IMG/VR virus record: IMGVR_UViG_3300035310_000070
Reading direction: 5' to 3' (one strand)
DNA length: 64,000 nucleotides
Source: a virus
Shown: one piece after another, positions 1 through 64,000 of the stretch
How positions within the stretch are numbered: the first letter of the stretch is position 1
Layout: every line of letters begins with the position of its first letter
Translations under genes and position numbers: made by a program
The notes under the pieces: model-generated
What the model was told of the DNA's origin: nothing
The model's database searches: none
Seen by the model: only the letters and a program-made list of their open reading frames with translations

Positions 1-163
1 CCAATTCGTTTGGAATCGCTATCCCATACAGCATGGGCGGATTCCGGCTCGCCTTGCCCCAGCTATCTTGTTAAGGTGCCTGGCCAGGTTCCTAAGCTGG
101 CCAGATAGGAAATTTTGAAGCTGGCACTAACGTACCACGTACATGAACGAGTGTCAAAGACGA

Positions 164-192
164 TTGTGTATATTACTACAATGTGGTATCAT
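164..192 (+). promoter_or_regulatory. Candidate sigma70-like promoter
   Basis: TTGTGT-17 bp-TATCAT upstream of the repeat leader and ORF 539. Confidence 0.4.
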
Positions 193-278
193 GGCGGGAT
201 AGCCGTTAGGCATGAACAGGGTTAGACGGTCTTTGTGATGAGCCAGTACTGAGGCTACAGAGACGACGGCCTGAGGGG

Positions 279-469
279 GTTGCTGAGGCGGTGCTGAGCA
301 GTTGCTGAGGTGGTGTTCAAGTGTCTCAGCAGTTGTTGCTGCTGAGGGGGATTGTTCAGCAGTTGCTAAGGTACTTCGGCAAGTTGCTCAAGTAGTTGAG
401 CCAGCCTCTGGCAAAGCAGTTGCTCAGCAAGGCTAAGCCGTGCACGGGTGGGCTCATTAGTTGCTAAGG
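279..469 (+). repeat. Iteron/operator-like GTTGCTNAG repeats
   Basis: GTTGCT(G/A/C)A(G/A) copies start at 279, 301, 362, 383, 419 and 460; about 11 CTNAG sites in 240 bp. Confidence 0.6.
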
Positions 470-538
470 TGGGCCTGGGGCGGATAACTGGCTGGGCGGC
501 GGTGCGGTCAAACATAGGGAGTCCATAGGGAGAATTAG

Positions 539-1855
539 ATGGCCTTGCCACTAGGTAAAGGTAGAGGCGTAGGGCGCGTCCGTACCCCCGCTTTGATTCG
601 TGACTACTTTACTGGCGACGGACCCTTTGCTGAGGACCCGCCTGAGGAGCTTGCTCAAAGGCGTATTGAGGGAGCTTACGTTGCTAAGGTCCACCAGCGT
701 GTTAAGCAGTATATTAAGCAAGTGAGCAAAGAGCTGCGCTTCAAGTACCAGTGGCCTCGCCGGCATAGCTTTAACGCCCGGATCAATGACTTACTACTAC
801 TGGGACTACTTGTTAAGACTGGTGAGGCCGCTCCTGAGAAAGTAGAGCCCCAGCAACGGGGTGCTGGTCAGCTAGGGAGCGCCGGGGGCTTTTCCAAAAA
901 ACTGTGGGTCCGGTTGGCTCCCGGAGCGGATACACGGCCTGAGTGGGCGGACCTGATGGGCTACATCGACCGTTACTACATGGAGAAGGCCTTAGCTGAA
1001 GGCCGCCCGCCCCCCAATATTAGGCCACAGCGTAGAGAGTTGGCTACAGCGCTGCAGCCAGTTGGTCAAGTAGCTGAGCCGGTGCTAAGGCGGCCAAGGC
1101 GGCGTGCTCAAGTATCTGAAGTGACACCTGAAGTGCTTGAAGTAGTGCGACAGTTTGAGGAGCGGCGTGTGGTGCTCAGGAGAGCCGCTGCGGCGCTCTC
1201 AATTAGCGGCGTCAACGCTACAAACTTTGAGACTGTTGGGAGGGCCACTGGAGAGTTCTACACTCAGGTGTTGCGCGTGTACGGGACGACCCCGTTCCCG
1301 GACCTACCAGAGGCCCTGGAGTTCCTTCAGAACTGCGTGCGGAATCTCCAGGCAGAAACCGAGATGACCCAACGGCGAGTCCAGGCGGTCAACTTCTGCC
1401 GTGAGTCCGCCCGGCGGGTGGCTGAGGCGATCTCACGTCCTCTTGAGCCACCTGAGGCGGGCCCGGAAGCGCCGGAGCAGGCGCCCCGGGCAGCAGCTCC
1501 TCCCCGGAGGGTCCGGCGCACTCGAGCTGCGGCTTCCACACCAGCGCCGGCCGCTGAACCCGTGGCGCCGCCGGTGGAGACTCTCACCGGGTTGACAGTT
1601 GTGGAGGAGGCTCATGCTCGTCTCAAGGATATGCGCCCCAATGTCAAGTCAGGCGAGCGCGCTCTTGATAAGCTAGAAACGCAGGGAGTCGAGGTGGGAG
1701 AGGCCCGAGAGAAGCTGGAGGAGTATCAGGCTATCACCCGCGATGACTACGAAGGCGGTAGAGAGGGAGCCGAGGAATATCGGAACGCTCGTGAGGAAGC
1801 CTGGACTGATTTCCTCGATACCTTGGAGAGCACCGAGCCACCAGAGGAGGAATGA
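539..1855 (+). CDS. Hypothetical protein with possible winged-helix N-terminus and Pro/Ala/Glu-rich C-terminus
   Basis: 438-aa ORF; RHSFNARINDLLLLGLLVKTG resembles a wHTH recognition helix and wing. Confidence 0.7.
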   Translation: MALPLGKGRGVGRVRTPALIRDYFTGDGPFAEDPPEELAQRRIEGAYVAKVHQRVKQYIKQVSKELRFKYQWPRRHSFNARINDLLLLGLLVKTGEAAPEKVEPQQRGAGQLGSAGGFSKKLWVRLAPGADTRPEWADLMGYIDRYYMEKALAEGRPPPNIRPQRRELATALQPVGQVAEPVLRRPRRRAQVSEVTPEVLEVVRQFEERRVVLRRAAAALSISGVNATNFETVGRATGEFYTQVLRVYGTTPFPDLPEALEFLQNCVRNLQAETEMTQRRVQAVNFCRESARRVAEAISRPLEPPEAGPEAPEQAPRAAAPPRRVRRTRAAASTPAPAAEPVAPPVETLTGLTVVEEAHARLKDMRPNVKSGERALDKLETQGVEVGEAREKLEEYQAITRDDYEGGREGAEEYRNAREEAWTDFLDTLESTEPPEEE

Positions 1856-1879
1856 TAATGCCGTTCGAAGTGCCTTGCG

Positions 1880-2875
1880 ATGGAGGTGTTTGCTTTGTCT
1901 AAGCGGCTTCTGGATTACGCCTCCGGTTTCGCCGCCTACATGCAGTCCGGCACGAACCTGTCTGAGCGGACCAGGCAGCTATACGCCTACGAGCTCACCC
2001 TTTTCGCTCGGAATGTAGAGAACCCTTTACTAACCGAGTTGTCGCCCCAAACCTTGCTCCAATGGAACCAGATGCTTTACGACGCCGGCGCCGCTGTCAA
2101 CACGATCAGCAGCAAGCACTCCGCTGTGAAAAAGTTCCTCGACTACCTGGAAGAGTTTCCGGAGGACAAGGAAACCGGTGAGCACGCCGGGCGGCTTCTC
2201 CGGTCCTTAAAACGGCTTCACACTCCAAGGGACCGGGAACCCCCCAGGAAACCCTTCTCTCTGGATGAAGGGCAGGTGTCCAAGATGCTGCAGGCGGCCG
2301 GAGCGCGCCTGGGCAGGGGGCCAAGAGACCGGGCCATGGTCCATCTGCTCTGGGCAGCGGGGATAAGACGCGCCGAACTTAGAGACCTGCTCCTGGATGA
2401 TTTAGACATGTCCGAGCGGCTGGCCACCGTCACAGGTAAGGGCGCAAAGACCCGAACTATAGTCTATGATGCTGATTGCAAAGAGGACCTGGTGAAGTGG
2501 CTGGAACTCCGGCTGTATTGGCGGGTCCCGACCGATGAGCAGCATGTTTTCGTGTCGGTCCAGGGCGGACCTCTGGCTCTAAACTACATTGGCGAGATGG
2601 TCCGGGAGATAGCCAAGGAAGCCGGCCTACGCAAAGAGGTCTGGACCCATTTGTTCAGGCACACCAGGGTCACCGCTTTGCTAAACAAGGGGATGGCGCT
2701 GCAGGAGGTGGCCAGCTTCGTTGGGCATACGAATGTTCAAACTACCATGGGGTACTACCATCAGGACACGGGCCGATTGAAGGATAGCTACGACCGGGCG
2801 ATGAAGCCAAAAAGAACGAAGGGAGCGCCCGCCCATACCACGGAGGAACCAACACCTGATGACGACCCAGAGTGA
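1880..2875 (+). CDS. Tyrosine recombinase/integrase (XerC/D-like)
   Basis: Catalytic R (GIRRAE), K (GKG), HxxR (HLFRH), GH and Y (MGYY); N-terminal SAM-like domain. Confidence 0.95.
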   Translation: MEVFALSKRLLDYASGFAAYMQSGTNLSERTRQLYAYELTLFARNVENPLLTELSPQTLLQWNQMLYDAGAAVNTISSKHSAVKKFLDYLEEFPEDKETGEHAGRLLRSLKRLHTPRDREPPRKPFSLDEGQVSKMLQAAGARLGRGPRDRAMVHLLWAAGIRRAELRDLLLDDLDMSERLATVTGKGAKTRTIVYDADCKEDLVKWLELRLYWRVPTDEQHVFVSVQGGPLALNYIGEMVREIAKEAGLRKEVWTHLFRHTRVTALLNKGMALQEVASFVGHTNVQTTMGYYHQDTGRLKDSYDRAMKPKRTKGAPAHTTEEPTPDDDPE

Positions 2876-3227
2876 ATCAGAAGGACTCCGCCGCCGCCTG
2901 GTGGATGTATTAAAGGAACGGCTGTCTGAACTTCAAGACGATGAGGTCAGGCGGACGAACTTACAAACGAATAACCGTGACCCGCTGATAGGACCTCAGT
3001 GCGGCCAGTGCGGCGAGGAGAGTTTTCGTTTCCTGGAGGGCAAGTGTATCCGGTGCTGGAGGGCGGATAGTGCGGCTGCAGTCGCGGACATGGAGGCGGT
3101 GGCATTGGCCAGGGCGGGAGCGGCGGCGGCTGAAAAAGAGCGATACGAATTTGATGGAACCATGACGCTGAAGAATGCACGACGTGCACTTGGCATTGTT
3201 ACCACTAAACGACAGAAGCAGAGGTGA
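2859..3227 (+). CDS. Hypothetical Zn-ribbon protein
   Basis: CGQC...CIRC; overlaps the integrase 3' end. Confidence 0.7.
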   Translation: MTTQSESEGLRRRLVDVLKERLSELQDDEVRRTNLQTNNRDPLIGPQCGQCGEESFRFLEGKCIRCWRADSAAAVADMEAVALARAGAAAAEKERYEFDGTMTLKNARRALGIVTTKRQKQR

Positions 3228-3230
3228 CGA

Positions 3231-3464
3231 GTGGAAATCAAAATTGAAAGCGCGATCGGGCTCTGTGAGGAGTTCATGGAGAACGTTGGTGGGAAAAAGA
3301 TTCCCGTCTCCATCGTCATATCCCCACTCAAGATCAGCGGCAACGAATCGGCCTTGCAGGTTACCAGTGGGTGCAATATGTGGCAAGCGTGTAGAAACCA
3401 GCGGTGCCATTTTAGCTCTGAGGCTCGAAAATTGCCCAAAGTGAAGGGGCCGGGAACTTACTGA
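3231..3464 (+). CDS. Small Cys-containing hypothetical protein
   Basis: GAGG RBS; CNMWQACRNQRC. Confidence 0.6.
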   Translation: MEIKIESAIGLCEEFMENVGGKKIPVSIVISPLKISGNESALQVTSGCNMWQACRNQRCHFSSEARKLPKVKGPGTY

Positions 3465-3521
3465 CCCGACCCCTTATTTGATACGCAGCCCGGGACTTGC
3501 TATTGCGGGTTTAAGGGGAGG

Positions 3522-3785
3522 TTATACGACTCGCCCATCCTTCCGCCTGTGGGTCTTTTTCTTGCCTCCAGGAACGCCACCACACGCGCCGACGTTGGAC
3601 TGCATGATCTGGCGCGCCTGCAACACGCTGGTGGCCGGCCTGAGGTGCCCTCCCATACAGCGAGCGTAGAAATTGACCCGGCCGGTGTGGGCGATGATCG
3701 GGATCCCGAGGAGCTGGCGTGCATCGTGCAGTGCCAACCCCCCCACTACGTTGTAGCGTTTCTTTGAAGCCTGCCTTTTCGCCAT
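3522..3785 (-). CDS. Small basic hypothetical protein
   Basis: GGAGG RBS upstream of the ATG. Confidence 0.6.
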   Translation of the reverse strand: MAKRQASKKRYNVVGGLALHDARQLLGIPIIAHTGRVNFYARCMGGHLRPATSVLQARQIMQSNVGACGGVPGGKKKTHRRKDGRVV

Positions 3786-3936
3786 TTTGATTCCTCCGTT
3801 TTACGTTTGGATTTAGTGTGTAATGCTTGAAAGTTTGCGTTTTGCGTAATCCTGGAACTCCGCCCATGTTAAAGAAGTCTTGACCGGCTGCCCCAGCAGC
3901 CGCTGGGTATCGGCCCACGAGATGGGCCCACCCAGC

Positions 3937-4293
3937 CTATACCGCTTCCGGACTGGCTTCCTCTTCATCCTCGGCCACGAAGCTTTGTGTAAAGCAGTCT
4001 AGCCGTTGGAGTTCCTCACGTATCCCCGGGCTGGCATCGCCTTTGATTATATCCATTGTCTTGGCGATTGTCGAGATGTCGCCGGTTTCATAGGCCTCTG
4101 AAAGTTTGCGAGCTGCCTCGGAGGCCTTGGCCTCTTCCAGGACTCCTAGATAGAGGCTGGCAAGCGGTTCAACCTGGCATGGCCTGCAGGTCCCGTTAGG
4201 GCCAAACTCCTGGGAGAAGTATTCCTCTAGGGGTTCGATTGTGCTCAGGTCGCACTCTCCAAGATATTCAGTGGGTTCCTGTGATTTCTCCAT
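3937..4293 (-). CDS. Hypothetical acidic protein
   Basis: 118-aa ORF in the leftward block; CxxC motif. Confidence 0.7.
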   Translation of the reverse strand: MEKSQEPTEYLGECDLSTIEPLEEYFSQEFGPNGTCRPCQVEPLASLYLGVLEEAKASEAARKLSEAYETGDISTIAKTMDIIKGDASPGIREELQRLDCFTQSFVAEDEEEASPEAV

Positions 4294-4295
4294 GG

Positions 4296-4484
4296 TCAGC
4301 GTCCCCTCCCGGCCTTCTTTATCGGCGTAAACAGCTTCCCCTGCTTGAGCAATGCGAGCGTTTTCCGCATCGTGACCAGGTCCAACTTGAGCGGGGGGAC
4401 CTTTCTACGCCGGCTGACTGGGCTCATCATCGTGTTATAAAGACCAGAGTATTTGCTGAAGGTCGACCCCAGGAGTGTGGCCAT
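4296..4484 (-). CDS. Small basic hypothetical protein
   Basis: Fills the gap between neighbours; start uncertain. Confidence 0.4.
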   Translation of the reverse strand: MATLLGSTFSKYSGLYNTMMSPVSRRRKVPPLKLDLVTMRKTLALLKQGKLFTPIKKAGRGR

Positions 4485-4854
4485 TGCTCGCTGGAGCTAT
4501 CTGATGGACCGGGCAGAAGCCCCGATCCCTCTTTGCCTGGTTGCAGTTGGCGCAGAGAATCTGAAACTTGGTTTTGTCCCATCCGCTCCGCCATGCTTCC
4601 AACAACGCGCTACTCATTGACCCCTTTTCTCGGCCATGTATGTGGTCGATGGTAAGAAAGAGAAGCTCCGAGACCTCACAGCCAGGGCAGGCACACTTGT
4701 TTCCTAGAATCCGCAGCGCGTCAGCCCTCAGGGTCGCGTAACGGGCCAGTGCGTAGGCCCGGTTGTGGGCATTTCGGTGCTCACGGTTAGAATGACGATA
4801 GGCTGGGCCGTGGAGCCGGTCCCAGGCCCTCTGCTTTTCTTTATTGCGGGACAT
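4435..4854 (-). CDS. HNH endonuclease
   Basis: CACPGC...LTIDHIHG...LCANCNQAK. Confidence 0.85.
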   Translation of the reverse strand: MSRNKEKQRAWDRLHGPAYRHSNREHRNAHNRAYALARYATLRADALRILGNKCACPGCEVSELLFLTIDHIHGREKGSMSSALLEAWRSGWDKTKFQILCANCNQAKRDRGFCPVHQIAPASNGHTPGVDLQQILWSL

Positions 4855-4885
4855 TTATTTTCCTTGTCGCACCTGCTTTTTAGAC

Positions 4886-5365
4886 TCACCTATGGCCGCC
4901 GCAACGCCGTCCCAAGTCCCACGTCTGATCCGACAGTTCCTTCAGACGCGGCGCCAGGGCTGCGGCTGCCTCAGAGCTCTTTACCTCGGGAAGTTCCTGG
5001 GCTACGGCGCGCATCTCCCGGGCCAGTTCGCCCTGCCCCATCCGGGCGGCCCCAGCGGCACCCTCCTCCAGGCGGTCTTTCCCGACTCGCAGGACCCCGA
5101 AGCCGCTCTTTCCCTCAGCCAGGTTGACCAGATAGCCATGAACCAAGAGGCAAGCATCCGCGGCCCTACACCCTGGACCTCCCGGGTACATGACACCTGG
5201 GGTCACAGCTTTGAGCTGGGGCTGAGGCCGGACGGGCGGCGCGACACGAACAGGCGCCCTGGGCTCCTCTTCAGGCTCCTCGACCATCCAGCGAGGAACT
5301 GGGGGCCCCTGCCAAGGCAGCAAGGGTAGCCAGCTACTAGGGTCTCTGTCCTTTAGGCTGGTCAT
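4886..5365 (-). CDS. Hypothetical protein
   Basis: 159-aa ORF coupled to the upstream gene. Confidence 0.65.
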   Translation of the reverse strand: MTSLKDRDPSSWLPLLPWQGPPVPRWMVEEPEEEPRAPVRVAPPVRPQPQLKAVTPGVMYPGGPGCRAADACLLVHGYLVNLAEGKSGFGVLRVGKDRLEEGAAGAARMGQGELAREMRAVAQELPEVKSSEAAAALAPRLKELSDQTWDLGRRCGGHR

Positions 5366-5613
5366 GGAACCGGTCGCCTCCCTCGAAAGGGGGACGCCTG
5401 GAGACGTGCTTTAACAGCTTCTTTGAGAGTGCTGGCCCCGTCCATAACTGTGCGGCTGAGGTCATCCGCTACCTCCCCCGCCCTGGTCCCCTGCTCCTGC
5501 AGGTCCTGGATACTTTTCAGGAGGGCATCAAGGGGGGCGCTCGGGTCTGGTAATTTGGGCAAACTTGGGAAGCCGGGGAATTTAGTGCCTCGGGGTTTGG
5601 GGGCGTCCGTCAT
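5362..5613 (-). CDS. Pro-rich hypothetical protein
   Basis: 83-aa ORF with translational coupling. Confidence 0.6.
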   Translation of the reverse strand: MTDAPKPRGTKFPGFPSLPKLPDPSAPLDALLKSIQDLQEQGTRAGEVADDLSRTVMDGASTLKEAVKARLQASPFRGRRPVP

Positions 5614-5614
5614 G

Positions 5615-6970
5615 TCAGCTCCTGGGTTGGCGGCCTGCCATTGCTAGTATCCTATCCTCAACGGCACGGGCCCCGGCGATCTGCTGGGCGGTCTCCATCG
5701 GATTATCAGATGCAGGTTGCATAGAGGACGGGGGCGCATTTGGGAGCGATAAAATAGGCATCTGACCTTTGCCGACCTGCTCCCGAATGCCCTTCAGCTC
5801 GTCCTTTATCCCGCTGCCGAGCTCTTGTAGCCGCGATCCCAACACAGGAAGGCCTGCAGAGATCAGGTCCTCAGTGGTCTTACCGGTCGGCTCAGTGTTA
5901 AGTTTTTGGCTGACCGTAATGAGCTCATTACGTAAAGCGTCGACCGTGCCTAGCAACTGGGCTTCCCGTTGACTCGCGATGGTTTCGCTCAGGGCCTGCA
6001 CTTTCTCGGCCAGTTGGTCCCTCTGTGAGGTTGCGGTATTAGCGCTCCCTCGCTGGAGCTCCTCACCCAATCCCTTTAACATGTCGCTGAACTCTTTGAA
6101 CGTGCTATCAACCTTGAGAGCAACGGCGTTGATCTGGGCTTGCAGTACAGCGTCCCGGTCCTTTTCCCGCTGTTCCTGCTGCTCCTTGACCCTTGCGGCC
6201 CGCTCGGCTTGGAGTTCCCCCAGTATACCATCACCCTGCTTCTGGAGGGTATCGACCTGTTTCTGGAGGGCAACCACGAGAGGGTTTTCCTCTAAACCAT
6301 GGGGATCCTGCACCCCCGGCCGTGAGTATCGAGGGTCATAGGCAAAAGGTTCAACCGGCCAGGGAGGTAGATAACCGGGTCGCGGGGGTGGCCAGAACTG
6401 GGGACCCCCGCGGAATGACCCTTGACCCCCATGGAAATAGGGTGGGTCTGAGGACTCTTGCGCGTTTGGGAACATTTCCTGGATCACCAAGGGAAGCAAG
6501 CCTCGGAGTTTAGGGGGAATATGGGTACTGATGAAGTTGGCGAGGTTATACTGATTCTCGCTGATCTGGCTGAAACTGCGGTAGCCCGTCACGATGGCCT
6601 GCCGGTTGAGAAGTGGGACCCCGATCCCGATGAGCAATTGGTCCAGGTGGGCGCCCTCGTCGTCTCCATCAAGAGCCGGAGCACTCACCCTGGCGCCTGG
6701 TTCAACAACGAAACTTCGAGGCGCTGCCGGTGTAGACGCTGCCGGTGTTGAATCGGTTGGGACGGTCCCGGGAGCAGGGTCCCTCGGAGGCTGCTCCCGG
6801 GGGGTCCGGCGTCCCTTAGGTGGGTCGGCTATTTTGGTACCCTCGGGGACCTGGTCGACCAAGAAAGTCTCCGACGCTGGCCTCGGTTCGTCTCGGTGCG
6901 CGTGCAGCCAGTGGCCCTGAAACTGGCGGGCCTCACGATATGCGATTTGGTGGACTGTGCAATAATACAT
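5615..6970 (-). CDS. Pro-rich coiled-coil protein with N-terminal C2H2-like finger
   Basis: YCTVH...HWLHAH; long heptad region. Confidence 0.8.
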   Translation of the reverse strand: MYYCTVHQIAYREARQFQGHWLHAHRDEPRPASETFLVDQVPEGTKIADPPKGRRTPREQPPRDPAPGTVPTDSTPAASTPAAPRSFVVEPGARVSAPALDGDDEGAHLDQLLIGIGVPLLNRQAIVTGYRSFSQISENQYNLANFISTHIPPKLRGLLPLVIQEMFPNAQESSDPPYFHGGQGSFRGGPQFWPPPRPGYLPPWPVEPFAYDPRYSRPGVQDPHGLEENPLVVALQKQVDTLQKQGDGILGELQAERAARVKEQQEQREKDRDAVLQAQINAVALKVDSTFKEFSDMLKGLGEELQRGSANTATSQRDQLAEKVQALSETIASQREAQLLGTVDALRNELITVSQKLNTEPTGKTTEDLISAGLPVLGSRLQELGSGIKDELKGIREQVGKGQMPILSLPNAPPSSMQPASDNPMETAQQIAGARAVEDRILAMAGRQPRS

Positions 6971-6972
6971 GC

Positions 6973-7164
6973 CTAACCTCTCCGGTTCTTAATCTCTTCG
7001 AGACAGGCGGTAATATCACGATTAAGCAAGGCCCAGATGTACGCTCCCAGGTCGACCGGCCCTGCAGGGTCGGTCTGACCGCTCCTGAGCCGCGCCACTT
7101 GTTCCACCATCTCTGCCTGGTCAGGGAGCAGTTGGATTGTTAAGGTTCTTCTCTCCATCACCAT
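6973..7164 (-). CDS. Ribbon-helix-helix-like small regulator
   Basis: TLTIQL beta strand followed by two helices. Confidence 0.55.
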   Translation of the reverse strand: MVMERRTLTIQLLPDQAEMVEQVARLRSGQTDPAGPVDLGAYIWALLNRDITACLEEIKNRRG

Positions 7165-7174
7165 GGCCAGCCCC

Positions 7175-7203
7175 TTGCGAAAGAGTCATTTCGATTATAG
7201 TAT
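7175..7203 (+). promoter_or_regulatory. Candidate promoter of the rightward lipid/structural operon
   Basis: TTGCGA-17 bp-TAGTAT in the divergent junction. Confidence 0.5.
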
Positions 7204-7216
7204 AAGAGACCAGGAA

Positions 7217-7453
7217 ATGGTAGAACCTTATATAACCGACGTAAAGGCATGGCTGGACCCTGAAGTTCCAGCGCAAGAGGGGGAACCCACTCCCCACGCC
7301 ATCGAGGGGGTCATCCCCAGGCTCTGCCGTGGCTGTGATGAGCCCCTGCCTCCGGATCGGAAAAGCTTCCACAACAAAGTTTGCCAGGGCGCCTGGCTGG
7401 GCAGAAACAGCGGGACGGCTAAGACGCTCAAAGCGAGTGGTAGCCCTCATTGA
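7217..7453 (+). CDS. Small Zn-finger protein
   Basis: AGGA RBS; CRGC...HNKVC. Confidence 0.55.
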   Translation: MVEPYITDVKAWLDPEVPAQEGEPTPHAIEGVIPRLCRGCDEPLPPDRKSFHNKVCQGAWLGRNSGTAKTLKASGSPH

Positions 7454-8235
7454 AGACAATTCTTTCAGCCTCGGTGAAGGGTGGTGTTGGGAAAACGACC
7501 GTTGCGGTCGGCCTTGCCCAAGCCCTCAACCGCAAGGGGTTCCGGGTCGGGGTCCTCGACCTGGACTACCGGGCCCCGTGTGTGCCAATCGTCTTGAACG
7601 CTGAGGATTTGGTTCTTGGCCGGACCGAAGAAGACGCGTTGGTCCCGGTCCAGGTGGACGGGCTTTACATGTTCAGCATGGCTTTTATATGGCCGGCCAG
7701 CAAATGTGTTCAAGTTGAGGATTCCGACGCCGCGGATGATGTCCGTCAGCTCTTGGCCCCTGGGGTGATCGCTTGGCCGAAACTGGACTTTCTGGTCTGT
7801 GACACGCCCCCCACGAGTTCGGGCATAGTACGGGTCGCCCTGGAGAGTTCCGAGGCCGCTGGCGCGGTGGTGATTTCCCACCCCAGTCGCGTAAGCCGGG
7901 CCGATACCCTCAGAACCTTGGACCTTTTCTCAGAGAAGCAGGTTCCGGTCTTCGGACTGGTCTCTAACCAAGGTGTTGACGAGCGCGGCGAAAATCGGTT
8001 TGACCTCCAGGACCAGGATATCCGGGACCTGGCCGCGCGGTACAACATCCCCTGGTGTTTTTGCATCCCGCACACCCGGCAGTTGGGACCTCATTTCGAT
8101 GAGCTCGCCGAGCTTATTTTGGCAACCAGCCCGGTCCTTCTGACAAAGACCAAAGAGCCTCAAGGAGCAGCATGGGACAAGATCATGACCTTGGCGAGGC
8201 AACTAACGAAGCCGCCATCGAGCTCAGCAAGATAG
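7450..8235 (+). CDS. Mrp/NBP35 (ApbC)-like P-loop ATPase lacking the CxxC motif
   Basis: KGGVGKTT, DLDYRAP, DFLVCDTPP, VPVFGLVSNQG. Confidence 0.85.
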   Translation: MKTILSASVKGGVGKTTVAVGLAQALNRKGFRVGVLDLDYRAPCVPIVLNAEDLVLGRTEEDALVPVQVDGLYMFSMAFIWPASKCVQVEDSDAADDVRQLLAPGVIAWPKLDFLVCDTPPTSSGIVRVALESSEAAGAVVISHPSRVSRADTLRTLDLFSEKQVPVFGLVSNQGVDERGENRFDLQDQDIRDLAARYNIPWCFCIPHTRQLGPHFDELAELILATSPVLLTKTKEPQGAAWDKIMTLARQLTKPPSSSAR

Positions 8236-8645
8236 AGCAGGTCCAGACCCTGCTGGAAGCCTTTAACATGCTTGAAGGGACCTTCGCCACCCTCGCCACG
8301 GTCGAGGAACTGAAGAGCGCGGAGGGGCGCCGTTGCATCTTGGCCATCACTGGGCTTAACCATCAGAAAGCGGCTTTCTTTTTCGAGGTGTCGGGTGCCC
8401 GGATCCGGCAGGTCCAGCCATTCGAGAATTACAACACCTATATCGCCGCCCCAATCGACTCGGTGATCCGGGTGTTGAAAGGCGTGCTCGATGGGGACGA
8501 AGATGCCTTCACCAATGAGTGGTCCCGAGGCCAGGCGAAGCTCGTGGGGGAGCATAGTATCCATGATGGTCTGCAATTCAATGAGGCCTTCCGGCGCCTG
8601 ACCCGCCTGATCAAAAGATATCGCGCCTTGACCACCAGGGCGTGA
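8172..8645 (+). CDS. SCP2 (sterol/lipid carrier)-like protein
   Basis: C-terminal pattern SVIRVLKG...AFTNEWSRGQAKLVGE resembles the SCP2 G-x-l-k-v-x-G end. Confidence 0.5.
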   Translation: MGQDHDLGEATNEAAIELSKIEQVQTLLEAFNMLEGTFATLATVEELKSAEGRRCILAITGLNHQKAAFFFEVSGARIRQVQPFENYNTYIAAPIDSVIRVLKGVLDGDEDAFTNEWSRGQAKLVGEHSIHDGLQFNEAFRRLTRLIKRYRALTTRA

Positions 8646-9268
8646 CCATGACTCCTCTAGGCTGGGCCTTCCTGTTTACGTCGCTACTCCTGAGCAGCTT
8701 TCTGGCCGCCAACTACCTCGTGGCCCGCGGCGTCCCTTTCCATATCGCCAGGAAAGTGGCACACCTGAGCGCCGGGGTCCCCATTGGACTCTCTCCCATC
8801 GTATTTCCATCGGTATGGTATCCCTGTGGGCTGGTCCTGACTTTCCTGGCCTTGTTGCTGCTGAGTCACCGGTTTGACATCTTGCCCGGGGTATCGAAAC
8901 CGGGGCGCTGGTCCGAGGTTGCCTTCCCCGCGGCGGTTTTGCTGTCTCTTGCCCTGTGGCCGATCTCTCCTTGGGCCGCCGCCCTGCCCGGTCTCTGGGT
9001 TGCCCTGGGCGACGGCGCCGCCGGCCTGGTGCGGGCTCGGGTCTACAAGAAGCCAAGCAAGGGTTTGTGGGGGACGGCAGCCTGTCTGGCGGTATGTCTT
9101 CCCTTTTCGGTTCTGGTGACGCCGTTCTGGCTTGGCCTTGCCGGCGCCGTGGCGTTTACGGCCGCTGAGGGCCTATTCGGAGACGTGGGCCGAATTCATC
9201 TTGACGATAACTTAGCCGCGCCAGTGGCGGCGGCGGCGGTCATGGGCGTCTCGTTGGCGGTGCTGTAA
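8642..9268 (+). CDS. Phytol/dolichol kinase-like membrane protein
   Basis: Multi-TM; RKVAH, GDGAAGLV, SKGLWG and DDNL motifs. Confidence 0.85.
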   Translation: MTMTPLGWAFLFTSLLLSSFLAANYLVARGVPFHIARKVAHLSAGVPIGLSPIVFPSVWYPCGLVLTFLALLLLSHRFDILPGVSKPGRWSEVAFPAAVLLSLALWPISPWAAALPGLWVALGDGAAGLVRARVYKKPSKGLWGTAACLAVCLPFSVLVTPFWLGLAGAVAFTAAEGLFGDVGRIHLDDNLAAPVAAAAVMGVSLAVL

Positions 9269-9284
9269 TGAAGGAGGTTAGTTC

Positions 9285-10364
9285 ATGACGACGACCATTG
9301 TTCCAGATGTCCGACTGAGCGTCCCCGCGACGAAGAAACCCGCTGCCTGGCTGGTCCACTTCTGGATTTTGCCCCGCTGGTTCGCCCTCCCAGCTGCTCT
9401 CTGCCCGGTACTCTTGGGGTACTTCGCTGTTCGAGGCGAACCGGGTCTTGCGCTGGCCCTGGCCTTGGTCGCGGCCTCCGCGCTTGTGGCGTCACTTCAC
9501 TGCTGGAACTCGGTGGTGGACTGGCTCTCCGGAGTGGACAAGCCCGGAGGGTCCGTAGAGAAACCTTATACTTCTGGGTCCCAGGTCCTGCCCCGGGGCT
9601 GGGCCCCGTTGTGGGCGGTTATCGCGAATGCCCTCGCCTTCTTTGGCCTGGCCGTTGGCCTTACCGTCTGGCTCGGCTTCCTGGTGAACTCCTGGTGGCC
9701 GGCCTTCGGTTTCGGCATCGCGTTCATCTTCGGCGCCTTCTATTCGCCAGTCTGGAAATATTGGTACATGCCCGAGGCCTGCGGCCTGCTCGCATTCGGC
9801 GTAGGCGGGACCGCGCTGGGCATGTCGGTCTCTGGCAACGTGCCGGTCAAAGAAGCGTTTTTGCTGGGAATCGGGGTCTCCCTGCCCTTCGCAGTTTCGT
9901 GGGGCGTGGACCAAGCCTATGACGCCGCTTCTGATGTCCAGCGCGGGGTCCGGAATATCGGCGGGCTGCTCCACGTCACGGGGTTTCCCACGTGGGCCTA
10001 CACCGGTATCGGTGTGCTGTTCACCTACGCTTACGTCGTGTTCCTGGTGGCCATCGGGTCCCTGGGCCCCTGGGCCGGGCTTACCTTCCTAGCGATGCCA
10101 GCCTGGATTCTCTGCCTGGCCTGGCTCTACGCTCACGACCGCGTAAGTTTACCCTCTTCCACGCGTTTCTTCTCGGTCCTCGATCGCCCACTGAATCCAG
10201 AGCAAATAGAGGCCCGTTTGTCCGAAGAGAATCTAGCTGTAGAACAACGATTGGCTGAATATCACAGCCGACTGAAGCGGACCCTCGACCTGGGTGTCAG
10301 GTTCGGCCTGCTGGCTATTCTGGTCCACATGGTGGCCCTGGTGGTCGCTGAAGCCCTAAGATGA
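9285..10364 (+). CDS. UbiA-family (MenA-like) prenyltransferase
   Basis: Multi-TM; NSVVDWLSGVD and DQAYDAASDVQRG Asp-rich motifs. Confidence 0.85.
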   Translation: MTTTIVPDVRLSVPATKKPAAWLVHFWILPRWFALPAALCPVLLGYFAVRGEPGLALALALVAASALVASLHCWNSVVDWLSGVDKPGGSVEKPYTSGSQVLPRGWAPLWAVIANALAFFGLAVGLTVWLGFLVNSWWPAFGFGIAFIFGAFYSPVWKYWYMPEACGLLAFGVGGTALGMSVSGNVPVKEAFLLGIGVSLPFAVSWGVDQAYDAASDVQRGVRNIGGLLHVTGFPTWAYTGIGVLFTYAYVVFLVAIGSLGPWAGLTFLAMPAWILCLAWLYAHDRVSLPSSTRFFSVLDRPLNPEQIEARLSEENLAVEQRLAEYHSRLKRTLDLGVRFGLLAILVHMVALVVAEALR

Positions 10365-10597
10365 GCACTGCGAAAGAGGAACTTCCGGGGATGGAATTTG
10401 AAGGTCCCATGGGCCATTTCTGGGTCATGGAAGAGGTGCCTATGCCGGCCCTAATAGCCGCAATCGCTGAGTGCTTGGACGAGCTGATAAAACGCGGGTT
10501 CTCAGAGTCCCAAATCATGGAAATGGTTCACAGCCTTCAGGTAGATAGAATCGAGGAAATGATTCACCGCCTTCAGCAGGGAGAACGGAATGTCTGA
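10361..10597 (+). CDS. Hypothetical protein
   Basis: Coupled ORF inside the cluster. Confidence 0.65.
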   Translation: MSTAKEELPGMEFEGPMGHFWVMEEVPMPALIAAIAECLDELIKRGFSESQIMEMVHSLQVDRIEEMIHRLQQGERNV

Positions 10598-11627
10598 GTT
10601 AAAACCACGCATTACCAGCCTGGGTCACGCTGTGGCCGATAATGTGGTGATGTCCATAGAAGAGGCCGTCGAGTATTTTGGATATACCTCTGGAGTCGTG
10701 AAAGGCATCGCCCGTAATACTAAGGTGGCCGGGAAGCATTGGTGGTGCGACCCCCGGACCAGGTACAGCGTCCAACAGATGACAGAAGACTATGAGGCTG
10801 GGGCGCTGGCCCTGAGCTGCAAGGCTATAGACAACTGCTTGCAGGGCTACCCAGTTGAAAAGATCGGCACGTTCATCTACGCTTCTTGTACTAAGCAGCT
10901 AGACCTGACTCCAGGTATGGCCTTCAAAATCGCCGGCGCTCTCCGGATGCGCCCCGACGTCCGCATGGACGAGCCGACCGGATTAGGTTGCCAAGGAGCC
11001 CTTCCAAGCCTGGAGACTGCCTACGCCCACTTAGTGACCTTTGGGGAGCCAGTTTTGCTGATTGCCTGCGAAATTTGCTCCGCGACATTCTTTGATGCCC
11101 CGCAGGAAGATATTGGGAACACAATATCCAACCTCATTTTTTCAGACGGTGCTTCAGCTGCGTTGCTTGACTTTTCTGACAATCCGGGACTTCCTGCGAT
11201 AATTGGCTTTGACCGGTATTTTTCCAAGGACGGGGAACGCTTACTCGGCTATGACATTAAGGACGGACGCAAGAAAGTCCGGCTCTCCAAGGATGTCCGT
11301 ACTCAGGTCCCGCCGATGGTCGCCCAGACTGTTCAGAGGTTGCTAAAACGCCACAGCCTGACCACTGAAGATATCTCCAGCTGGTGCGTGCACAACGGCG
11401 GCGCAGCCATTCTCGACGAAATAGCCAATGACCTCGGGCTGAACAGCCAGTACGATTTCCGCTATTCTTGGGAGACCTTAAGGGAGTATGGCAATCTCTC
11501 CAGCGCGACAGTCGGGGTCGTGGCGGAGAAGATGCACGCGGACCCGATCAACCGCCACGGGTGGGTTGTAGGGGCCGCGATGGGAGCTGGGGCAGGGGTG
11601 GGAGCGGTGCTCTGCCGTTACGGCTAG
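10590..11627 (+). CDS. Type III polyketide synthase (chalcone/stilbene synthase fold)
   Basis: Triad GLGCQG, VHNGG, YGNLSS; FSDGASA. Confidence 0.93.
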   Translation: MSELKPRITSLGHAVADNVVMSIEEAVEYFGYTSGVVKGIARNTKVAGKHWWCDPRTRYSVQQMTEDYEAGALALSCKAIDNCLQGYPVEKIGTFIYASCTKQLDLTPGMAFKIAGALRMRPDVRMDEPTGLGCQGALPSLETAYAHLVTFGEPVLLIACEICSATFFDAPQEDIGNTISNLIFSDGASAALLDFSDNPGLPAIIGFDRYFSKDGERLLGYDIKDGRKKVRLSKDVRTQVPPMVAQTVQRLLKRHSLTTEDISSWCVHNGGAAILDEIANDLGLNSQYDFRYSWETLREYGNLSSATVGVVAEKMHADPINRHGWVVGAAMGAGAGVGAVLCRYG

Positions 11628-11645
11628 TTTAAGGAGGAGCACGAG

Positions 11646-12002
11646 ATGCACGTTTTAGAACCGATTCACACAACGCAAGCTGGTTGGAATCGTCTATATC
11701 TTAAGCACCGTGATGAGACCAGCCTGCTGCTGGCGATAGTAGATTACAAGAAGAGGAGTGATATAAGGTGGGACCTTTTGCAGATGGACCCGATAGTGAT
11801 TCCTAAATTTCCAGAGGTCAAAAGCGAAGAGCTTCGCGAGCTCTGGATCACCTACTTGCGAAGTCACGTTAATGGGAAACTGCCCGACTTCTTACGTTGG
11901 GGTTCCTTTGACGTTTATGGGAAGATACCTGTACTGAAAGAGAACGGGGACTCATTTGCAAAACAGGTAAGGGCGATTTTAGAGAGCATACCTGTCAGCT
12001 GA
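11646..12002 (+). CDS. Hypothetical protein
   Basis: AAGGAGG RBS; AT-richer ORF. Confidence 0.7.
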   Translation: MHVLEPIHTTQAGWNRLYLKHRDETSLLLAIVDYKKRSDIRWDLLQMDPIVIPKFPEVKSEELRELWITYLRSHVNGKLPDFLRWGSFDVYGKIPVLKENGDSFAKQVRAILESIPVS

Positions 12003-12012
12003 TGAGGGCAAC

Positions 12013-12504
12013 ATGGTTAGAGGCTATCTAGGGAACGAACCGCCTTGGCAGCGTAAGCCTTTACCTCCAATTCCAGGAGTGCTGAGCGCCATCTCCTGGG
12101 TCACTGGAGAAGAAATTCCTTTGGCCGCCTTCAAGCCAGTCTTTGGTATGGTTTTTCCCCAGGGTGCGCTGCTCTACCATGGCACTAGCCCAAATGCTGC
12201 GCAGGCTATTCTCAAGGAAGGTTTCCACACGCCTAGTGGTGGTCCGGTCTGGTTCAGCTCTTCTTTTAGCGAAGCCCTTCAGTACGGGAAGCGGCGCTTG
12301 GGGGAGTTCCGTGAAGACCCCCGCACTGTCGCAGTTATTGAAGCCTTCGTTACTCCTAAGGAAGCCAGCGGATGTACAATCTCATTCGCCTATCCTCATA
12401 TCCGTGTTCATTGCCCGGTAGGAGGACGAATCATCCCCCATGAGATGAGGGCCTTTGTTCAGATCGGGGAGGCCAAGGGTTATGAAATTCTTGAGCGCGG
12501 ATAA
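12013..12504 (+). CDS. ADP-ribosyltransferase-fold protein
   Basis: LYHGTS...ILKEGF...VWFSSS...ALQYG (H-G-T ART motif). Confidence 0.7.
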   Translation: MVRGYLGNEPPWQRKPLPPIPGVLSAISWVTGEEIPLAAFKPVFGMVFPQGALLYHGTSPNAAQAILKEGFHTPSGGPVWFSSSFSEALQYGKRRLGEFREDPRTVAVIEAFVTPKEASGCTISFAYPHIRVHCPVGGRIIPHEMRAFVQIGEAKGYEILERG

Positions 12505-12535
12505 GCGTTGCTGTTATTAAGTAAGGAGCGGAAAC

Positions 12536-12730
12536 ATGAGTGCCTTGCGGGACGAAGGAAAGCCCGATTCCAACGTGGTGATGGAGCCAGGACAGAATAT
12601 GGTTGAAGTAACGACTGGGAAACTTCTGTTGTCTTGTGGTTGTGGAATTCGAGTCGTTAACGGGTTCCGCCCATTAAAAGCTTGGTGCTCTCGACATCCC
12701 GGCTCTTGGCCATACGTCCAGACACTTTAG
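12536..12730 (+). CDS. Small Cys/His protein
   Basis: AAGGAG RBS; SCGCG...CSRH. Confidence 0.55.
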   Translation: MSALRDEGKPDSNVVMEPGQNMVEVTTGKLLLSCGCGIRVVNGFRPLKAWCSRHPGSWPYVQTL

Positions 12731-12782
12731 TGCATTGCTGGTCGACATAGGCGCAGTCTTACATCACGTGACTAGGAGGCAT

Positions 12783-13037
12783 ATGTCTGAAGCTGAGCTC
12801 TTGAAGGTCATCGCGGACTACTTACAGGAGAAGCAAGGCACTGAATCCGGCCAAGTCAAGATGGAGACGTCCATCGTCGACGACCTAAAACTGGACTCCT
12901 TAGACACGATCGAGATGATACTGGCCATGGAGGAACATTTCAAAACCCAGATCCCAGATGAAGTGGCCGGGGAATGGCAGACCGTGGGCGACATCGTGAA
13001 GTTTCTCACCGCCAGCCCGGTAACTCCCCTGCCATGA
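12783..13037 (+). CDS. acpP: Acyl carrier protein
   Basis: DLKLDSLDTIEMILAMEEHF phosphopantetheine motif; AGGAGG RBS. Confidence 0.95.
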   Translation: MSEAELLKVIADYLQEKQGTESGQVKMETSIVDDLKLDSLDTIEMILAMEEHFKTQIPDEVAGEWQTVGDIVKFLTASPVTPLP

Positions 13038-14032
13038 AGCTCTTGCTGACTGGCGCCAGCGGCGTCCTCGGCAGTCATCTAACCCGGGAGCTTCTCCAAG
13101 ACGGCCACCAAGTCTACGCTCTGGTGCACCGGAAGGCCTTGGGTGAAGGCCCAGTGGTGTGCATCCAAGGAGATGTAACGTTACCTCGATTCGGGATTCA
13201 GGGGGAATTCCCGAAGCTGGATGCCATCGTCAACGCCGCGGGCTTGGTGTCTTTCAACAACCGTGAGCGTCCGGCGTTGCAACGGGTGAATGTCGACGGA
13301 GCATGGAATGCGGCGAATACGGCCAGCTGCCTAGGCATCCCCCTACTCCACATCTCCACCGCATACGTCTGTGGCGACCACAAGGGCATCTTCGAAGCAA
13401 CCGACCTTGAGCTGGGGCAACACCACCGCAATGAGTACGAGCGAAGCAAGTATCAGGCTGAGCAGGAAATCCGAGAGTGGAAGAAGCATCACTTATCCTG
13501 GACCATTTTCCGGCCCTCCATTCTGGTTGGAGACTCCAAGGTATCAGGCATCCCGCCTTTGCACGGCCTCTACTTGGGAGTCAGAGGAGTTTACCTGACG
13601 AAGCGCTGGCTGGAGCGCAAGTTTGCGCTGCCTGCTCTCGACCCGGAGTTGCGGTTAAGAGCCGACCCGCACGCTACCATCAATATTATTCCGGTGGACA
13701 TCGCGGCACGCCAGATAGCGGACTTGGTCCTTAAATCGGAGCCCGGCACGTATCCGATAGTCAACACGCAACCCCCAACCATCGCTCAGATCTGCGCGGG
13801 CGCCGGTGCTGCTTTGGGGGCCAAAATCATCCCCTGTTTATCATTTGAACCTAACCCAGGAGAACGGATGCTGGAGCGATTGGTGCGAGACCTGCTCCCC
13901 TACTTACAGGGTGAGCCGGTTTTTGCGGCGAACCCTTCCTGCCCGTCTCCAGCGGCTCAAGTAATCCCACCGGGCTTCGTTGAACAGACTGCGCGACTAT
14001 TCTTGTTAAATCATTCTGGACAGAAGAGGTAA
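13034..14032 (+). CDS. Fatty acyl-CoA/thioester reductase-like extended SDR
   Basis: TGASGVLG, HISTAYVCG, YERSK, RPSILVG. Confidence 0.88.
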   Translation: MKLLLTGASGVLGSHLTRELLQDGHQVYALVHRKALGEGPVVCIQGDVTLPRFGIQGEFPKLDAIVNAAGLVSFNNRERPALQRVNVDGAWNAANTASCLGIPLLHISTAYVCGDHKGIFEATDLELGQHHRNEYERSKYQAEQEIREWKKHHLSWTIFRPSILVGDSKVSGIPPLHGLYLGVRGVYLTKRWLERKFALPALDPELRLRADPHATINIIPVDIAARQIADLVLKSEPGTYPIVNTQPPTIAQICAGAGAALGAKIIPCLSFEPNPGERMLERLVRDLLPYLQGEPVFAANPSCPSPAAQVIPPGFVEQTARLFLLNHSGQKR

Positions 14033-14036
14033 CCGC

Positions 14037-14324
14037 TTGCTCGACCGATTCAAAGCCTTAGTGGACCGCATGCCATCCGACAAGACTCTTCAGGACCTGG
14101 TCAGAATGGCTCCTGTTCTGGAAAAGCTGCCCAGTGAAGCAACCCTTCAGGCCCTCATTCAATACCTGCCCCTCCTGGCAAAGTTGCCGGATTCGGCGGC
14201 ACTAAACCGGTTATCAGAGTACCTGCCCCTCTTGGAACGCTTGCCGGACCAAGCGACGCTTAAACAACTGCTGGATAAACTAGACACCCTGTCCCCCTTT
14301 CTTGCGGCATTGAAGGGAAAATAA
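14037..14324 (+). CDS. Amphipathic 19-aa repeat protein
   Basis: Four LPxxxxLxxLxxxLPxLxx repeats. Confidence 0.75.
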   Translation: MLDRFKALVDRMPSDKTLQDLVRMAPVLEKLPSEATLQALIQYLPLLAKLPDSAALNRLSEYLPLLERLPDQATLKQLLDKLDTLSPFLAALKGK

Positions 14325-14336
14325 TATACTGGCCAC

Positions 14337-14810
14337 ATGCCGCGCCCGACCTTCAGGCCGCCCATGCCGCCTCGAGTACCCGATAAGCTGCCCTTTGAGG
14401 AGAGCGTGGACCGGGCGCTGGACCGGGCCGCCGCAGCTTTAGAAGGAAGCAGATTCCTCCGCGTTGTACGCCGCATCGAGGACAAGCTGCCGGTCATTGG
14501 GCCCACCGAGATCCCGACCCCGCTGGGCACGGTGCGCGCTCCCCAGTTGGAGCCCCCGAGTTTAGAACCGCCACAGATGGACGACCGCCGCAAGCAGGCG
14601 GTCAAGGCCGCCGTGGCCCAGGACCTGGCGTTCATCGTGGGGTTCGTGCCGGTGGTAGGCGATGCCGTGGCGGACGTCGTTGAAGATGCCTACTTCCGCA
14701 CCATCCACGAGACTCTCACTCCGGAAGAGTTTGAGACCTATAAGAAGTTCGACGTGTACAGCCCTTCGACGGTGGCGGCCCTCAGGACTTTTTCCAAGCA
14801 CCGGAGATAA
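14337..14810 (+). CDS. Putative membrane-associated virion protein
   Basis: Pro-rich; hydrophobic segment LAFIVGFVPVVG. Confidence 0.7.
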   Translation: MPRPTFRPPMPPRVPDKLPFEESVDRALDRAAAALEGSRFLRVVRRIEDKLPVIGPTEIPTPLGTVRAPQLEPPSLEPPQMDDRRKQAVKAAVAQDLAFIVGFVPVVGDAVADVVEDAYFRTIHETLTPEEFETYKKFDVYSPSTVAALRTFSKHRR

Positions 14811-14812
14811 CG

Positions 14813-15253
14813 ATGCAGCGACCGTTGTTGCCAGACGCCCTAGCATTAACTTTCAATTCCATTATACTTGCCTTCGCTGAGGCGACAGGGATTGCTCCTG
14901 GTGCCGGAGAAGAGTGGGTCCAGGGGCTAGAAGACCATGTGAGGCGCAATGGCCTGTTTTCCAAGTTCTCCGTTTTGTACGCACCAATTCAACCTCCAAG
15001 CTTCTTCTGGCGATATTCGTGCGACAATTGTCGGGCATGGCAAGAACCGAACGGATGCAAGTGGGTCGAAGGGTGGATAGCGGCCGGGGGCTGGTGCGGG
15101 ATTTTTATGCCAAAAGAAGGGGATCCCCCATTCACCTGGCCGGCCAAGTTTCTCCAGGATATCCCGCGGTGGCTGGCCGAAGCGCCCGAGGCTTTCCGGA
15201 ATTGGCTTGACGAAGAACAGCCGCCTAAGGAACTCTGGATGCTTGGAGGGTAA
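14813..15253 (+). CDS. Protein with HiPIP-like four-Cys domain
   Basis: CDNC...C KWVEGWIAAGGWC matches the HiPIP CxxC...CxxVxGxIxxxGWC pattern. Confidence 0.6.
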   Translation: MQRPLLPDALALTFNSIILAFAEATGIAPGAGEEWVQGLEDHVRRNGLFSKFSVLYAPIQPPSFFWRYSCDNCRAWQEPNGCKWVEGWIAAGGWCGIFMPKEGDPPFTWPAKFLQDIPRWLAEAPEAFRNWLDEEQPPKELWMLGG

Positions 15254-15255
15254 AC

Positions 15256-15564
15256 ATGGCTGGCAATATAGGACCACCACCGCTCTTCGGGGCGCCATGG
15301 GAGAGGGAGGATGCGGAGGCTGAGGAACGCATTCAGGCAGGAGAACGGCGCCTCTCCGACCGAGATAGCTTCTTTGTCGGCATGAACCGCAACGGGATAG
15401 ATTGGGCCGCAAAACAAATCTCTGAATTGACGGGCATGGATAGTCAAACCGCCGGAAGTTTCGCCACTGCAATGTCAGTTATGGAACATCGTCAGCAGAC
15501 CCGAGTGGCCAACGACATTTACGATTACCTAAGGCGAATAGGGCAGTTCACCAAAGCAAGGTAA
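15256..15564 (+). CDS. Hypothetical protein
   Basis: GGAGG RBS. Confidence 0.7.
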   Translation: MAGNIGPPPLFGAPWEREDAEAEERIQAGERRLSDRDSFFVGMNRNGIDWAAKQISELTGMDSQTAGSFATAMSVMEHRQQTRVANDIYDYLRRIGQFTKAR

Positions 15565-15567
15565 GCC

Positions 15568-15819
15568 ATGCCTAACCGCGAAAGAATCGACCCCCTTGAA
15601 GCTAAGCTGTTCCGCCTGTTTAAGGTGGAAGCAGCCAAGGAACAGGCGATGGTCGCCCGCATCATAGAGGAGGGGGCAGTTCCAAGAGACCTCATGCGGC
15701 CCCCTGGCAAGGAAGCCGCCTGCGCTGTTCTGGCAATCATGGTCCGGGCTTTCCGCCCTCCGTTCAAGCTGCAAGATGGACTATTAGGCCGAGCAGAATA
15801 TTGGACCATTGAGGGGTAG
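15568..15819 (+). CDS. Hypothetical protein
   Basis: Operon ORF. Confidence 0.65.
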   Translation: MPNRERIDPLEAKLFRLFKVEAAKEQAMVARIIEEGAVPRDLMRPPGKEAACAVLAIMVRAFRPPFKLQDGLLGRAEYWTIEG

Positions 15820-16079
15820 TGATGCGCGTCGTCGTCGCCGCAGTCCCCTTCGGCAACCTGGACTCAATCCCCATCCGCGCCAAGCTGGAGAAAGCTTTGA
15901 AACAGGCCGCGGTCCCTTACGAGGTGACCCAGACGGCACTACTTCTGGACCCCGGGGCCCAAGTCCAGGCGTTCGCCAGGCGAAAGGCACCATACCTTTA
16001 CTTCCTGGTGGAAGAGCCTGACCTAGGCCGGGCCAGAAGCGCCATTGCCCCGGTTAGCCCGCACTCATTGGAGGAGTAA
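15819..16079 (+). CDS. Hypothetical protein
   Basis: Operon ORF. Confidence 0.65.
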   Translation: MMRVVVAAVPFGNLDSIPIRAKLEKALKQAAVPYEVTQTALLLDPGAQVQAFARRKAPYLYFLVEEPDLGRARSAIAPVSPHSLEE

Positions 16080-16082
16080 GTC

Positions 16083-16514
16083 ATGACACTAAGATTGCCC
16101 CCCCTTCTAGGGCTTCCGTGGGAGCGCCGGGCCAATGGTGATGGCTCCGGACTGCTGGCGCCCCTTGCTCTGACTGGCCTGACCAAGCTTCAAGGCCAAC
16201 CGTTCCAGTTTGGGTGGGGGGCCCGGAACACCGGGGGTTCTCCCGGGACTGTCGAACTAAATGTGGGCGCTCCCGCCTACCTCCGCAGCGGCCCCCTGGT
16301 GGTCAACCCCGGTCAGGACGTGCCCCTGGCTCTGGTATGGAACACCGGGTCAGTGGTGCCGGGGACCTACACGGTCACCATTCAGATCAACGAACTCACT
16401 CCCCAGGGGGTCTTTGCCAGGAACCTGGGGACCGATTCCTTTCCGCTGACCATTAGCTCCCCCGCTCCCGCGCCGGCCGCATTGTCCGTACTCGGCAGCC
16501 CGTCTGTTTCGTAA
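16083..16514 (+). CDS. Ig-like (CARDB-like) putative structural protein
   Basis: VNPGQDV...WNTG...GTYTVTI; ends LSVLGSPSVS. Confidence 0.7.
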   Translation: MTLRLPPLLGLPWERRANGDGSGLLAPLALTGLTKLQGQPFQFGWGARNTGGSPGTVELNVGAPAYLRSGPLVVNPGQDVPLALVWNTGSVVPGTYTVTIQINELTPQGVFARNLGTDSFPLTISSPAPAPAALSVLGSPSVS

Positions 16515-16525
16515 GGAGGAGCACC

Positions 16526-16783
16526 ATGACCCAGCAGTCCTCGTCCCCACTGGTCCAGGGCGCTGACGCGCTTGACGCTGCCGAAAGCAGGGTCGAGGAG
16601 ACTCTGAAACGAAGTATTCCTGATGTGGCTGGCTTGCTCCGAAGGATCGCCCTTGCTCTACCGGGTGGAGGAGTTCCTGGGGCTCCGCAACCAGAGGTAC
16701 CCGCCCCGGGTGTGCCGGTCCCGGGTGCCCGCGCTCCCCAGCCAGCCGTGCTGTCCGTGCTCGGCAGCCCAACTGTTTCGTAG
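16526..16783 (+). CDS. Pro-rich putative structural protein
   Basis: AAGGAGG RBS; ends LSVLGSPTVS. Confidence 0.7.
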   Translation: MTQQSSSPLVQGADALDAAESRVEETLKRSIPDVAGLLRRIALALPGGGVPGAPQPEVPAPGVPVPGARAPQPAVLSVLGSPTVS

Positions 16784-16789
16784 GTCGCA

Positions 16790-17458
16790 ATGGTTCGTCA
16801 GATATTCGGGGCTCTAACACCGGACCTTCCGATACGCGACGGCTTTCCACCGCATATCGACTCAAGGCTCTTGCCCAATAAGTTTCAGAATCTTCTGGCT
16901 GACTATGGCGGCACGCTGCCCATTCTCATATCGAAGGGCGACGACCTCACAGTCAGGGTCACGTTCGAAACCAAGGGGCCTCCTTTTATTTGCAAGGTCG
17001 GGGTGGGCCTTAATCTCACAACGGATGTCCGGAGGCTTCGCCCGGACGTCAACGTTGCCGTATGGCTGAGCGATACCAAGATCATCGCTCCTTCTTTGAC
17101 CTGGGCAAAACAAGAGGTCATTCTTAAAGGCAAGCTTATTTTTGAAGGAGAGCAGGAGCGCGATACAGTCGATGTATTAAAGGCTCTCGAGGTGCCTTTC
17201 CGCGACTTGGATATCGGTGGTGAGGATATGCTGCTGGCCGACTGGGACCGGGATGTTTACCGCGTTGGCGAGCGGCCTTTGCCGCCCATCCAAGGTCTAC
17301 CACGGTTGGGGGCCTATGGCGAAGGCCTACCCCCTTTAAGAGATATGCCGCCCATCCAAGGCCTACCACGGTTGGGGGCCTATGGCGAAGGCCTACCCCC
17401 TTTAAGAGATATGCCGCCCATCCAAGGTCTACCACGGTTGGGGGCCTACGGAGAGTAA
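16790..17458 (+). CDS. Beta-rich putative structural protein with C-terminal 22-aa repeats
   Basis: PPIQGLPRLGAYGEGLPPLRDM repeats. Confidence 0.75.
   Translation: MVRQIFGALTPDLPIRDGFPPHIDSRLLPNKFQNLLADYGGTLPILISKGDDLTVRVTFETKGPPFICKVGVGLNLTTDVRRLRPDVNVAVWLSDTKIIAPSLTWAKQEVILKGKLIFEGEQERDTVDVLKALEVPFRDLDIGGEDMLLADWDRDVYRVGERPLPPIQGLPRLGAYGEGLPPLRDMPPIQGLPRLGAYGEGLPPLRDMPPIQGLPRLGAYGE
17280..17458 (+). repeat. 66-bp tandem repeat, about 2.7 copies
   Basis: Copies start at 17280, 17346 and 17412 and are nearly identical. Confidence 0.95.
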
Positions 17459-17461
17459 GCT

Positions 17462-17902
17462 ATGTCGCATTGGGCACAAGTTCAGGTTGATACCACCGGA
17501 AGGGTCTGGGTCGTAATTGATTGGGAAGAGGGTCAGGGCGTAGTGAACGACACCGCCCGGCCCTTCGATATTTACATGGACCTGGAGATAACCCACAGCC
17601 GCAGGCTTTTGTCAGACCAGTCGGTTGTACGCACATTGCCCGGCACCAACCGGTTCACCACAGAACGAGACCGGGCGCTCATTATATTCACACATGCTCC
17701 CATCGGCACCGTTCAGCCAGGCACTGTCATGGGCATACCGGCTACCGTCGTTGTGGACCGACGGGCCTTCCCAAATGAGGGCTTAGAGGTGAAGGCGATT
17801 GTACGCCTTGTTGAAAATCCCCAGGCCTCGGAGCCAGGAGATGTTGGTCGAGTTATTCTCGAGCACAGACAGGATGGCGTGCTGAGAGTGAACTCAATCT
17901 GA
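17462..17902 (+). CDS. Beta-rich hypothetical structural protein
   Basis: GGAG RBS; 146 aa. Confidence 0.7.
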   Translation: MSHWAQVQVDTTGRVWVVIDWEEGQGVVNDTARPFDIYMDLEITHSRRLLSDQSVVRTLPGTNRFTTERDRALIIFTHAPIGTVQPGTVMGIPATVVVDRRAFPNEGLEVKAIVRLVENPQASEPGDVGRVILEHRQDGVLRVNSI

Positions 17903-17935
17903 CGTTGGAGCCCTCAGCAATTCGAGCAAGTTAAG

Positions 17936-18430
17936 GTGGCAATGCTGGAACTGTTAGGAGCATGGAGTCTCTTTTGCTGGAGGTTTTCTATTAATGAACG
18001 CCAAGAAAACTTTCGACTCGCCCGAGGAGCATCCGACAGTTCGGGAAAGCCTCTCCTTGTGGTGGGAAAACCACAAGAATGGGACTTTTCGATAGTGGGG
18101 CATCCTTGTGGCGATGTTACGCTCGACATTGACCCAAGAGTGCTTGAGCAGTGCCGTACGTCAGGCATTGTTGGCGACGTGACTGCGATACCGTTCCCAG
18201 ATAAGTATTTCGGGGCAGTCTATGTGAGTCACGTTCTCGAACATCTAGACTCCCAGGTGGCTTTCAACCAAGCTATGGCTGAAATTCACCGAGTCGCTGA
18301 TGCTGTATTTGTTTGCTGGCCTCGTTGGTGGAGCCCGGGTGCCTGGTTACACCCAGACCATAAATTGCTGCTGGGTGATAACAACGGAACTGTCACATTC
18401 ATTTCTCAAATCCGTGCATCAACCACTTGA
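17936..18430 (+). CDS. SAM-dependent methyltransferase
   Basis: DIDP...GDVTAIPFPDKYFGAVYVSHVLEHL. Confidence 0.85.
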   Translation: MAMLELLGAWSLFCWRFSINERQENFRLARGASDSSGKPLLVVGKPQEWDFSIVGHPCGDVTLDIDPRVLEQCRTSGIVGDVTAIPFPDKYFGAVYVSHVLEHLDSQVAFNQAMAEIHRVADAVFVCWPRWWSPGAWLHPDHKLLLGDNNGTVTFISQIRASTT

Positions 18431-18439
18431 ACCATCCTA

Positions 18440-18469
18440 TTGACATATTTGGAGAAATAACCCTAATAT
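18440..18469 (+). promoter_or_regulatory. Strong sigma70-like promoter of the major structural genes
   Basis: TTGACA-18 bp-TAATAT in an AT-rich gap, followed by GAGGAGG RBS. Confidence 0.65.
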
Positions 18470-18497
18470 TAAAACGTTTTCCCTGAGGAGGTGCTAA

Positions 18498-18890
18498 ATG
18501 GCCCACGAAGGCACACCCCATCGAGTCTTGGACAACATTCTCGACGGCGCAGCGAACGGCGCCAAGGGCCTGGTGTCAGGTCTTTCTGGCGCCCTTACGT
18601 CCGCCGGTGAAGGCATTCAAACAGGACTCGATGCGCCATGGAAGTCCATCGGCGGGCCGGACCAGCCGCTCAGGATCGTCGACCGCTTACTCGATGGAGC
18701 CGTTCACGCCGGTGTCAACGCGGTCAACCAGGGCCTCATCGAGACGGTGAAACAGGGTGGAGACGCAATACAGAACGCCTTGGACCATCCTGTAGAAAAC
18801 TTCGGCATTCCTCCCTCTATGGGAGAGGGCATGCGAAACCCTTCTCTTATGGGCAAGGGTTTCGGCCGCATTAGGCTGCCGAGGCTTTAG
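18498..18890 (+). CDS. Gly/Ala-rich amphipathic two-repeat protein
   Basis: PHRVLDNILDG...GLDAP and PLRIVDRLLDG...ALDHP. Confidence 0.75.
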   Translation: MAHEGTPHRVLDNILDGAANGAKGLVSGLSGALTSAGEGIQTGLDAPWKSIGGPDQPLRIVDRLLDGAVHAGVNAVNQGLIETVKQGGDAIQNALDHPVENFGIPPSMGEGMRNPSLMGKGFGRIRLPRL

Positions 18891-18902
18891 GGCTGAACGA
18901 AA

Positions 18903-19250
18903 ATGGCGGTAACTCAGTTGCCGAACGGAGGGCAGGGTAACATGACCACACGAGCGTTTCCGCAGCTACCGGATATTAAGGCGCTTTTGACCGGGCCGGC
19001 TCAGGCCCTGGCCAATATCGAAAGAGGTTTCCCCATAGGCCCCCCTCCGGTCTCGATCGGTCAGACGTTAAGCCAGATAGCAACCAGCCTCCCGGTCCCC
19101 GGTGCGCTTGGGGCACCTGCGGTGCCCGACCTCTTGCCACCGGCGATTCGCTCAACCCTTCAAGCCGCACTGACGCCTCAGGCGCCGCGGCCTTCTGGGA
19201 ACGGGCGGATCCAACCCGCTGTCGCTTACGCCCGCACCGGAATCAGTTAA
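18903..19250 (+). CDS. Pro-rich putative virion protein
   Basis: Operon ORF. Confidence 0.65.
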   Translation: MAVTQLPNGGQGNMTTRAFPQLPDIKALLTGPAQALANIERGFPIGPPPVSIGQTLSQIATSLPVPGALGAPAVPDLLPPAIRSTLQAALTPQAPRPSGNGRIQPAVAYARTGIS

Positions 19251-19288
19251 CAACCGGACCCAAGGCAAGACCCACAGGAGGGAGATAA

Positions 19289-20062
19289 ATGGTACTCGCA
19301 CAGGTTGCGGCTGAGTCTCGCGTCGAGAGTGTGCTAGGCGCCTACGTTAGGGGACAGCTACCCGGACAGCCTTATACGAGGGACAGCGTCTCCATCGGGG
19401 GCAAGCCTATCAGCGCCTTAGACCCCGACCCAAACGACTTCGAGATATTCCGTGCAGAGCTGGCGGTGTTGAGCAAACGCCAGCGCAATCCAATGGTGGC
19501 GGATATCATCGCCCGTAACGCCCCCCGGCTATGGGATGCGGTGCGGATGGTCAACTCCAACACCAAGCTGGGCTTTGGCGGAGCCAGCGCCCGTGGCGGC
19601 CGGCTACTCTTCAATCCCTTGGAGCCGCGAGACCTGGGACGCGCCGGCGGCTTCCCGGGCACTGCCCCTCCAGATAGCTGGCTCCAGGTCCCCGCCACGG
19701 TCGGGGCAGCCCGGTTGTGGCCCCCCACTTCCGGCACCATCGACATGACGATCAGCTCGTTGCCGGTCCTGAGCCACGTGTACTTTGGCTTCGTGAACCC
19801 GGTGGCGAACCCCAAGGTGAATAATATTCAGTTGGTCCTGGACGCCGACCCGTGGCCTGAGGAGATCCTGGACTGGGATTGGCGGGAAGGGTATGGGGAC
19901 AACGAGACGCCGGTCTACGAGCTAAAGAACCCCTGGGTGATCCGGCCCGGCGCTTCGTACCGAATCAGCGTGCGCAACTACATCACCGGCGAGGACCGGC
20001 TAACGCCTATCGGCTTCAGCGTGAAGAGAGCCCTGGACATCATCGCATCCCTGGCAACATAA
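19289..20062 (+). CDS. Candidate major capsid protein (jelly-roll-like)
   Basis: Strong RBS, C-biased codons, beta-rich C-half (VYELKNPWVIRPGASYRISVRN); fold assignment is inference. Confidence 0.5.
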   Translation: MVLAQVAAESRVESVLGAYVRGQLPGQPYTRDSVSIGGKPISALDPDPNDFEIFRAELAVLSKRQRNPMVADIIARNAPRLWDAVRMVNSNTKLGFGGASARGGRLLFNPLEPRDLGRAGGFPGTAPPDSWLQVPATVGAARLWPPTSGTIDMTISSLPVLSHVYFGFVNPVANPKVNNIQLVLDADPWPEEILDWDWREGYGDNETPVYELKNPWVIRPGASYRISVRNYITGEDRLTPIGFSVKRALDIIASLAT

Positions 20063-20074
20063 GGGGGTTGGACG

Positions 20075-20347
20075 ATGAATACACGGATGCGCTCGGTGCG
20101 GGGCCCGGCCGTTTACGCGGCCGGTGGTTTCCTTGTCACCCTAGGAGATATTGAGCGGATCTCAGTTTCGTCGGGCCGGTTGGTTTCAGCGGCAACTGTT
20201 TCGTCATCGCCCATGGTGGCCCAGGTTGTAAACGCTTCAGGCAACGTTGCCACCGTGATCCTGCGGGACCAGCGGTCTGGCGGGCTTGAACCTACTGCCG
20301 GCGACTTCAGCGGCCTACACGTGAACGTGCTCTACGAGGGCGTGTAA
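20075..20347 (+). CDS. Capsid decoration/cement-like small protein
   Basis: GPAVYAAGG...EPTAGDFSG...VLYEG resembles small proteins found after capsid genes. Confidence 0.5.
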   Translation: MNTRMRSVRGPAVYAAGGFLVTLGDIERISVSSGRLVSAATVSSSPMVAQVVNASGNVATVILRDQRSGGLEPTAGDFSGLHVNVLYEGV

Positions 20348-20394
20348 CAAACAACCACGACCCGTACCCGTAAACATTACATAAGGGGAAGGGC

Positions 20395-21006
20395 ATGGCA
20401 GTCGAACTCCTGACGGAGACGCCGCGTCTCCTGCAAGATGGTCACTACGTCGTCTTTGAAGGCGGTTGGCCAACCTCAACCGGCAAAGATAATAAATGGT
20501 TCCGGGTCGAGCGAGCCCAGCAGATCAAGCTGGACATCCCACGCATCGTCTCCAGCGGCGGCAGCATCGACCTGGACTTCTCGGCCCCCTCGGGCGGCGG
20601 GATCGGTGACCTAAACCTTTCCCTTATCCCCACCGGCGGCGACACTCTCTACGAGCTCCTTATCGGCATGAAGGGCAACGTCTTCATGTACCCGATGTAC
20701 AACAACTCCTTCTTCCAGAAGCTCGAGGTGACGAACGTCGCCCCCGACACCGGAGACCGCAACCTCCGGTACCTCGGCTTCTTCGATGAGAACGACTCTC
20801 CGTTTGAAGCGCCAAGGCTTCGGGAGCATGTTGTTAAAGACCAGCAGCCCCCGGTCCTTCGCCTGTACAACGACCAGGTCGTTGATGAGCCCCTGGTAAT
20901 TCGCTTCATCGTCAACCGGTGCAGGCTGGTCCCAGCCAGTGCGCCCTCGGAGGACCTCCGCCGGGTAGCCCGCATCGCTAAATACCATTCCTGGTTCGTG
21001 TACTAA
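20395..21006 (+). CDS. Second candidate capsid (beta-rich) protein
   Basis: SPFEAPRL...PVLRLYN...LVIRFIVN; high-expression codon style. Confidence 0.45.
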   Translation: MAVELLTETPRLLQDGHYVVFEGGWPTSTGKDNKWFRVERAQQIKLDIPRIVSSGGSIDLDFSAPSGGGIGDLNLSLIPTGGDTLYELLIGMKGNVFMYPMYNNSFFQKLEVTNVAPDTGDRNLRYLGFFDENDSPFEAPRLREHVVKDQQPPVLRLYNDQVVDEPLVIRFIVNRCRLVPASAPSEDLRRVARIAKYHSWFVY

Positions 21007-21017
21007 ACAGGAAGAAT

Positions 21018-21365
21018 ATGCCAGTAACGCGAGAAGACTATAAACAGCGGGCCAGGCGGCTGGTCTGCGCCTCTGGGGATACCCGATTTTTCCTCGTTCC
21101 CAGAAACCAGGTCGCACATGCAAGCCATATCCAGGTCGACACCTCAGACCTCAGCGGCGTAGCGGGGATAGTCAGCGTCCAAATCCGCGACAGCTTCTCC
21201 CCGATATCCGGCAGCAGCGGAACGGTCATCCGAAAAGAGCTTGCCGTCCGCGGCGGAGATGTGATCGCCGAAGACCTTGGGGCCGGCTACCAGCTCATCG
21301 GGGGGATCGATGTGCGCGTCGACACCTCCGGGCCCATAGTTTCTCTCAGCGCCGTTTTCCAGTAG
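21018..21365 (+). CDS. Small beta-sandwich virion protein
   Basis: Val/Ser/Gly-rich beta pattern. Confidence 0.55.
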   Translation: MPVTREDYKQRARRLVCASGDTRFFLVPRNQVAHASHIQVDTSDLSGVAGIVSVQIRDSFSPISGSSGTVIRKELAVRGGDVIAEDLGAGYQLIGGIDVRVDTSGPIVSLSAVFQ

Positions 21366-21370
21366 GCCCC

Positions 21371-21799
21371 GTGCAGCAACGCATAGTACATCCTATCGAT
21401 GACTTCGAGTTGAGGCCGGACCGGGTTCAGCTATCCGTCTTCACCGCGGCCGCGGCAATCACCGAGGGCGACGCTGTCTTCGTGAACTCCTCAGGGCGTG
21501 TAGACCGGGCCCGGGCCGATGCCTCTTCGACGATGCACGCCGTTGGGGTGGCCTATGAGGCCATCGCGAACGCTGGCCGCGGACGGGTCGTAACCCACGG
21601 ACCGATGCGGAGCGATAACTACGACGGGTCCGGCAGATTGGGCCTGCTGGCCTGGGTTAGCCCAACTAGCGCTGGTGGCGTGACCGGGGTCCCGCCTAGC
21701 AGCTCGGGACAGATCCGGCAGCAGGTTGGAGTCTGGCGGGAGCGGCGCCTGCTCTACGTAAGCCTGGGAGGCGCGAGCCAAGTCGGCGGCGTCCTCTAG
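21371..21799 (+). CDS. DUF2190/capsid-cement-like protein
   Basis: AAAAITEGDAVFV...A...AVGVA...GRVVTHG. Confidence 0.65.
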   Translation: MQQRIVHPIDDFELRPDRVQLSVFTAAAAITEGDAVFVNSSGRVDRARADASSTMHAVGVAYEAIANAGRGRVVTHGPMRSDNYDGSGRLGLLAWVSPTSAGGVTGVPPSSSGQIRQQVGVWRERRLLYVSLGGASQVGGVL

Positions 21800-22444
21800 A
21801 TGCCCTATAAAGATAAAGAGAAGGAATCGGCCTACCAGCGGGCCTACAGGCTAATCCATAAGGAAGACCAAAAGGCCTACAAGCGCGAATACTACCTGGC
21901 CCACCGAGAAGTGCGAAAAGCCTCGGACGCAGCCTATCAATTAACACACCGAGAAGAGAGAAAGGCCTACCTCCGGGCCTACCACCTGGCCCACCGCGAG
22001 GAGGAGACGGCCCGGAACCGTGGCTACTACATGGCCCACCGCGGGAAGTGGGCAGCCTACCAGCAGGCCCACCGGGAAGAGGATAATGCCCGCCACCGGG
22101 CCTCCTACCAGGCCCACCGTGAGGAACTCGCAGCCCGCCACCGAGCCTACCACCTGGCCCACAAGGAAGAGGCCAAGGCAAACAAGCGCAAACGGCGTGC
22201 GCTGAAGAACGGAGTAGCCCATCGCCCCTACAAAGTAGCTGACATCGTCGCCCGCGACCGCGGCATCTGTGGTCTTTGCCACAAGAAGGTAGCAAAGGTG
22301 GACCAGAGCATGGACCACATCCTGCCAATTTCACTGGGCGGGGCGGACGCTCCTTACAACGTCCAATTAGCACATCGCCGATGTAACAATAGCAAGCGCA
22401 ACTCGGCCCGATTCCCCGCGAATTTAAGAATGGCCTTGGCCTGA
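21800..22444 (+). CDS. HNH endonuclease with N-terminal YxxAHREE repeats
   Basis: CGLC...DHILPISLGG...NVQLAHRRCN. Confidence 0.9.
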   Translation: MPYKDKEKESAYQRAYRLIHKEDQKAYKREYYLAHREVRKASDAAYQLTHREERKAYLRAYHLAHREEETARNRGYYMAHRGKWAAYQQAHREEDNARHRASYQAHREELAARHRAYHLAHKEEAKANKRKRRALKNGVAHRPYKVADIVARDRGICGLCHKKVAKVDQSMDHILPISLGGADAPYNVQLAHRRCNNSKRNSARFPANLRMALA

Positions 22445-22573
22445 TTCTCGGCGTGGGGTGCCAAAATAGTAGGCGCCTGGGAAAGAGGTCCATCGGATTC
22501 GCCCTCCCCACTGGTCATTGGTATCTGCTATTCCCCGGTAACGCCTCTGACCTCGGAGTGGACCATTTCTCTT

Positions 22574-23137
22574 ATGAACTTGGACAAACCCCCGGGTACT
22601 CGTGTAGGGTTCCGAAGAGGGGTACCCATCGATGTGGCCCGCAACGCACTGGTCCGGTATGCACAGGACCACAAAGCCTCTCACATTTTCTTCTTTGATG
22701 CTGATGTGATACCAATTGACCAGGACATCATCTACCGGTTGATGGCCTGGAAGGTGCCCATCATCTCCGGAGTCTACTGGTCCAAAAGAGGATACCCCGC
22801 CGTCTGGGACCGGCATCCCAGCGGGCGGGGGTTCACCCCGGTTAAGAGTATCCCGGACACGGGATTAACCGAGGTCGGCGCCATACCCATGGGGGCGGCG
22901 TTAATCGACATGCGGACCTTCTCCTGCATTCCCGACCCCTGGTTCCAATGGACCATATTTGACCCAAGGCTGGAGGGGCAGGGCAAGGGCCTTTCCGAGG
23001 ACCTGGACTTTTGCCAGAAAGCAAGCCAACACGGCTTCAAACTCTACATCGACCCGGAGGTCCGGTGTCATCATCAGAGCATTGTCCCAATGACCGTTGA
23101 GGGAGAGGTGTATATGCCCCCCGAGGAGCAAGGATGA
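22574..23137 (+). CDS. GT-A (family 2-like) glycosyltransferase; frame stays open upstream to 22445
   Basis: FFDADV, ISGVY, GMGAALI, SEDLDFC, CHHQS. Confidence 0.85.
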   Translation: MNLDKPPGTRVGFRRGVPIDVARNALVRYAQDHKASHIFFFDADVIPIDQDIIYRLMAWKVPIISGVYWSKRGYPAVWDRHPSGRGFTPVKSIPDTGLTEVGAIPMGAALIDMRTFSCIPDPWFQWTIFDPRLEGQGKGLSEDLDFCQKASQHGFKLYIDPEVRCHHQSIVPMTVEGEVYMPPEEQG

Positions 23138-24096
23138 GTCGCGTGTTGATTACCGGGGCGGCCGGCTTCTTGGGGGCCCGCCTGGTCCGTCGGATGCTCC
23201 AGGACGGGTGGGAGGTCCAGGGCCTGGACCTGGTGCCCCGCGAGTACGCCTACCGGTTGGAGGGCTTGAAGTTCGACTACCGGTGGGGGAGCTGCCAGGA
23301 TATTGGCCGCCTGGACGTTCCATACGTGGTCCACTGTGCCAGCCAGGGAGATGTCCCCCTGGCCCTCTCCGCACCCGCTTTCACGGTGGCGCAGAACGTG
23401 GACGGGACCTTAGCGGTCCTGGAGGCGGCCCGAAGGAGCGACCGGCTGGAACGGTTCCTGCTTCAGTCTTCGGAGGAAGTCTACGGATACTGTGACAGGC
23501 TTCCGATTAAGGAGAATGAGCCGCTAAACCCGACGAACGTCTACGGGGCTTCCAAAGCGGCCCAGGAGCTCCTGGCCATGGCCTACTACCACTCCTACAA
23601 GCTGCCTGTAATGGTACTTCGGTCCAGCACCATCATCGGTACGGGGATGCGAAGGAGCCAGGTAATCCCGATTTTTCTCGACCAGGCACTCAGGGGCACA
23701 ACCTTGTCGATCCAAGGGGACGGAAGCCAGACCCGGGACTTTAACCCGGTAGAAAATCATGTGGACGCTATCTTGCTGGCGTTGCGCTACCTGGGTATGG
23801 CTGGCCGAACCATTAACGTGGGGTCAGGAGAAGAAAGGTCCATCGGAAACATCGCCGAGGAATGCCTTAGGGTAACCGGGTCTTCATCTGGCTGGGAGTC
23901 GCTGCCCTGGCGGCCCGGCGAGGAGGGCCTGCGCGTAGCCCTAGATATCACCCAGGCCCGGGAGCTCTTGGGCTACACGCCCAAACTCTCGTTCGAGGAA
24001 AGCCTGGAGCGGATGGCCGCCTGGCTCGCCAAAGAGCTCGGTGTCAATCTGCCAGCGATAGCACGAAGGCCTCTCGCCGCTACGAGTGTGCTATAA
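23134..24096 (+). CDS. NDP-sugar epimerase/dehydratase
   Basis: TGAAGFLG, SSEEVYG, YGASK, QTRDF. Confidence 0.95.
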   Translation: MSRVLITGAAGFLGARLVRRMLQDGWEVQGLDLVPREYAYRLEGLKFDYRWGSCQDIGRLDVPYVVHCASQGDVPLALSAPAFTVAQNVDGTLAVLEAARRSDRLERFLLQSSEEVYGYCDRLPIKENEPLNPTNVYGASKAAQELLAMAYYHSYKLPVMVLRSSTIIGTGMRRSQVIPIFLDQALRGTTLSIQGDGSQTRDFNPVENHVDAILLALRYLGMAGRTINVGSGEERSIGNIAEECLRVTGSSSGWESLPWRPGEEGLRVALDITQARELLGYTPKLSFEESLERMAAWLAKELGVNLPAIARRPLAATSVL

Positions 24097-24166
24097 TTTG
24101 TCCCTGCCGTCTGGAACCGGTTCTCCGTGTGTTCCAGCACGGTGAATCGGTGAAGGACGGTTTCTC

Positions 24167-24541
24167 ATGCCGATCGAAACAGTCCGGCCAATACCTGCAT
24201 TTAGCGATAGCCGTGGCGATATCACGAATCTCATGACTCTCTCGGTCCAGCACGTGGCCTTGATTAGTTCGCGGCCCGGGGCTATCCGCGGCAACCACGT
24301 GCACCAGACCGACAACCATTTTACATACCTCCTATCCGGCCGTGCCCGATACCACCAGCTCGTCGACGGAGTGGTGGAAAGCTGTTGGCTCGAAGCCGGT
24401 GAGATGGTCCTGACCCTAGCCGGTGTACCCCACGCCTTCGTGTTCGAGGAGGAGTCGGTGTTTCTTGCTTTCTGCACCGCCGAACGGATGGGGGGGAAGT
24501 ACCAGGAGGACACACAGCCGTGCATCCTCGTCCAGGGTTAG
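24167..24541 (+). CDS. Cupin, WxcM/FdtA-like sugar isomerase
   Basis: FSDSRG...RGNHVH...GVPHAF. Confidence 0.85.
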   Translation: MPIETVRPIPAFSDSRGDITNLMTLSVQHVALISSRPGAIRGNHVHQTDNHFTYLLSGRARYHQLVDGVVESCWLEAGEMVLTLAGVPHAFVFEEESVFLAFCTAERMGGKYQEDTQPCILVQG

Positions 24542-25263
24542 CCGCGGTAACCGGAGCATCCCGAGGCTTGGGGCGAGAGTTGGCCCTAGCGCTGGCCAGG
24601 GAGGGATACGACCTGATGGTCTGCGCCCAAGAAGTTGCGGCCATAGAAATCATACAGAAAGAAAGCGCAGCCCTGGGTCGAGAGTGCTTGGTCTGGGCAG
24701 GAGACCTTACGACCAACGAGATGATGAAGATTGGCTTAAAGAGGGACCCACCAGAGGTCCTGATAAACAACGCCGCCTTCCCTCCCACTCTGAAGCCGCT
24801 GGAAGAACTGACAGCTGGGGACTACTACCAGGCCTTTTCGTTGAACCTTTATGTCCCTTTTGGCTTGATGCGGGCGGTGATACCTGGTATGAAGGCTCGG
24901 GGCTCAGGGACCATCGTTAACATCTGCTCTCTCTCCGGCCGTCGGGCGATCAGGAATGTCTCGCTCTACAGTGCCAGCAAATTCGCCCTTCGTGGTTTGA
25001 CCGAGGCGGTAGCCCAGGAGCTGGAGGGGTCCGGGGTCAAATGCTTCAGCGCCAGTCCGGGCGGCATGAACACTTCCATGAGAGAGCAGATTTTCCACGA
25101 CGCTGCCCAACAGCAGGACCCGGCAGCTGTTGCCAAAATCATCGTCGACGCCATCGCCGGCAGGGTCCCGGTGAGCCAGGGCGCCGACCTGGTGGTCCGG
25201 GCCGGTGAGTACGCTATCGTGCCACCGGAGCGGTGGACAGGGATAACCCTGGAGCATGGGTAG
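24520..25263 (+). CDS. Short-chain dehydrogenase/reductase
   Basis: TGASRGLG, NNAA, YSASK. Confidence 0.92.
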   Translation: MHPRPGLAAVTGASRGLGRELALALAREGYDLMVCAQEVAAIEIIQKESAALGRECLVWAGDLTTNEMMKIGLKRDPPEVLINNAAFPPTLKPLEELTAGDYYQAFSLNLYVPFGLMRAVIPGMKARGSGTIVNICSLSGRRAIRNVSLYSASKFALRGLTEAVAQELEGSGVKCFSASPGGMNTSMREQIFHDAAQQQDPAAVAKIIVDAIAGRVPVSQGADLVVRAGEYAIVPPERWTGITLEHG

Positions 25264-25274
25264 GCGGTGCCGCG

Positions 25275-26480
25275 GTGAACTGCCGGATCTGCGGCAATGC
25301 CACCCAACTATTCCTGTCCCTGGGAGAACATCCCCTGCCCAACCGCTTTCTCTCACCGGAGCAGCTCTGCCTGCCTGAACCCCGTTATCCATTAGAACTA
25401 CACTTTTGCTCTCACTGTTCCCTAGTCCAACTAGGGACTGTCGTACCGCCGGAAGACCTTTTCTCGGACTACTTGTACGCCTCATCCACTAGCGCCTTGA
25501 CACGCCAGCATTTCTACGAGCTGGCGGCCCATCTGAAAAGAAGGTTCCCTGTGAGTCCTGGCGCCCCGCTGCCTCTCAAGGTGGTAGACATTGCATCCAA
25601 CGACGGCATCCTGCTTCGAGCCTGGCGAGAGATGGGCGTATCGGCTCTCGGGGTGGAGCCAGCCGAAAACCTCTGCCGTCTGGCCTGGGCCGACGGGCTG
25701 GAGACGCTGAACGAATTCTTTACACGCGAGACAGTGGACAAAATTGGGCCTGAATCCGCCCATATCGTCACGGCGGTCAACGTGGTCGCCCACGTCCCGG
25801 AGCTAAAGGAGTTTGCCGAGAACGTGCGGCGCCTCCTGCGCCCCGATGGGGTTTTCGTAGTCGAGGTTCAGTATTTCCGGGATACGGTTGAGAAGCTGTC
25901 GTTCGACAATATTTACTTTGAGCATGTGTTTTATTTCACGCTAACCTCCCTGGAAAGGGTTCTCGCCAACGCCGGTCTTTACGTTTTCGCCGCGGAGCGC
26001 GTTGATACCCACGGAGGCTCCCTCAGGGCCTACGCCAATACGGGCGAATTAAACTGGGGCGGCCCAAACCCGCTCCGCATCCGGAATGAAGAAAAGAAGG
26101 TGCGGCTAGACCAGGTGGGAACCTACCAGGAGTTCGCCAAATCGGTTGAAAAGGCCGGGCGGACCCTGAGGGAGCTGCTGCTGGCGCTTAAGAGGGACGG
26201 CAAAAGGATTGCCGGCTATGGAGCGGCGGCCAAAGCGACCACGTTAACCAATTATTGCAGGATCGGGCCAGAGACGGTAAGTTACATCGTGGACGACTCC
26301 CCCTTGAAGGTAGGCCGGTTCACTCCCGGGACCCATATCCCGATCGTGTCCCGCGAGTGGCTGGAGCATGAGCCGCCGGACCACCTGTTGGTGTTAGCTT
26401 GGAACTACCTTGAAAGCATCAGGGCGGCCACCAGCTCATTGGGCTGCACCTACATCCACCCCATCAAGGGAATCGTGTGA
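25275..26480 (+). CDS. NDP-hexose C-methyltransferase (TylCIII/EryBIII-like)
   Basis: CRICG...C SHC Zn motif, DIASNDG, YFEH, THGGS, GYGAAAKATT, LAWNY. Confidence 0.93.
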   Translation: MNCRICGNATQLFLSLGEHPLPNRFLSPEQLCLPEPRYPLELHFCSHCSLVQLGTVVPPEDLFSDYLYASSTSALTRQHFYELAAHLKRRFPVSPGAPLPLKVVDIASNDGILLRAWREMGVSALGVEPAENLCRLAWADGLETLNEFFTRETVDKIGPESAHIVTAVNVVAHVPELKEFAENVRRLLRPDGVFVVEVQYFRDTVEKLSFDNIYFEHVFYFTLTSLERVLANAGLYVFAAERVDTHGGSLRAYANTGELNWGGPNPLRIRNEEKKVRLDQVGTYQEFAKSVEKAGRTLRELLLALKRDGKRIAGYGAAAKATTLTNYCRIGPETVSYIVDDSPLKVGRFTPGTHIPIVSREWLEHEPPDHLLVLAWNYLESIRAATSSLGCTYIHPIKGIV

Positions 26481-26484
26481 GAGC

Positions 26485-27069
26485 ATGCGTCGGAAGACCA
26501 GACGGAAACCACTCCCTACCGTCCAGCAGGTGCTGTGCAGTCACATACGTTGGCCCGAGGTCCAGGCCAACCAGCCTGCCACCGTGGATACCAATCTGTT
26601 GGATGTACCGCACCTGGGCCGCTTGGTAATGGAAGGGAGGCCCATGCTCAAGCCAATAACGTTCGTTCCCTCCCTGGCAATGGTCGAGCGGATTGAGAAG
26701 TTCATCAGTGGCGTACAGCTTCGCAGCCTTCCAGGCGCCACTCTCTACGCGCGATACCTTGAAGCCTCGGATGACTCTCCTTTTCACTTCGCAGCAGCGA
26801 CCGATTTATGGTTCGGCTGCATCGGCATGGCCAAGCTGACGCGCGTCTCCTACGTAACGCCGGAAGGCCTGGCCCCGTATACCGCGGACCTCCGAGAAAG
26901 GGGCTACAGACGGCTCATGGCAGAAGCCAGCGGTAACGCGTGGGTCCTGTGGGGGATGACGTTGGCACAGGAACTGTCCTTGTCCAGGGGCAACGAGGTG
27001 GATTATCACTGGGTGCCGCTCACTTCCCCATACTGGTTGGCGTTCAAGGGACGGCTCGTGAAGGAGTAG
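26485..27069 (+). CDS. Hypothetical protein
   Basis: Operon ORF. Confidence 0.65.
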   Translation: MRRKTRRKPLPTVQQVLCSHIRWPEVQANQPATVDTNLLDVPHLGRLVMEGRPMLKPITFVPSLAMVERIEKFISGVQLRSLPGATLYARYLEASDDSPFHFAAATDLWFGCIGMAKLTRVSYVTPEGLAPYTADLRERGYRRLMAEASGNAWVLWGMTLAQELSLSRGNEVDYHWVPLTSPYWLAFKGRLVKE

Positions 27070-27074
27070 AGGCC

Positions 27075-28166
27075 CTGAAGATAGCAATCGTGGCCACGCA
27101 TACCTTTCCCCTCCCGCCGCCGACCCACACCGGCGACGTCGTGATCCTGGACCTGGCGGTCGCGCTCCAGGAGCTGGGGCACGAGGTCACCATGTACGCC
27201 CCGGAAGGTACGAAGGCGCCGGGCCGGCTGCTAACCATGCCATGCTCCCTCGGCAAGTACCCGCCTTCCAGTGAAGACTGCGAGCAGCAATGCTTCGACG
27301 ACCATGCGGCTGCCTTACGCGCAGAGGACGTCGTCCATGACTTCAGCAACACCAAGCGCATCGCGGAGGCCCTTGCCAGGGAAGGAAGGCCAACGGTGTC
27401 CACCCTTCTGGGCGGCGTCTGGGCGCACCCGGACCCCCCGCTGAACATCTGCGTCTGGTCCGAAGCGATGCGCCGGCGTGGGCTCCGCGGAGCGACCGAC
27501 TACGAAGGTACTCCGACGCCCGGGATGGGGGGCCCGCCTCAGAGACCGATCAAAGATGCCCACGTGGTCTATGGCGGCATCGATACGGGCTGGTATACGC
27601 CAGAGGGCCCGAAGGGGTCGTTTTTTCTTTGGATGAATAGATGGCACCCAGCCAAGGGCTACCGCCAGGCCATCGAGCTGGCCCGGGCGACCGGTATCGA
27701 GCTGGTAATGGCCGGCGAGCACCCAGATAACGAAAGATTCGAGTACCAGAAGAACTGTGCGCTGGAGGCCGTCCAGCTGGCCAAGGGGCTGTCGAATGTG
27801 CGGTTCCAGTGGTTGCCGCCGGACCCAGACCACCACACCGCCAAGCGGGAACTGTATCGCCGGGCCAAGGCGCTGATCTACAGCGTCCAGTTCCAGGAGC
27901 CCTTCGGACTGTCTCAGGTCGAGGCCCTGGCCTGCGGGACCCCGGTTATTGGAACCAACTTCGGCTCGGTGCCGGAAGTTGTCCAGCATGGGCGGACCGG
28001 CTTCGTGTGCGATACTATGGGGGACCTGGCCGCGGCCGTTCAGCGGGTCGGCGCCATCGATCCTGCTGAGTGCCGCCAGGACGCGGTCGCACGGTTCGAC
28101 CGAAGGGTCATGGCCAGCAACTACCTGGCCGAGTATCGCCGAGTGGCGCATGGGAGGACCTGGTAA
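27075..28166 (+). CDS. GT-B family 4 glycosyltransferase (probable CTG start)
   Basis: KIAIV..., RWHPAKG, EPFGLSQVEALACGTPV; AAGGAG 8 nt before CTG. Confidence 0.9.
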   Translation: MKIAIVATHTFPLPPPTHTGDVVILDLAVALQELGHEVTMYAPEGTKAPGRLLTMPCSLGKYPPSSEDCEQQCFDDHAAALRAEDVVHDFSNTKRIAEALAREGRPTVSTLLGGVWAHPDPPLNICVWSEAMRRRGLRGATDYEGTPTPGMGGPPQRPIKDAHVVYGGIDTGWYTPEGPKGSFFLWMNRWHPAKGYRQAIELARATGIELVMAGEHPDNERFEYQKNCALEAVQLAKGLSNVRFQWLPPDPDHHTAKRELYRRAKALIYSVQFQEPFGLSQVEALACGTPVIGTNFGSVPEVVQHGRTGFVCDTMGDLAAAVQRVGAIDPAECRQDAVARFDRRVMASNYLAEYRRVAHGRTW

Positions 28167-28168
28167 AA

Positions 28169-28378
28169 ATGGCTAACCGTGAGCGGCTGGATTGCGCTAA
28201 ACTAACGACCTGTCCATGCACCCACAAGTGGCCTTTCTCCCTTTTCTGTCCAGGCCTGCTCAAGTGCAAGCTCTGCTACTGTTACAACATCATCGGGCGG
28301 GTAGATAAGCCCCACACGGTCATTATCAAGACGATTTCTGAAGTCTCGACCTTGGGGTGGCCTGATGCTCAAGGTTAA
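28169..28378 (+). CDS. Small Cys-rich protein
   Basis: CPC.H...C...CKLC.C. Confidence 0.5.
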   Translation: MANRERLDCAKLTTCPCTHKWPFSLFCPGLLKCKLCYCYNIIGRVDKPHTVIIKTISEVSTLGWPDAQG

Positions 28379-29051
28379 CATCGGCTGCGCAACCTGTATT
28401 TTCGCTGGCTGGGTTAACCTGGACCACGTGGACATGAGCGAGTACGTGAAGTTCCTTCAGACCACCGGGACAACAGGTATACCTAAGCACCAGGCGGACC
28501 TCGCCCGCCGGGTCCAGGCCGCCGAAGCCGTGGGGGACAAGACCGACTTTCGGGTACATGACCTGCGAACCGGCCTGCCTTTCCCCGACAACAGCGTGGA
28601 CTTTATTTACTTTGGGCAGGTCATCGAACATTTGAACCCCCTTTACCAAGTTCCCCCCTTTCTGGCCGAGTGTCGGCGAGTCCTGCGACCGGGCGGGCTG
28701 ATCCGGATCTCCACACCAGACCTTGACATCCTGCTGGCTTCCTACCTGAACGGCGACATGATGGAGTTCGCGATAGAGCAGCCGGAGCCATATCGTGACG
28801 CTAAGAGCAAGGCGCTACGGCTCGCGTACCTGATGTTTGGATCCCTTGGCCCCCAAAGTACCAATGAGCATTACGAAGGGCATCATTTGACGTATAATCG
28901 AGATTCCATGACGGAGGTCCTGGAGGCCGCGGGCTTCGTCAACGTGGCCTTCTTCCTGCCCGGGGAGAGCCCGAATCCTGTTTTCAGTGAAGAGTGTCAA
29001 GACACAGGGACCACCCACAGCCTTTATGCTGAGGCGGCCAAACCAGCTTAG
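28365..29051 (+). CDS. SAM-dependent methyltransferase
   Basis: VNIGC, LPFPDNSVD, VIEHL, RVLRPGG. Confidence 0.9.
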   Translation: MLKVNIGCATCIFAGWVNLDHVDMSEYVKFLQTTGTTGIPKHQADLARRVQAAEAVGDKTDFRVHDLRTGLPFPDNSVDFIYFGQVIEHLNPLYQVPPFLAECRRVLRPGGLIRISTPDLDILLASYLNGDMMEFAIEQPEPYRDAKSKALRLAYLMFGSLGPQSTNEHYEGHHLTYNRDSMTEVLEAAGFVNVAFFLPGESPNPVFSEECQDTGTTHSLYAEAAKPA

Positions 29052-29060
29052 GAGGTCTCC

Positions 29061-29366
29061 ATGAGTACCAGCCGACGCCGACCATCAAGGCCTGCCAGCC
29101 GTCCCCACTCGGAACCGGTACCGGAAACGACCCCGGAGGAGCCAACGGCCCCCGAGGACATAGAGCGGGAGCCCGCGCCCGCCGCGGAAGCGCCGGTAGT
29201 GGCGCCACCACCAGCCCCCGCCGGGCCCCCAGAGGCGGAGCGCGGGACCTCCGATGGGCGCTTGGTCTGCACAGTCTGTCGAGGGCTGATCGGCGCCGGG
29301 GAGACCTTTGTCAAGACGGACGTCCGCGGTTTTAACCACTTGGATCCTTGCAGCCACCGGGCTTAA
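29061..29366 (+). CDS. Pro/Glu-rich protein with C-terminal Zn motif
   Basis: AGGAGG RBS; CTVC...H..C. Confidence 0.6.
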   Translation: MSTSRRRPSRPASRPHSEPVPETTPEEPTAPEDIEREPAPAAEAPVVAPPPAPAGPPEAERGTSDGRLVCTVCRGLIGAGETFVKTDVRGFNHLDPCSHRA

Positions 29367-29379
29367 AGGCTTAAGGCCA

Positions 29380-31674
29380 ATGCGTATAGCAGTTTTAAGC
29401 ACAACGACCTATTCCACAATGCCCCTCGCATACGGCGGTGAAGCTTCCTTCGGAAATCTGGCTAAGGGGCTCTGCGAAGCGGGCCATGACGTGGTACTTT
29501 ATGGGGCCCCGGGGTCCCAGCCTCCCCATGAGAACTGCCGGTGCACGCTTAGGTACATTCCCGGCACTTACTCAGAGGGAACCTTCCAGCGCGAGTGGCT
29601 GCTGGCCGAATGGTTCTATGATGAGGTGATGGCCTCCGATTACGTGCTGGACTGCTCGTTAAATCACCCTGTCGCTGAATGGGCCGGATGGTACAACCCG
29701 GAGCACCAGAAGAAGATCGCCGTGGTGCTTAATGGAACGACTAGCCATGTACCCCGCTGCGGCCTGTATAACACCGTAGTTGGGTCAAACAAGTGGAAGG
29801 AGCTACTGGTCTACGGGCGCACCCAATTTTATTCTACGCCATTCGAGGCCCAATACGGCGCCAGCATCGAGCCCGTGCCAGAGGAAGCGTTCCTTGGAAT
29901 TGTGCCCTTCTGGACAGACGTCAATTTCTATACGCCGGGCGGCTCCCCCAAAGAGGACTATTACCTGTTTTTGTGCTATGACGACCAGACGGAGATATTG
30001 ACCCGCCAAAGCTGGAAACTATTCAAAGATCTATTGGACACTGACCAAGTCGCCACCCTCAATTCTGCTGGCGAGATGGAGTTTCATACTCCAGTGGCCA
30101 AGCAGCGATTTTATTACAACGGGGAGATGGTCCACTTTAAGGGACGTGGCTACGACTTGTTAGTTACACCCAACCATGAGGTCTACTGTCGTTTTTGCAC
30201 TCCTCACAAGCGAAATACCCGGACCTTCAAGAAAATACCAGCCCACGAGCTAGCCACGCTGCTGGAAAGATGGGGGAGCAGTCACCGACCAGAGCTAAAA
30301 CGCGATTGTTTTTGGGTCGGAGAAGACCACGATTATTTCACGCTGCCGCGTGTTGAGTACGCTTTCCGTCCGCCACTCACAAGTGAGATGCTTCTGGAGG
30401 CCAAGCGTCTTCGGTCTGAGGGTTACAGCTACCACAGCGTCGCCAGAGATCTTAGCTCAACGCGGGGAGCTACGGTTCATGCAATGGCAGTATGGACCTC
30501 CCTGAATGAAACGAGAGGACGGGACTATCCAGAGAGGAAGCTTCCCATGAACCTGTGGTTGCAGTTTCTTGGCTGGTGGCTCTCAGAGGGTTGGTGTGAG
30601 ATCCGGGGAGATAAACATTATCGCATCGGACTCGCCAATACCAACAAGGAACTAATAGACGGCATGATGAAAGTAGCAAGGGACTTGGGCTACCATCCCT
30701 CGCTGCGCCTGTTGAAGCGCCAGAAAGTAACCCACCGACCCTGTTGGCAGATTCATATATATGATAAACAGCTTTATTTGTACCTCAAAGAATTTGGCAA
30801 GGCGCGGGAGAAATGGATACCGGAAGAGATCAAGGCTCTCCCACCTCAACGATTAAGGATCCTCCTTGAGGCCCTTCTGGATGGCGACGGTCACAGAGAC
30901 GGTTCGTCGTGGACCTATTACACCACTTCCACACGCTTGGCAGACGATGTACAGGAAATCGCCATCAAGGCAGGGTATCACGCAACCGTATCCAGGTCCA
31001 AAAGTCAACCGATCTGGCTCGTAATAGGAGGCCAGTCTCAGAAGACTCCCCAGATAATGTCCAAGGCAACCAGAGAAGGATACACCGGTTTTGTCTATGA
31101 TGTGACCGTGCCAAACCACACTATCCTAGTGAGGAGAATGGGCAGGGCAGTCTGGTCCGGGAACAGCCGCCCCACCCCGTACAAGGGCCTGGGCCAGGCT
31201 CTCGAGCTGGCAGCCGAGAGAAAGCTGCACCTGAAGATCGTGCCGGGCCTTGGTGCTGCTTCCCACAGGGTTGAGCTGGAGCAGCACCGGCCTCAAATCG
31301 AAGCGGCGATAGCCCGGGGGGCACAGGTAGAGGTGGTTGTACTTCCTCAGAACTCCCAGCACCACGTGCTGAAACGGGAGCTTTACCGGAGGGCCCGGGC
31401 CCTACTGGCGCCGGTCCAGGCGCACGAGCCATTCGGACTTACAATCATCGAGTCCCTGGCCTCTGGCACCCCGGTCATAGCCTCCCGCATGGGAGCTTTT
31501 CCTGAGATAATCAACCACGGGGAGACCGGTTTTTTATGCTCGAACAAAGCGCAGTACCTTGAGGCCATCGACAACGTGGGGGACCTCCCTGCTGGGGCCG
31601 CACGGGCCGATGCTGAAGCCAGATGGCACTACCTGCGGGGCGCCAAGGACTACCTGAAGCTGTTGGAGGGGTGA
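29380..31674 (+). CDS. GT4 glycosyltransferase containing an intein
   Basis: MRIAVL; extein SRPTPYKG; EPFGLTIIESLASGTPV. Confidence 0.9.
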   Translation: MRIAVLSTTTYSTMPLAYGGEASFGNLAKGLCEAGHDVVLYGAPGSQPPHENCRCTLRYIPGTYSEGTFQREWLLAEWFYDEVMASDYVLDCSLNHPVAEWAGWYNPEHQKKIAVVLNGTTSHVPRCGLYNTVVGSNKWKELLVYGRTQFYSTPFEAQYGASIEPVPEEAFLGIVPFWTDVNFYTPGGSPKEDYYLFLCYDDQTEILTRQSWKLFKDLLDTDQVATLNSAGEMEFHTPVAKQRFYYNGEMVHFKGRGYDLLVTPNHEVYCRFCTPHKRNTRTFKKIPAHELATLLERWGSSHRPELKRDCFWVGEDHDYFTLPRVEYAFRPPLTSEMLLEAKRLRSEGYSYHSVARDLSSTRGATVHAMAVWTSLNETRGRDYPERKLPMNLWLQFLGWWLSEGWCEIRGDKHYRIGLANTNKELIDGMMKVARDLGYHPSLRLLKRQKVTHRPCWQIHIYDKQLYLYLKEFGKAREKWIPEEIKALPPQRLRILLEALLDGDGHRDGSSWTYYTTSTRLADDVQEIAIKAGYHATVSRSKSQPIWLVIGGQSQKTPQIMSKATREGYTGFVYDVTVPNHTILVRRMGRAVWSGNSRPTPYKGLGQALELAAERKLHLKIVPGLGAASHRVELEQHRPQIEAAIARGAQVEVVVLPQNSQHHVLKRELYRRARALLAPVQAHEPFGLTIIESLASGTPVIASRMGAFPEIINHGETGFLCSNKAQYLEAIDNVGDLPAGAARADAEARWHYLRGAKDYLKLLEG
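29974..31164 (+). mobile_element. Intein, 397 aa, with LAGLIDADG endonuclease
   Basis: CYDDQTE...TPNH...LGWWLSEG...LLDGDG...WSGN then Ser(+1). Confidence 0.92.
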
Positions 31675-32108
31675 TGCCAATCGTTGTCGCGGTAGCCGGG
31701 GCGTTCGACCCGGTTCACGTCGGTCATACCCGCCATTTCCGCGAAGCAAGGAAACTGGGTGACTGTCTGGTGGTGCTGCTCAATCCTGACCGGGACCTTT
31801 TGGCCAAAAAGAACTTTGTTTTTATGCCCTGGGTTGAACGCCGGGAGGTTCTCATGGCGCTTCGGGATGTCGATGTCGTGGTCGAGATAACCGACCTGGA
31901 TGGGACCTGCGCCACAACCCTGGCCCGGGTCAAGCCCGATATCTTCGCCAAGGGCGGCGACCGGGATGGTCCACACAACATGCCCCAAAGCGAACTGGAC
32001 ATCTGCGAGCAAATCGGCATCCGGATCGTCTACGGGGTGGGTGGCGGCAAGATACAGTCCAGCTCGGAGCTGGTCCGCGCCGCACGGGAGAAGATGAAGG
32101 CCACGTGA
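31674..32108 (+). CDS. Cytidylyltransferase (TagD/RfaE-like)
   Basis: GAFDPVHVGH HxGH motif; KPDIFAKGGD; SSSEL. Confidence 0.92.
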   Translation: MPIVVAVAGAFDPVHVGHTRHFREARKLGDCLVVLLNPDRDLLAKKNFVFMPWVERREVLMALRDVDVVVEITDLDGTCATTLARVKPDIFAKGGDRDGPHNMPQSELDICEQIGIRIVYGVGGGKIQSSSELVRAAREKMKAT

Positions 32109-34363
32109 AAGCACTCATCGTTTCTACGCAGATTTATCAGGTTCCCCCAGTCAGCTATGGGGGCCTTGAGGTTTGCGTTTTCAACCTGGCCGAGGCCCTA
32201 GGCCAGATGGGGCACGATATCTTCGTGCTGTGCCCCGAGGGTTCTAAAGGACAGCACTTCACGGTCTGCTCCGCCGGCCCGGCGGGCCTGCACAACCCGG
32301 AGGAGCAGGCCTACAATGCGCTCAAGCCCTCCTTCAAGGACTTTGACGTTATCCACGATCATTCCTGGGCAGGATTTCCATACCTCGCCAAGCGGGAGTG
32401 GCCGAAGCTAAAGCTGCTCCATACGATACATAGCCAAAGGCCCTACAACACGAAACCCGTAGACAAGCCCTGTTTCGTCGCGGCCTCCCAGGCCCAGGCG
32501 GACTACCTGAAACGTGAGGTAGGCTTCGATTGTAAGGTGGTGCACCACGGCATTGATCTCTCACTGTACCCGCTATGCACGGCGAAAGAGGACTTCCTGC
32601 TGTACCTCGCCCGGGTTCAAGATGAAAAGGGCGCGCTGGAGTTTGTTCAGCTTTGCAAATCAGTCGGCATGAAAGGGATGCTGGCCGGCGAGGACATATT
32701 CGTTCCGGACCCGCTCGGCTACCCACGAAGGGTGATGGAGGCCTGTGAACAAAGCGGAGGCCTGGTGCGCTACCTGGGGAGGGTCCCCTTCGATTACAAG
32801 CTTGAGCTCCTGCAGACGGCCCGGTGCCTGGTCGCGCCGCTCAAGCCGCCTTATTGTCTCCCTCCCGGAGAAATTGTACTGACGAACCCCTCGGCTAAAC
32901 CTATTGAAGATGTTCGGCCTGCCGATAGGGTATTCGGCGCGGATGGCGTCTGGCATTTAGTTACAGGTATAAATAAACGTCAATTCGATGGGGAACTGGT
33001 CGTACTATACCCCCACTTGTCGCAAGCTGTACGCCTAACGCCGGAACATCGCGTCCTTGCGGTCCGGCCCAGAGCTTGTGGTAACAACGCTAATTCACCA
33101 TGCAGGCCTAATTCATGTAGGTGTCTTCTAAGGGCAAAACGTGCCACTACCTACAAGACTGCCATGGAGATGGACCGCCAGGGGATAGCCCCAAGCATCA
33201 TCAGGAGACAATTAGAAGTTCCTGAGACTACCCTTTACTATTGGCGTAAAAAGAGGACCAGACCACAAGCTTGGGATAAGCCCTTCTATCAATCCTACAA
33301 CCCCGAATGGATAGCTGCTAAAGACCTCCGAGCAGGAGACTTTTTGGCCGTCCCGACCCCTAAGGAAACTGTGGAGTATGCAGGCCCCCCACCACGTCTT
33401 CTTGGGTATTACGTGGCCGAGGGGTTTACCAATAACGATAATCTGCGGCTCGCCTTTGGCACACATGAGACCGCCCTGATAAACGACGCCCGTCATCAAA
33501 TTGAGCAATGGAAGGGGAAAGCGCCTGCGGTGTATCCGACCAAGACCGCAACGTTGGTGGTCTGGTATAGCACCGCAGATGTCTCTACATTCAGAGAGTG
33601 GTGTGGAGTTGGCGCCCACAATAAAAAGGTCCCTTTGCCAATCTTACAAGGGTCCCAAGAGGTGATGCAGGACTTCCTTAAGGGATTGTGGGCGGGGGAC
33701 GGATGTGTCTCCCACCGCAACGGGTATCAAGTTCTTTGCTACGCCACTGTATCACCAACTTTGGCAAGGCAGCTACTACTTCTCCTAGCCCGAGTCGGTG
33801 TGATAGCTAAACTAGGTATCGTTAGCAGTCCTCGGGCCTTCAATAAAGGCAAGCCTGTCTATCAACTCACTGTGTCCGGGCAGCATATGATCATGCTTTC
33901 CTCGTTATTAGACTACCCAATCAACGAGAAAATCAAGCGAAGCCGCGCTCACGCTTCATCTTTCATCCATGAAGGATTTCTTTACTACCCAATTAGACAT
34001 ATTGCACGCCAAGCGTACAAAGGCCCCGTCCACGACTTGCAGGTGGAAAGTGCAGAAAGCTTTCTAGCAGGGAACATCATGGTTCACAATTGCGAGATTT
34101 TTGGTTTAAGCACCGTTGAGGCCCTTTCTTGCGGGACCCCGGTTCTGTCTACGGACCGGGGCGCAGCCCGGGAGCTCCTGGTCCACGGCACGACCGGCGC
34201 CATTGCTGAGGATGTCGCCTGTCTTGAAACAAACCTCGAAATCGCCTTACAATGTCAGCCGAAGGCCTGCCGGCGCCGGGCCGAGGAATTCTCCAGGGAG
34301 AAAATGGCGACCGCGTACCTGGACCTCTACCGCCGTATAATTGAGGATAACGAGCAATGGTGA
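32105..34363 (+). CDS. GT4 glycosyltransferase containing an intein
   Basis: DVIHDHS, ARVQDEKG, CEIFGLSTVEALSCGTPV. Confidence 0.9.
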   Translation: MKALIVSTQIYQVPPVSYGGLEVCVFNLAEALGQMGHDIFVLCPEGSKGQHFTVCSAGPAGLHNPEEQAYNALKPSFKDFDVIHDHSWAGFPYLAKREWPKLKLLHTIHSQRPYNTKPVDKPCFVAASQAQADYLKREVGFDCKVVHHGIDLSLYPLCTAKEDFLLYLARVQDEKGALEFVQLCKSVGMKGMLAGEDIFVPDPLGYPRRVMEACEQSGGLVRYLGRVPFDYKLELLQTARCLVAPLKPPYCLPPGEIVLTNPSAKPIEDVRPADRVFGADGVWHLVTGINKRQFDGELVVLYPHLSQAVRLTPEHRVLAVRPRACGNNANSPCRPNSCRCLLRAKRATTYKTAMEMDRQGIAPSIIRRQLEVPETTLYYWRKKRTRPQAWDKPFYQSYNPEWIAAKDLRAGDFLAVPTPKETVEYAGPPPRLLGYYVAEGFTNNDNLRLAFGTHETALINDARHQIEQWKGKAPAVYPTKTATLVVWYSTADVSTFREWCGVGAHNKKVPLPILQGSQEVMQDFLKGLWAGDGCVSHRNGYQVLCYATVSPTLARQLLLLLARVGVIAKLGIVSSPRAFNKGKPVYQLTVSGQHMIMLSSLLDYPINEKIKRSRAHASSFIHEGFLYYPIRHIARQAYKGPVHDLQVESAESFLAGNIMVHNCEIFGLSTVEALSCGTPVLSTDRGAARELLVHGTTGAIAEDVACLETNLEIALQCQPKACRRRAEEFSREKMATAYLDLYRRIIEDNEQW
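32855..34090 (+). mobile_element. Intein, 412 aa, with LAGLIDADG endonuclease
   Basis: CLPPGE...TPEH...LGYYVAEG...LWAGDG...MVHN then Cys(+1). Confidence 0.93.
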
Positions 34364-34986
34364 ACCGACGCGCACTCGAAAGCCTGCGGGACCTTCCTTT
34401 TGACGAGGTGAGCTGGCGGAAGGTGCTGCTCGAGGTCCTGCCAGCCCAGGCCCAGACCATGGTGCTGATCGAGCAACACCTCGCTGCCATAGAGCTATTA
34501 CTCCGGGCTGGCGCTGCGCCATCTACCGTACTCCAACTTGGCGCCCTCCCCAACGCCGCGCCGGTGGTGACGAGCGAAGTCTTAGTTAAGGCGGTGGTCA
34601 GCACTCCGTCCGTGGCCGTCGGCGCCGAGAGCGAATTCGACGTGGAGCTCACTGACCTGTGGGGCAAGCCCATTGACTTCTCCCATCTAAGCATCACCGA
34701 AGTGGACATTGCGGCCCCGCAGCTGGTCAATGCTGACGACGTGCGATTGAGGATCTTCAGGACGGGCCGGCGACGTGTCCCCCAGGACCTGGTGGCCGAG
34801 TTTACCGGCACTTCAGTAGTTGCCGGCACGTGGCAAGCTTCGTTTTCTAACCGCCGCATTGAGTACAGCGACTCGGACGGCGAAGACGAACTGCACCTCG
34901 CTGTTCGCAACTCAAGCGGGAACTCCGGCCCCAGCACCTTCGACCTCCGATTCTTCGCGCGGGCCTTCCCCAAGACCAGGGGGTAA
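34357..34986 (+). CDS. Putative spike-base/penton-like structural protein
   Basis: Helical N-terminus and beta-rich C-half; precedes the spike. Confidence 0.55.
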   Translation: MVNRRALESLRDLPFDEVSWRKVLLEVLPAQAQTMVLIEQHLAAIELLLRAGAAPSTVLQLGALPNAAPVVTSEVLVKAVVSTPSVAVGAESEFDVELTDLWGKPIDFSHLSITEVDIAAPQLVNADDVRLRIFRTGRRRVPQDLVAEFTGTSVVAGTWQASFSNRRIEYSDSDGEDELHLAVRNSSGNSGPSTFDLRFFARAFPKTRG

Positions 34987-34989
34987 TCC

Positions 34990-36795
34990 ATGCCCATCAT
35001 GGAGCAGACAACCCCAGCCGAGTCGGGGGTGGCTTTGGGACGGGCGCAGACCTGGACCGCCAACCAGACGTTCAGCAGTACTGCGGACTTCCTCTTTTCT
35101 CCGGTGGCGCCGGGCACGGTGACATGGGCCGGCGATGCTGAAAGGTACGTGAGTTGGGAAAACGATGCGGTCGCCACCTACGATGCGCTACGTCTTCGTG
35201 GTGCTAGCGGCCTTGTCGCCCGGTTTGTGCAAGACGCACGCCTCCATATCTGGGACACAACGGCTTACGGTTCTGAGCCGCCCCCGAACCCCGCCGATGG
35301 CGACACATTCGCGTTCGCGCTCTACGGCGATATGTACGGCGGCGACGTCAATACGTTCAGCGAAAACACGCCCGGCGTTCAACGCTCAGCGGGGACTGCG
35401 ACCGCTGGCACCGCCGGCTTGACCCTGATTGACTCAGCCGCGGATTTCGTCACCGCCGGCGTGGTCGCAGGTGACATTGTGCAGAGCAGGACTTCGGGCG
35501 CTTATGGGCGGGTCGTAACCCGGGACTCTGCTACACAGTTGACCCTCGCCGCCTCGACAAACTTGGCAGGCCGTGTTTTGTCATTCAGTGTTGGTAATTC
35601 GTACAGAGTTCGAGCGCCGGGTAATAATCCGGGGTTCGTCCTGGGCCGCCGCTGGGGCGCAGAAATGCGCACCGTTCAGGCCGTGACGGTCCTCTCGCAT
35701 ATTCAAGGTCCTTTCGACAACTTCGGTGGCGCGCAGATCGTACTCTACAACGACGTTAACGGCGGAGGCGGCGATGCTGGCTCTCTGGTCTTGTCGGCCT
35801 TTGGCCAGGGCGGTGCAGGTAGTAACGAAATCCGCCTGGCGACCCGCAGCGCCGCCGACACGCTCGCCACACGGGTCATTGTTTCTTCTGGTGCAATGGC
35901 TTTCCAGGAAGCCACCACCATCAGCGTCACAACCGGCATCCTCGCCCTGGATGGTGCCTCTACTTCCGCAATCCGGCTGAACGAGGCCGGCATAAACGTA
36001 GATACGGCGATAGAGAGCGAGAATGTCACCACGCTGTTCATCGTTGACGCCACCTTGGACGTAGTCTCGATAGGCGGTGGCGTTGGTCTAGGAGGTGCGC
36101 TGCTGAGCTTGCAGTTCGGCGCCCAAGCCCGCACTTTTGCGACCTCCAGGGGCACTACTATTAACCACGTGGCCGACACCCAGACGGATAACGGCGGCGC
36201 CAGGACGATGGCCGTGGTTGCGGCGCAATTCTTCGGCATCCCCACCTGGACTAACGCCGCCAACGCCGTCACCGCCACCATTGGGGCCACCGTGTACATC
36301 AGCGGGGCGCCGGTCGCGGGCACCAACTGGACCAACACCGCGCCTGGCCCCTATGCCCTTTATGTGGCGGATGGCTCGTCGAGGTTCCAGGGCAACGTCT
36401 CGCTGTTCTCGACTTTGACCGCAGGGGCCGATGGCGTAGGAGCCTCTGGCGAGCAGCTTACGTCCGGCGGAGCTGGAGCTGAGGTCTCCTGGACGGCGGC
36501 GGCGTCGTTGCGCGAATACAAGCAGTTTACCGGCGAATATCTGCGCCCACAGGACGCCCTAGACCTGATACTTGGCACGGCAGTCCCGCTGTGGACGTAC
36601 AAGCCCGGTCGTGGGACCGGCGACCACCAGAAGATATACGCGGGGCCGGTGGCCGAAGAAGCACTATGGGCGATGCACCACGGCGGCAGGATTCTTGACC
36701 CCATCAGCACGTTTGGCTACACGATAGCCGCGTTCCAGGCGATGCAGGCGGAGATTGACCAGCTCAAGACCGAATTAGCAGGGCTACGGAGGTAA
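34990..36795 (+). CDS. Spike/fibre protein with peptidase S74 intramolecular chaperone
   Basis: Gly/Ala/Thr-rich beta body; S LREYK...W TYK...GPVAEE...coiled-coil end. Confidence 0.85.
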   Translation: MPIMEQTTPAESGVALGRAQTWTANQTFSSTADFLFSPVAPGTVTWAGDAERYVSWENDAVATYDALRLRGASGLVARFVQDARLHIWDTTAYGSEPPPNPADGDTFAFALYGDMYGGDVNTFSENTPGVQRSAGTATAGTAGLTLIDSAADFVTAGVVAGDIVQSRTSGAYGRVVTRDSATQLTLAASTNLAGRVLSFSVGNSYRVRAPGNNPGFVLGRRWGAEMRTVQAVTVLSHIQGPFDNFGGAQIVLYNDVNGGGGDAGSLVLSAFGQGGAGSNEIRLATRSAADTLATRVIVSSGAMAFQEATTISVTTGILALDGASTSAIRLNEAGINVDTAIESENVTTLFIVDATLDVVSIGGGVGLGGALLSLQFGAQARTFATSRGTTINHVADTQTDNGGARTMAVVAAQFFGIPTWTNAANAVTATIGATVYISGAPVAGTNWTNTAPGPYALYVADGSSRFQGNVSLFSTLTAGADGVGASGEQLTSGGAGAEVSWTAAASLREYKQFTGEYLRPQDALDLILGTAVPLWTYKPGRGTGDHQKIYAGPVAEEALWAMHHGGRILDPISTFGYTIAAFQAMQAEIDQLKTELAGLRR

Positions 36796-36845
36796 AATGG
36801 CACTCATCATCGGCAACAAGCAAATCCAGTCCTAGGAGTCCTTCT

Positions 36846-37301
36846 ATGACCCGGCGTAAAGTCAGCAGGAAAGCTGCGGTTGATAAGTTCTCGGTCTGGC
36901 TGCCCATCCCGGAGCAGTTCTTGACCGTCATGGATGACGGCTGGGCCATCACCCTCCAGGACGGCATTCACAGTGACATTGGGTTGCTCCAGGTCCTGAT
37001 ATACACGGTGCGCCGTCTACCCGTCAAGGACGCCGGGGATGCTGAGCGTAGCCTAGAAGTGCTGCAAATTCTGAAGGCAGCCGACGAGGACGAGGCCGTC
37101 GAATACCTGGAGCTGCGCCGTACCGACTACGACTGGGTCATAAACCAGCTACGGGAGCACTGTCACAAGCTGTGGGCCGCCCCGGACTCGGCCTACCTGC
37201 GGCACTGGCTCCAAGACAACCTGCTCAGCAACAAGCCCTCTACTGACCCAGCGAAGCCAAGCGGCCCGCCTCGGGAGGGGTCAGACCCCACTGTCCGTTG
37301 A
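36846..37301 (+). CDS. Hypothetical fibre-associated protein
   Basis: AGGAG RBS. Confidence 0.65.
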   Translation: MTRRKVSRKAAVDKFSVWLPIPEQFLTVMDDGWAITLQDGIHSDIGLLQVLIYTVRRLPVKDAGDAERSLEVLQILKAADEDEAVEYLELRRTDYDWVINQLREHCHKLWAAPDSAYLRHWLQDNLLSNKPSTDPAKPSGPPREGSDPTVR

Positions 37302-37315
37302 AGCTGTTGATGCGC

Positions 37316-37469
37316 GCCCCCTTGTCTCGGACCTGGAGGTCCTGGAGCGGGGGCACGTCTCCCAGGTGCCCAGGGGAAAGGGCCAAAATCCCTGGGTGAG
37401 CCTCCGGTCCTAGGCTCCGGGGGGGTATGCCTGCGAGAAGGAGGTCGTTCGAGCCGACCGGGCCCCCCA
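37316..37469 (+). ncRNA. Structured RNA candidate ending in a tRNA-like T-arm
   Basis: Several stems; GGTCG-TTCGAGC-CGACC then GGGCCCCCCA. Confidence 0.4.
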
Positions 37470-37532
37470 AAATTCTGTTCGGGTGACAGTTATACTTCTT
37501 CTTGGTGGGCCAACGGTTGCGGTATACTGTTA

Positions 37533-37922
37533 ATGAAAAGTCAGCTTCGGAGGTGTTCCGTGGTCACACCACGCCTGCCTCAGGGCAGCGGCATCTTCAG
37601 GGCCACCCGCCAGGACCCGAAAAACCCCCTGGCCCTGGTCTTTGACCTGTTAACCTTGCCCTTCCAGCTCACCGGCCAGGTAGCGGACATGCCCTTCTCC
37701 CTGCCAGTGCCTCTCACGACAGCGGGGACCCGTTGGTACAACCTGCTCCTGCCCAACGGGACTAATTACCGTGTTATTGCCTTCCCATTTCAAGGCGTAG
37801 CCTATGCGCTACCCACCCCGGAAGATATAGAGATAGTGCTGCAACGCTATTCACCGGTAGGTGATCCCCTAGAGCAGCTACCCACTTGGTACCAGGTTAT
37901 ATTTGGCCTACCCCCGATATAG
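37533..37922 (+). CDS. Hypothetical protein
   Basis: 129-aa ORF; start uncertain. Confidence 0.55.
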   Translation: MKSQLRRCSVVTPRLPQGSGIFRATRQDPKNPLALVFDLLTLPFQLTGQVADMPFSLPVPLTTAGTRWYNLLLPNGTNYRVIAFPFQGVAYALPTPEDIEIVLQRYSPVGDPLEQLPTWYQVIFGLPPI

Positions 37923-38051
37923 GCCTAAAGTGCAGCGGCCAGCCTGGAAGGCAAGTGGAACGTCGACCTGGCCACCGGCAAGTTGACGCCGGTGGCACCC
38001 ACATGATTAATTTGCCCGGGTCGAGTAGTACAGGGAGCTAAAGGCGAGATC

Positions 38052-39365
38052 ATGGCAACATTACTTGTAGAGATGAAACCCGGTGTGCCTGTCAGACAAG
38101 TCGAGGCCGGCTTGCTCCGGGCAGAGGCCCGACTGGTTAAACCCTACTCGAATATCTCTCGATTCATGGGGACCAGCCTCTGGCTCTTTGACTCTCCGTT
38201 GGGCACCCCATTGACCTCTCTGGCGCGTGCGCCGGGTGTGGATTACCTGGAGCCCGACGAGGAGCACATCTATGTCTTGCCCGGCAATGGGGTGCAGCCA
38301 TTAGGACCTTTTGGCACTCGTTTTCTCTCTCTGGGCGCGCCTGCGGACCCCCACGCCAGCACCCTTCCCTCGATCATACAAATGATTGGAGCGGACCCCG
38401 CCCTGACGCGGTCGCGGGGTGGTGAAGGGGTAATTATTCTGGTCGTGGATTCCGGGATCGACGGGAACCGCGTTCCGGCCTCTCAGCGAGCTGGCGGCTG
38501 GACCGACGACCCTGACGGCAATCCCTGGACGGACCGGACCGGTCACGGAACCATGGTGGGGTTGATCGCCCTGGCGACCGCGCCCAATGCGAAACTCTTC
38601 TCGGTCAAAATGAAGGCCGGCCCCAACGGCGGCCTCATGAAGGAATCGGTGATGTCCGCCATAGATGACCTGATCCCTTTAATCGAAGCCAACCCGGACC
38701 TGAAGCTGGTGATGAATAACTCCTGGGGCACTGAGGGTTGCGGGAGTAACCCATATTGGTGAGAGATGATCCCAGCCCGCCTTGTGCGGAGCATAGACCA
38801 AAAGAATGTCATCGCCATGGCGTTCGCCGCTGGAAACAGCAATCAGGACTGCGGTGGTGCATCCTCGATTCTCTGCATCAACTCCAATGAGGGCGGAATT
38901 ACAGCCGCCGCTCTCGACCGCAATGGTAACCCTCAGGCCTACTCCTCCAGGGGGCCCGGCCAGTGTTCCCTACTGCACCCTTTTATCGGCGCGCCTACGT
39001 TCGGTGTACTTCCCTACGGAGCCGGTTACGTTGACATGGGCGAGGTGGGCGGGGGCACCAGCAGCGCTACGCCGCAACTTTCGGGGGCCCTGGCGATTCT
39101 TAAAGGCGAAATCCCGAAGGCCAACAACACTTTACTTCGCACCGCGCTGGCGGCCGGCGCCAGAAAGACCAACTTTCCCAGCGGGTTCCTGCCATTCGCG
39201 CCGGCCACAGGTTTCGGGATGCTCCAGGTAGACCGTGCCCTGGATTGGTTGCCTTCGGCCCGAGTGCATCCATTTTACCCGGTCATTTCATCGCGATTTG
39301 CGGCGCCTTTAAGGGTACCAGCCACGCGGGTAATAGCTGGCGTGGAACCAAGCCGTCGCGCTTGA
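38052..39365 (+). CDS. Subtilisin-like S8 protease interrupted by one in-frame TGA (38760-38762)
   Basis: VVDSG (D), HGTMV (H), AAGNS (N), GGTSSATP (S); both ORFs share one frame. Confidence 0.85.
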
Positions 39366-39414
39366 TAGGCGCCTTGCCGCCACGTGTGGCGGCCTAAAAT
39401 GGAGCACAGGGACG

Positions 39415-39858
39415 ATGAAGCGCAAACTGCTCAATAGTCTCCGTTGGTTGAGGGACCTGGCATTGCTTCGCCTGTTCTTGAACGCGACGCAGCACGACGG
39501 CTTCTGGCTCGGTCAACAGCTATTCCAGGTTGGGAACGGGGCCAATCCGACCTACACGCTGCGGGACGGACGATACTGGACCGTACCGTTTGAGAAGTGG
39601 CAGAGGATTGCGAAGTACAATTGGCGGCTGAAATACTATGTGGACCGCTGGGACTGCGACAACTTCGCCGACCTATTCCGGGTGCTGGTCAGCGTGGCTT
39701 TCGGACTGAACACGGTCGGGACGGTCCTGAACCAGCAGCACGCCTGGAACGTCGTGGTGGCTGAGGATGGGCTGCATTGGTTCGAGCCACAGACCGGGGT
39801 ATGGGTAACGGACCTGACAGGGATTTACAGCCTAGAGGGGGCGAGGGTGGAGATATGA
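39415..39858 (+). CDS. Papain/transglutaminase-like cysteine peptidase
   Basis: DCDNFA...HAWN...FEPQT. Confidence 0.75.
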   Translation: MKRKLLNSLRWLRDLALLRLFLNATQHDGFWLGQQLFQVGNGANPTYTLRDGRYWTVPFEKWQRIAKYNWRLKYYVDRWDCDNFADLFRVLVSVAFGLNTVGTVLNQQHAWNVVVAEDGLHWFEPQTGVWVTDLTGIYSLEGARVEI

Positions 39859-39995
39859 AGATTCCCAAAATATTCAAGGTCCGGGTTTCCGAGAAGCCCC
39901 TGTGCGGGACCCGGGTCAAAGAGGCCATGGAGACCCTAAAGGCAGTGACGAACGGCAAAGGGAAGCTCAATGCCAGTGTCAAGCCCACTCGCTAA
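39855..39995 (+). CDS. Small basic protein
   Basis: ATGA overlap; GGAG RBS. Confidence 0.5.
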   Translation: MKIPKIFKVRVSEKPLCGTRVKEAMETLKAVTNGKGKLNASVKPTR

Positions 39996-40140
39996 GCTCA
40001 TTATTCAGGGAATATTGAGCTTGGGCCTTCTGGGGGCTGGGCTATTTGTGCTGGTCACTATGGATTTGAAGGCCAATCCAGAGCTAGCGGTATCGGCGGG
40101 CGGTTGGATCGCACTCCCGGTTGGCTACTGGATGAAGTGA
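39970..40140 (+). CDS. 56-aa two-TM holin-like protein (not in the ORF track)
   Basis: MPVSSPLAKLIIQGILSLGLLGAGLFVLV...AGGWIALPVGYWMK. Confidence 0.65.
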   Translation: MPVSSPLAKLIIQGILSLGLLGAGLFVLVTMDLKANPELAVSAGGWIALPVGYWMK

Positions 40141-40141
40141 A

Positions 40142-40393
40142 ATGACAGTTGCCGCGATACGCTCGCTTCGTCCGGCTTTGGATAAGCAAGAGCCTCTGAC
40201 CTGGTTGCCGCTGAAAGATGGGCAGCGATGGAGCGCTAGCTTTGTTTGCTCCAACGGACACGACGGCACACTTCTTGACCACGCTATCGCGCCTGACGGC
40301 GCGGTACACCCAAGTGTGGTCTGCAACGGAATCCCCGGAGGAGAGGGTTGCACCTTCCACGATTACGTTGTACTTCAAGGCTGGACGGCCTGA
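40142..40393 (+). CDS. Cys/His metal-binding phage protein
   Basis: CSNGH...VHPSVVC...CTFH...W. Confidence 0.7.
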   Translation: MTVAAIRSLRPALDKQEPLTWLPLKDGQRWSASFVCSNGHDGTLLDHAIAPDGAVHPSVVCNGIPGGEGCTFHDYVVLQGWTA

Positions 40394-40410
40394 GCGGGGG
40401 TTTATAGTCG

Positions 40411-40671
40411 ATGCCAAAGTACGGGGTGACGCTGAAATTACCTGGCGGCGGCTTCGCCAGGATTTGCGGCTCTAAGCCCATGGTGGCCTGCCGGGCTTGC
40501 GAAGCGGCCGTCTCTGCCTACCTTTGCGACTACCCGGTCTCCCAGGGCCGGACCTGCGACATGCCCCTGTGCGGCGGTTGCCGGGTTCCCCAGAGTCCGG
40601 GCCGGGACTTTTGCCCCCGGCATGGCCAGCAGACCCTAAAATTGGGCGCTACAGCGGGCCCAGCCCTCTAA
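40411..40671 (+). CDS. Cys-rich Zn-finger protein
   Basis: CxxC...CD...CD..LC..C...DFCPRH. Confidence 0.75.
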   Translation: MPKYGVTLKLPGGGFARICGSKPMVACRACEAAVSAYLCDYPVSQGRTCDMPLCGGCRVPQSPGRDFCPRHGQQTLKLGATAGPAL

Positions 40672-40881
40672 AACCACCGGCGAAACGGCCCTGGGCCGAC
40701 GTGGGGACCACTCCAACCGTTCTAGGCCCCGGAAACGCCGTCCTGGAGCGATTTCCCCCTGACCCGCCTGCCCTTTCCCCGGGTGGTTCTCGGCCTTTTG
40801 TATCTGGGGCACCCGCAAGCGTGACACCGGCGGCAGGGCGCGCGGTTTTTAATATTCGTTCAAAAGCCCGCCCTGGAGCTA

Positions 40882-40912
40882 TTGACACCAACTTCGTCTT
40901 GTAGGCTATACT
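40882..40912 (+). promoter_or_regulatory. Candidate promoter of the replication operon
   Basis: TTGACA-19 bp-TATACT (long spacer). Confidence 0.4.
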
Positions 40913-41048
40913 AACGGAGGTTTTACAAAATAGCAGGTTGACGCCAAAAGGAAAGGGCCAGCCCGACGACAAGCTGACCCCATCCCGAAGGCGCCGCCCC
41001 ATGGTGATAGCATGAGGCACACGGAAATCGTAACCAATTATTCCTAAG

Positions 41049-41086
41049 CGGTCAAGAGGCCCACAGGCCCTTGGCCGTTTCTTTTT
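41049..41086 (+). terminator. Intrinsic terminator before the SWIM gene
   Basis: About 12-bp stem, CACA loop, then TTTCTTTTT. Confidence 0.7.
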
Positions 41087-41113
41087 GCCTCAGGACAGGC
41101 TAGAAAGAGTAGT

Positions 41114-41452
41114 ATGCCTAATTTCCCTCAGACCACGCGAGAACTTGCCGGGGAACAGGTCGACATAGCGGCCATCTATCCCCTGGCCGACGGGTGGTCT
41201 GTCCCTTCCGACACCGGCCGACGCCGCTATATCGTGCGACTCAACGACGAGGACCGCCGCAGCGTTCCCAATGACCAGCCGCCCTGGGCCCGGCGGCCTC
41301 AGTGCACATGCATGGATCACCAGGTCCGCCACGTCCGCTGCAAGCATATATGCGCTGTGTTCAGGAAGCTCGTGGCTTACGAAATCACGATGGGCGAGGC
41401 CACACTGGAGTACGAGACCATCAGCCGGGCCGCCCAGGAGTGGACGCCATGA
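41114..41452 (+). CDS. SWIM zinc-finger protein
   Basis: CTCMDH...CKHICAV. Confidence 0.85.
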   Translation: MPNFPQTTRELAGEQVDIAAIYPLADGWSVPSDTGRRRYIVRLNDEDRRSVPNDQPPWARRPQCTCMDHQVRHVRCKHICAVFRKLVAYEITMGEATLEYETISRAAQEWTP

Positions 41453-42099
41453 CCAAACCACAACAGTACTACTTAGCGGGCCGATTCTTCGACTCCAAGG
41501 CTGCGGTCACCAGAGCGGTTCGTACCGAGCTACTGCAATATAACTGGTGGGACCAATTCACCTCGCCACTTCTGGCAGACCTTCTATCCCACTATCATCA
41601 CGCGCTGCCTCGCCTCGGCCTTGTTCCGTTGAAATTCAGAAAAACGCCGCCACTGGAATCTAACCGACTAGAGGACTACAACTTCGAGGCCTACTTCGAC
41701 GACCCCAGGATTGGCGGATGGCATGGCGTAAGTTGGGTCAAGTGCCTAAGACCGTCTACCTACTTCGACGAAGTCCGCGAGTTCCTAAGACGGACAATCG
41801 CCCCAGCAATGGCTTCCCAGCGGGGGCTTCGCTGCGAAAGCTGCGGCTCCAACCAGAACTTGGAAGTTGACCACGCCTCGCCGGCCTTCCAAGAGATATT
41901 CCTTGAAGCTGTTAAACAGTTCACGATGGCCGAGATTGATGGCTGGGCGTACCACGATTGGATTGGCGAAGAACGGTTCAAGCTGCCTAGGGACCACCCG
42001 GTCACACAATCGTTTCTCACCTTACACGCCGGCGCAGTGCTTCAAACCCTCTGCCGAACATGTCACATTCAGAAAACCAATGGACGGCAGATGCCATGA
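41449..42099 (+). CDS. DCL (DUF3223)-like plus HNH protein
   Basis: SWVKCL; CESC...VDH...LCRTCH. Confidence 0.7.
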   Translation: MTKPQQYYLAGRFFDSKAAVTRAVRTELLQYNWWDQFTSPLLADLLSHYHHALPRLGLVPLKFRKTPPLESNRLEDYNFEAYFDDPRIGGWHGVSWVKCLRPSTYFDEVREFLRRTIAPAMASQRGLRCESCGSNQNLEVDHASPAFQEIFLEAVKQFTMAEIDGWAYHDWIGEERFKLPRDHPVTQSFLTLHAGAVLQTLCRTCHIQKTNGRQMP

Positions 42100-43307
42100 C
42101 GGCCCACTCCACGCTAAAGATACTCGACATCATCCAAAGCTTCGCCCCGCGTGATCATTTCCTCGGTCATAATCCGAGGTCCAAGTACCTGATGGCCTGC
42201 CCCCTGTGTAATTACCACAGCCGGTCAGGACGCGACGTTTACTTCACGGTTTCGGAGGACCAACAGTTATTCAAATGCTTCGTATGCGGCGCCCAGGGCA
42301 ACGCATATCAACTGCAACAACTCCTACTGAACCCCACGCGCTCTCCACAGCCACTTCCCTCCACCCAGCCCAAGCAACGCCGTCGGGCAGCTCAAACTGA
42401 GATACCCCTCGGCACAACCGTGGCCGAGGTGGCAGCGGCCAAGGGCTTGGACCCCCATTTCCTCAGGCGAATCATGGGTTGGGACGATGCCAAGGAGTAC
42501 TATGGGAGACTCATACCTGTAGTCGTCATGCCTTACTACTCTCCCGAAGGCCACCGGTCCCTACGTCATCGGATAGCCTTGACCGGAGACCGGTTTCGGT
42601 GGGTCAGAGGCAGCAAAGTATCCCTCTACGGCCTCCAACACCTTGAACGACTTAGGAAACACAAATCGGTCATCTTGGTCGAGGGCGAGACCGACACCGC
42701 GCAACTACTCCAGCGGGGTATCCCTGCCCTAGGGGTCCCTGGGGTTGAGACGTGGAAAGAGGAGTGGAAGAAGCAGCTTGAGGGCTTCGATGAGGTCTAC
42801 GTCTGGCAGGAGAATGACACGGCCGGCGAGAAGCTGGTCCAGGCCGTCTGCCGCACCATTCCAACGGCCTTCGTCGTCACTGCCTCATCCTTTGCCAAGG
42901 ACCCTTGCGAACTGGCAGTCATAGCCAAAGATAATTTCAAGAACGAATTTGATACTCTGATCGCCCAGGCTAAACAACGCCCTATGCCTGCTTCCTTGCT
43001 CCCCGTCCCCGATTTCCTTCCGCGCCGCCATCAAGGCCTTGGTTATGCCCTACTCCGTCCGTACCGTCAGATAGACCTAGCCAAGTACGTCAACGACCAT
43101 CTTACCGCACTAATACCGGTGGCTCCCAATAGCTGGAAGGGCCAGTGCCCGATTCACGACGGAGGACCACCTAGTTTTCTCGTGACAGCCAATCCGTGGC
43201 GCTGGCGCTGTTTCGGCGCCTGCTCCACCGGCGGCGACATGGTCAAACTTATTGCCGAACTCAAACGTGTGGGGAAGTGGGGAAATGACAACACCAGCCC
43301 TTCCTAA
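42096..43307 (+). CDS. Primase-like protein: Zn finger, TOPRIM and a second Zn finger
   Basis: CPLC.YH, VEGETD, QENDTAG, KDP; C-terminal CPIHD...CFGAC. Confidence 0.85.
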   Translation: MTAHSTLKILDIIQSFAPRDHFLGHNPRSKYLMACPLCNYHSRSGRDVYFTVSEDQQLFKCFVCGAQGNAYQLQQLLLNPTRSPQPLPSTQPKQRRRAAQTEIPLGTTVAEVAAAKGLDPHFLRRIMGWDDAKEYYGRLIPVVVMPYYSPEGHRSLRHRIALTGDRFRWVRGSKVSLYGLQHLERLRKHKSVILVEGETDTAQLLQRGIPALGVPGVETWKEEWKKQLEGFDEVYVWQENDTAGEKLVQAVCRTIPTAFVVTASSFAKDPCELAVIAKDNFKNEFDTLIAQAKQRPMPASLLPVPDFLPRRHQGLGYALLRPYRQIDLAKYVNDHLTALIPVAPNSWKGQCPIHDGGPPSFLVTANPWRWRCFGACSTGGDMVKLIAELKRVGKWGNDNTSPS

Positions 43308-44772
43308 CGCCCAGCACCTGTACCAGGAACAGGCGCACTTATTAGACCAGGCTGCGCTAGAACCACAACACCACACGGACTTGGGCAACGCCCTCCGGCT
43401 GGTTGCACTGCATGGGAACGACTTCCGCAATTGCGTGGACCGGCTTTTCTTTTGGATGGAAGCCCGGTGGGTGCCCGAGGTTCCTGGAGCAATGCACCGG
43501 TTTGCAAAGGATGTCATCCTCTCTCTTTACAACGACGCGGCGTTGCTTCAGGCAGAGGCCGCCACCAGCCCGGACCTCATCCCCGAGGAGCGCAGCCAGT
43601 TATCAAAGCAGGCGGAGGCCACCGCCAGATGGGCGCGCACCTCGGAGAACCAGGCTCGGATAAACGCCATGATCGGGCTGGCCAAGAACGAAGAGAGTGT
43701 TCAAATAGGCGCCAAAGCGTGGGACCTTGACCAATGGTTACTCAACACTCCAGCCGGGACGCTGGACCTTCGGACCAGCACCCTCCGGCCCCATGACAGA
43801 GCCGACTACATCACCATGATGACAGTCGCCTCCTATGATCCCCAGGCCGGCTACCTACCCTGGGATGACTTCCTGGCCCGTATCATGCCAGACCCTACTT
43901 TGCGCTCCTACCTGCAACGGTCCCTCGGCTATTCGGTCACTGGCATTACCACAGAGGAGAAACTGTTTATGCCTTGGGGCCCGCCAGCAACCGGGAAAAG
44001 CACGCTACTCAGAGCGGTGGGAACCTGTTTGGGTGACTACGCCGTCGTGGTCGGTGGCGAAACCTTCGGTGAACAGAAATCCGATGGTAACGCGCCAAGG
44101 AACGACGTGGCCCGTCTTGTCGGCAAGAGATTCGTGCTGGCGATGGAACTTCCAGGTAATCAAAGGTTGGCTACCGGCCTCTTACAGAGGATGACCGGCG
44201 GTGATGTCATGGTCACCCGGTTCAATTACCAAGAATTCTTTGAATTTCTGCCAACCGGCAAGATCTGGCTCACGTCGAACAGCCGGCCAATTATCCCGGA
44301 CAACGAGCCTGGCATGTGGCGGCGGGTGTCCCAAGTACCCTTCCAGGTTGTAATCCCCGAGCCAGAGCGCGACCCCGATCTTAAAATCGCTCTCATGGAC
44401 CCCGACTTTGGGGGCACCGCCGTCCTCCGGTGGCTGGTCGAAGGCTGCGCATCATGGCAGCAGCTTGGACTAAATGCGCCCCAAGTTGTCCAACGTGCCA
44501 GTGCCTCCTACCGTCAGGAAATGGACCGACTCGCCGGATTCATCGAAGATGTCTGTTTCGTTGAAGAGAACGCCACCTGCACTAACTCGACCATCTACGC
44601 CGCTTACCAACAATGGTGCCAGCAAAATGGTGAGCGTACCATTAGCCATAAAGGGTTCACCCAGCGTCTGGAAGCGAAGGGCTACACCCGGCTACGGGCG
44701 CATGAGGGCGTTAGGCAGTGGAGAGGGATCGGCTTACAGGCGGATGGCTACCGGCAGGGCCAGTTGAGTTAG
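43285..44772 (+). CDS. P4/D5-family primase-helicase (D5_N plus SF3 ATPase)
   Basis: LLNTPAGTLDL, GPPATGKS, GKRFV...E, WRRV. Confidence 0.95.
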   Translation: MTTPALPNAQHLYQEQAHLLDQAALEPQHHTDLGNALRLVALHGNDFRNCVDRLFFWMEARWVPEVPGAMHRFAKDVILSLYNDAALLQAEAATSPDLIPEERSQLSKQAEATARWARTSENQARINAMIGLAKNEESVQIGAKAWDLDQWLLNTPAGTLDLRTSTLRPHDRADYITMMTVASYDPQAGYLPWDDFLARIMPDPTLRSYLQRSLGYSVTGITTEEKLFMPWGPPATGKSTLLRAVGTCLGDYAVVVGGETFGEQKSDGNAPRNDVARLVGKRFVLAMELPGNQRLATGLLQRMTGGDVMVTRFNYQEFFEFLPTGKIWLTSNSRPIIPDNEPGMWRRVSQVPFQVVIPEPERDPDLKIALMDPDFGGTAVLRWLVEGCASWQQLGLNAPQVVQRASASYRQEMDRLAGFIEDVCFVEENATCTNSTIYAAYQQWCQQNGERTISHKGFTQRLEAKGYTRLRAHEGVRQWRGIGLQADGYRQGQLS

Positions 44773-44774
44773 CT

Positions 44775-44927
44775 CGGAGACACATCCTGAGATACCACGG
44801 AGACACTTCCAGATAGGGACACATTAGTGTTACATCCTTTTTTATATAAAGGGGTATTATAGGGGAGTATTGCAAATAAGGTATCCGTCGTATCTACAAC
44901 CGTCTCCCGAAGTGGCTCCCAGATAGG
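44775..44927. promoter_or_regulatory. Candidate replication origin
   Basis: CGGAGACAC x2, GAGATAC, CCAGATAGGG x2 around an AT-rich core, right after the helicase. Confidence 0.5.
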
Positions 44928-44957
44928 GCCGTACATCATCGATGGAGAGGGCCAACA

Positions 44958-45158
44958 ATAAAGAGCTTTGACGAGCTATGCCGGGCCCGCGACGAGGTGG
45001 TGGACGAGCTGCTGAAGCGCCCGGCCACCGACGGCTTCCGGTCCAGCCTGGTCCAGTACCTTATCTCGGGTAAGTCTCAAGACAAAATGCCAATGCAACT
45101 GGTAGCGGCTCAAGAGGCGGTCATGCTAGCTTTGGAGACCGGCGCTGATGCCCAGTGA
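44958..45158 (+). CDS. Possible small protein with ATA start
   Basis: GGAGAGG RBS; SFDELCRARDEVVDELLKR reads like protein. Confidence 0.3.
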   Translation: MKSFDELCRARDEVVDELLKRPATDGFRSSLVQYLISGKSQDKMPMQLVAAQEAVMLALETGADAQ

Positions 45159-45197
45159 GCGCCGGACTACCGGAGGCAAGGGTTCTAGGCGGGCTTA

Positions 45198-45665
45198 TCA
45201 CTGCCTTGCCCAGGCAGTCCAACGGTCGAACTTAGATTGCAACCGCCTCAGCTTCGTCGGGCTGAGACCGTGGCGATCTCGGATCTGGCGCGTCGTCTCG
45301 GCCAGATGGCAATCGTGGCACAGCACCTCCAGGCCGCCACCGTCTGGCCCCGCCTCCTGGTGGTGGTGGCATCCGAGACCATAGCCCCGCCCTTCGCGCG
45401 GCGTGACGTGGTTGACTTCGAGTTTGCCCTTATGCGTCGCGTCCCTGCGACATTGGTGGTGTGCCCGCCTCAACGCTTCCGTCCTCGCGTAACCCCAATC
45501 GTGGTTCCGTAAATAGCGCAAGCGGCAGCTATCCTCGTCTCCTCGCGTCGCCTTGCAAAACCATATTGCGCGCCCCTGTAAGGCGCGTCCACAAGCGCCG
45601 CAGGTGCCGGGCCCCTTGGGCGACTTTCGCGGCTTCCAGTCGGCGCCTTGACAGAATGGCAACAT
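45198..45665 (-). CDS. HNH endonuclease
   Basis: CGAC; LEVNHV...LCHDCH. Confidence 0.8.
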   Translation of the reverse strand: MLPFCQGADWKPRKSPKGPGTCGACGRALQGRAIWFCKATRGDEDSCRLRYLRNHDWGYARTEALRRAHHQCRRDATHKGKLEVNHVTPREGRGYGLGCHHHQEAGPDGGGLEVLCHDCHLAETTRQIRDRHGLSPTKLRRLQSKFDRWTAWARQ

Positions 45666-45882
45666 CAGTTCACCTCCGCCTGAATCCGCAGCTGGGCTAG
45701 GTGGTAGACCCCTACAGAGATCGCATCCCAGGCGTGGTCTGAGTAGTTCGCCTCGTGCAGATTGTACTCGTGCCGGAGGACCGCCTCGACCTCGTCTTTT
45801 GAGGCCCGCCGTGAGCCAGCCACCCGCAGCTTGATGTCGGCGACCTTATACCGGTGCAGCCGGTAACCTCTGGCCATGACCC
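45665..45882 (-). pseudogene. C-terminal fragment of a RuvC-like resolvase
   Basis: IKLRVAGSRRASKDEV...HAWDAI; N-terminal half missing at the transposon end. Confidence 0.7.
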
Positions 45883-45985
45883 GGCTTTGCACAACAAATG
45901 CGTCCTGCACAAATAATCGGCAGCCTGCACAAATAATCGTCTATGCTATACTCCCGTCAGTCCTGTTGCTGGGGTATGGTGGCGC

Positions 45986-46585
45986 ATGGTCAGGCCGAAC
46001 ATTCTCGACCAGTGGCAGATCAGCTCGGCGGAACTCGCTGAGATCATTGCCGCCAATCCCAGTATGCGCGGCTTGGTCTTCGGGTATGTAGCAGAGTTCA
46101 AACTTAGGAAGATGTGGTTTTCAGGTAAGGCGGTTGAGAACGCCACCAAATATGATGACCACGACCGAGGCCGAAAAAGTGACCTAGTATTCAGATATAA
46201 GGACTGTGAGATAACTGTAGAGTCAAAATCGCTACAGACGGCCAGTATATTGCCGACGCTCGAAGGATTTCGCGGGAAATTCCAATGCGACGCAAGCGAC
46301 CGACGTGCAGTGACCCTACCGGATGGCTCTACGTTGGAAACAACATGTCTGGTTGTAGGGCAATTCGATCTGCTGGCTGTCAACCTGTTCGCATTCGAGA
46401 ACAAGTGGCGCTTCGTCTTCGCTCGCAACCAAGACCTCCCGCGTTCCACGTTCAAGAAATACACTCCTACGCAGCGGCAATCTTTGTTGGCGACGCTAGT
46501 GACCGTAACCTGGCCTTCTCAAGCCCCTTTTGAGGAGGAGCCGTTCAGGTTGTTGGATGTGATTGCTAAGGAGAAGTCCCGCTGA
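45986..46585 (+). CDS. PD-(D/E)xK type II restriction endonuclease-like protein
   Basis: GYVAE...SDL...VESKS. Confidence 0.7.
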
Positions 46586-47268
46586 GTCTGTCCTACTTTT
46601 GTTTTTACGAAGACTAGGAAGTAGGAGTGGTTTTTTCTCGCGTGAACCTGTTGAATGACCCGACTCATGCCTGGGGCGTTAGTTCTAACCACAATGAACA
46701 GGTCTTTTGCATAGAAACCCATATCGGCGTATTTGTTGATAATTTCAACGTGAGTGAGGCATTGAGTGTTCGCGCTAACTTCGTCCTGACACTTAACAAC
46801 CAGTACCCCTCCGGGTCTTAGAACGCGGTATGCTTCCGCTCCCGCTCCAAAGTACATCGCAGTAACGGCCCCATGGTATTTCTCACCTTCCAATGTTGGC
46901 TGGCCATTGGAATAGGTAGCACGGAAGGCCCCATGCGTCCCGGCCCCGGCCATGTGTTCAGACTTTCTTCGGTAGAGACCTTCCATGTACGGCGGGTCTA
47001 GGACTACACAGTCGATCGAGGCTTCAGCGTAGGGCAACGCCCGGCAATCCGTCCCGGTTGAGACATCTGTAGCAAGAAGGTTGTATTTCCCCTGGGGTAC
47101 TCGTTTCCAGAAAATCCCTTTGCCATAGGTAACATCGGCAATAGTCGAATGTTCCGGCACATGGAGCTTGAGAATCTGCGGGAATAACTCGTCATTTGAC
47201 CCGATGTGACTTGAACGTACCACATCGCTGGTCGCAATCCCTTTGGGCGACTTCCGTTTATTGTTCAT
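46519..47268 (-). CDS. N6-A/N4-C DNA methyltransferase
   Basis: [22 protein letters not shown]. Confidence 0.9.
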
Positions 47269-48390
47269 TTAGGGATTCCCTGACGGTAGCGCACGCTGCC
47301 CAGTTACGATGTCAATTTGGAGTGCATTAGCCAAAGCATCAGCTTGAAGGCCGATGGTCGCCGCAAGCGCTTGGACAACCTCTCGTATGATGGGAACTGG
47401 TACAAAATCGTCGTCGTCATATTGGGCCAGATGAATACGGGTTGCTTCTTCGGCAATTGTGGTGTATGACAGCGCAATCCGGGAGAAGTGGTCTCTGGGG
47501 TTTTCCTTTGGAGTAATACCGAGTCTTTCCTTGAGACCCTGTGCGTCATCGTGGAAAACCCCTTTATACACGACGTTCGTCAAGGAGCCAATAATGAACC
47601 CGAATTGCTTCCTATCCTGGACGAGTGCATAGATTTGGGACACAAATTGCTTGCGCGTTATTACACTCTGTTCCCTAGTTACAATCCATGCTTCTGTTTT
47701 TCCATCCTGTAAGGCTTGTGTCCGCCTTGCGATTGCCAGCCGCTCTGCTGCCCCCTCCGGGTCCCGGCGGGCCTCATCCACAAACACGCCAGCTTTAGCC
47801 AGGAACTCCTTGATGGCCTTTAGTGCAGGACGCGTCTTGGTTATCTTAAGTTCTACCGCGATCCTATACAGACCTTCATCGGTGGTGAAATCCATCGTGA
47901 ATGTCCGACCATCGGCAAAAACGTACAACATCCCCTTGACAAGGGGGAGACCTCCTTTGTGTCTGTCCTTGAAGTTTTCCCACGTATGGCCGGGTCGCGT
48001 GCTGCCAGTGAGACCTGTAATCCAATCCTTGATGCTGAAGAACTCGTTATCCTCAACCTGATGGTGTTGAAGTGGGAAGCTCCACAACCTTGCCACATGG
48101 AGCGGTAGGGGGGTTGAAAGGTCAAGAGTATCCTTGCCATGAAAAGGAACAATAGAGCTCCGGACCATTGCGACCTCTCTAGGATTGGTATATCTCCGCT
48201 GCTTTGGTATGCGCCTGCGCCTAGCTAGCCCGTCAAGGGCATCGACCACCAGTTTGGCATTAGTGGGGTATCTGTCCCCGGCCTTCCACTTCTCAACAGC
48301 GTTGACGGTGACAGCCAACTCAGTCGCCAATGCCGCCAGCGTCCAGCCGTTTTCCTGTAGCTGCGCTATTCTCTCTTGAACATTGTTCAC
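47269..48390 (-). CDS. Xre-HTH plus BRO-N/antirepressor-like protein
   Basis: TLAALATELAVTVNAVEKW; FSIKDWI...ADG...LYRI. Confidence 0.7.
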   Translation of the reverse strand: MNNVQERIAQLQENGWTLAALATELAVTVNAVEKWKAGDRYPTNAKLVVDALDGLARRRRIPKQRRYTNPREVAMVRSSIVPFHGKDTLDLSTPLPLHVARLWSFPLQHHQVEDNEFFSIKDWITGLTGSTRPGHTWENFKDRHKGGLPLVKGMLYVFADGRTFTMDFTTDEGLYRIAVELKITKTRPALKAIKEFLAKAGVFVDEARRDPEGAAERLAIARRTQALQDGKTEAWIVTREQSVITRKQFVSQIYALVQDRKQFGFIIGSLTNVVYKGVFHDDAQGLKERLGITPKENPRDHFSRIALSYTTIAEEATRIHLAQYDDDDFVPVPIIREVVQALAATIGLQADALANALQIDIVTGQRALPSGNP

Positions 48391-48501
48391 GCCGCAATAT
48401 TACCATACGGTGTATGGCTTAGTCAATACGCCTCTGCTCTTGACAAGACCATACAGTGTATGGTATTATACATATGGATTGAGTTGGAGCGTGTAGATAC
48501 A

Positions 48502-49734
48502 ATGGACGCCAGAGAAGAGCGGGGATTGGCAATAGCGGCAAAGTGTAAGATCACCAAGAAGGGCGACGCCTGGCTGGTGCCATCCCAAAGCCAAGACGGT
48601 GAGAAGTACACGGTCATTCCAGGAACGAAATGCTCCTGCCCAGACCACGAGGTTCGCCAGGTCAAGTGCAAGCACCTCTGGGCCGTAGAGTATGTCCTGG
48701 AGCGGGAGACGGCGCAAGACGGGACTATCACCGAAACTGAGACCGTCAAGGTCATCAAGGTCACGCGCAAGACCTATCCGCAGAACTGGCCAGCCTACAA
48801 CGCGGCTCAATCCGAGGAAAAGACTCGGTTCGGCGTCCTGCTGGCGGACCTCTGCAAGGGCATCGAACAGCCCGTCCATGAGGGCAGGGGCCGTCCGGCA
48901 CTCCCCTTGGCCGACATGCTCTTTGCTTCGGCCTACAAGGTCTACACCGGCTTCTCGTCGCGGCGTTTCACCAGCGACCTCCGGGACGCCAAGACCGATG
49001 GCTTGGTTGTCAGCGCCCCGCACTTCAACTCGGTCACAAACTACTTGGCGAACCCTGACATGACGCCGATCCTGAAGCACCTGGTCATGGTCAGCAGCCT
49101 CCCGCTCAAAGCTGTTGAAACTCAATTCGCTGTGGATTCCAGCGGGTTCACCACTTCCAGATTCATTCGCTGGTTCAATAAGAAGTACGGGCGGGAGATT
49201 GATAATCGGGAATGGGTAAAAGTGCATCTGATGTGCGGCGTGAACACCCACGTCGTTACCAGCGTGGATGTGAGCGGATGGGAAGCCAATGATACCAGCT
49301 ACTTCGTCCCGCTCTTGGAGCAGACCGCCCGGAACTTCCAGATGATTGAAGTCTCGGCTGATAAGGCGTACCTGAGCCACAAGAACTTGGCAGCGGTCGA
49401 GGCTATCAACGGTACTCCCTTCGTCCCGTTCAAGAGCAACACCGTCGCCACTACCGAGAACTCGGCCTGGGGCCGGATGTATCATTACTTCATGCTGAAC
49501 CGGGAAACCTTCTTGACTCATTACCATCGCCGCTCAAACGTTGAAACCGTGTTCTCGATGTGCAAGGCGAAGTTTGGGGACTCAGTTCGGAGCAAGACTG
49601 ACACCGGTATGGTCAACGAGGTACTTTGCAAGGTTTTGTGTCATAATATCTGCGTGCTGATCCAGGCAGTCCACGAGTTGGGAGTCGAGCCGAATTTTTG
49701 TGCAGAAATCAGCCTTGCACAAAAAGTGGCCTGA
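48502..49734 (+). CDS. DDE transposase with N-terminal SWIM finger
   Basis: CSCPD...CKH; AVDSSG, ADKAY, YHRRSNVETVF. Confidence 0.93.
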   Translation: MDAREERGLAIAAKCKITKKGDAWLVPSQSQDGEKYTVIPGTKCSCPDHEVRQVKCKHLWAVEYVLERETAQDGTITETETVKVIKVTRKTYPQNWPAYNAAQSEEKTRFGVLLADLCKGIEQPVHEGRGRPALPLADMLFASAYKVYTGFSSRRFTSDLRDAKTDGLVVSAPHFNSVTNYLANPDMTPILKHLVMVSSLPLKAVETQFAVDSSGFTTSRFIRWFNKKYGREIDNREWVKVHLMCGVNTHVVTSVDVSGWEANDTSYFVPLLEQTARNFQMIEVSADKAYLSHKNLAAVEAINGTPFVPFKSNTVATTENSAWGRMYHYFMLNRETFLTHYHRRSNVETVFSMCKAKFGDSVRSKTDTGMVNEVLCKVLCHNICVLIQAVHELGVEPNFCAEISLAQKVA

Positions 49735-49758
49735 AAATGGCATTTCTTGTGCAAAGCC

Positions 49759-49981
49759 GGTTACACCTGCTACCACACCCAGTGCGGTCGACCAACGCTT
49801 TCTGCTGGCTTGCTTCCTCTCGTGTAGGCCATAGCGTGACGGTGAGCACGTTGCAGGGGGCTACCAGCGCATACCGCCCGTCTCCGTCGATCCAAGCACT
49901 GTTCCTACCCCAACGCCGTCTTGCCGCTTGCTTCCAAGATATTACCGTCGCTGTCAACCGCCTCCAGCTGCCTGTATCCAA
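49759..49981 (-). pseudogene. Phage Cys-containing gene truncated by the transposon
   Basis: The frame runs into the right inverted repeat after GCGSRCN. Confidence 0.55.
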
Positions 49982-50208
49982 TCCTGGGCTTCACGGGCCG
50001 CTGCGATGTAGGCCTGAGACACGTTCATGTTTTCCTCTTGCCCGGCTCGATAGGCTGCCCAAATCTTGTTCCGGATGCGAACGGGGAGCCTGTACCAGTG
50101 CTCTCTACACATGAACTTTGCGGGGGGGACTTGTCTGGAACACAAAGGCCAATGGCAGGGATGGTCGCGGGTCTGGCGAGCTGCCCGAACGTGGTCATAT
50201 TTGTTCAT
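49954..50208 (-). CDS. Zn-binding phage protein
   Basis: CHWPLC...FMCREHWYRLP. Confidence 0.75.
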   Translation of the reverse strand: MNKYDHVRAARQTRDHPCHWPLCSRQVPPAKFMCREHWYRLPVRIRNKIWAAYRAGQEENMNVSQAYIAAAREAQDWIQAAGGG

Positions 50209-50363
50209 CCGCCGCCTCCGGCCCGTCGTTCATCATCCGCTTTTTCTGCCGTCCGCCAATTCGGGAACCACACGGCTTCTGATGAACAGGAACATCTAGC
50301 AGTCGAGTAGCCGTCCACCGCGCACCAGTACAACCAGAGGCCCTTGTGTTTCCGCTGCTTCAC
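50205..50363 (-). CDS. Small hypothetical protein
   Basis: GTGA-coupled; GGAGG RBS. Confidence 0.5.
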   Translation of the reverse strand: MKQRKHKGLWLYWCAVDGYSTARCSCSSEAVWFPNWRTAEKADDERRAGGGG

Positions 50364-51262
50364 ATCCCTACCTCCGGCATCTCCCTTACTCGCAAATCCT
50401 CGGGCCACTCGTCCATATCGCCGCCTTTGGAGTCCCATAGCAGGTGTCCCTTGCCGTCCACGCTGTCCCACAGAATCTCAGAGTCAATAGGGTTTCGGCC
50501 AAGCTGTTTCACGAAACACGCCACACCAACCTGCTTGCACTGGTGTACCAGGTCTCTGGCCCAGACCAAGTCCATCGGTCTGGCGCCGGGCCCGGACTCA
50601 CCACCAATGATAACTTGGTGGATAGCCAGTCCCTTGCAGGCGCAGGGCTTCACGCCGCACCCTGAGTACTTGAAGAAGTAGGGCTTTAGGTCCAGAGGGC
50701 CTAGAAGGGGTTCTGCCGACACGAACCGCACCTTGGTCGGCACCTGGGCCAGGATAGGCAGGCGCTCATCCACCAATCGCTGGTTCTCGACCGACACGCC
50801 AAGCCAGACATTGGGTAGGGGCGTCAGCTCTGCTAGCGTGACATTCCCCGGCCCATAGGTGTGGATAAACTCGTGCATCCTCTCAGGTCTTTTGGTCAAA
50901 ACTAAGAAGGTGTGCCAGTGGGCCAGCCGCATAGTCTCCCAAACCTGCGCGACGAACTCGAACGGCACGTCCTTATGGAATAGATCGCTCATGCTGTTCA
51001 CGAACACCCGGCGGGGCTTGCGCCAGCGCAGGGGCATTTCCAGCCGATCCGGATGTAGGTGAACGGCGGCCACTCCAGCCTTGGCCTGGGCATGAACCGT
51101 CCAAGGGACGTGCGGCCCGTCGTGCTGAAAGCGGCGGTCTATCGTCTCTGCGTAGCAATTTAGGCACCCGGGGCTGACTTTTGTGCAACCAGTGACAGGA
51201 TTCCAGGTCATTCCAGGAGACTCATCATCCCCGCGCGTCCACTCAATTTTCGTTTTGCCCAT
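50360..51262 (-). CDS. Phage Gp37/Gp68 (DUF5131) protein
   Basis: TKIEW, WNPVTGCTKVSPGCLNCYA, VNSMSDLFH, GGESG. Confidence 0.95.
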   Translation of the reverse strand: MGKTKIEWTRGDDESPGMTWNPVTGCTKVSPGCLNCYAETIDRRFQHDGPHVPWTVHAQAKAGVAAVHLHPDRLEMPLRWRKPRRVFVNSMSDLFHKDVPFEFVAQVWETMRLAHWHTFLVLTKRPERMHEFIHTYGPGNVTLAELTPLPNVWLGVSVENQRLVDERLPILAQVPTKVRFVSAEPLLGPLDLKPYFFKYSGCGVKPCACKGLAIHQVIIGGESGPGARPMDLVWARDLVHQCKQVGVACFVKQLGRNPIDSEILWDSVDGKGHLLWDSKGGDMDEWPEDLRVREMPEVGM

Positions 51263-51749
51263 TTCTCTTTTCCTGTTCTCTCCTATGATGGCAAGTAGTG
51301 CATACGGCTTGAACATCTTCGTGATGCTGCGAGGCATACCCTAAATAGTGGTCATATTCGTGCCGTCTCTCTCCAACTTCCCAAACGTGTCCGCAATCGA
51401 CACAAGGAATTGCATTCGGATCAAGGATAATCCGGGCGTCTACAAAGTAATTGATTCTTGCCCTTGCCTGTTCCGCATCGCCATCCCGAGCTGGTACAAA
51501 AGAGCGTCCTTTGGGAGGTCGCACTTTTGGCATGTAACGGCTTCTTGCCTGTCTACTACGCGACTCACTACAGGCAGAGTTAAGGCTGTCCCATCGGGAG
51601 GAGTCTTTTGCAAAGAACGTCTTTGGTTGCCAAGTGCGGCAGAGAATACACCACTTTAGACCAAGCGCAATTCGTGACCAATATTCTTCGACTGATAAAC
51701 CAACCTTCTTTGCAGCGATCTTAACAGCCCCAGCTTTTGTTTGTGCCAT
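51243..51749 (-). CDS. HNH-like endonuclease
   Basis: CILC; CVDC...DH...VCTTCH. Confidence 0.8.
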   Translation of the reverse strand: MAQTKAGAVKIAAKKVGLSVEEYWSRIALGLKWCILCRTWQPKTFFAKDSSRWDSLNSACSESRSRQARSRYMPKVRPPKGRSFVPARDGDAEQARARINYFVDARIILDPNAIPCVDCGHVWEVGERRHEYDHYLGYASQHHEDVQAVCTTCHHRREQEKRNGQNEN

Positions 51750-51820
51750 ACTATATTATAGCATGGACGGGTTAATTATCCCATTCTATGCCGGTTGTTT
51801 TCGCCATGGTTGTCTCCGTT

Positions 51821-52018
51821 TCAGCCGGCAGGCTCTGCAAGGGCGCCTAGCAGGTGTTGGTAGGTCGCCTCAGTATCTTCGGGAGTCGGGGTCGGGCTGT
51901 AGGGCTCCAGCTCGGCGGCCACTTTCTCCCGAATCGTCACGTGGAGACCATTTGTGGCTTCGATGAATTTTGTTTTCACTTCTGCTCCGTTGTTCGGGGT
52001 CTTTGTACGGCATGTCAC
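51821..52018 (-). CDS. Hypothetical protein
   Basis: Operon ORF. Confidence 0.5.
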   Translation of the reverse strand: MTCRTKTPNNGAEVKTKFIEATNGLHVTIREKVAAELEPYSPTPTPEDTEATYQHLLGALAEPAG

Positions 52019-52019
52019 T

Positions 52020-53195
52020 CTATTGGCGCAAGGTCGCTTTTACCTGGAAATAGACTTGTTCTAGGTTTTGCCCTGCCAAGTCAGCTGCCCGACTATAACC
52101 CGCGATGCGCAGAACCTCAGCGGGCTGCAGCTTGAAGTCGTCGAAGCAGGCGTGGAACAGGTCCGAGGGCGTGAGCAGAAGTGCCAGGTCGCGGTCTAGG
52201 GTGCGCTCCAGTTGCTCGACGTCATTTTCCCAAGGGATGGCTGCGTCAGGCGTCACCGGGGCGTCGCCGGGGAACAGGTCGTCGGCGTCTCTGTACGGGG
52301 CATTCGGATAATCCGAACGTCTTTCGGCTGCAAGCTCCTCATCGGTCAGACCGCTGCCGCGGACAAAGTCTCCGGGTTTTTGAACTACCTGGCCCTCGAC
52401 CACCTGGCGCTCTTCCTCGGCAAGGTCAAACTCCCCGCTACCCTGGAGCCCCGCCATGTCACTGGGGAACGCCTCCCGGAGGGCCTGGACCACCGCAACC
52501 TTACGGATCATCGTGGCCGGCATCGTCCTCCACAGGTTTCGACCCTTATCGTATTCCTTCAGGGAGACCGAGATGAAGGATGGCTCCTTTCCCTTCCGAA
52601 GGACTTTGCACCAGCCCCCCAAAAGCTCGGCGCCGGGTGCCAGGAACGCGCCAGAGACTTCTTTTAACTGCCCATCAAGCTGGATGATAAGACCGGCCTC
52701 CATCCCGAGGTAATCCGGATGTCTTTCGGCGCGCCGGGTATGGGCCTCTTTCCCGATTATCATGGATGTAGACCGGCCCTGTTGCCCGTCGTACACAACC
52801 AGGTACGCTTCTCCCAAAAAGGGATTGAGCTTTTGGAAGCGACACTTTTGCAAGAAGATGAACGCTTCTTCTGGCGTGGCTTTTGGGCAAAGATACAACC
52901 GGATTGCTTCTACGGAGAGTTCCACGGGCCCGAGGAAGGTCTCGTACTTTACTAGAGTGCTGCTGCCTTCAGATGTCACGTCAATCCATCCTTTCTCTGG
53001 GTGATAGCCCTTTCGCGTCCAGATGTTCGGCTTGATAGCTTTGTGGCCGGCGTCGACCCCGCACCGAAGAATGTAGCGGTCCAGGCCCCAATAACCTCCC
53101 CACGCCACGCTAAGGCGACCACTACAGCCTGGTTCGGCGCAGCGGTGGGACTTGACCAGGCGCCGGGCCTCCGGTTCTTCGATGTGGGTGATCAC
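52020..53195 (-). CDS. Bet/RecT-like single-strand annealing protein
   Basis: LCPKAT..E...LNPF..EAYLV; W..MPATMIRKVA..QALREAFP. Confidence 0.9.
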   Translation of the reverse strand: MITHIEEPEARRLVKSHRCAEPGCSGRLSVAWGGYWGLDRYILRCGVDAGHKAIKPNIWTRKGYHPEKGWIDVTSEGSSTLVKYETFLGPVELSVEAIRLYLCPKATPEEAFIFLQKCRFQKLNPFLGEAYLVVYDGQQGRSTSMIIGKEAHTRRAERHPDYLGMEAGLIIQLDGQLKEVSGAFLAPGAELLGGWCKVLRKGKEPSFISVSLKEYDKGRNLWRTMPATMIRKVAVVQALREAFPSDMAGLQGSGEFDLAEEERQVVEGQVVQKPGDFVRGSGLTDEELAAERRSDYPNAPYRDADDLFPGDAPVTPDAAIPWENDVEQLERTLDRDLALLLTPSDLFHACFDDFKLQPAEVLRIAGYSRAADLAGQNLEQVYFQVKATLRQ

Positions 53196-53368
53196 GGCGG
53201 GGGCGCGGGCGTGGCGTTGGCCGGAGCCCTTAAACCTTCTTTGTCGGACCTCTCCCTGATGAGGACCTCAAGGGCTGCTGTGCGGTTGATCCCCATACGT
53301 TGGGCTATAGCAGCCAGAAGGTCGTTGGCCTCTTTACTGAGGGTGAAGCTGGTTCTTCCTTTTGCCAC
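53192..53368 (-). CDS. Ribbon-helix-helix (CopG-like) regulator (not in the ORF track)
   Basis: GGAGG-GTG; RTSFTLSKEANDLLAAIAQRMGINRTAALEVLIRE. Confidence 0.8.
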   Translation of the reverse strand: MAKGRTSFTLSKEANDLLAAIAQRMGINRTAALEVLIRERSDKEGLRAPANATPAPPP

Positions 53369-53480
53369 GGCGGCCTCCGATAGTGTAGGCCTATGATACG
53401 CCCACTAGCCCTATGTTGCAAGCCAAGGGAGTCAGGAATCCTGGGCATACCGCATCTGCCTCTCTTTTGCGGCCTTGGGG

Positions 53481-53792
53481 TTACGCATCGGGTGCAGTCA
53501 GCCGCTCCCGTACCCAAGAGAGGTCAAGTCCACCCTCGCTCCATCCCTCGAGCAACTTGTCCAGCGTCCGGTAATAGTGCTGCCCAGGGTCCGGCGGGAC
53601 CACGCCCAATATCTCCACCGGGCCATTCACGCTCTTCGCGTAGACTTCGCCCGTGGCCTGGATATAGCTCACCCGCCAATTGGGCCAGCGGCGGGCGCCG
53701 TCGGTCCACCAGACCCCGTAGTCTGACTCGCCGCTGCGACGGCGCCGCGGGTCGTCATCGTAGAACACCTCAATGTTTGGGAAGGTATTCAT
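53481..53792 (-). CDS. Hypothetical phage protein
   Basis: Trp-rich; SGESDYGVWW. Confidence 0.7.
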   Translation of the reverse strand: MNTFPNIEVFYDDDPRRRRSGESDYGVWWTDGARRWPNWRVSYIQATGEVYAKSVNGPVEILGVVPPDPGQHYYRTLDKLLEGWSEGGLDLSWVRERLTAPDA

Positions 53793-53901
53793 CGCTTAGC
53801 TCCAACTCTTAGTTTGCTGTCTGCACAGCTTTGGGTTAAAATAGACAGACTCCTGGCGAGTTTCGCGCCAGGAGTCTTACATCCGGAAGGAGAAGTTCCA
53901 G

Positions 53902-54438
53902 ATGTCAGCGAATTGTAACACTCCTCGGTCCTGTTCCGTCCCTGGTTGTAGCAAGCTCCAAGATTCCCGCGGTTATTGCAAGTCTCATTACTACCGCTGG
54001 TCACGTTATGGGGACCCACTGGGGACCAAACCTCCTCGCCTTACCCGGCCTACTAGTGAACGCTTCTGGGAAAAGGTCGACAAGCTCCATCCGAGCGGAT
54101 GTTGGCTTTGGACGGCCGCGACTAATGGTGATGGCTACGGCACTTTCCATCTTGGTGGTGGAGACCCGATGGTCGGAGCCCATCGCTTCGCTTATGAGGC
54201 TTTGCGCGGGCCAATCCCGCCTGAAATGGAACTTGACCACCTTTGTCGCAATCGCCTGTGCGTTAACCCTGACCATATCGAGCTGGTCACAACCCAAGAG
54301 AATATTAGACGCGGGCATGGCGGCCAACATCAAGCCATGAAAACGCACTGTCCGAGAGGGCACCCTTATGACTTGATAAACACTCGGTTCTACAAGGGAC
54401 GGCGGTTTTGCAGGCAATGTAACGTGAACCGCCTTTAG
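53902..54438 (+). CDS. HNH homing endonuclease, antisense in the early operon
   Basis: CWLWT...AHR.AY...DHLCRNRLCVNPDH. Confidence 0.92.
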   Translation: MSANCNTPRSCSVPGCSKLQDSRGYCKSHYYRWSRYGDPLGTKPPRLTRPTSERFWEKVDKLHPSGCWLWTAATNGDGYGTFHLGGGDPMVGAHRFAYEALRGPIPPEMELDHLCRNRLCVNPDHIELVTTQENIRRGHGGQHQAMKTHCPRGHPYDLINTRFYKGRRFCRQCNVNRL

Positions 54439-55713
54439 CAAGCCACACTGTCTTCTGAGTCGGGCGCAACCTCACCTTCCTGAGCCGCCGGCCTGTCGGT
54501 CGCGCTTATATGCATTGGCATGACCAGCACATCGGGGCTGCCCAAGTTGAAGAATCTCCCCGGAGACGACGGGTCTGAGGTCTCCAGCAGCACCGGCCCC
54601 GACTTCCCTGCCAGGTAATCGTTCAGATACCTGATGTGGAACGCGATTTTGCCCTCGCCGCCCTGGGCGTGGCCGCGAACGCTGCTGGAGACTAGCCCGG
54701 CCTCTTCAGCTTTGGCAGATAAGACCAGACTGTTCTCGGACCAGTTGAGACGGACGCCTTCCGCTTCCGCCGGCCGCGATGTCCGCCAGGGACCTGATGG
54801 CCCGCAACGCTTCCTCGGCGTCAAAAGTCACCTTGTGGGGCAGGTCAGTGGGGATAAGCTGGTGGTAATCAGGGAATGACCCCTGGGTCAACTGGACCCA
54901 GATGGTCACTGCTCCGTGATGAAAGCTCAAGAGCGTCGGAGTGAACCTAATAGCCGCCATGCGGCTGGCCACGGCTAGCATCGCCATCGGGAAGCTCCCA
55001 TCCTTTTTCAGGGGATTGGAGATGCCGGCATCCGGGACCGTGGGCTGCTTTTCTATCAGCTTCCACACCTTGGCCAGGGTGTGCACCGCTGCGGTGGGCA
55101 CCAGCAAGTGTTTCAGCCCTTCCGTGGAAGGGTCGGGCGCAGGTAGAGCCACAGGGATGGTTTGCCAGGCCAGGCGGAAGCCATCGGCGCCGACCATCTC
55201 TACTGGGTCCCCCAGGGCGATGCACACGCACTGCAGGACCGGGCGGCTGTCCTCGGTGGCCGCGTATCCAGCGAGGGCAGTAGCGGTCTTGAGAAAGAGG
55301 TCACCGTCCACCTGGCCCTCACCGATGGGTTGCAGCTCGGGCAAAGATCCCTGGCCCTCACCGATGGGTTGCAGCTCGGGCAAAGGAGGGAAGTCAGCGA
55401 CTTCTCCCGGCACTGGGAAACCAGCAATGGCGGCCCCTGCCGTTAGGTTGATCCACTCGCCTTCACGGCTGAGTGTGAGGCGCGTCGGACCGGGGATATT
55501 CTTCAGCAGATTGAGTACCTGTTTGTGAGGCAAAACTACCGGGTCGTCGGTGGCCTCGGGGAAGTCCAGGTTGATTGCCGTCTCCAGGTTGGTGGCGTAG
55601 GCCCTGCCCTGGCCGAGCACCACGTTTTGTAGGATGGGCAGCGTGGTCCTCTTTGCCACGGCGGGCTCTAGGACTTGGAGTGCATACCTTAATCTTTGCA
55701 CAGTTGTTTCCAT
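54435..55713 (-). pseudogene. dnaN: DNA polymerase III beta-clamp homolog, frameshifted near 54765, with a 39-bp duplication
   Basis: TTLPILQNV, ATNLE, DSRPVL, ADGFRL, GSFPDY; domain 3 (IAFHIRYLND) in another frame. Confidence 0.8.
55311..55385. repeat. 39-bp tandem duplication
   Basis: A 36-bp identical block starts at 55311 and at 55350. Confidence 0.95.
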
Positions 55714-55801
55714 GATTGCCTCCTTGCTTTCTTATTAAAGTCTCGAGCGTGACGCCTTGAATAACCCCGAGCTTATTAAACTATGCTTTATCACCTCCTT
55801 C

Positions 55802-56269
55802 TCAGAACATCCTCGGCCTTTCGATGACGACTGGGGGCGATGGCACCTGGGTGCGGATGTCTTCGCACTCTGGCAGAGGGACCTTATTGCCGTTGCGGTA
55901 CTCGTCCAGATACTGCCCAATTAGCCCGTACTCCGGCGCCACTACGAGCCCACAGCGGTCCCAGTGGTCGTGCCAAATCGCCATACGCAGCCGGGCGATA
56001 TTGTCGAGCTCCACCTGGTAGAAACTGCCTTCCGGGTCTTTGCTTTTGACAAGCACCCTGTCTACTGTATAACCCTTCACCCGCTTGGTCTTCGCTACTT
56101 GCCATGGCCAGCACTCGACTTGAACGTAATCGTCGGCCAGCACCGTGATGATGTCCGGTGGGCGTTTGTCTCCTGGTGGAGCCCCTCCCGAGAAAATGCT
56201 GTTGACCAGGCCCTCCCGGCGGTCGGATAGACGGACCCGCTCGTTGAGTCTGAATGCGTTAGTGTCCAC
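55802..56269 (-). CDS. Hypothetical protein
   Basis: 155-aa operon ORF. Confidence 0.65.
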   Translation of the reverse strand: MDTNAFRLNERVRLSDRREGLVNSIFSGGAPPGDKRPPDIITVLADDYVQVECWPWQVAKTKRVKGYTVDRVLVKSKDPEGSFYQVELDNIARLRMAIWHDHWDRCGLVVAPEYGLIGQYLDEYRNGNKVPLPECEDIRTQVPSPPVVIERPRMF

Positions 56270-56388
56270 AGCTAAAACATCCTCTCTTTCGGACTGTCCG
56301 GGCTCTGCGCAGCCTCCAGCGATTTAAGGTCCTCTTTGGTGAGCCACCCCTGGTCAAACATGTTCTCACCTCTCTAGGAGACCAAAAT

Positions 56389-56423
56389 TGTGACCCGATC
56401 CCCCAAGCGGGGATCGGGTCACA
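56389..56423 (-). terminator. Perfect 15-bp hairpin closing the array transcript
   Basis: TGTGACCCGATCCCC stem, 5-nt loop, then ATTTT on the minus strand. Confidence 0.75.
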
Positions 56424-56591
56424 CCCTGCCGCGCCGCGCCCAGCCGCGCCGCACCAAGCCCTGCCAGGCCAGGCCTAGCCCCGCCCGGCCCCGCCGAGCC
56501 CGGCCTTGCCTCGTCACACCGAAGATGATTACAACCTCGCCTCGCCTCACCACACCACGCCAAGCCTCACCTGGCCGTGCCACGCCCAGCC
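56421..56591 (-). ncRNA. GGY-NN pentamer array A (tracts of 12 and 18 units), candidate guide RNA
   Basis: Every unit is GGC/GGT plus a variable dinucleotide; fills the gap after the ParB stop. Confidence 0.8.
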
Positions 56592-56599
56592 CCGACGTG

Positions 56600-57271
56600 T
56601 TACGCTGATTGTTGCAGCTTCTCGGCCAGCAGCTCAAATAGCCGGTTTAACGTGGCGACCACCTGGCTCCGCTTCCAGTCAATGGAGTCTGTTTCCAGTA
56701 GCGCCACCACCTGGTTGATGTAGAAAAGCTGGTCCATGCCCCCCGCTCGCCGCAAGTGACCCGCTTGTTCCTCAGTCAGTGTCTCGCCCGCCAGGTGCCC
56801 CATCGTGCGTTTGAGAACCTCACCGCTGGCCGCCACGCGCTCCAGCAGCATTTTTTCGGCCCGTTCTACTGTGATGTTTAAGGCCCCGGAAATCACTTCA
56901 CGGGTGATCCCCATCTCTTTAGCGACCAACAAGCACCTGGTTTTATCGTAGAGGGTTAAATTGCGCCCATGCGCTGCGTTCAGCATGACAGCCTCTTGAA
57001 ACATGGAGGCTTCGTCGGGATATGTGCGCAACTCAACGTCAATCTCGGCATTTGGGCCGTGAAGTTTTTGGCTGGCGCGGACCCGGTGGAAGCCGTCGAT
57101 GATCCGCTTGCTCTTGCGGTCTGCGATAACCGGAGGGAATGTCGCGCCTGCGGTCATGGCTTCCGCCATCTCGCGCACATGGTATTCGTCCACCTGGGCC
57201 CGGGGATACAGGTGGAAATCCTGGACTAGAGAACTGGCAGGTATTTTTGTTATGAGCTTTCTTGCTGCCAT
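56600..57271 (-). CDS. ParB/Srx-domain protein
   Basis: FPPVI...IIDGFHRV...LNAAHG. Confidence 0.9.
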   Translation of the reverse strand: MAARKLITKIPASSLVQDFHLYPRAQVDEYHVREMAEAMTAGATFPPVIADRKSKRIIDGFHRVRASQKLHGPNAEIDVELRTYPDEASMFQEAVMLNAAHGRNLTLYDKTRCLLVAKEMGITREVISGALNITVERAEKMLLERVAASGEVLKRTMGHLAGETLTEEQAGHLRRAGGMDQLFYINQVVALLETDSIDWKRSQVVATLNRLFELLAEKLQQSA

Positions 57272-57301
57272 AGTGCCCCCTCAAAACCGGATTAGGGTTA
57301 G

Positions 57302-57467
57302 ATACCTCGCCTGGCCCGGCCTCGCCCGGCCTCGCCTGGCCCGGCCTCGCCTGGCCTCGCCGCGCCAGGCCCGGCCCGGTCGCACCGAAGAGGATTACAA
57401 CCTCGCCTCGCCAAGCCACGCCCCGCCTGGCCTCGCCGCGCCTCGCCTCGCCTCGCCTCGCCAGGCC
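57302..57467 (-). ncRNA. GGY-NN pentamer array B (tracts of 14 and 15 units), candidate guide RNA
   Basis: Begins right after the RAMP-like stop codon; shares a 34-nt linker with array A. Confidence 0.8.
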
Positions 57468-57477
57468 TTGTCACACT

Positions 57478-58053
57478 TCAGGACTCGATTACCCGCATAG
57501 AGCCCACATCAAAGGTCCCGTACCAGCCCTTTTTCTGCGGCCGGTAGTCCAAAATCCCAATTGATTGCCCGGATACGCTCAAGGCGTCTATCAGAACCGA
57601 TTGAATCCCCTCGGCGTCCAGGATGGTCGTATTCAGGTTGAAGTTGAACACCACAACCCAAGGGGGGTCGATTCGTGCCCTTGACCGCATGATGCCTTGA
57701 CGTTGCACCACCGCCCGCTGGGTATCCACGACCCAATCGCGTATCGGCTCGCCGGCCGGTGTGGTCAGCGGAAACAGCAGGTCCGACGGCAAGAGGGAAC
57801 CGGCAATGATGGGGGATGCGGCACGACGGTTGATGCGAAGCCCGGTACACCCAGCCAATATATTGTTCCGAACCGCCACGGCGGGGACGCATAGGTCGCC
57901 ATTGGGGAGGCGGTAGGTGCTGGCTTTTGCTTCGTCTTCCGGGGAGGGGATGGCCTTTCTGCCAATCGAGCGTGTAGATGGGAACATTGAGCCACTGGGG
58001 TTGTGCATCAAGAGGGGGGTCTTGCCAATGAGGGTGCCTTGAAGAATCGCCAT
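57478..58053 (-). CDS. Stand-alone RAMP/Cas7-like protein (Vipr-like), 191 aa
   Basis: TLIGKTPLLMH, YRLPNGDLCVPAVAVR, Gly-rich end GQSIGILDYRPQKKGWYGTF; GGAG RBS. Confidence 0.75.
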   Translation of the reverse strand: MAILQGTLIGKTPLLMHNPSGSMFPSTRSIGRKAIPSPEDEAKASTYRLPNGDLCVPAVAVRNNILAGCTGLRINRRAASPIIAGSLLPSDLLFPLTTPAGEPIRDWVVDTQRAVVQRQGIMRSRARIDPPWVVVFNFNLNTTILDAEGIQSVLIDALSVSGQSIGILDYRPQKKGWYGTFDVGSMRVIES

Positions 58054-58174
58054 GATTATTCTCCCTGGACCGCTACTCAAATTCACGGCCGCTTCAAATA
58101 AGTTGGTCTAGTTTCAAATCCCAGAATTGATAACGCCCGTTTTACTTCATCGGCGCCCTCCTAAAATGGAGTCC

Positions 58175-58317
58175 CTGCCTCGCCATGCCGAGCCAAGCCG
58201 CGCCTAGCCCCGCCCCGCCATGCCCTGCCAGGTATTTCGGATAAGGTCATCCTTGCCCTGCCCGGCCTCGCCTTGCCACGCCTTGCCAAGCCCCGCCTTG
58301 CCAAGCCCCGCCAAGCC
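58175..58317 (-). ncRNA. GGC-NN pentamer array C (tracts of 13 and 11 units), candidate guide RNA
   Basis: 24 perfect GGC-NN units split by a 23-nt linker. Confidence 0.8.
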
Positions 58318-58347
58318 ATCCCGTGCTTCGCACAAATTGAAATTATG

Positions 58348-58545
58348 TCAACTAGAGACCGTCTTAAAGCGCTTGCCGCAAGTACAAACCCATTTATAAA
58401 AATCGTTATGCGACGTACTTCGGTCTGGGTGGGCAAATTGGTTACACTGAGGACATCGGTGGTGTTTACTCTCGAAGCGTCTTTTACTACGGCTCCCACA
58501 CAGATTAAAAGCGTGGTACATCTGTACGGGACGATGTGTGGTCAC
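58348..58545 (-). CDS. Small Zn-ribbon protein
   Basis: CPQC...CTCG. Confidence 0.6.
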   Translation of the reverse strand: MTTHRPVQMYHAFNLCGSRSKRRFESKHHRCPQCNQFAHPDRSTSHNDFYKWVCTCGKRFKTVSS

Positions 58546-58551
58546 TGAGCC

Positions 58552-58965
58552 TCAGTTTTCCACCGGCGGGGCTAGCCGCTTGCCCAGAAGCAAAAAGCCC
58601 CAGCCGGGCGCCCAGTCAGCAAACTCCACTCCCAGGTACTCGAAGGTGAGTAGCTCGCCGGTGGCTTTGTTCAGGAAGGAGACGGCTTTCTCGTCGGGGA
58701 CCCACTTCTGTCCTCGAAGCTCCAGCTGCTTTTCGATACCTGACAGACCCAAGGTCAGAGCTTCTCGGAGGGTCAGCCTGGGTTCTTCCGAACCGTCACT
58801 CGCCTTATCGCGATGCCCCCAACTCAGCCGGTATATCCGCTCGTCCGCCAGGTCCCACCGCCGCATGTCGAACGGTTTCACCGACCGGCCGTCGGGGTTG
58901 ACCGGGACCATCATGTCCCAAAGGCTGGCCTCGCATTTGAAAACGATCGGGTCTTTGTCAACCAT
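58552..58965 (-). CDS. DUF3850/ASCH-like protein
   Basis: AAGGAGG RBS; FK...KPFDMR..D...GW.FL.LG. Confidence 0.55.
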   Translation of the reverse strand: MVDKDPIVFKCEASLWDMMVPVNPDGRSVKPFDMRRWDLADERIYRLSWGHRDKASDGSEEPRLTLREALTLGLSGIEKQLELRGQKWVPDEKAVSFLNKATGELLTFEYLGVEFADWAPGWGFLLLGKRLAPPVEN

Positions 58966-59055
58966 GGTGCGCCTCCTTGTCCGTCTGTTGCGCCCCAGAT
59001 AACGCTTTGTCGATTGCGGCCCGCAGCTCATTCAAAACTTCCTCCTCATTCACGT

Positions 59056-59247
59056 CTACCCCTCCCTTTGAGCAAGCTGCTCACCGGCCTCGGCCTGCTC
59101 GTAGAATTCCGTCTTGCAGGATCGGGACTCCACCGAGCCCAGGGCCTGTTCTAGGCTCCGGGTGAGGTCCATGCACCCGGCGCCCACGACGCCAATAGCC
59201 TCCACCGTGATGGTGCCGTCTTTGGAAATCACGACCTCTATCTCCAT
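59056..59247 (-). CDS. DUF2997 protein
   Basis: I..DG.I.VE..G..G..C...T..LE..LG...K.EFY. Confidence 0.9.
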   Translation of the reverse strand: MEIEVVISKDGTITVEAIGVVGAGCMDLTRSLEQALGSVESRSCKTEFYEQAEAGEQLAQREG

Positions 59248-59471
59248 TATTTGCCCTCCGTCTTCAACACTGCCCCGAGTTTCTCAACTACGTCTTTCGT
59301 ACAATCATCACAAAGCGCGAAGCTCTTGGGGCGGCCTTTCTGCCAGCTCCCTGGGCGGTAAATGTCGCCATGGGAATAGCAAAAGTCTTTGTGGCAGAGG
59401 CAGCATGGCTCGTTTGAAACCTCCCTTTCACAAGAGTCACAGATACGCCTTTCGACCTGTTTAACCGCCAT
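59247..59471 (-). CDS. Small Zn-finger protein
   Basis: CDSC...CCLC...C..H...CDDC. Confidence 0.7.
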   Translation of the reverse strand: MAVKQVERRICDSCEREVSNEPCCLCHKDFCYSHGDIYRPGSWQKGRPKSFALCDDCTKDVVEKLGAVLKTEGK

Positions 59472-59655
59472 TTTGTCCTCCCCTCAGAGCTTGCAGTTTG
59501 TCAACCATGGCCCTCGCCCATTCCCATTCACCCTTGAAGTACCCACCGGAGAGACTGTCCTCAAGAGCACACACTAGGCCCCAAAGGTCGGTGTCTTCTA
59601 GGATGATGCCGCGGCCACCTTCAAGCCCGGCGAGCATGTATTTTTTAGTGGTCAT
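59461..59655 (-). CDS. Hypothetical protein
   Basis: Coupled ORF. Confidence 0.55.
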   Translation of the reverse strand: MTTKKYMLAGLEGGRGIILEDTDLWGLVCALEDSLSGGYFKGEWEWARAMVDKLQALRGGQNGG

Positions 59656-60283
59656 GGGTCTTCTCCCCTTTATAGTCTGGGTCCGCTGCGCGAACCGCGT
59701 TCAGTAAGGCGTTATTCGACTCCCTCTCCTGGGCGACCATCCGGCGTATGTCGGAGATACTGTCGGCCGTGACGGGCAAGAGTACGCCGTGGCCTAAAAA
59801 GCTCTTGTTATACCCTTCAAGCTCCCCAGTTTTCGGCGCGTCAGTGAAAGGTCGATTCCCAGAATCCATTGCTGGTCTCCAATCCAGTAACTCCTCAATG
59901 TCTCCATCTTGGAGATGCTGAGGTAGGGGCACCTCTCGCCAATACGTCTTCCCGTCGGGGCCTTCTGCCTTCACAACCCCAGAGACTTTTACGTTAGACG
60001 AGCCCGAAGCCGCGTGTCTGATAATTTGACTTCCGTTCGTGTATACAAGGTAAAAATGAGGAACCCATTTGAGGCTGGCGCGCGCAGTTACCGTGCTGGC
60101 AACTTTATTTCGGAGTGAATTGATGTCCGAGGCATGCAACTTGATGTCCAGGCTTTCCAACTGGGCCTCGAAGGTGGCTTGGTCCTCCGTCTGGACTATC
60201 CAGACGGGCACTTTGATGTCGGCTCCGTCCACTTGGAATATGAACTCTGTGACCTTTCTCCTGCCACGTGTGGGCATGGTCAT
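59645..60283 (-). CDS. Hypothetical protein
   Basis: 212-aa coupled ORF. Confidence 0.7.
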   Translation of the reverse strand: MTMPTRGRRKVTEFIFQVDGADIKVPVWIVQTEDQATFEAQLESLDIKLHASDINSLRNKVASTVTARASLKWVPHFYLVYTNGSQIIRHAASGSSNVKVSGVVKAEGPDGKTYWREVPLPQHLQDGDIEELLDWRPAMDSGNRPFTDAPKTGELEGYNKSFLGHGVLLPVTADSISDIRRMVAQERESNNALLNAVRAADPDYKGEKTHDH

Positions 60284-60795
60284 GCCTCCACTGAAATATG
60301 GATTTTCGTGGCTCCGTCTTCCAACTGTTCCTCCCAGCTGCTGTACCCTTGCCGCTGGGCCTCCAGGATGGCCGCTGAAACCCCATATCCCTGACGTAGC
60401 CTATTAAGGTCACGCCCCAACACCTGCTCTAACCCACCCGCAGCCCAAGAGTCGTACAGTAACTTATAGCTGCCGTCGCCCCACCGTTGCACCCCGATTT
60501 CGTAGTCGGCGCCCGGCGCCTTGATTGCATGCGTGCATTTCCCGAGGTCGTCCACCCCGAAGCCCTGGGGTAGCGGGGTGGAGCCCACGTAATGGCCATA
60601 CCATTCGTAGCGCCTCTGGCCCTCCATGAACTGCAAGCCCAGGCGCTGGCAGGCCAACTTCAGGGCCTCCAGGTTCTTGACCTCAAGTTTGAGCGAGGTC
60701 ACATGGCACTGGCCAGAGCAAATATTCTTGAGAAGCAGAGCTGTTTTAGGCTCTACATCGATTCTAAGCAGGGCGAAATCACACATGTTGTTCAT
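60280..60795 (-). CDS. DUF1257 (Ycf35-like) protein
   Basis: HVTSLKLEVKNLEALKLAC..LG; YEIG; D.W; L.Q.Y. Confidence 0.88.
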   Translation of the reverse strand: MNNMCDFALLRIDVEPKTALLLKNICSGQCHVTSLKLEVKNLEALKLACQRLGLQFMEGQRRYEWYGHYVGSTPLPQGFGVDDLGKCTHAIKAPGADYEIGVQRWGDGSYKLLYDSWAAGGLEQVLGRDLNRLRQGYGVSAAILEAQRQGYSSWEEQLEDGATKIHISVEA

Positions 60796-61747
60796 TCTCC
60801 TTCAGTAAATTGCGGAATCGTTCCACTTTCCGCTCTAGGCAAATAGTGCTCTGCGAATAGAAAGCTCTATAAAGAAGATGCACTTCTGCCTTATGAAACC
60901 GTAAGGAAAAGGTACCCGGGCTGTTGCTTTTCTCATATAGCTGTTTGGGGTATCTCGTCCCTATCAACGAATGAAGCCTCTGTGCCACCTCCTGCAGTAA
61001 GTTGTGTTGACCAGTGAACGATGCTTCATATTGCGCCGCTAAAGTTTTACCCCGGACTGCCTTTCGGGTGCTCTTCTTCCTGTAAATACTCCCGTCGGCG
61101 TCAAAGAACCCTCGCGCAAAGTGTAGAAACACAGAGTCAGGAATAGAGGCTGTGCTCTTTACCCTGAACCCGATCGCTAAGAGACGACCTCGGAGGCGGC
61201 GGCTGCTGACAACCAAGCTCACAACACGCCGCAGCCGATAATTGTCATGGATCTCCCACTCCCTGAGGCGTCCTTCGTAGGCAAGCAGCCGCGCGATGGC
61301 CTCTAACCAAGTTCTGTCTTGCACCTTGAGGTGTATCTCCAGCCTATTCAGCTTCTTGCCTTTTGTTTCTGGTAGGCATCCATCGCCATACATCACACCA
61401 ACAAAATAAGCGGAGGCTTCAGTCCAGTCGTCCAGAACGTAGTCATTAACATGAAAGCGTCGGTTCTTGGAGTAATCGATGTAATCTCCCGGTGGTGTTT
61501 GGACCAGCCAGTAACACTTTGAACAGAGGCCGCGGCCCTCATATTTGCCAGTTCGACTGCCGCAGCGTGAGCACTTATCCCAATGTCGGCTCCATTGTCT
61601 TGGGCAGACCGCGCAATAGGCCCACGTATGTCTTAAATGCGCGGCTTTTTGAGCCGAAATGAAGAAGTGGCCACAGCTCAACGAGATGTTAAAACCCTTT
61701 GGCTGCAGCGGAGTAATTGCTAGGATTTGGCGGGCCGCTCTAATCAC
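60779..61747 (-). CDS. LAGLIDADG homing endonuclease with N-terminal Zn fingers
   Basis: YFVGVMYGDG and FARGFFDADGS. Confidence 0.9.
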   Translation of the reverse strand: MIRAARQILAITPLQPKGFNISLSCGHFFISAQKAAHLRHTWAYCAVCPRQWSRHWDKCSRCGSRTGKYEGRGLCSKCYWLVQTPPGDYIDYSKNRRFHVNDYVLDDWTEASAYFVGVMYGDGCLPETKGKKLNRLEIHLKVQDRTWLEAIARLLAYEGRLREWEIHDNYRLRRVVSLVVSSRRLRGRLLAIGFRVKSTASIPDSVFLHFARGFFDADGSIYRKKSTRKAVRGKTLAAQYEASFTGQHNLLQEVAQRLHSLIGTRYPKQLYEKSNSPGTFSLRFHKAEVHLLYRAFYSQSTICLERKVERFRNLLKENEQHV

Positions 61748-63203
61748 GGGCTTTCTCTACCCTCCCTAAAGTTAGCTTTCTGCCGGATACCGGCTGCTCC
61801 TCGGCCAGCGACGCCGGTATGGCCCTTCCCGAGGCCCAATCGCGCAGGGCCTGGATCTGTTCTTTCATCGAGCGAGCCAGTGGCACCACATACTCGGCCG
61901 CTTCGGGCAGAAGACTGCCCATCATCGCGGACGTTTCACAGCACTTCCTGATGTCGGCGCCGGTCCATTCCTGGTCGCTGGGCATCTCGACCTTTGCCAG
62001 GTCCTCAGGGGACAACCCCAGGAGCCGTTTGGCCCAAATGGCCCAGATCGCCGCTTTCTCTTCAGACGTGGGCAAGTCCAAGAAGAAAACCGCGTTCCAT
62101 CTCTGAGAGCCGACATACTCAGGAGGGAGCTTGCTGATGTCATTGGTCGTGGCAATTACATAAGCTCGCCCAGGCTTCCGGTCGCTCAACCACTTTAGGA
62201 AGGTGCCCGCCACACCCGCCTTCACGCCAGAATCCAGTTGCCCGGAAGAACCGGCGCCGGCTAGCCCCTTCTCCAACTCATCGAGAAACAAAACACATCT
62301 GCCCATCGCATCGACGGCCTTGAGTGCCTCTCGTATGGTTGCCTCGGAGCTTCCCACGAGGCTGGACATCATTCGCCCGAAGTCCAGGCTCAGAGTAGGG
62401 ATACCAAGCTCGTTTCCCAAGGCGCGGGCGAAGGAGCTCTTGCCCGTCCCGCTGACACCCAGGAGCAGAATACCTAAGCTTAGGGGTGACCTGGCGGTGC
62501 GCAGCGTGTATTCTTTCAGGCGGGCCAACCCGCCGAGGTCGGCGAACCGCTCTGGGTAGAGCTCCAGGGTAATCTTGGACTGGCGGAGGAGGGCCCCCGC
62601 CTTTTCCTTGGCGACCACGGCCGCATCGAACCCACCGGTCTCCACCAGAGCCAGGGCGAAGGCGTCTTCCGCCTCCATGTCAGTGAGGCCGAGAGCCGCG
62701 TCAACCAGGCCGTTGGACTCCGCGGGGGGGACCAGGTTATAGGGCTCACCGATCTTGGATGCGACCTGGCGCAAGTCCTCGCTGGTGGGCAAGGAGAATT
62801 CCAATGTAGTAAACACCCGGGCCAGCTCCTCCGGGAGCTTCTCAGCAGAGGGGGCAAGGACAACGATGCAGTTGCCTTTTTCTTTGAGCGTGGGGACTAG
62901 GTTCTGAATGGTCTGCACGACCTCCAGGCTGCCCAGGAGCCGGTGAAAGTTGTGCAGGAAGGCCACTGTGCCCTCAGGGGCTTTGGCCGCCTGCTTCAGA
63001 GCTTCTACTGGAGACGGGCAGGCGGTGATGGTGCCGGTAGCCAAGTTGACGGAACCCTGGGCAAGGTCCCACCTAATGGGGACCGCGTTGGGAGAAACCT
63101 CCAGCGCAATCATGCCTAAGGTCTGCTGTGCCCGTGCCGGTTCCAATGTATTTATCCATAGGCAGCTATAGCCAGCTCGTAGATACTCCTTGAAAGTTGC
63201 CAT
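61740..63203 (-). CDS. Ycf46-like AAA+ ATPase
   Basis: LGGLARLK, GVSGTGKS, VLFLDELEK, ATTND, GADI. Confidence 0.92.
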   Translation of the reverse strand: MATFKEYLRAGYSCLWINTLEPARAQQTLGMIALEVSPNAVPIRWDLAQGSVNLATGTITACPSPVEALKQAAKAPEGTVAFLHNFHRLLGSLEVVQTIQNLVPTLKEKGNCIVVLAPSAEKLPEELARVFTTLEFSLPTSEDLRQVASKIGEPYNLVPPAESNGLVDAALGLTDMEAEDAFALALVETGGFDAAVVAKEKAGALLRQSKITLELYPERFADLGGLARLKEYTLRTARSPLSLGILLLGVSGTGKSSFARALGNELGIPTLSLDFGRMMSSLVGSSEATIREALKAVDAMGRCVLFLDELEKGLAGAGSSGQLDSGVKAGVAGTFLKWLSDRKPGRAYVIATTNDISKLPPEYVGSQRWNAVFFLDLPTSEEKAAIWAIWAKRLLGLSPEDLAKVEMPSDQEWTGADIRKCCETSAMMGSLLPEAAEYVVPLARSMKEQIQALRDWASGRAIPASLAEEQPVSGRKLTLGRVEKARD

Positions 63204-63215
63204 ACCTTCCCTCTC

Positions 63216-63383
63216 TCAGCGGTCTCCATGCTCTGCTAGTGGCTTAGGTGCTCTATCACACGCCTGCACATGCTGCAATAGTTCCTGAATGACCCCACCC
63301 AACGATTGCCCGGGGTGTTTTAAGGCGTCCAATTGCATCTTGACTTCACTTGATACTTTTATTCCCACCAAGACTTTTGACAC
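63216..63383 (-). CDS. Small RHH-like regulator
   Basis: GGAGG RBS; GIKVS.EVK..LD.LK.PGQS...VI..LL. Confidence 0.7.
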   Translation of the reverse strand: MSKVLVGIKVSSEVKMQLDALKHPGQSLGGVIQELLQHVQACDRAPKPLAEHGDR

Positions 63384-63419
63384 TTGACTACCCCTCCCGA
63401 TACTGTATACTACTATTAT
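63384..63419. promoter_or_regulatory. Overlapping divergent promoters
   Basis: Plus strand TTGACT-16 bp-TATACT; minus strand TATAAT at 63419-63414. Confidence 0.6.
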
Positions 63420-63436
63420 ACACCAAAGAGGAATAG

Positions 63437-63670
63437 ATGAACCGCCGAGAGAAGGCAGTCTACCAAGAGTATCTAGACCAAGGGTATGGGGTCCTTCGTA
63501 ATGGCGCACCCGACTTTGTGATCCTGAAAACCGAAGGAGGTGAGATTCAAGAGGTTATCGCCGGGGTAGAGGTGAAAAGTCCTGGTGGTAGAATGTCGCA
63601 CGAGCAGCTGGTCTGGAAGAAGATTTTTGAGAAGGCGGGCATTCCCTTCCTCGTGCGCGTCGTACCATGA
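63437..63670 (+). CDS. VRR-NUC-like PD-(D/E)xK nuclease
   Basis: GAPDF...VEVKS...S.EQ..W. Confidence 0.8.
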   Translation: MNRREKAVYQEYLDQGYGVLRNGAPDFVILKTEGGEIQEVIAGVEVKSPGGRMSHEQLVWKKIFEKAGIPFLVRVVP

Positions 63671-63672
63671 GG

Positions 63673-63772
63673 CCTTACCACCCCAGTCCAGCCCAAGCCG
63701 TTCCAATCCAAGCCACCCTTTGCCACTCCAATCCATCCGACACCATGCCAAGCCAGGCCAACCCCAACCATT
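63673..63772 (+). repeat. CCA-NN pentamer array D (20 units)
   Basis: 15 of 20 units begin exactly with CCA; the dinucleotides vary. Confidence 0.85.
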
Positions 63773-63787
63773 TTCATAGGAGACCTC

Positions 63788-64000
63788 ATGCACAAAACAT
63801 ACCGCTTACATCTAAGGGATGTTTTCGGAGGTGACGGGGAAGTCCGCCACATCACCCTCGAAGAGCCACGGGTCACTCGTACCCGGTCCACCACCACCAA
63901 ACGCCTGGATACCAAGGTTGCAACTGAGAGTGGTTATGAGGAGCTCCAACTCGAGAAGTCCCTAAAAGAGGTGGCTACTTTCCGTAAGGACGCTGAGGGT
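63788..64000 (+). CDS. Truncated hypothetical protein, possibly a second RAMP-like protein
   Basis: AGGAG RBS; open to the window end: MHKTYRLHL...ATFRKDAEG. Confidence 0.6.
   Translation, partial: MHKTYRLHLRDVFGGDGEVRHITLEEPRVTRTRSTTTKRLDTKVATESGYEELQLEKSLKEVATFRKDAEG

Follow-up and report, generated by a model that had tools for sequence, protein, structure and literature searches.

One tightly packed transcription unit at 7163-15253 of the window (the 64 kb that we examined out of a 68.6 kb contig) encodes a type III polyketide synthase (PKS) together with a UbiA-superfamily prenyltransferase, and we slightly favour the view that its products build a prenylated phenolic or quinol-like membrane lipid via a type III PKS and UbiA pathway. 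The six enzyme types that the initial annotation had placed in one operon, namely an SCP2-like carrier, a prenol kinase, a UbiA/MenA-like prenyltransferase, a type III PKS, an acyl carrier protein (ACP) and an acyl reductase, were all found on the plus strand between 8172 and 14032 (Table 1), the SCP2-like assignment with moderate support. The interval had been drawn from 7450; the plus-strand operon is real, but its first gene within that interval encodes an Mrp/ParA-type ATPase, which lies outside the six listed functions. Genes of the operon overlap or stand 4-31 nt apart. Prenylated-aromatic-lipid enzymology, as originally proposed, is the best explanation of a gene set comprising PKS, UbiA, a prenol-kinase-like protein, ACP and reductase.

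Table 1. Features of the module and its surroundings; positions refer to the window.
Feature	Position	Strand	Basis
63-aa conserved small protein, divergent at operon head, possible regulator	6973..7164	-	57-75% identity, same position in relatives L002, L003, L005
96-aa Cys-containing small protein, first gene of plus-strand operon	7163..7453	+	homologues (39-48% identity) immediately precede the ATPase gene in L002, L003, L005
Mrp/NUBPL/ParA-type P-loop ATPase	7450..8235	+	PF10609, E 2.4e-36
SCP2-like putative lipid-binding protein	8172..8645	+	UbiT SCP2 model, E 0.09
Polytopic membrane protein, phytol/prenol-kinase fold (CTP-dependent kinase/cytidylyltransferase superfamily)	8642..9268	+	AlphaFold model
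UbiA-superfamily membrane prenyltransferase, nearest MenA/UBIAD1	9285..10364	+	PF01040, E 3e-8
78-aa protein between UbiA and PKS genes	10361..10597	+	overlaps both neighbours; 53% identical homologue at same place in L006
Type III PKS, Pks11/Pks18-like	10590..11627	+	Chal_sti_synt_C 47.6 bits, Chal_sti_synt_N 32 bits (cut-off 27)
Strain-specific three-gene insertion (118, 163, 64 aa)	11646..12730	+	absent between PKS and ACP in L001-L011
ACP, 84 aa from Met17 of the 12735 ORF	12783..13037	+	DSL motif, Ser conserved
NAD(P)H-dependent thioester/fatty-acyl reductase (extended SDR)	13034..14032	+	PF07993 NAD_binding_4, 103 bits
Three small proteins (95, 157, 146 aa), co-inherited with the module in every case	14037..15253	+	conserved position
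SAM-dependent methyltransferase	17936..18430	+	Methyltransf_11, E 3.9e-9
Block with the highest conservation in the element (130, 115, 257, 90, 203, 115, 142 aa)	18498..21799	+	identity to L017

The PKS has the intact C-H-N triad that had been reported for it: C134, H268 and N302 do not vary among 16 sequences and align to the catalytic residues of M. tuberculosis Pks11, which is also the nearest solved structure (E 3.6e-24). Phylogeny, which the initial annotation had named as a check on viral versus cellular ancestry, places the PKSs of the element in a single clade on a long stem (SH-aLRT 100), apart from the cellular enzymes, to which the PKS has no more than about 37% identity. The ACP is encoded by an ORF at 12735-13037, whose start is likely at 12783, and is 36-55% identical to relatives bearing PF00550 (PP-binding). 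The start of the reductase gene overlaps the ACP stop codon. Matches of the reductase to PRK07201 (E 9e-31) and to a thioester-reductase domain (E 7e-20) are accompanied by an invariant TGxxGxxG motif and invariant S108/T109-Y135-K139 residues. Known type III PKS pathways do not account for the role of this reductase.

Turning to the membrane enzymes, the UbiA protein scores 33.7 bits against PF01040, that is 0.5 bit under the curated cut-off of 34.2. Its nearest NCBIfam model is MenA (E 1e-6), far from any equivalog, and a profile of its clade matches only UBIAD1 (8djk, E 9e-5) in the PDB. The Asp-rich motifs N75/D79/G83/D85 and D209/Q210/D213 are invariant in nine relatives. The kinase-like protein has no match in Pfam, and its AlphaFold model is best matched by the phytol kinase of Synechocystis (TM 0.79, 22% identity over the full length). 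As for the SCP2-like protein, which is 40-75% identical in relatives, PF02036 was detected in one of four homologues (E 0.0068), and the atlas feature score to SCP2-bearing clusters is 0.91. These latter two proteins were assigned from similarity in fold or in language-model features, or from weak HMM matches.

CdsA and CarS are also among the structural matches of the kinase-like protein, and in archaeal lipid synthesis UbiA-family and CarS enzymes catalyse consecutive steps. Accordingly, the module might be an ether-lipid pathway, in which the reductase, whose family includes fatty acyl reductases, would form a fatty alcohol or aldehyde from acyl-ACP, UbiA would form the ether like archaeal DGGGP synthase, and the kinase-like protein would be a CarS/CdsA-type cytidylyltransferase activating the product. 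However, this is very improbable: phytol kinases rank clearly above CdsA and CarS (TM 0.38 or less), neither a G1P/G3P dehydrogenase nor GGGP synthase was seen, the UbiA profile has no match to solved DGGGPS or archaeal UbiA structures, and the invariant type III PKS would be left unexplained. A different role for UbiA is suggested by a large, 12-kb glycosylation cluster at 22.5-34.4 kb on the same strand as the lipid operon, and by marine contigs of 61-66 kb on which genes for more distant UbiA relatives adjoin sugar-modification genes, with no PKS nearby. There is precedent in the UbiA superfamily, which includes Rv3806c with polyprenyl phosphate as acceptor. That is, UbiA and the kinase might make a polyprenyl-phosphate-linked sugar carrier for the downstream cluster, the kinase supplying polyprenyl phosphate and UbiA acting like decaprenyl-phosphate phosphoribosyltransferase, and PKS, ACP and reductase would form a separate lipid branch. 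We regard this as improbable, as the only family-level signals of UbiA are MenA and UBIAD1, i.e. aromatic prenyltransferases, as, within the groundwater clade, the UbiA and PKS genes stay side by side and are inherited together even where identities fall to 29% and 41%, respectively, and as the ACP-coupled reductase is of the thioester-reductase type and not DprE2-like.

The prenylated-lipid module is kept as a unit. The order ATPase, SCP2-like, kinase-like, UbiA, PKS, ACP and reductase, followed by the 95-, 157- and 146-aa genes, recurs in at least ten independent metagenome contigs with PKS identities of 41-93%, and every enzyme is under purifying selection (dN/dS 0.08-0.20; PKS 0.08, UbiA 0.10, ATPase 0.13, SCP2-like 0.15, reductase 0.17-0.20), the element's most conserved protein having a value of 0.11. 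The ATPase is 53-78% identical in L002, L003 and L021 and is module-first every time; it has a KGGVGKT Walker A motif, lacks the CxxC Fe-S motif, and its matches to the MrpORP and ApbC models (E 1e-27) fall well short of the equivalog cut-offs. Homologues of the 95-, 157- and 146-aa proteins directly follow the reductase in L001, L007, L008, L011 and L017, and those in the distant L021 are 31-39% identical. The 95-aa protein contains four 19-residue amphipathic repeats and the 157-aa protein has one hydrophobic segment. No family match was obtained for these three proteins, for the 63- and 78-aa proteins or, in Pfam and NCBIfam, for the 96-aa protein, whose true start is probably slightly downstream of 7163. 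The junctions on both flanks of the module recur in independent assemblies, ruling out the host-virus chimera for which the initial annotation had allowed; a chimeric contig is also at odds with the PKS tree, since the element PKSs form one clade apart from the cellular enzymes. Thus, the module is a core, syntenic and vertically inherited part of the element and not a variable moron.

This conservation also bears on the use of the product. The use that the initial annotation had put forward for the lipid, in an envelope or in remodelling of the host membrane, is speculative. Many alkylresorcinols and prenylated hydroquinones made by type III PKS clusters have bioactivity (PMC7587189, among others), and the Streptomyces phage/plasmid ZL12 has a type III PKS as cargo, so that the product could be a diffusible phenolic lipid, e.g. 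an antimicrobial or signal in host competition or superinfection exclusion, instead of a structural or respiratory membrane lipid. We consider this unlikely, because a core module whose PKSs form one clade and whose flanks are the same in all cases argues against it, and because an SCP2-like carrier and a kinase for prenol salvage are indicative of bulk synthesis of a lipid that resides in the membrane.

Two parts of the region are accessory. The genes at 11646-12730 lie outside the conserved pathway: their GC3 is 0.51-0.53 compared to 0.65-0.74 in their neighbours, and a contig from run X1 joins 12013 directly to 12789. The 163-aa protein of this insertion is weakly similar to PARP/KptA ADP-ribosyltransferases (PARP E 0.0016, KptA E 1e-4). 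The methyltransferase that had been noted at 17936 is present, but it is accessory as well, as no homologue occurs in the examined part of L017 and a strain-variant contig in run X1 skips 17893-18437. In L010, a 45% identical homologue stands directly upstream of the PKS gene, and the protein is possibly a tailoring enzyme.

The analysis establishes which genes are present, their catalytic residues, their conservation and synteny, and the purifying selection on them; substrates, order of steps, product and use are inferred, and we propose the following scheme. A long acyl chain on the element's own ACP, or on CoA, would prime the Pks11/18-like PKS, which would add malonyl units and cyclise the chain to an alkylresorcinol- or alkylpyrone-type aromatic head. 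In the membrane, the MenA/UBIAD1-like UbiA would join a polyprenyl chain to this head; the phytol-kinase-like protein may replenish the donor pool by CTP-dependent re-phosphorylation of free prenol, and the SCP2-like protein may hold greasy intermediates, as UbiJ and UbiT do in ubiquinone synthesis. The reductase, translationally coupled to ACP, would convert an ACP thioester to an aldehyde or alcohol, either releasing the product or supplying a second lipid building block, and the methyltransferase may tailor the product in some strains. A prenylated lipid of the alkylresorcinol, pyrone or quinol type is the most likely product. Neither a hydroxylase/monooxygenase, needed for a true quinone, nor an acyl-ACP loading enzyme or PPTase was recognised, nor was a second kinase, though UbiA donors are diphosphates.

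UbiJ and UbiT are SCP2 carriers, and the phytol kinase VTE5 feeds the UbiA-family prenyltransferases of tocopherol and phylloquinone synthesis. With its MenA/UBIAD1-like prenyltransferase, SCP2-like accessory protein and fold of a CTP-dependent prenol kinase, the module resembles the late steps of menaquinone/ubiquinone synthesis and phytol salvage and follows prenylquinone logic. However, the aromatic head would be polyketide-derived and not come from chorismate, the element proteins reach no equivalog model, and a VTE6-type second kinase is lacking. Type III PKS alkylresorcinols are known to give rise to respiratory polyketide quinones, and the pkqABC/srsABC operons of Mycobacterium smegmatis and Streptomyces likewise employ a Pks11/Pks10-like, long-acyl-primed PKS, whose phenolic lipid is tailored to a membrane electron carrier (PMC5916927, PMC9927152). 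Prenyltransferase, ACP, reductase and kinase are all absent from these operons, which do include a methyltransferase and an oxidoreductase, and the products bear an alkyl rather than a prenyl tail. In Micromonospora, the genes for UbiA, a methyltransferase and a type III PKS lie side by side (PMC7587189), and the agq cluster of Actinoplanes missouriensis yields alkyl-O-dihydrogeranyl-methoxyhydroquinones (Awakawa et al. 2011, cited in PMC7587189). Both share with the element a type III PKS for an alkylresorcinol-type head, a UbiA-family membrane prenyltransferase and a methyltransferase. By comparison, the element has no recognised monooxygenase, its methyltransferase is accessory, its PKS is distant from cellular enzymes (see above), and it adds ACP and thioester reductase as well as phytol-kinase-like, SCP2-like and Mrp-like ATPase proteins, all on a virus-like mobile element and not on an actinomycete chromosome. 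Among 50,697 phage records, the only annotated type III PKS match is that of ZL12 (GQ919031), which is 26% identical over 61% of the query and a lone cargo without UbiA, kinase or ACP-reductase partners; a weak match came from one further record, an unannotated 4.8-kb fragment of a faecal phage.

The initial annotation had regarded the element as a virus whose operon runs straight into virion genes. Neither statement could be upheld: the viral nature of the element is unproven, with genes for a terminase, a portal, a packaging ATPase and a capsid of the HK97 or double-jelly-roll type all undetected in 64 of 68.6 kb, and the genes downstream of the operon have no virion-family match besides the 142-aa protein, which reaches Phage_cement_2 with a borderline 24 bits, equal to the cut-off. 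The products of 18498..21799 are candidate particle proteins. Identity to L017 is 74-86% for the five genes of this block at 19289-21799, and 60% and 49% for its first two genes. The conserved 257-aa protein combines helices with an 8-strand jelly roll, and its best structural match in the atlas is a virus-labelled cluster (TM 0.68/0.73). Instead of a virus, the carrier could be an element of plasmid-like or integrative type that belongs to an uncultivated bacterium, with the operon as ordinary secondary-metabolite or membrane-lipid cargo, to which we give a substantial chance, if not an even one. The missing hallmark genes speak for it, as do the genes for an integrase, ParA-like and ParB-like proteins and a DDE transposase, and no relative of the 257-aa protein, UbiA or PKS was found in IMG/VR. 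However, PLSDB also lacks a relative, conjugation genes were not seen, contig sizes are discrete (57.8, 68.6 and 73.6 kb), and the eight groundwater relatives without exception originate from the 0.1 um filter fraction. In addition to the cement and jelly-roll matches, the genes for replication are typical of phages, comprising a D5-type helicase-primase, RecT, DUF5131, numerous HNH endonucleases and a beta clamp that is nearest to virus-labelled clamps. This alternative is about the carrier and not about the chemistry.

Taken together, the gene set for a prenylated phenolic lipid is absent from every sequenced phage or plasmid searched, and the earlier statement that no characterised virus has it is consistent with our searches of phage and IMG/VR records. 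Close relatives of the element were found neither in IMG/VR, the phage records and PLSDB nor in GTDB species genomes; the contigs that share the gene order stem from three Hainich groundwater wells, one JGI sample and one Logan run. These ~58-74 kb virus-like DNAs of groundwater and lake water represent a previously undescribed family of mobile elements, of which 7163-15253 is the conserved core module.

In the analysed 64,000 nt of the metagenome contig, which measures 68,570 nt in full, almost all genes from ~7163 to 44772 lie on the plus strand and overlap or are separated by few bases. Within this stretch, the initial annotation had proposed an operon for a prenylated-polyketide lipid with six functions, namely an SCP2-like carrier, a prenol kinase, a UbiA/MenA-like prenyltransferase, a type III polyketide synthase (PKS), an acyl carrier protein (ACP) and an acyl reductase. 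All six were recovered, the SCP2-like carrier and the kinase as putative assignments, but the gene at 7450 adds a seventh function that had not been listed: it encodes an Mrp/ParA-type ATPase rather than the SCP2 carrier. The ATPase scored far under the equivalog cut-offs of the MrpORP and ApbC models. Scans for promoters and terminators gave results at chance level.

Genes of the lipid operon and other features of the window
Feature	Position	Strand	Basis or remark
451-aa protein	5615-6970	-	
Mrp/NUBPL/ParA-type P-loop ATPase	7450-8235	+	PF10609, E 2.4e-36
SCP2-like protein, 157 aa	8172-8645	+	weak UbiT and PF02036 signals, atlas match
Polytopic membrane protein (kinase-like), 208 aa	8642-9268	+	fold match
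UbiA-family prenyltransferase	9285-10364	+	PF01040, Asp-rich motifs
78-aa protein without assigned function	10361-10597	+	
Type III PKS	10590-11627	+	both CHS-like Pfam domains
Three small genes	11646-12730	+	strain-specific insertion
163-aa protein	12013-12504		
ACP	12783-13037	+	Ser of DSL motif
Thioester reductase, NAD_binding_4 type	13034-14032	+	PF07993
Three co-inherited small proteins (95, 157 and 146 aa)	14037-15253	+	
95-aa repeat protein	14037-14324		four ~19-residue amphipathic repeats (LP..ATL..L..)
Adjacent 143-, 85- and 222-aa proteins	16083-17458		
Methyltransferase	17936-18430		
Most conserved block	19289-21799		
GC hairpin	20105-20124		8 pairs (7 GC), T-rich tail
S8 subtilase in two ORFs	38052-39365		
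DDE transposase	48376-49734	+	DDE_Tnp_1

Judged by its sequence, the PKS is a type III enzyme of the chalcone synthase superfamily, for which iterative condensation of malonyl-CoA to a pyrone or resorcinol is predicted. It matched PF02797 with 47.6 bits and PF00195 with 32.0 bits (gathering cut-off 27 for both), and its catalytic triad (C134, H268 and N302), invariant in 16 members of the clade, aligned with GLGC, HPGG and GNLSSA of Pks11 from M. tuberculosis. The latter is also the nearest solved structure (E 3.6e-24), followed by a brown-alga PKS, THN synthase, 2-pyrone synthase and Pks18. For the UbiA protein, the PF01040 score of the window copy was 0.5 bit short of the gathering cut-off (33.7 versus 34.2 bits), and precomputed Pfam annotation lists this domain for all eight relatives. 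The residues of both Asp-rich motifs, i.e. N75, D79, G83 and D85 of NxxxDxxxGxD and D209, Q210 and D213 of DxxxD, are invariant, and the protein is polytopic with at least five hydrophobic segments. At the family level, signals came only from MenA (NCBIfam) and from UBIAD1 (E 9e-5, clade profile). With 28 bits against an equivalog cut-off of 277, the protein does not qualify as a MenA orthologue; MenA is its nearest model.

For the kinase-like protein, an AlphaFold model (pLDDT 76.5) was compared with other structures; neither PF01148 nor related Pfam models matched any of four homologues, even at E 10. The model aligned over its full length with the Synechocystis phytol kinase P74653 (TM 0.79/0.71, 22% identity), followed by seven plant VTE5 entries and then by farnesol kinase, CTP-dependent DAG kinase and CdsA. 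Matches to solved chains include CdsA and CarS, and a language-model search returned 'Phytol kinase' at 0.95. The modelled structure thus points to a phytol/prenol-kinase fold of the CTP_transf_1 clan and hence to a putative CTP-dependent prenol kinase, cytidylyltransferase activity also being possible. Profile searches of the PDB yielded no meaningful match for this protein or for the SCP2-like protein. The latter weakly resembled UbiT (E 0.09), one homologue out of four gave E 0.0068 with PF02036, and the atlas search scored 0.91. In the ACP, the serine of the DSL motif is conserved in four true homologues, and the PF00550 annotation is that of relatives. The reductase exceeded the PF07993 cut-off clearly (103 versus 20.1 bits) and has an invariant TGxxGxxG motif and S/T-Y-K triad, whereas its score against TIGR01746 was under the cut-off (71.5 versus 213 bits).

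Among the objections that the initial annotation had named to its own proposal were a host-virus chimera and inactive enzymes. Both the chimera and decayed enzymes are excluded by recurrent synteny, by the single PKS clade and by the substitution rates. The gene order ATPase, SCP2-like, kinase-like, UbiA, PKS, ACP and reductase, followed by the 95-, 157- and 146-aa genes, recurs in contigs from the Hainich groundwater wells H14, H41 and H51, from one JGI sample and from one Logan run, and relatives also carry a divergently oriented 63-aa gene upstream of the module. In the distant relative L021 (PKS 41%, UbiA 29% identity) the set is retained with a few additional genes interspersed. Close relatives of the PKS number ~17 at 50-93% identity and are all metagenomic, cellular enzymes following at ~30%; a tree built from 117 sequences placed all 18 PKSs of the elements in one group with SH-aLRT 100 and a long stem. 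The dN/dS ratios, which are approximate since synonymous sites are close to saturation, were 0.08-0.20 across all enzymes as compared to 0.11 in the most conserved protein of the element. No fewer than seven genes assigned to a single lipid hold their order across elements with PKS identities down to 41%. Because this order is kept and the constraint equals that on the most conserved protein, the predicted lipid is central to the life cycle of the element and not incidental cargo.

Not all genes in and around the operon belong to this core. No relative has the genes at 11646-12730, whose GC3 is lower, and a strain in sequencing run X1, which contains strain-variant contigs, lacks most of them, position 12013 being joined to 12789. 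The 163-aa protein encoded here weakly resembles ADP-ribosyltransferases of the PARP (E 0.0016) and KptA RNA 2'-phosphotransferase (E 1e-4) types and is missing from a variant in the same run. The methyltransferase, which had been noted as following the operon, is indeed present, but we regard it as optional, with a probable tailoring role, and not as a core member, because no homologue was found in the examined part of the 73.6 kb relative, an X1 contig omits the gene (17893 joined to 18437), and the homologue in the related contig L010 lies immediately upstream of the PKS gene. The 95-aa repeat protein always directly follows the reductase, including in L021, and could have a lipid-binding or scaffold role. 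Upstream, the gene of the 451-aa protein points away from the operon. The protein, a candidate for a key element function, has no Pfam or PHROG match; relatives of it lie upstream of the lipid operon in the related contig L002 and in L021 (24% identity in the latter). Further downstream, the adjacent 143- and 85-aa proteins share a near-identical C-terminal peptide (..LSVLGSPS/TVS), and the C-terminal end of the 222-aa protein that comes next consists of tandem copies of PIQGLPRLGAYGE. These peptides may be shared docking or repeat motifs.

How might the module work? Following the chemical logic of actinomycete, polyketide-quinone and prenylquinone systems, we propose that the PKS would accept an acyl starter bound to CoA or to the ACP of the element and form an aromatic head, which the UbiA enzyme would prenylate. 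The kinase-like protein would salvage prenols, the SCP2-like protein would hold intermediates, and the ACP-coupled reductase would convert a thioester to the aldehyde or alcohol. No hydroxylase, which would be needed for a true quinone, and no ACP-loading enzyme, PPTase or second kinase was recognised for this pathway. In prenylquinone pathways, MenA/UBIAD1 enzymes, SCP2 helpers (UbiJ/UbiT) and phytol kinases work together. The actinomycete agq cluster reportedly combines a type III PKS, a UbiA protein and a methyltransferase in one neighbourhood. Clusters of the agq type, which make alkyl-prenyl-hydroquinones, comprise a PKS, a UbiA enzyme, a methyltransferase and a monooxygenase, whereas the module described here has no recognised monooxygenase and its methyltransferase is accessory; it is therefore not a cluster of this type. 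In Micromonospora, genes for a type III PKS, a UbiA protein and a methyltransferase neighbour each other (PMC7587189), and in polyketide-quinone operons Pks10/11-type enzymes generate alkylresorcinols that give rise to membrane electron carriers (PMC5916927, PMC9927152). Rival readings see in the same enzymes a pathway to ether lipids or the source of a bioactive compound that diffuses.

Beyond the prenylated phenolic lipid proposed here, the wider gene content of the window bears on the nature of the carrier. The window encodes a tyrosine integrase, a CHC2 zinc-finger (DnaG-type) protein, a D5-type helicase-primase, RecT, DUF5131, a DNA methylase, an AAA ATPase, HNH endonucleases, a ParB-like protein and an IS-type DDE transposase. 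A further protein weakly resembles the pol III beta clamp in its central domain, with a score under the Pfam cut-off, and is nearest to virus-labelled clamps. A glycan-synthesis cluster is present as well, and a polyprenyl-phosphate sugar carrier serving it is another rival product of the operon. Searches of nearly all ORFs >100 aa with Pfam and PHROGs, covering 64 of 68.6 kb, revealed no large terminase, portal or HK97-fold capsid, and the element is accordingly not assigned to the tailed phages (Caudoviricetes). A motif scan of the ORFs from 539 to 44772 detected no classic Walker A ATPase apart from the helicase. The most conserved block is 74-86% identical to the 73.6 kb relative and encodes a 142-aa protein matching Phage_cement_2 exactly at the cut-off, as well as a 257-aa jelly-roll-type protein, a candidate particle protein without detectable paralogy to the 203-aa protein. 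A strong GC hairpin lies 43 nt past the stop of the 257-aa gene, within the next ORF.

Relatives of the 257-aa protein occur on contigs of 57.8, 68.6 and 73.6 kb, and distant UbiA relatives on marine contigs of 61-66 kb, with one cluster including a Tara 0.1-0.22 um sequence. All groundwater relatives derive from 0.1 um filter fractions, and a lake-water run holds many strain variants over the entire 7-22 kb stretch. In our reading, the carrier is a discrete, size-constrained, phage-like mobile element, and we lean towards considering it a virus.

Several further features were observed in the window and its relatives. The S8 subtilase is split by one in-frame TGA into two ORFs corresponding to positions 1-120 and 139-274 of the Peptidase_S8 profile. 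TGA recoding, which this split suggested, was set aside since the remaining ORFs read through under table 11. In L021, some 2 kb separate the reductase of the lipid module from an S8 peptidase gene downstream of it. The DDE transposase carries an N-terminal SWIM zinc finger and lies within the minus-strand replication arm. In the 73.6 kb relative, a TnpB/Cas12f-like gene (OrfB_IS605) is inserted in the small-protein block, and a glycosyltransferase and a 567-aa protein both contain LAGLIDADG-domain inteins (sites at 2712-3827, 12505-14208 and 20518 onward of that contig). In the 65.9 kb marine contig L019, a UbiA relative with 29% identity adjoins aminotransferase, radical-SAM and glycosyltransferase sugar genes as well as numerous tiny ORFs; Csx3 and ThiF genes lie in the vicinity, and there is no PKS gene nearby. 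In the wider element group, UbiA may therefore predate the PKS.

Single metabolic genes are known from phages. In the 50,697 phage records searched, the sole annotated type III PKS match was a cargo gene of the Streptomyces phage/plasmid ZL12 (26% identity); a fragmentary faecal phage record gave a weak PKS match, and no UbiA homologue was found. Likewise, no match resulted from megablast of the 7-20 kb region against phages, and no relative from scans of IMG/VR with the PKS, the UbiA protein and profiles of the 257-aa and UbiA proteins, or from searches of PLSDB with the UbiA and 257-aa proteins. GTDB species genomes yielded only cellular PKSs at ~30% identity and no element relative. Literature searches found neither a virus-encoded UbiA or type III PKS pathway nor any conserved phage pathway of several enzymes for lipids or polyketides, and in the large Hainich virome paper polyketide biosynthesis appears only as a heat-map category. 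These negatives are consistent with the earlier statement that no characterised virus with this gene set is known. The enzyme families are known, and their combination and carrier are new. If the element is a virus, it would be the first case of a conserved multi-enzyme lipid/polyketide pathway in phages.

The finding offers a way to a prenylated phenolic lipid that is probably new. It is also an entry point to an uncharted element family of 58-74 kb, which the searched phage, plasmid, viral-contig and species-genome collections do not contain. Moreover, it can serve to test whether bacterial viruses that lack hallmarks provide their own membrane chemistry. Tentatively, and as a less probable outcome, the family might represent a lineage of bacterial viruses that lack the common hallmarks of capsid and packaging and may bud or be enveloped, with the genes of the polyketide-prenyl lipid pathway inherited vertically as a core module. 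Such viruses would make a prenylated phenolic or quinol lipid of their own, which would either build or modify the particle membrane or equip infected cells with a new electron carrier in the membrane. If true, it would be the first lineage of prokaryotic viruses with a polyketide-based lipid pathway at its core.

Follow-up and report, generated by a model that had tools for sequence, protein, structure and literature searches.

The gene block at positions 14037–40671 is best explained, tentatively, as the virion-building module of an undescribed and probably tailless family of dsDNA bacterial viruses, with genomes of 58–74 kb and neither tailed-phage machinery nor a known packaging motor. The block is set in a mobile element of about 69 kb from groundwater. 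The window, that is, the whole stretch of DNA analysed, comprises 64,000 of the 68,570 bp of the contig, and the remaining 4.57 kb lie outside it.

Genes of the + strand from 7163 to 44772, a range that covers the block, are tightly packed, with gaps of mostly 0–70 nt and frequent GGAGG-type ribosome sites, and the unbroken late operon described in a previous, sequence-only reading of this DNA was thus borne out. The element carries phage-type replication genes (integrase, primase, D5 helicase, RecT, a clamp-like protein and HNH/LAGLIDADG endonucleases), and this set shows that its predicted manner of replication is that of a phage. The GGAGG sites, RecT and the clamp-like gene indicate a bacterial host. 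Operon synteny was also observed on two contigs binned as Chloroflexota/Dehalococcoidia; metagenomic binning being the only basis, the hosts are probably Chloroflexota bacteria. The features that frame the block are:

7450..8235, + strand: ParA/MinD-type ATPase with a deviant Walker A (KGGVGKT loop in its translation), heading the co-oriented operon
8642..14032, + strand: family-conserved lipid-synthesis module (Pfam hits, transmembrane segments, homologues in the relatives G001, G002 contig C48 and L010)
43252–44772, + strand: D5 helicase (Walker-A scan)
61740–63203, minus strand: Corndog-like AAA ATPase (Walker-A scan; 29% identity with Corndog gp96 across 95% of the protein)

The lipid-synthesis module encodes a polytopic membrane protein, a UbiA-type prenyltransferase, a type III PKS/FabH-like enzyme, a small acidic ACP-like ORF and an NAD_binding_4 reductase. 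Homologues of the ParA-type ATPase occupy the equivalent position in G001 (28% identity, E 9e-24) and in G002 contig C48 (30%, E 2e-34). Throughout the family (GC 43–59%), the operon runs from this ATPase through the lipid-synthesis set and several small proteins to a 257-aa and a 203-aa protein, after which come spike- or fibre-like proteins.

Search for tailed-phage hallmarks and a packaging motor

Pfam and PHROG families of terminase, portal, HK97-type capsid and tail proteins had no match among the window ORFs scanned, which were all those of at least 300 aa and, in the 14–22 kb region, the majority of the small ones. No FtsK/A32 ATPase was matched among the ORFs of at least 300 aa, and no ORF of tape-measure size is present in the window. 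The only P-loop proteins of the window were the D5 helicase and the AAA ATPase, both from a Walker-A scan, and the ParA-type loop at 7450–8235, recognised by eye. The absence of any recognised Caudoviricetes hallmark was therefore confirmed for the scanned ORFs by Pfam, PHROGs and the Walker-A scan, within the limits that very divergent hallmarks can escape HMM searches and that the searched window omits 4.57 kb of the contig.

The same absence is more telling in G001, a distant relative from IMG/VR (69,475 bp, 117-bp terminal repeat, CheckV 100%), because this is a complete terminal-repeat genome that retains the core genes and their order: nine genes are common to G001 and the window, among them those for lipid synthesis and for the two conserved proteins, and those of the operon are collinear. 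Neither a family match nor a fitting P-loop for a large terminase subunit was found in the scanned window ORFs, and a six-frame search of G001 revealed no Terminase_6N at E ≤ 0.01 and no TerL_ATPase at E ≤ 1. Phage_portal, Phage_capsid and FtsK were also without a six-frame match in G001 at E ≤ 1, and no terminase, portal or capsid PHROG matched any of its 10 largest proteins; portal matches were equally lacking in the window with Pfam and PHROGs. A packaging ATPase of the FtsK/HerA type was found neither in the window (Walker-A scan) nor in G001 (FtsK_SpoIIIE search), and the P-loop proteins of G001 are located in its replication region. Two close relatives extend 8.7–10 kb beyond the AAA gene, and this region, likely the counterpart of the 4.57 kb outside the window, contains no ORF above 320 aa except an IS transposase.

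Two conserved proteins predicted to be jelly-roll-like sandwiches

The two proteins that the family conserves best are found on the same contigs, and their genes lie close together:

19289..20062, + strand: conserved 257-aa protein, capsid-shell candidate 1, predicted N-terminal helical part and C-terminal jelly-roll-like sandwich
20075..20347, + strand: 90-aa product, judged beta-rich by eye, its gene lying between those of the conserved pair
20395..21006, + strand: conserved 203-aa protein, capsid-shell candidate 2, predicted single jelly-roll-like beta-sandwich

The two conserved products had been described as beta-rich, with which the AF2 models agree, and the AlphaFold and fold-search check run on them gave jelly-roll-like sandwiches in both cases; only these two proteins were folded. 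The 203-aa model is a confident fold (pLDDT 94, pTM 0.89), and values for the 257-aa model were pLDDT 69 and pTM 0.75. The 203-aa protein has 56 close and more than 20 distant homologues. The 257-aa protein has 31 close homologues (48–85% identity), and its family comprises 93 clusters among 1.84 billion representatives, each of about 200–265 aa; none of the 77 members tested had a PHROG match. Neither protein carries an N-terminal hydrophobic, signal-peptide-like segment or a membrane anchor. The place of the 90-aa gene is taken by two 89–90-aa paralogues in G001, which have no detectable sequence similarity to its product, and by a 306-aa ORF in G002 contig C48.

The top fold match of the 257-aa model was the SPV1 capsid chain 6oj0_T (Z 6.2, rmsd 5.7, 128 of 178 residues), tied with nucleoplasmin and nozzle domains; the SH1 capsid chain 6qt9_a aligned over 128 of 173 residues at Z 5.0, a score within noise. 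For the 203-aa model, Z did not exceed 5.6 in the VIA fold search, and the best Foldseek matches were GOLD domains, CCMV and BMV coat proteins, FMDV VP2 and polyhedrin (E about 2e-3, probability 0.98–1.0). The match lists of the two models also contain decoration, turret, nozzle and pilus proteins (T7 nozzle, HFTV1 turret, Ena pilus subunits), and jelly-roll sandwiches are common in such proteins too. Since the best Z values, 6.2 and 5.6, lie inside the noise band stated for the tool, they do not establish a role in the capsid or a relationship with Halopanivirales, and matches this generic do not establish one with SPV1 (shell proteins VP4/VP10) or PM2 either.

Other genes of the block

14037..17902, + strand: eleven small ORFs (83–222 aa), no PHROG or Pfam family
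17936..18430, + strand: small SAM-dependent methyltransferase (Pfam Methyltransf_11, E 3.9e-9)
18498..19250, + strand: two small proteins (130 and 115 aa) rich in Gly/Ala/Pro, directly upstream of the conserved pair
21018..21365, + strand: 115-aa protein, beta-rich by eye (BLASTP E 5e-4 to a 114-aa G001 protein at the equivalent position)
21371..21799, + strand: borderline phage-cement-like protein (Pfam Phage_cement_2, PF09956)
21800..22444, + strand: HNH endonuclease with seven N-terminal 15-aa repeats (Pfam HNH, E 4.5e-10; 45-nt repeat family)
22574..34363, + strand: sugar-nucleotide and glycosyltransferase cluster (Pfam and PHROG matches)
34357..34986, + strand: 209-aa protein upstream of the fibre-like gene, no Pfam or PHROG family match
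34990..36795, + strand: 601-aa protein rich in Gly/Ala/Thr, fibre- or spike-like, without a Pfam, PHROG or PDB match
38052..39365, + strand: subtilase-like protease in two ORFs split by one stop (Peptidase_S8 on the first half, E 7e-10; PHROG protease)
40411..40671, + strand: 86-aa Cys-rich protein, no hydrophobic 19-mer

Among the eleven small ORFs, the one starting at 14037 has a weak positional similarity to G001 (E 0.016), the product of 14813–15253 is Cys-rich and has a 43%-identical homologue in G002 contig C48, and that of 16790–17458 ends in 22-aa tandem repeats. Membrane-type proteins proved scarce in the 14–22 kb block: a hydrophobic, membrane-like segment is present in one of the 18 ORFs of 14037–21799 (a single segment, in 14337–14810). 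The proposal of a holin-like gene at 40411–40671 was rejected, the product being Cys-rich and without a hydrophobic segment.

A strong GGAGG site precedes 18498. For the ORF starting at 18903, a weak homologue was found at the equivalent position in G001 (E 0.005), and this G001 protein matches G002 contig C48 and L010. The 18903 product is the sole very basic one (pI 11.3) and is Pro/Ala-rich, not protamine-like; a small Arg/Lys-rich protein, as would suit a DNA-wrapping core, was not seen. The 115-aa product of 21018–21365 had no Pfam or PHROG family match. Cement-like proteins had been noticed in the block, and the product of 21371–21799 was upheld as a borderline case: it reaches Phage_cement_2 with 24.0 bits, exactly the curated cut-off of 24, gives weak PHROG matches to head-scaffold, virion-structural and decoration proteins (E 0.002–0.18), and has no homologue in G001 or G002 contig C48.

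The sugar cluster encodes an epimerase/dehydratase, an SDR, a C-methyltransferase, three GT4 glycosyltransferases, a methyltransferase and a cytidylyltransferase, and two of the three GT4 genes contain LAGLIDADG inteins. At the place equivalent to 34990–36795, G001 encodes two right-handed beta-helix proteins, of 680 aa (Pfam Beta_helix, 44 bits) and 721 aa (NosD, below cut-off). An S74 C-terminus had been suggested for the 601-aa protein; it found no sequence support, as the protein had no Pfam match at E ≤ 1 and no PDB sequence match, and its last 110 aa had no tblastn match in 50,697 phage records, which leaves a likeness seen by eye in that stretch. The element further encodes an Ig-repeat protein.

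Discussion

In the virus family that we tentatively favour, the two sandwich proteins would form a tailless, probably icosahedral shell, made either of two single jelly-roll subunits or of a major protein with a penton or decoration protein. Where it occurs, the cement-like protein may staple this shell, the glycan cluster within the module may decorate the shell or the spikes, and the beta-helix and fibre proteins would bind the host. The lipid genes could supply or remodel a membrane layer. In the weakest step, the shell would assemble around DNA that is already condensed, in line with a proposal made for SPV1, instead of a preformed head being filled by pumping; this step is suggested by the lack of a translocating ATPase.

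The sequence-only reading had proposed a tailless, probably lipid-containing virus. Its tailless part agrees with the absence of hallmarks from the window and from the complete G001, and with the jelly-roll-like candidates; its lipid part depends on the upstream lipid-synthesis genes only, and small membrane proteins are nearly absent. The presence of only one transmembrane-like protein in 14–22 kb, unlike the PRD1-, PM2- and SH1-type modules, counts against the favoured reading. The same reading had suggested two single jelly-roll capsid proteins as in Halopanivirales; the predicted sandwiches fit this suggestion, but their fold scores are in the noise and an A32/FtsK ATPase is absent. To our knowledge, such a packaging ATPase is present in all characterised jelly-roll dsDNA viruses of bacteria, and the lack of one of any known kind counts against a jelly-roll shell virus.

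Halopanivirales (Thermus phage P23-77, Haloarcula virus SH1, HCIV-1) are tailless viruses with an internal membrane and two single jelly-roll capsid proteins. The element resembles them in having two neighbouring conserved small proteins (about 200 and 260 aa) that are jelly-roll-like, at Z values within noise, with vertex-spike-like proteins downstream. It differs from them in that no FtsK/HerA ATPase lies beside the capsid candidates or elsewhere, small membrane proteins are almost absent and the genome is 2–4 times larger; no sequence similarity to them was found. We know of no recognisable packaging ATPase in SPV1 (Portogloboviridae), to which the 257-aa model has its top, though tied, structural match. 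SPV1 (ICTV profile PMC8459092) is an archaeal virus with a circular genome of 20 kb, a nucleoprotein coil and a lipid layer that is covered by a jelly-roll shell; in the element, by contrast, no DNA-condensing protein was identified and the host is bacterial. As for PM2 (Corticoviridae), the nearest named ESM Atlas clusters of the 203-aa protein carry the P2_N and P2_C families, at a score of 0.77 that is below the lead threshold of the tool. PM2 P2 is absent from the fold-match lists, and unlike the double jelly-roll capsid proteins of the PM2 and PRD1 types (P2 in PM2), the 203-aa model is one sandwich and the 257-aa model one sandwich plus helices; an A32-type ATPase is again missing.

It is unlikely that the element is a tailed phage (Caudoviricetes), with hallmarks too divergent for Pfam and PHROGs or situated in the 4.57 kb outside the window, and with jelly-roll proteins that belong to a decoration, a turret or the baseplate. 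Fold matches include the T7 nozzle and the HFTV1 turret and the ESM Atlas neighbours of the conserved proteins are mostly labelled Uroviricota, but these two best-conserved structural proteins are predicted not to have the HK97 fold. The Phage_cement_2 family is otherwise known from HK97-type capsids. The replication genes, the AAA ATPase among them, are similar to those of siphoviruses such as the Mycobacterium phage Corndog group, and tailed phages typically carry fibre and beta-helix spike proteins. Glycosyltransferase genes lie within the putative structural module, and virion glycosylation occurs in mycobacteriophages. Unlike in tailed phages, however, genes for an HK97 capsid, a portal, a terminase, a tape measure or a tail were not detectable in the window or G001, all window ORFs of at least 300 aa are otherwise assigned except two low-complexity coiled-coil proteins, and nothing of terminase size lies beyond the AAA gene in the relatives.

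A capsid-less integrative, plasmid-like element or a satellite is also improbable; the sandwich, Ig-repeat, spike, glycan and lipid genes of such an element would serve to alter the surface of the host cell, or the capsid would be that of a helper virus. The integrase, the ParA-type, partition-like ATPase and the P4-like D5 primase-helicase suit such an element, but at 58–74 kb it would far exceed known satellites, and no large ORF or P-loop protein of the window fits a conjugation ATPase. Cell-envelope-type enzymes fill about 18 kb of the operon by Pfam and PHROG assignment, and Ena pilus subunits and GOLD domains are among the fold matches, yet the conserved proteins have no signal-peptide-like N-terminus or membrane anchor. 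Packaging machinery is absent, as this explanation would have it; on the other side, a cement-like protein is encoded, G001 has terminal repeats and is called viral by IMG/VR, and the family occurs in a 0.1-µm fraction.

IME1 of Dehalococcoides is a hallmark-less, Chloroflexota-restricted, virus-like dsDNA element of 21–28 kb with an integrase, a pI-like ATPase, many small membrane or signal-peptide proteins and filamentous particles (bioRxiv 10.64898/2026.09.15.751708). The present element shares with it the lack of hallmarks, the integrase and the likely host phylum, but has a larger genome, few membrane proteins and no pI-like ATPase. A differently built virus (for example enveloped, pleomorphic or filamentous, with release by budding), with an envelope made by the lipid genes and sandwich proteins as nucleocapsid or spike parts, is very unlikely: the lipid-synthesis set conserved at the operon head, the lack of a packaging ATPase and the recent proposal of IME1 as a probably budding lineage of Dehalococcoidia (bioRxiv 10.64898/2026.09.15.751708) speak for it, but the pI/Zot-like ATPase and the many small membrane proteins of IME1 have no equivalent in this block, and jelly-roll sandwiches with a cement-like protein suit a shell better.

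Nearly all bacterial dsDNA viruses above 45 kb known to us are tailed, and few viruses of Chloroflexota are known. If the tailless family is real, a motor-less lineage of about 70 kb whose core combines a jelly-roll-like pair with spikes, glycan genes and a lipid pathway would widen the size range and assembly modes of tailless phages, and would be a second unconventional virus lineage for Chloroflexota after IME1. A bolder version is possible but doubtful, in which a realm-level new Chloroflexota lineage with a 58–74 kb genome, a shell of two small jelly-roll proteins and no packaging ATPase would use its own prenylated phenolic lipid and C-methyl sugar glycan pathway for a particle membrane and coat. 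Direct testing is feasible, since both conserved proteins are short, have good predicted models and occur in groundwater that can be sampled. All relatives from Hainich groundwater came from a size fraction that went through 0.2 µm and was retained at 0.1 µm (filtration scheme in PMC12960796).

Operon layout and search for hallmark genes

The gene run that the sequence-only reading had described as unbroken extends on the + strand from 7163 to 44772, with gaps of mostly 0-70 nt and GGAGG-type sites at many starts. Its claim that Caudoviricetes hallmarks are absent was also borne out: Pfam and/or PHROG scans, which covered every window ORF of at least 300 aa and most of the small ORFs at 14-22 kb and 34-40 kb, gave no match to terminase, portal, HK97-type capsid, tail or tape-measure families. 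A Walker-A scan of the six frames of the window identified only a D5 helicase and an AAA ATPase, and the 7450-8235 product carries the deviant KGGVGKT loop of ParA/MinD ATPases. Together, the Walker-A and family scans indicate that the window lacks both a terminase and a packaging ATPase of the FtsK/A32 type.

Much of 14037-40671, the span claimed as a morphogenesis operon, is filled by enzymes rather than structural genes:

17936-18430, small methyltransferase
21800-22444, HNH endonuclease
22574-34363, sugar-nucleotide/glycosyltransferase cluster (epimerase/dehydratase, SDR, C-methyltransferase, cytidylyltransferase and three GT4 genes)

The lipid genes assigned to this operon lie upstream of the span, at 8.6-14 kb. 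They are present, but of the 18 ORFs in 14037-21799 a single one has a transmembrane-like segment; as this block is nearly devoid of membrane proteins, the proposal of a lipid-containing particle is weakly based. The product of 21371-21799 remains a borderline cement-like protein, matching Pfam Phage_cement_2 at 24.0 bits, exactly at the cut-off, and PHROG head-scaffold and decoration families weakly. The 601-aa fibre-like protein (34990-36795) matched no Pfam family at E<=1 and no PDB sequence, and tblastn of its last 110 residues against phages was negative; the S74 call was therefore a by-eye resemblance. The product of 40411-40671, read as holin-like, is Cys-rich and has no hydrophobic segment, and is thus not a holin. 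Three 66-nt tandem copies, the first two 98% identical, were observed at 17280-17477; they encode a 22-aa repeat at the C-terminal end of the 16790-17458 protein, and the copies extend into the start of the next gene.

Replication genes

The 64,000-base window derives from a 68,570-bp metagenomic contig. Its GC content varies from 52 to 62%, it contains no tRNA genes, and megablast of 14037-38000 against 50,697 phage records returned no close relative. These genes mark the element clearly as mobile, with a replication part that resembles that of phages:

1880-2875, tyrosine integrase
42060-43307, DnaG-type primase
43252-44772, D5 helicase
52020-53195, minus strand, RecT
54706-55713, minus strand, clamp-like processivity factor (phrog_947)
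61740-63203, AAA ATPase, sharing 29% identity with Mycobacterium phage Corndog gp96 across 95% of its length
elsewhere in the window, a phrog_2045 protein and several HNH and LAGLIDADG endonucleases

Despite the clamp-like gene, no DNA polymerase was found among window ORFs of at least 300 aa, and the element may recruit the host replicase. The clamp-like gene holds a perfect 36-nt direct repeat, in two copies 39 nt apart (55311-55385). Two Pro/Ala/Glu-rich, coiled-coil-like proteins of 438 and 451 aa without family match are encoded at 539-1855 and 5615-6970 (minus strand); in the equivalent place, two relatives (G001 and G002c48) have a conserved 413- to 443-aa coiled-coil protein, divergent from the ParA gene.

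A complete relative and the probable host phylum

Alignment A4 led to a distant relative, G001 (IMGVR_UViG_3300014205_007777), of 69,475 bp and 43% GC, with a 117-bp direct terminal repeat and a CheckV completeness of 100%. G001 and the window have in common a ParA-type ATPase, a polytopic membrane protein, UbiA, a type III PKS, a small ACP-like ORF, a reductase, the families of the 19289 and 20395 products with 89- to 90-aa proteins between them, and the phrog_2045 protein. The operon gene order is identical in both; between the small flanking proteins there is weak similarity by position.

Six-frame searches of G001 with Terminase_6N, TerL_ATPase, Phage_portal, Phage_capsid and FtsK_SpoIIIE were negative, and its P-loop proteins lie in the replication region. 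None of its ten largest proteins matched a hallmark in PHROG or Pfam, and four could not be assigned. Those identified comprised a DNA methyltransferase, a transposase, a right-handed beta-helix protein and an 873-aa protein with Ig-like repeats, with weak matches to an anti-restriction/metallo-protease and a NosD-type beta-helix; PDB sequence searches with three large proteins lacking a family gave no match.

Two MAG contigs show the same core synteny, one of 43 kb from Chloroflexota and one of 35 kb from Dehalococcoidia. Of the four matches in genome collections, three are Chloroflexota; the other, a contig of 2.1 kb, was binned with Heimdallarchaeota.

Distribution of the two conserved proteins

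For the 19289 product (257 aa), 31 close homologues were found at 48-85% identity; all are metagenomic, and their contigs reach 73,578 and 57,847 bp. Searched with the family profile, 1.84 billion representatives yielded 93 clusters, nearly all of 200-265 aa. None of 77 diverse members matched a PHROG, and the family profile A2 retrieved nothing meaningful from PDB sequences, only a designed helical repeat. Searches with the 20395 product (203 aa) returned 56 close homologues and over 20 distant ones. Homologues of both occur on contigs of equal lengths, so the two genes travel together. Neither protein had a tblastn match in phages, nor did the 20395 protein in plasmids. In IMG/VR, only queries A4 and A7 reached a genome, G001 in both cases; searches with the 19289 protein, A1 and A3 yielded no locus or were too divergent. 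Paralogy of the two families found no support (hhalign probability 2%).

Direct BLASTP between the 14-22 kb structural block of the window (59% GC) and G001 (43% GC) recovered only these two proteins, and the strongest ribosome sites of the block precede their genes. The protein encoded between them is single in the window (90 aa) and duplicated in G001 (89 and 90 aa; 22339-22894). G002c48 has in its place a 306-aa ORF (17730-18650), which might be a fused triplicate.

Predicted folds

The sequence-only reading had proposed beta-rich capsid candidates, possibly single jelly-rolls as in Halopanivirales. AlphaFold predicted the 20395 product to be nearly all beta, a jelly-roll-like sandwich (pLDDT 94, pTM 0.89). 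Its top Foldseek matches were GOLD domains, bromovirus coat proteins, FMDV VP2 and polyhedrin (E about 2e-3, probability 0.98-1.0); VIA-align gave Z <=5.6, with alignments of about 120 residues, at high rmsd, to many classic single jelly-roll coat proteins. A sandwich was also predicted for the 19289 product, but in a weaker model (pLDDT 69, pTM 0.75), in which an N-terminal hairpin and three helices precede it. The best match was the SPV1 capsid chain 6oj0_T (Z 6.2, rmsd 5.7, 128/178 residues), followed lower by the SH1 capsid chain 6qt9_a (Z 5.0, 128/173 residues), and sandwiches from nucleoplasmin, the T7 nozzle and Ena pili score alongside these chains. All scores for both models fall within the band that the tool calls common. 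The predicted fold class of both proteins is a jelly-roll-like sandwich, not HK97, but these scores indicate no specific kinship.

Halopanivirales kinship was accordingly not upheld: the SH1 match lies in the common band and a packaging ATPase is missing. Two other leads were discarded. An HK97 reading of the 19289 model (hairpin, then long helices) is at odds with the all-beta sandwich of the remainder, and HK97 chains were absent from the fold lists; a PM2 P2 lead for the 20395 product had an ESM Atlas score of 0.77 only, without support in the fold lists.

The rest of the contig and the source of the samples

A metagenome scan with the AAA ATPase gave 17 loci, mostly from Hainich groundwater 0.1-µm fractions; one comprises 21 kb of the 73,578-bp relative. 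In this and a second relative, the sequence beyond the AAA gene (10 and 8.7 kb, respectively) is the likely counterpart of the 4.57 kb absent from the window. It contains no ORF above 320 aa except an IS transposase, and its largest conserved ORF (303 aa) matches a phage gene that carries an HNH endonuclease annotation. A hidden terminase-portal pair beyond the AAA gene is therefore unlikely, though such a pair might lie at the opposite side of the window. By the contig names of L014-L029, every Hainich relative came from '01um' samples, material that ran through a 0.2-µm filter and was then retained at 0.1 µm (PMC12960796). Free particles of 100-200 nm would fit this origin, as would very small cells.

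A putative virion module

The most economical reading is that the operon is the virion module of a virus, in view of the phage-type replication, the lack of a detectable conjugation ATPase, the spike/fibre-like proteins, the borderline cement protein, the terminal repeats of the relative, and recovery from the fraction passing 0.2 µm. As candidates for the shell, the two conserved sandwich proteins stand first; they have the strongest ribosome sites and are the only block proteins recovered by BLASTP between the window and G001. The position of the glycan cluster, after the shell candidates and before the fibre gene, suggests that the virion may be glycosylated.

Other readings appear less probable. 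The family lacks, at the HMM level, what defines Caudoviricetes, and a very divergent tailed phage is unlikely. That the element is capsid-less, or a satellite, and remodels the cell surface is likewise unlikely. A budding or filamentous virus is more doubtful still.

Membership in Halopanivirales or among double jelly-roll viruses is contradicted by the missing packaging ATPase. SPV1, which is not known to have a recognisable packaging ATPase, resembles the family in this lack of a motor, but the fold similarity is at noise level. Enclosure of the genome during assembly has reportedly been proposed for SPV1; by analogy, since there is no translocating ATPase, the genome of the virus would be enclosed during assembly and not pumped in. 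No DNA-condensing protein was found in the window element. IME1 of Dehalococcoides, a recently proposed hallmark-less virus lineage from the same phylum (bioRxiv 10.64898/2026.09.15.751708), differs from the window family in size, ATPase and membrane proteins. No description of the family was found in the literature.

Inteins and an IS-like unit

LAGLIDADG inteins split two of the three GT4 genes of the 22574-34363 cluster. A 223-aa G001 protein (24565-25236), Cys/His peptidase-like by eye, has a 607-aa homologue on G002 contig C48 (L011:14215-16038), the middle of which matches the intein part of the window GT4 gene 29308-31674 (34% identity over 436 aa). Judged from this alignment, it would be a third intein-bearing gene type of the family, within the structural block. 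A transposase and DNA-methyltransferase pair occupies window 45946-49734. In the 73.6-kb relative a related pair (53-56% identity; L014:3678-6404) is placed differently, beyond the AAA gene, and this IS-like unit thus moves within the family.

What the first reader, a model, noticed from the sequence alone, without database searches (positions are those of the whole stretch)
56389..58322. Stand-alone RAMP/Cas7-like gene flanked by GGY-NN pentamer arrays: candidate non-CRISPR RNA-guided system with a gapped code
Seen: on the coding (minus) strand the order is array C, 191-aa protein, array B, ParB-like gene, array A, then a perfect 15-bp hairpin. The arrays fill the intergenic spaces and form six tracts of 13, 11, 14, 15, 12 and 18 units. 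All 83 units are GGC (75) or GGT (8) plus a freely varying dinucleotide, which simple slippage repeats would not produce. Known: TLIGKTPLLMH, NGDLCVPAVAVR and the Gly-rich G..R..KGWYGTF end follow RAMP/Cas7 (Csm3/Cmr4-type) motifs, and Cas7 polymerises on guide RNA with fixed periodicity. Inference: each protomer grips GGY and displays NN for target pairing. No cas1, cas5, cas6 or nuclease is present, so the output is probably silencing of competing viruses. This matches my recollection of recently reported VIPR (GGY/NN) systems, which should be checked; this instance with six guides is probably undescribed.
Basis: partly seen in the sequence, partly recalled or inferred. Interest (0 to 1): 0.96.

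Follow-up and report, generated by a model that had tools for sequence, protein, structure and literature searches.

The report
Phage VIPR guide-RNA system, ParB-type accessory
This phage-like element carries a complete VIPR system, a CRISPR-related RNA-guided DNA-silencing system first described in 2026, so it is a new example of a known kind; its accessory gene is ParB-like, and one guide may target rival prophages' integrase genes.

Summary
Six minus-strand tracts hold 83 GGY-NN pentamers (75 GGC, 8 GGT). They flank a 191-aa gene and a ParB-like gene and end in a 15-bp hairpin.

Evidence for membership:
- The 191-aa protein folds as a Cas7/Csm3-type RAMP.
- Its five best non-CRISPR structural matches are the five founding Vipr proteins named in the discovery paper.
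- Its family profile aligns over its full length with the tested SUSP1 Vipr.
- It keeps the residues that read GGY.
- Of 41 homologue loci, 31 carry same-strand GGY-NN tracts (1,200 units) and none carry opposite-strand tracts.

What is particular to this locus:
- The accessory gene has a ParB/Noc/KorB fold, is unrelated to SUSP1 vap1, and is syntenic in 19 loci.
- The tracts end in a short constant GGCRA-GGCRA-GGTT handle.
- The variable part of guide T5 matches, under the 1-nt-skip rule, a conserved motif (TTKSWVTQ) in large serine recombinases of proviruses. This is a lead only.

The other five guides have no target. Expression could not be tested. This scan has found VIPR loci on other DNA several times before. 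A second, non-canonical CCA-NN array with another RAMP-like gene lies at the window's end.

The parts
58253..58317 (-). vrRNA tract T1 (array C, upstream of vipr): 13 GGC-NN units. NN = TT GG TT AA GG TT AA GT AA GA CG AG AA.
   Evidence: No target was found.
58230..58252 (-). 23-nt linker between T1 and T2. It may form a weak 5-bp hairpin, which is not significant.
   Evidence: z = -0.03.
58175..58229 (-). vrRNA tract T2: 11 GGC-NN units. NN = AG AT GG GG TA GC TT TC AT GA AG.
   Evidence: There were no exact hits in IMG/VR and six chance-like hits in metagenomes.
57478..58053 (-). vipr gene: a 191-aa RAMP (Cas7/Csm3-like) protein, the filament subunit that binds GGY.
   Evidence: Model pLDDT is 89. 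Foldseek against PDB gives top hits that are all Csm3/Cas7. VIA gives Z = 12.5 to Csm3 6ae2_B. The top AFDB matches are X1U2U4, A0A0F9A1L0, A0A661D0E2 and A0A1F4YLN4, with A0A2D6XG06 at rank 7; these are the founding Viprs. hhalign to SUSP1 Vipr gives probability 97.8%, E 1e-12. phrog_4652 matches full length at E 6e-9.
57398..57467 (-). vrRNA tract T3: 14 units, ending in the constant handle GGCGA GGCGA GGTTG.
57377..57397 (-). 21-nt linker of array B, nearly identical to the linker of array A. It contains GGTGCGAC two bases before T4.
57302..57376 (-). vrRNA tract T4: 15 units with low-complexity NN (GA/CA/CG repeated).
56600..57271 (-). Accessory gene: a 223-aa ParB/Noc/KorB-like protein (ParB N-terminal NTPase-type domain plus HTH). 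YPR and DGFHR are invariant across the clade.
   Evidence: phrog_1033 ParB-like at 1e-10. The profile hits solved ParB and Noc structures at E 2e-6. Model pLDDT is 95. Foldseek top hits are Noc, ParB, KorB and Spo0J. The gene is syntenic in 19 homologue loci, one a duplicate contig. It is not related to SUSP1 vap1.
56532..56591 (-). vrRNA tract T5: 12 units. There are 9 variable units (TG GT AC CA GA TT GT GT GA) followed by the handle GGCGA GGCGA GGTTG.
   Evidence: Units 1-8 match a serine-recombinase motif in 33 IMG/VR contigs.
56511..56531 (-). 21-nt linker of array A, containing GGTGTGAC two bases before T6.
56421..56510 (-). vrRNA tract T6: 18 units, the longest guide.
   Evidence: No target was found.
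56389..56423 (-). Intrinsic-terminator-like hairpin that closes the locus: 15 pairs, a 5-nt loop, then ATTTT. It overlaps the GGTGTGAC motif at the end of T6.
   Evidence: -35.3 kcal/mol, z = -5.5.

Best explanation
The locus 56389-58317 (minus strand) is a complete VIPR (Viral Interference Programmable Repeat) system carried by a phage-like, probably temperate element.

The locus may be transcribed as one unit that ends at the hairpin; no promoter or transcript was seen. It holds six GGY/NN repeat RNAs (vrRNAs). Vipr protomers (the 191-aa RAMP) assemble one per pentamer into a helical filament. They sequester each GGY and present each NN. The NN dinucleotides pair with double-stranded DNA, skipping every third target base, and the bound filament blocks transcription of a competitor's gene.

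Shown here: the anatomy, the RAMP fold, homology to tested Vipr proteins, conservation of the GGY-reading residues, and co-inheritance of gene and arrays.

Inferred from the published family: filament assembly, the 1-nt-skip code and silencing.

Inferred from this clade only:
- The last units of each tract (GGCRA GGCRA GGTT) are a constant 3' handle rather than guide.
- The ParB/KorB-like protein is this clade's accessory factor, perhaps a nucleotide-switched DNA clamp that reinforces silencing.

Tentative (about 0.4): guide T5 is aimed at the codons for TTKSWVTQ in the large serine recombinase (integrase) of rival proviruses. This element itself uses a tyrosine integrase and would be spared.
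For: - Arrays: six same-strand tracts of 11-18 GGYNN units flank the genes. The published range is 9-16 units, flanking vipr.
- Fold: AlphaFold model pLDDT 89, pTM 0.83. The top 50 Foldseek matches in PDB are CRISPR RAMP backbone subunits, mostly Csm3 (best E 2e-6). VIA gives Z = 12.5 to Csm3.
- Family: the best AFDB clusters are X1U2U4 (E 9e-14, TM 0.77/0.82), A0A0F9A1L0, A0A661D0E2, A0A1F4YLN4 and A0A2D6XG06. These are exactly the five founding Vipr hits listed in the discovery paper's Methods.
- Homology: hhalign of the family profile to SUSP1 Vipr (identified by the paper's residue numbering) gives probability 97.8%, E 1e-12, over the full length.
- Key residues: SUSP1 H17, R138 and D177-W178-R179 align with H17, R125 and D169-Y170-R171. 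R125, D169 and R171 are invariant in 27 homologues, Y170 nearly so, and H17 is in most.
- Co-inheritance: 31 of 41 homologue loci hold same-strand tracts, with 1,200 units against 0 on the other strand. NN differ completely between close relatives.
- Accessory gene: ParB-like, adjacent in 19 loci, one a duplicate contig, with a ParB/Noc/KorB fold.
- Context: tyrosine integrase, RecT, primase-helicase, clamp and homing endonucleases. 38 homologue loci lie in IMG/VR viral contigs.
- No self-match beyond chance.
- T5: an exact scan of IMG/VR with units 1-8 gave 45 hits. 33 lie in one diverse family of Resolvase+Recombinase(+Zn-ribbon) genes, wobble-aligned, with 23 distinct contexts of median 74% identity; 5 of 5 checked are proviruses, and GC is 55-68%. 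A scrambled control gave 12 hits, nine of them near-identical copies.
- Precedent: SUSP1 VIPR silences a satellite's serine recombinase through an 18-bp wobble-aligned footprint (10.64898/2026.10.15.759431).
Against: - No expression or RNA-binding data exist: no sequencing run was listed, and no sigma-70-type promoter was found.
- No conserved structured tail like the SUSP1 pseudoknot was found. The linker folds are no better than shuffles, and Rfam finds no ribozyme.
- Five of the six guides have no plausible target in IMG/VR or JGI metagenomes at exact 8-10-unit seeds. T3 and T4 have low-complexity NN strings and may be degenerate.
- The T5 match covers only 8 units (16 read bases). Unit 9 mismatches.
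- No other guide of this locus or of related loci converges on the same proviruses.
- The closest cultured relatives of the recombinase (AcaML1, Ralstonia YO134_1) match only 13-14 of 18.
- An earlier, similar motif-target claim in this scan partly fell on later checking.
- The host is unknown.
Confidence: 0.9

Rival explanations
1. The locus is a decaying or idle VIPR remnant. The genes are intact, but the guides no longer match anything and the system does no work in this element.
For: Five of six guides have no target. T3 and T4 contain runs of GGCGA and repeated 15- and 25-nt sub-patterns that look like slippage.
Against: Both ORFs are intact and the key residues are conserved. All 83 units keep GGY with an unbroken register. 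Missing targets are expected when the host and its mobile elements are not in the databases, and only exact seeds could be searched.
Confidence: 0.05
2. The pentamer arrays are DNA elements, not RNA genes. They would be centromere-like or iteron repeats bound by the ParB-like protein, forming a partition or maintenance cassette of a plasmid-prophage.
For: A ParB-fold protein sits between two arrays. ParB proteins bind repeated DNA sites. The terminal hairpin is also a perfect inverted repeat.
Against: Arrays accompany the RAMP gene in many loci that lack any ParB homologue (for example L020, L024, L027, L030, L032-L036, L041). Strand polarity relative to the RAMP gene is absolute (1,200 units against 0). 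NN are hypervariable, whereas centromere repeats are conserved. No ParA partner lies next to the locus. The protein is homologous to a tested RNA-guided Vipr.
Confidence: 0.02
3. The system regulates the element's own genes, for example a lysis-lysogeny decision, rather than attacking competitors.
For: VIPR acts as a transcriptional repressor. The element has an integrase and so has a temperate life cycle to regulate.
Against: No guide matches the 64-kb window better than shuffled guides do: the best is 19 of 24, and 16 of 20 for the variable part. The published surveys also found no self-targets at 80% or above. About 4.5 kb of the contig lies outside the window and was not searched.
Confidence: 0.03

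Closest known systems
Type II VIPR system of Escherichia phage SUSP1 (Vipr + vap1 + four vrRNAs), bioRxiv 10.64898/2026.04.26.720920, .720927 and 10.64898/2026.10.15.759431
   Same: Both have a lone ~190-aa RAMP protein that is homologous over its full length, with the GGY-reading His, Arg and Asp-aromatic-Arg retained. Both have same-strand GGY/NN tracts before and after the genes, one small accessory gene directly downstream of vipr, a phage context and no self-targets.
   Different: - Identity to SUSP1 Vipr is only about 20-23%.
- The repeats are GGC-rich rather than GGT-rich.
- The accessory gene is ParB-like and unrelated to vap1 (hhalign probability 0.3%).
- Arrays lie in three intergenic spaces, two tracts each, separated by 21-23-nt linkers.
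- The 3' end of each tract is a short constant GGCRA-GGCRA-GGTT handle, with no detectable pseudoknot tail.
- The tracts reach 18 units.
Founding Vipr proteins X1U2U4, A0A0F9A1L0, A0A661D0E2, A0A1F4YLN4 and A0A2D6XG06 (VIPR discovery pipeline)
   Same: They are the nearest predicted structures to this protein's model, with TM up to 0.77/0.82 and E 9e-14.
   Different: Sequence identity is 11-22%. Their loci were not examined here, and the published type assignment (I-VII) of this clade could not be read because the figures and tables are not held.
CRISPR type III backbone subunits Csm3/Cmr4 (Cas7 family)
   Same: They share an RRM core with a thumb and a C-terminal glycine-rich loop, and they polymerise on a guide RNA with fixed periodicity. 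The fold matches at Z 10-12.5.
   Different: There is no CRISPR array and no cas10, cas5, cas6 or cas1 in the window. The periodicity is 5 nt with 2 read bases, rather than 6 nt with 5 read. The target is dsDNA (published). Sequence identity is about 10-13%.
ParB/Noc/KorB CTP-dependent DNA clamps
   Same: The accessory protein has the ParB N-terminal domain followed by an HTH. Box I (PR) and the last arginine of box II align. KorB is a clamp that represses transcription.
   Different: Box II reads DGFHR instead of GERRxR. No parS site or ParA partner was identified. Nucleotide binding is untested. The protein is 223 aa, and its C-terminal helices have no assigned function.
Other VIPR loci already reported by this scan (for example e1-5326736, e1-4763532, e1-5113667)
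   Same: Each has a lone RAMP gene plus pentamer guide arrays in uncultivated phages, and each was classed as a new member of the known kind.
   Different: This locus has a ParB-type accessory gene and a second, CCA-NN array system in the same element.

Membership tests
VIPR system | The Vipr protein is a minimal RAMP: RRM core, thumb and glycine-rich loop, with no second RRM. | tested here: met
   The model (pLDDT 89) matches Csm3/Cmr4 over residues 1-191. A C-terminal GxxGxxDYRPxxKGWYG loop is present.
VIPR system | Homology to established Vipr proteins. | tested here: met
   hhalign to SUSP1 Vipr gives 97.8% probability, E 1e-12. The nearest AFDB clusters are the five founding Viprs.
VIPR system | Residues that read G1, G2 and Y3 of GGY (SUSP1 H17, R138, D177, W178, R179). 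| tested here: met
   They align with H17, R125, D169, Y170 and R171. R125, D169 and R171 are invariant in the 27-sequence alignment, Y170 is nearly so, and H17 is present in most.
VIPR system | vrRNA genes are tandem GGY/NN (YNNGG) pentamers, about 9-16 units, in the intergenic DNA flanking vipr. | tested here: met
   Six tracts of 11-18 units, 83 of 83 GGY, on the same strand as vipr.
VIPR system | GGY is conserved and NN hypervariable among related loci. | tested here: met
   31 of 41 homologue loci have same-strand tracts, and the NN strings are unrelated even at 76% protein identity.
VIPR system | An invariable, structured 3' tail after each repeat tract. | tested here: inconclusive
   A constant GGCRA-GGCRA-GGTT end is conserved across the clade, and arrays A and B share a 21-nt linker. 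Predicted folds are no better than shuffles, and no covariation is available.
VIPR system | An accessory vap gene next to vipr. | tested here: met
   The ParB-like gene is syntenic in 19 loci, one a duplicate contig. It is not vap1. Whether it is one of the published vap2-6 genes could not be read.
VIPR system | vrRNAs are expressed and co-purify with Vipr. | not testable with these tools
   No sequencing run was listed for this DNA.
VIPR system | Natural targets under the 1-nt-skip rule at 80% NN match or above, with no self-targets. | tested here: inconclusive
   T5 matches 16 of 18 variable bases to a provirus serine-recombinase family. The other guides have none. There is no self-match beyond chance.
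CRISPR-Cas type III (Csm/Cmr) | A CRISPR repeat-spacer array and partner cas genes (cas10, cas5-like, small subunit, cas6). | tested here: not met
   There is no array of 25-40-nt repeats in the window. The neighbouring ORFs give no Cas families.
ParB/Noc/KorB CTPase clamps (for the accessory protein) | A ParB N-terminal domain followed by an HTH DNA-binding domain. | tested here: met
   The profile hits ParB and Noc structures over residues 18-155. Foldseek top hits are Noc, ParB, KorB and Spo0J.
ParB/Noc/KorB CTPase clamps (for the accessory protein) | The box II GERRxR CTP-binding motif, and a cognate parS-type site. | tested here: not met
   The clade has an invariant DGFHR, with only the last Arg retained. 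No parS-like site was identified. CTP binding is not testable here.

The most novel reading that the evidence does not exclude
In this clade the VIPR filament works with a ParB/KorB-type nucleotide-switched clamp. The clamp would be loaded at the RNA-guided site and spread along the target DNA, turning a 24-50-bp footprint into regional silencing.

The same phage also runs a second, orthogonal pentamer-code system (a RAMP-like protein with sense-strand CCA/NN arrays and a VRR-NUC gene). It would therefore hold two independent guide pools. One guide of the first pool (T5) is aimed at an invariant motif of rival proviruses' serine integrases.
Probability: 0.12. Interest if true: 0.65.

Novelty: new member of a known kind. 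Interest (0 to 1): 0.3.

Why it matters
It adds a well-resolved environmental example to a system described only months ago. It also gives three concrete handles for that field.

1. A ParB/KorB-fold accessory protein is conserved with vipr in 19 viral loci. This suggests a testable link between RNA-guided binding and clamp-type silencing.
2. A short constant 3' handle (GGCRA-GGCRA-GGTT) in this clade may mark where the filament starts or stops.
3. A candidate natural target class, large serine integrases of proviruses, echoes the one experimentally shown VIPR target, a satellite's serine recombinase.

None of this changes what VIPR is understood to be.

Tried and rejected
- PDB sequence search with the 191-aa protein found no Vipr entry.
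- Pfam and NCBIfam have no family for it.
- The window's own contig could not be fetched beyond the window, and no whole genome is held.
- No sequencing run was listed, so transcription could not be examined.
- No sigma-70-type promoter was found.
- Rfam found no ribozyme or known RNA in the arrays.
- Linker and tail folds are not better than shuffles.

Target searches that gave nothing:
- T6 units 1-10 and 5-12 in IMG/VR, and units 5-14 in JGI metagenomes.
- T1 units 1-10. Units 4-11 gave only AT-rich chance-like hits.
- T2 units 1-9 in IMG/VR. In metagenomes there were six hits, one in a sulfatase gene, with no family.
- Local scans of the window, 41 homologue loci, 45 T5-hit loci and five whole proviruses showed no excess of 1-nt-skip matches over 0- or 2-nt-skip or shuffled guides, for any guide other than T5.
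- Cultured relatives of the recombinase (AcaML1, Ralstonia YO134_1) do not carry the T5 footprint.

Other attempts:
- Only one GTDB genome (an Acidiferrales MAG) holds a relative, so no host could be inferred.
- The Vipr-ParB complex prediction gave no verdict.
- The ParB-like protein is not related to SUSP1 vap1.
- The supplementary tables of the VIPR paper are not held, so the type (I-VII) and vap number could not be assigned.
- Records behind L120 and L121 are not held.
Full report
**Observation.** On the minus strand the region reads: array C, a 191-aa ORF, array B, a 223-aa ORF, array A, then a hairpin. They hold 13, 11, 14, 15, 12 and 18 units, 83 in all, 75 GGC and 8 GGT, and lie nowhere else in the 64 kb. 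The hairpin has 15 pairs and folds at -35 kcal/mol, z = -5.5. Tandem Repeats Finder reports the period-5 arrays and nothing CRISPR-like.

**What is known.** A full-text search finds:
- The discovery preprint (10.64898/2026.04.26.720920). It describes a Vipr RAMP protein plus vrRNAs of 9-16 YNNGG repeats with a 3' tail, the 1-nt-skip code for dsDNA, 667 representative systems in seven types, six vap accessory genes, and mostly viral or proviral hosts.
- The cryo-EM preprint (10.64898/2026.04.26.720927). One protomer binds per repeat. GGY is read by H17, R138 and D177-W178-R179.
- A preprint of October 2026. It shows that SUSP1 VIPR needs both Vipr and Vap1, and that it immobilises a satellite by silencing its serine recombinase through an 18-bp wobble-aligned footprint.
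- A language-model survey that reports non-canonical pentamer motifs.

**Is the 191-aa protein a Vipr?** It has no Pfam or NCBIfam family, and matches only phrog_4652 of unknown function. With an alignment of 26 homologues, AlphaFold gives a confident model with pLDDT 89.
- Foldseek against PDB returns Csm3/Cas7-type subunits throughout the top 50.
- An exhaustive VIA search gives Z = 12.5 to Csm3 6ae2_B, followed by Cmr4, Cas7-11 and type IV and type I Cas7.
- Against AlphaFold DB clusters, the four best hits and the seventh are X1U2U4, A0A0F9A1L0, A0A661D0E2, A0A1F4YLN4 and A0A2D6XG06. These are the five proteins the discovery paper names as the founding Vipr hits.
- I located the SUSP1 locus in KT454805.2. 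The paper's residue numbers fit ORF L042:28474-29061.
- The family profile aligns with that protein over its full length, at probability 97.8%, E 1e-12.
- In that alignment SUSP1 H17, R138 and D177-W178-R179 fall on H17, R125 and D169-Y170-R171. R125, D169 and R171 are invariant in the family, Y170 is nearly invariant, and H17 is present in most members.

Membership is therefore met on fold, on homology and on the residues that read GGY.

**Do homologues carry arrays?** Yes. Loci came from Logan, NCBI and ENA assemblies, 38 IMG/VR viral contigs and the single hit among GTDB species genomes. Of these 41 loci, 31 have same-strand GGYNN tracts of six or more units. Together they hold 1,200 units, against none on the opposite strand. 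Two further loci have degenerate GG-phased blocks. The NN strings are unrelated even in the closest relative, at 76% protein identity.

**Features of this clade.**

1. The tracts end in a constant GGCRA GGCRA GG(T)TT. In this window the ends read GGCGA GGCGA GGTTG (T3, T5), GGCGA GGTAT (T4), GGCAG GGCAA GGATG (T1), GGCGA GGCAG GGACT (T2) and GGCAG GGTGT (T6). The last two or three units are thus a handle rather than guide.
   - Arrays A and B share an almost identical 21-nt linker.
   - GGTGYGAC lies two bases before T4 and before T6 and at the end of T6. That is three of the six copies in the window, within about 1 kb.
   - I found no significant tail structure and no ribozyme.

2. The gene after vipr is ParB-like. 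It matches phrog_1033. A profile of 17 homologues hits solved ParB, Noc and Spo0J structures. The model (pLDDT 95) matches Noc, ParB, KorB and Spo0J.
   - Box I (YPR) is invariant. Box II is an invariant DGFHR, not GERR.
   - The gene is adjacent to vipr in 19 loci, one a duplicate contig.
   - It is unrelated to SUSP1 vap1.
   - Whether it is one of the published vap2-6 cannot be told from the text held. No held paper has both "vrRNA" and "ParB".
   - A complex prediction for Vipr with this protein gave no verdict.

**Context.** The window encodes a tyrosine integrase, RecT, a primase-helicase, a sliding clamp, HNH and LAGLIDADG endonucleases, an IS-type transposase and a large glycan cluster. 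It is a phage-like, probably temperate element of 58% GC. No host can be named.

**Targets.** No guide matches the window itself better than chance. Exact scans were the only kind available.
- T6, T1 and T2 gave nothing convincing.
- Units 1-8 of T5 gave 45 IMG/VR hits. Of these, 33 lie in one diverse family of large serine recombinases with Resolvase, Recombinase and Zn-ribbon domains.
- The footprint is the antisense of the codons for TTKSWVTQ, so the skipped bases are the wobble positions. There are 23 distinct contexts with median 74% identity.
- The contigs have 55-68% GC. All five that were checked are proviruses, with the gene near an end.
- A scrambled-order control gave 12 hits, nine of them near-identical copies of one sequence.
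- With the handle excluded, T5 matches 16 of 18 variable bases.
- The window has no serine recombinase.

Against this reading: unit 9 mismatches. No other guide converges on these proviruses. Cultured relatives of the recombinase carry variant motifs and match only 13-14 of 18. Only one control could be run. A similar motif-target claim elsewhere in this scan partly fell on later checking. I rate this target at about 0.4.

**Verdict.** This is a genuine VIPR system and a new member of a known kind. This scan has already reported several VIPR loci on other DNA. The mechanism is taken from the published family. Expression and binding remain untested here.

**In passing.** A second period-5 array lies at 63672-63771, with 20 CCA-NN units on the plus strand. 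It sits between a VRR-NUC-like gene and a gene cut by the window's end.
- Full-length homologues of the cut gene are 204-214 aa.
- They are flanked by sense-strand CCA-NN arrays, about 75 units in L120 and L121, and are preceded by a VRR-NUC gene in L121 and L122.
- In the ESM Atlas their nearest structures are viral RAMP-superfamily clusters, PF03787 RAMPs and Cas7.
- They show no profile similarity to Vipr.
- CCA/NN is not named in the text of the papers read.

This looks like a second, non-canonical VIPR-like system in the same element and deserves its own follow-up.

Noticed in passing
window 63437-64000 (+ strand): This is a second pentamer array with 20 CCA-NN units (63672-63771), lying between a VRR-NUC-like gene (63437-63670) and a gene cut by the window's end (63788 onward).

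Homologues of the cut gene are 204-214 aa. They have sense-strand CCA-NN arrays of up to ~75 units, and a VRR-NUC gene lies upstream in L121 and L122. Their nearest ESM Atlas structures are RAMP, Cas7 and Cas5 clusters. It is probably a second, non-canonical VIPR-like system whose repeat polarity is opposite to GGY/NN.

   Followed up: partly
window 1880-2875 (+): This is a tyrosine integrase (Phage_integrase, E 2e-28), so the element is probably temperate or integrative. It has no serine recombinase.
   Followed up: partly
L045-L089 (IMG/VR), for example L087:4744-6249 and L060:10461-12032: A diverse family of provirus large serine recombinases shares an invariant TTKSWVTQ motif whose codon positions 1-2 equal T5 units 1-8. 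The nearest cultured relatives are Acidithiobacillus phage AcaML1 Gp3 and Ralstonia phage YO134_1, which carry variant motifs.
   Followed up: yes
L002:3250-3425 and window linkers 56511-56531 and 57377-57397: The inter-tract linkers of a relative with 51% Vipr identity are ~60 nt long. They also contain GAGTGTGAC shortly before the next tract, as in this window's GGTGYGAC. This may be a conserved processing or 5'-boundary signal.
   Followed up: partly
window 48376-49734 (+): This is a DDE transposase with an N-terminal SWIM zinc finger (DDE_Tnp_1, E 7e-19), an insertion sequence inside the phage-like element.
   Followed up: no
window 17280-17448 and 55311-55385: There is a 66-nt tandem repeat of 2.6 copies at 98% identity. 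There is also a perfect 39-nt duplication inside the sliding-clamp-like gene, which repeats the peptide LPELQPIGEGQ.
   Followed up: no
L118 (DATBYF010000055.1, Candidatus Acidiferrales MAG): This is the only relative of this Vipr clade among 185,579 GTDB species genomes. It has small GGYNN tracts just downstream. The clade is otherwise confined to viral and metagenomic contigs.
   Followed up: partly
window 9285-11627 (+): A UbiA-type prenyltransferase and a type III polyketide synthase-like gene lie in a phage-like element. These are unusual auxiliary genes.
   Followed up: no
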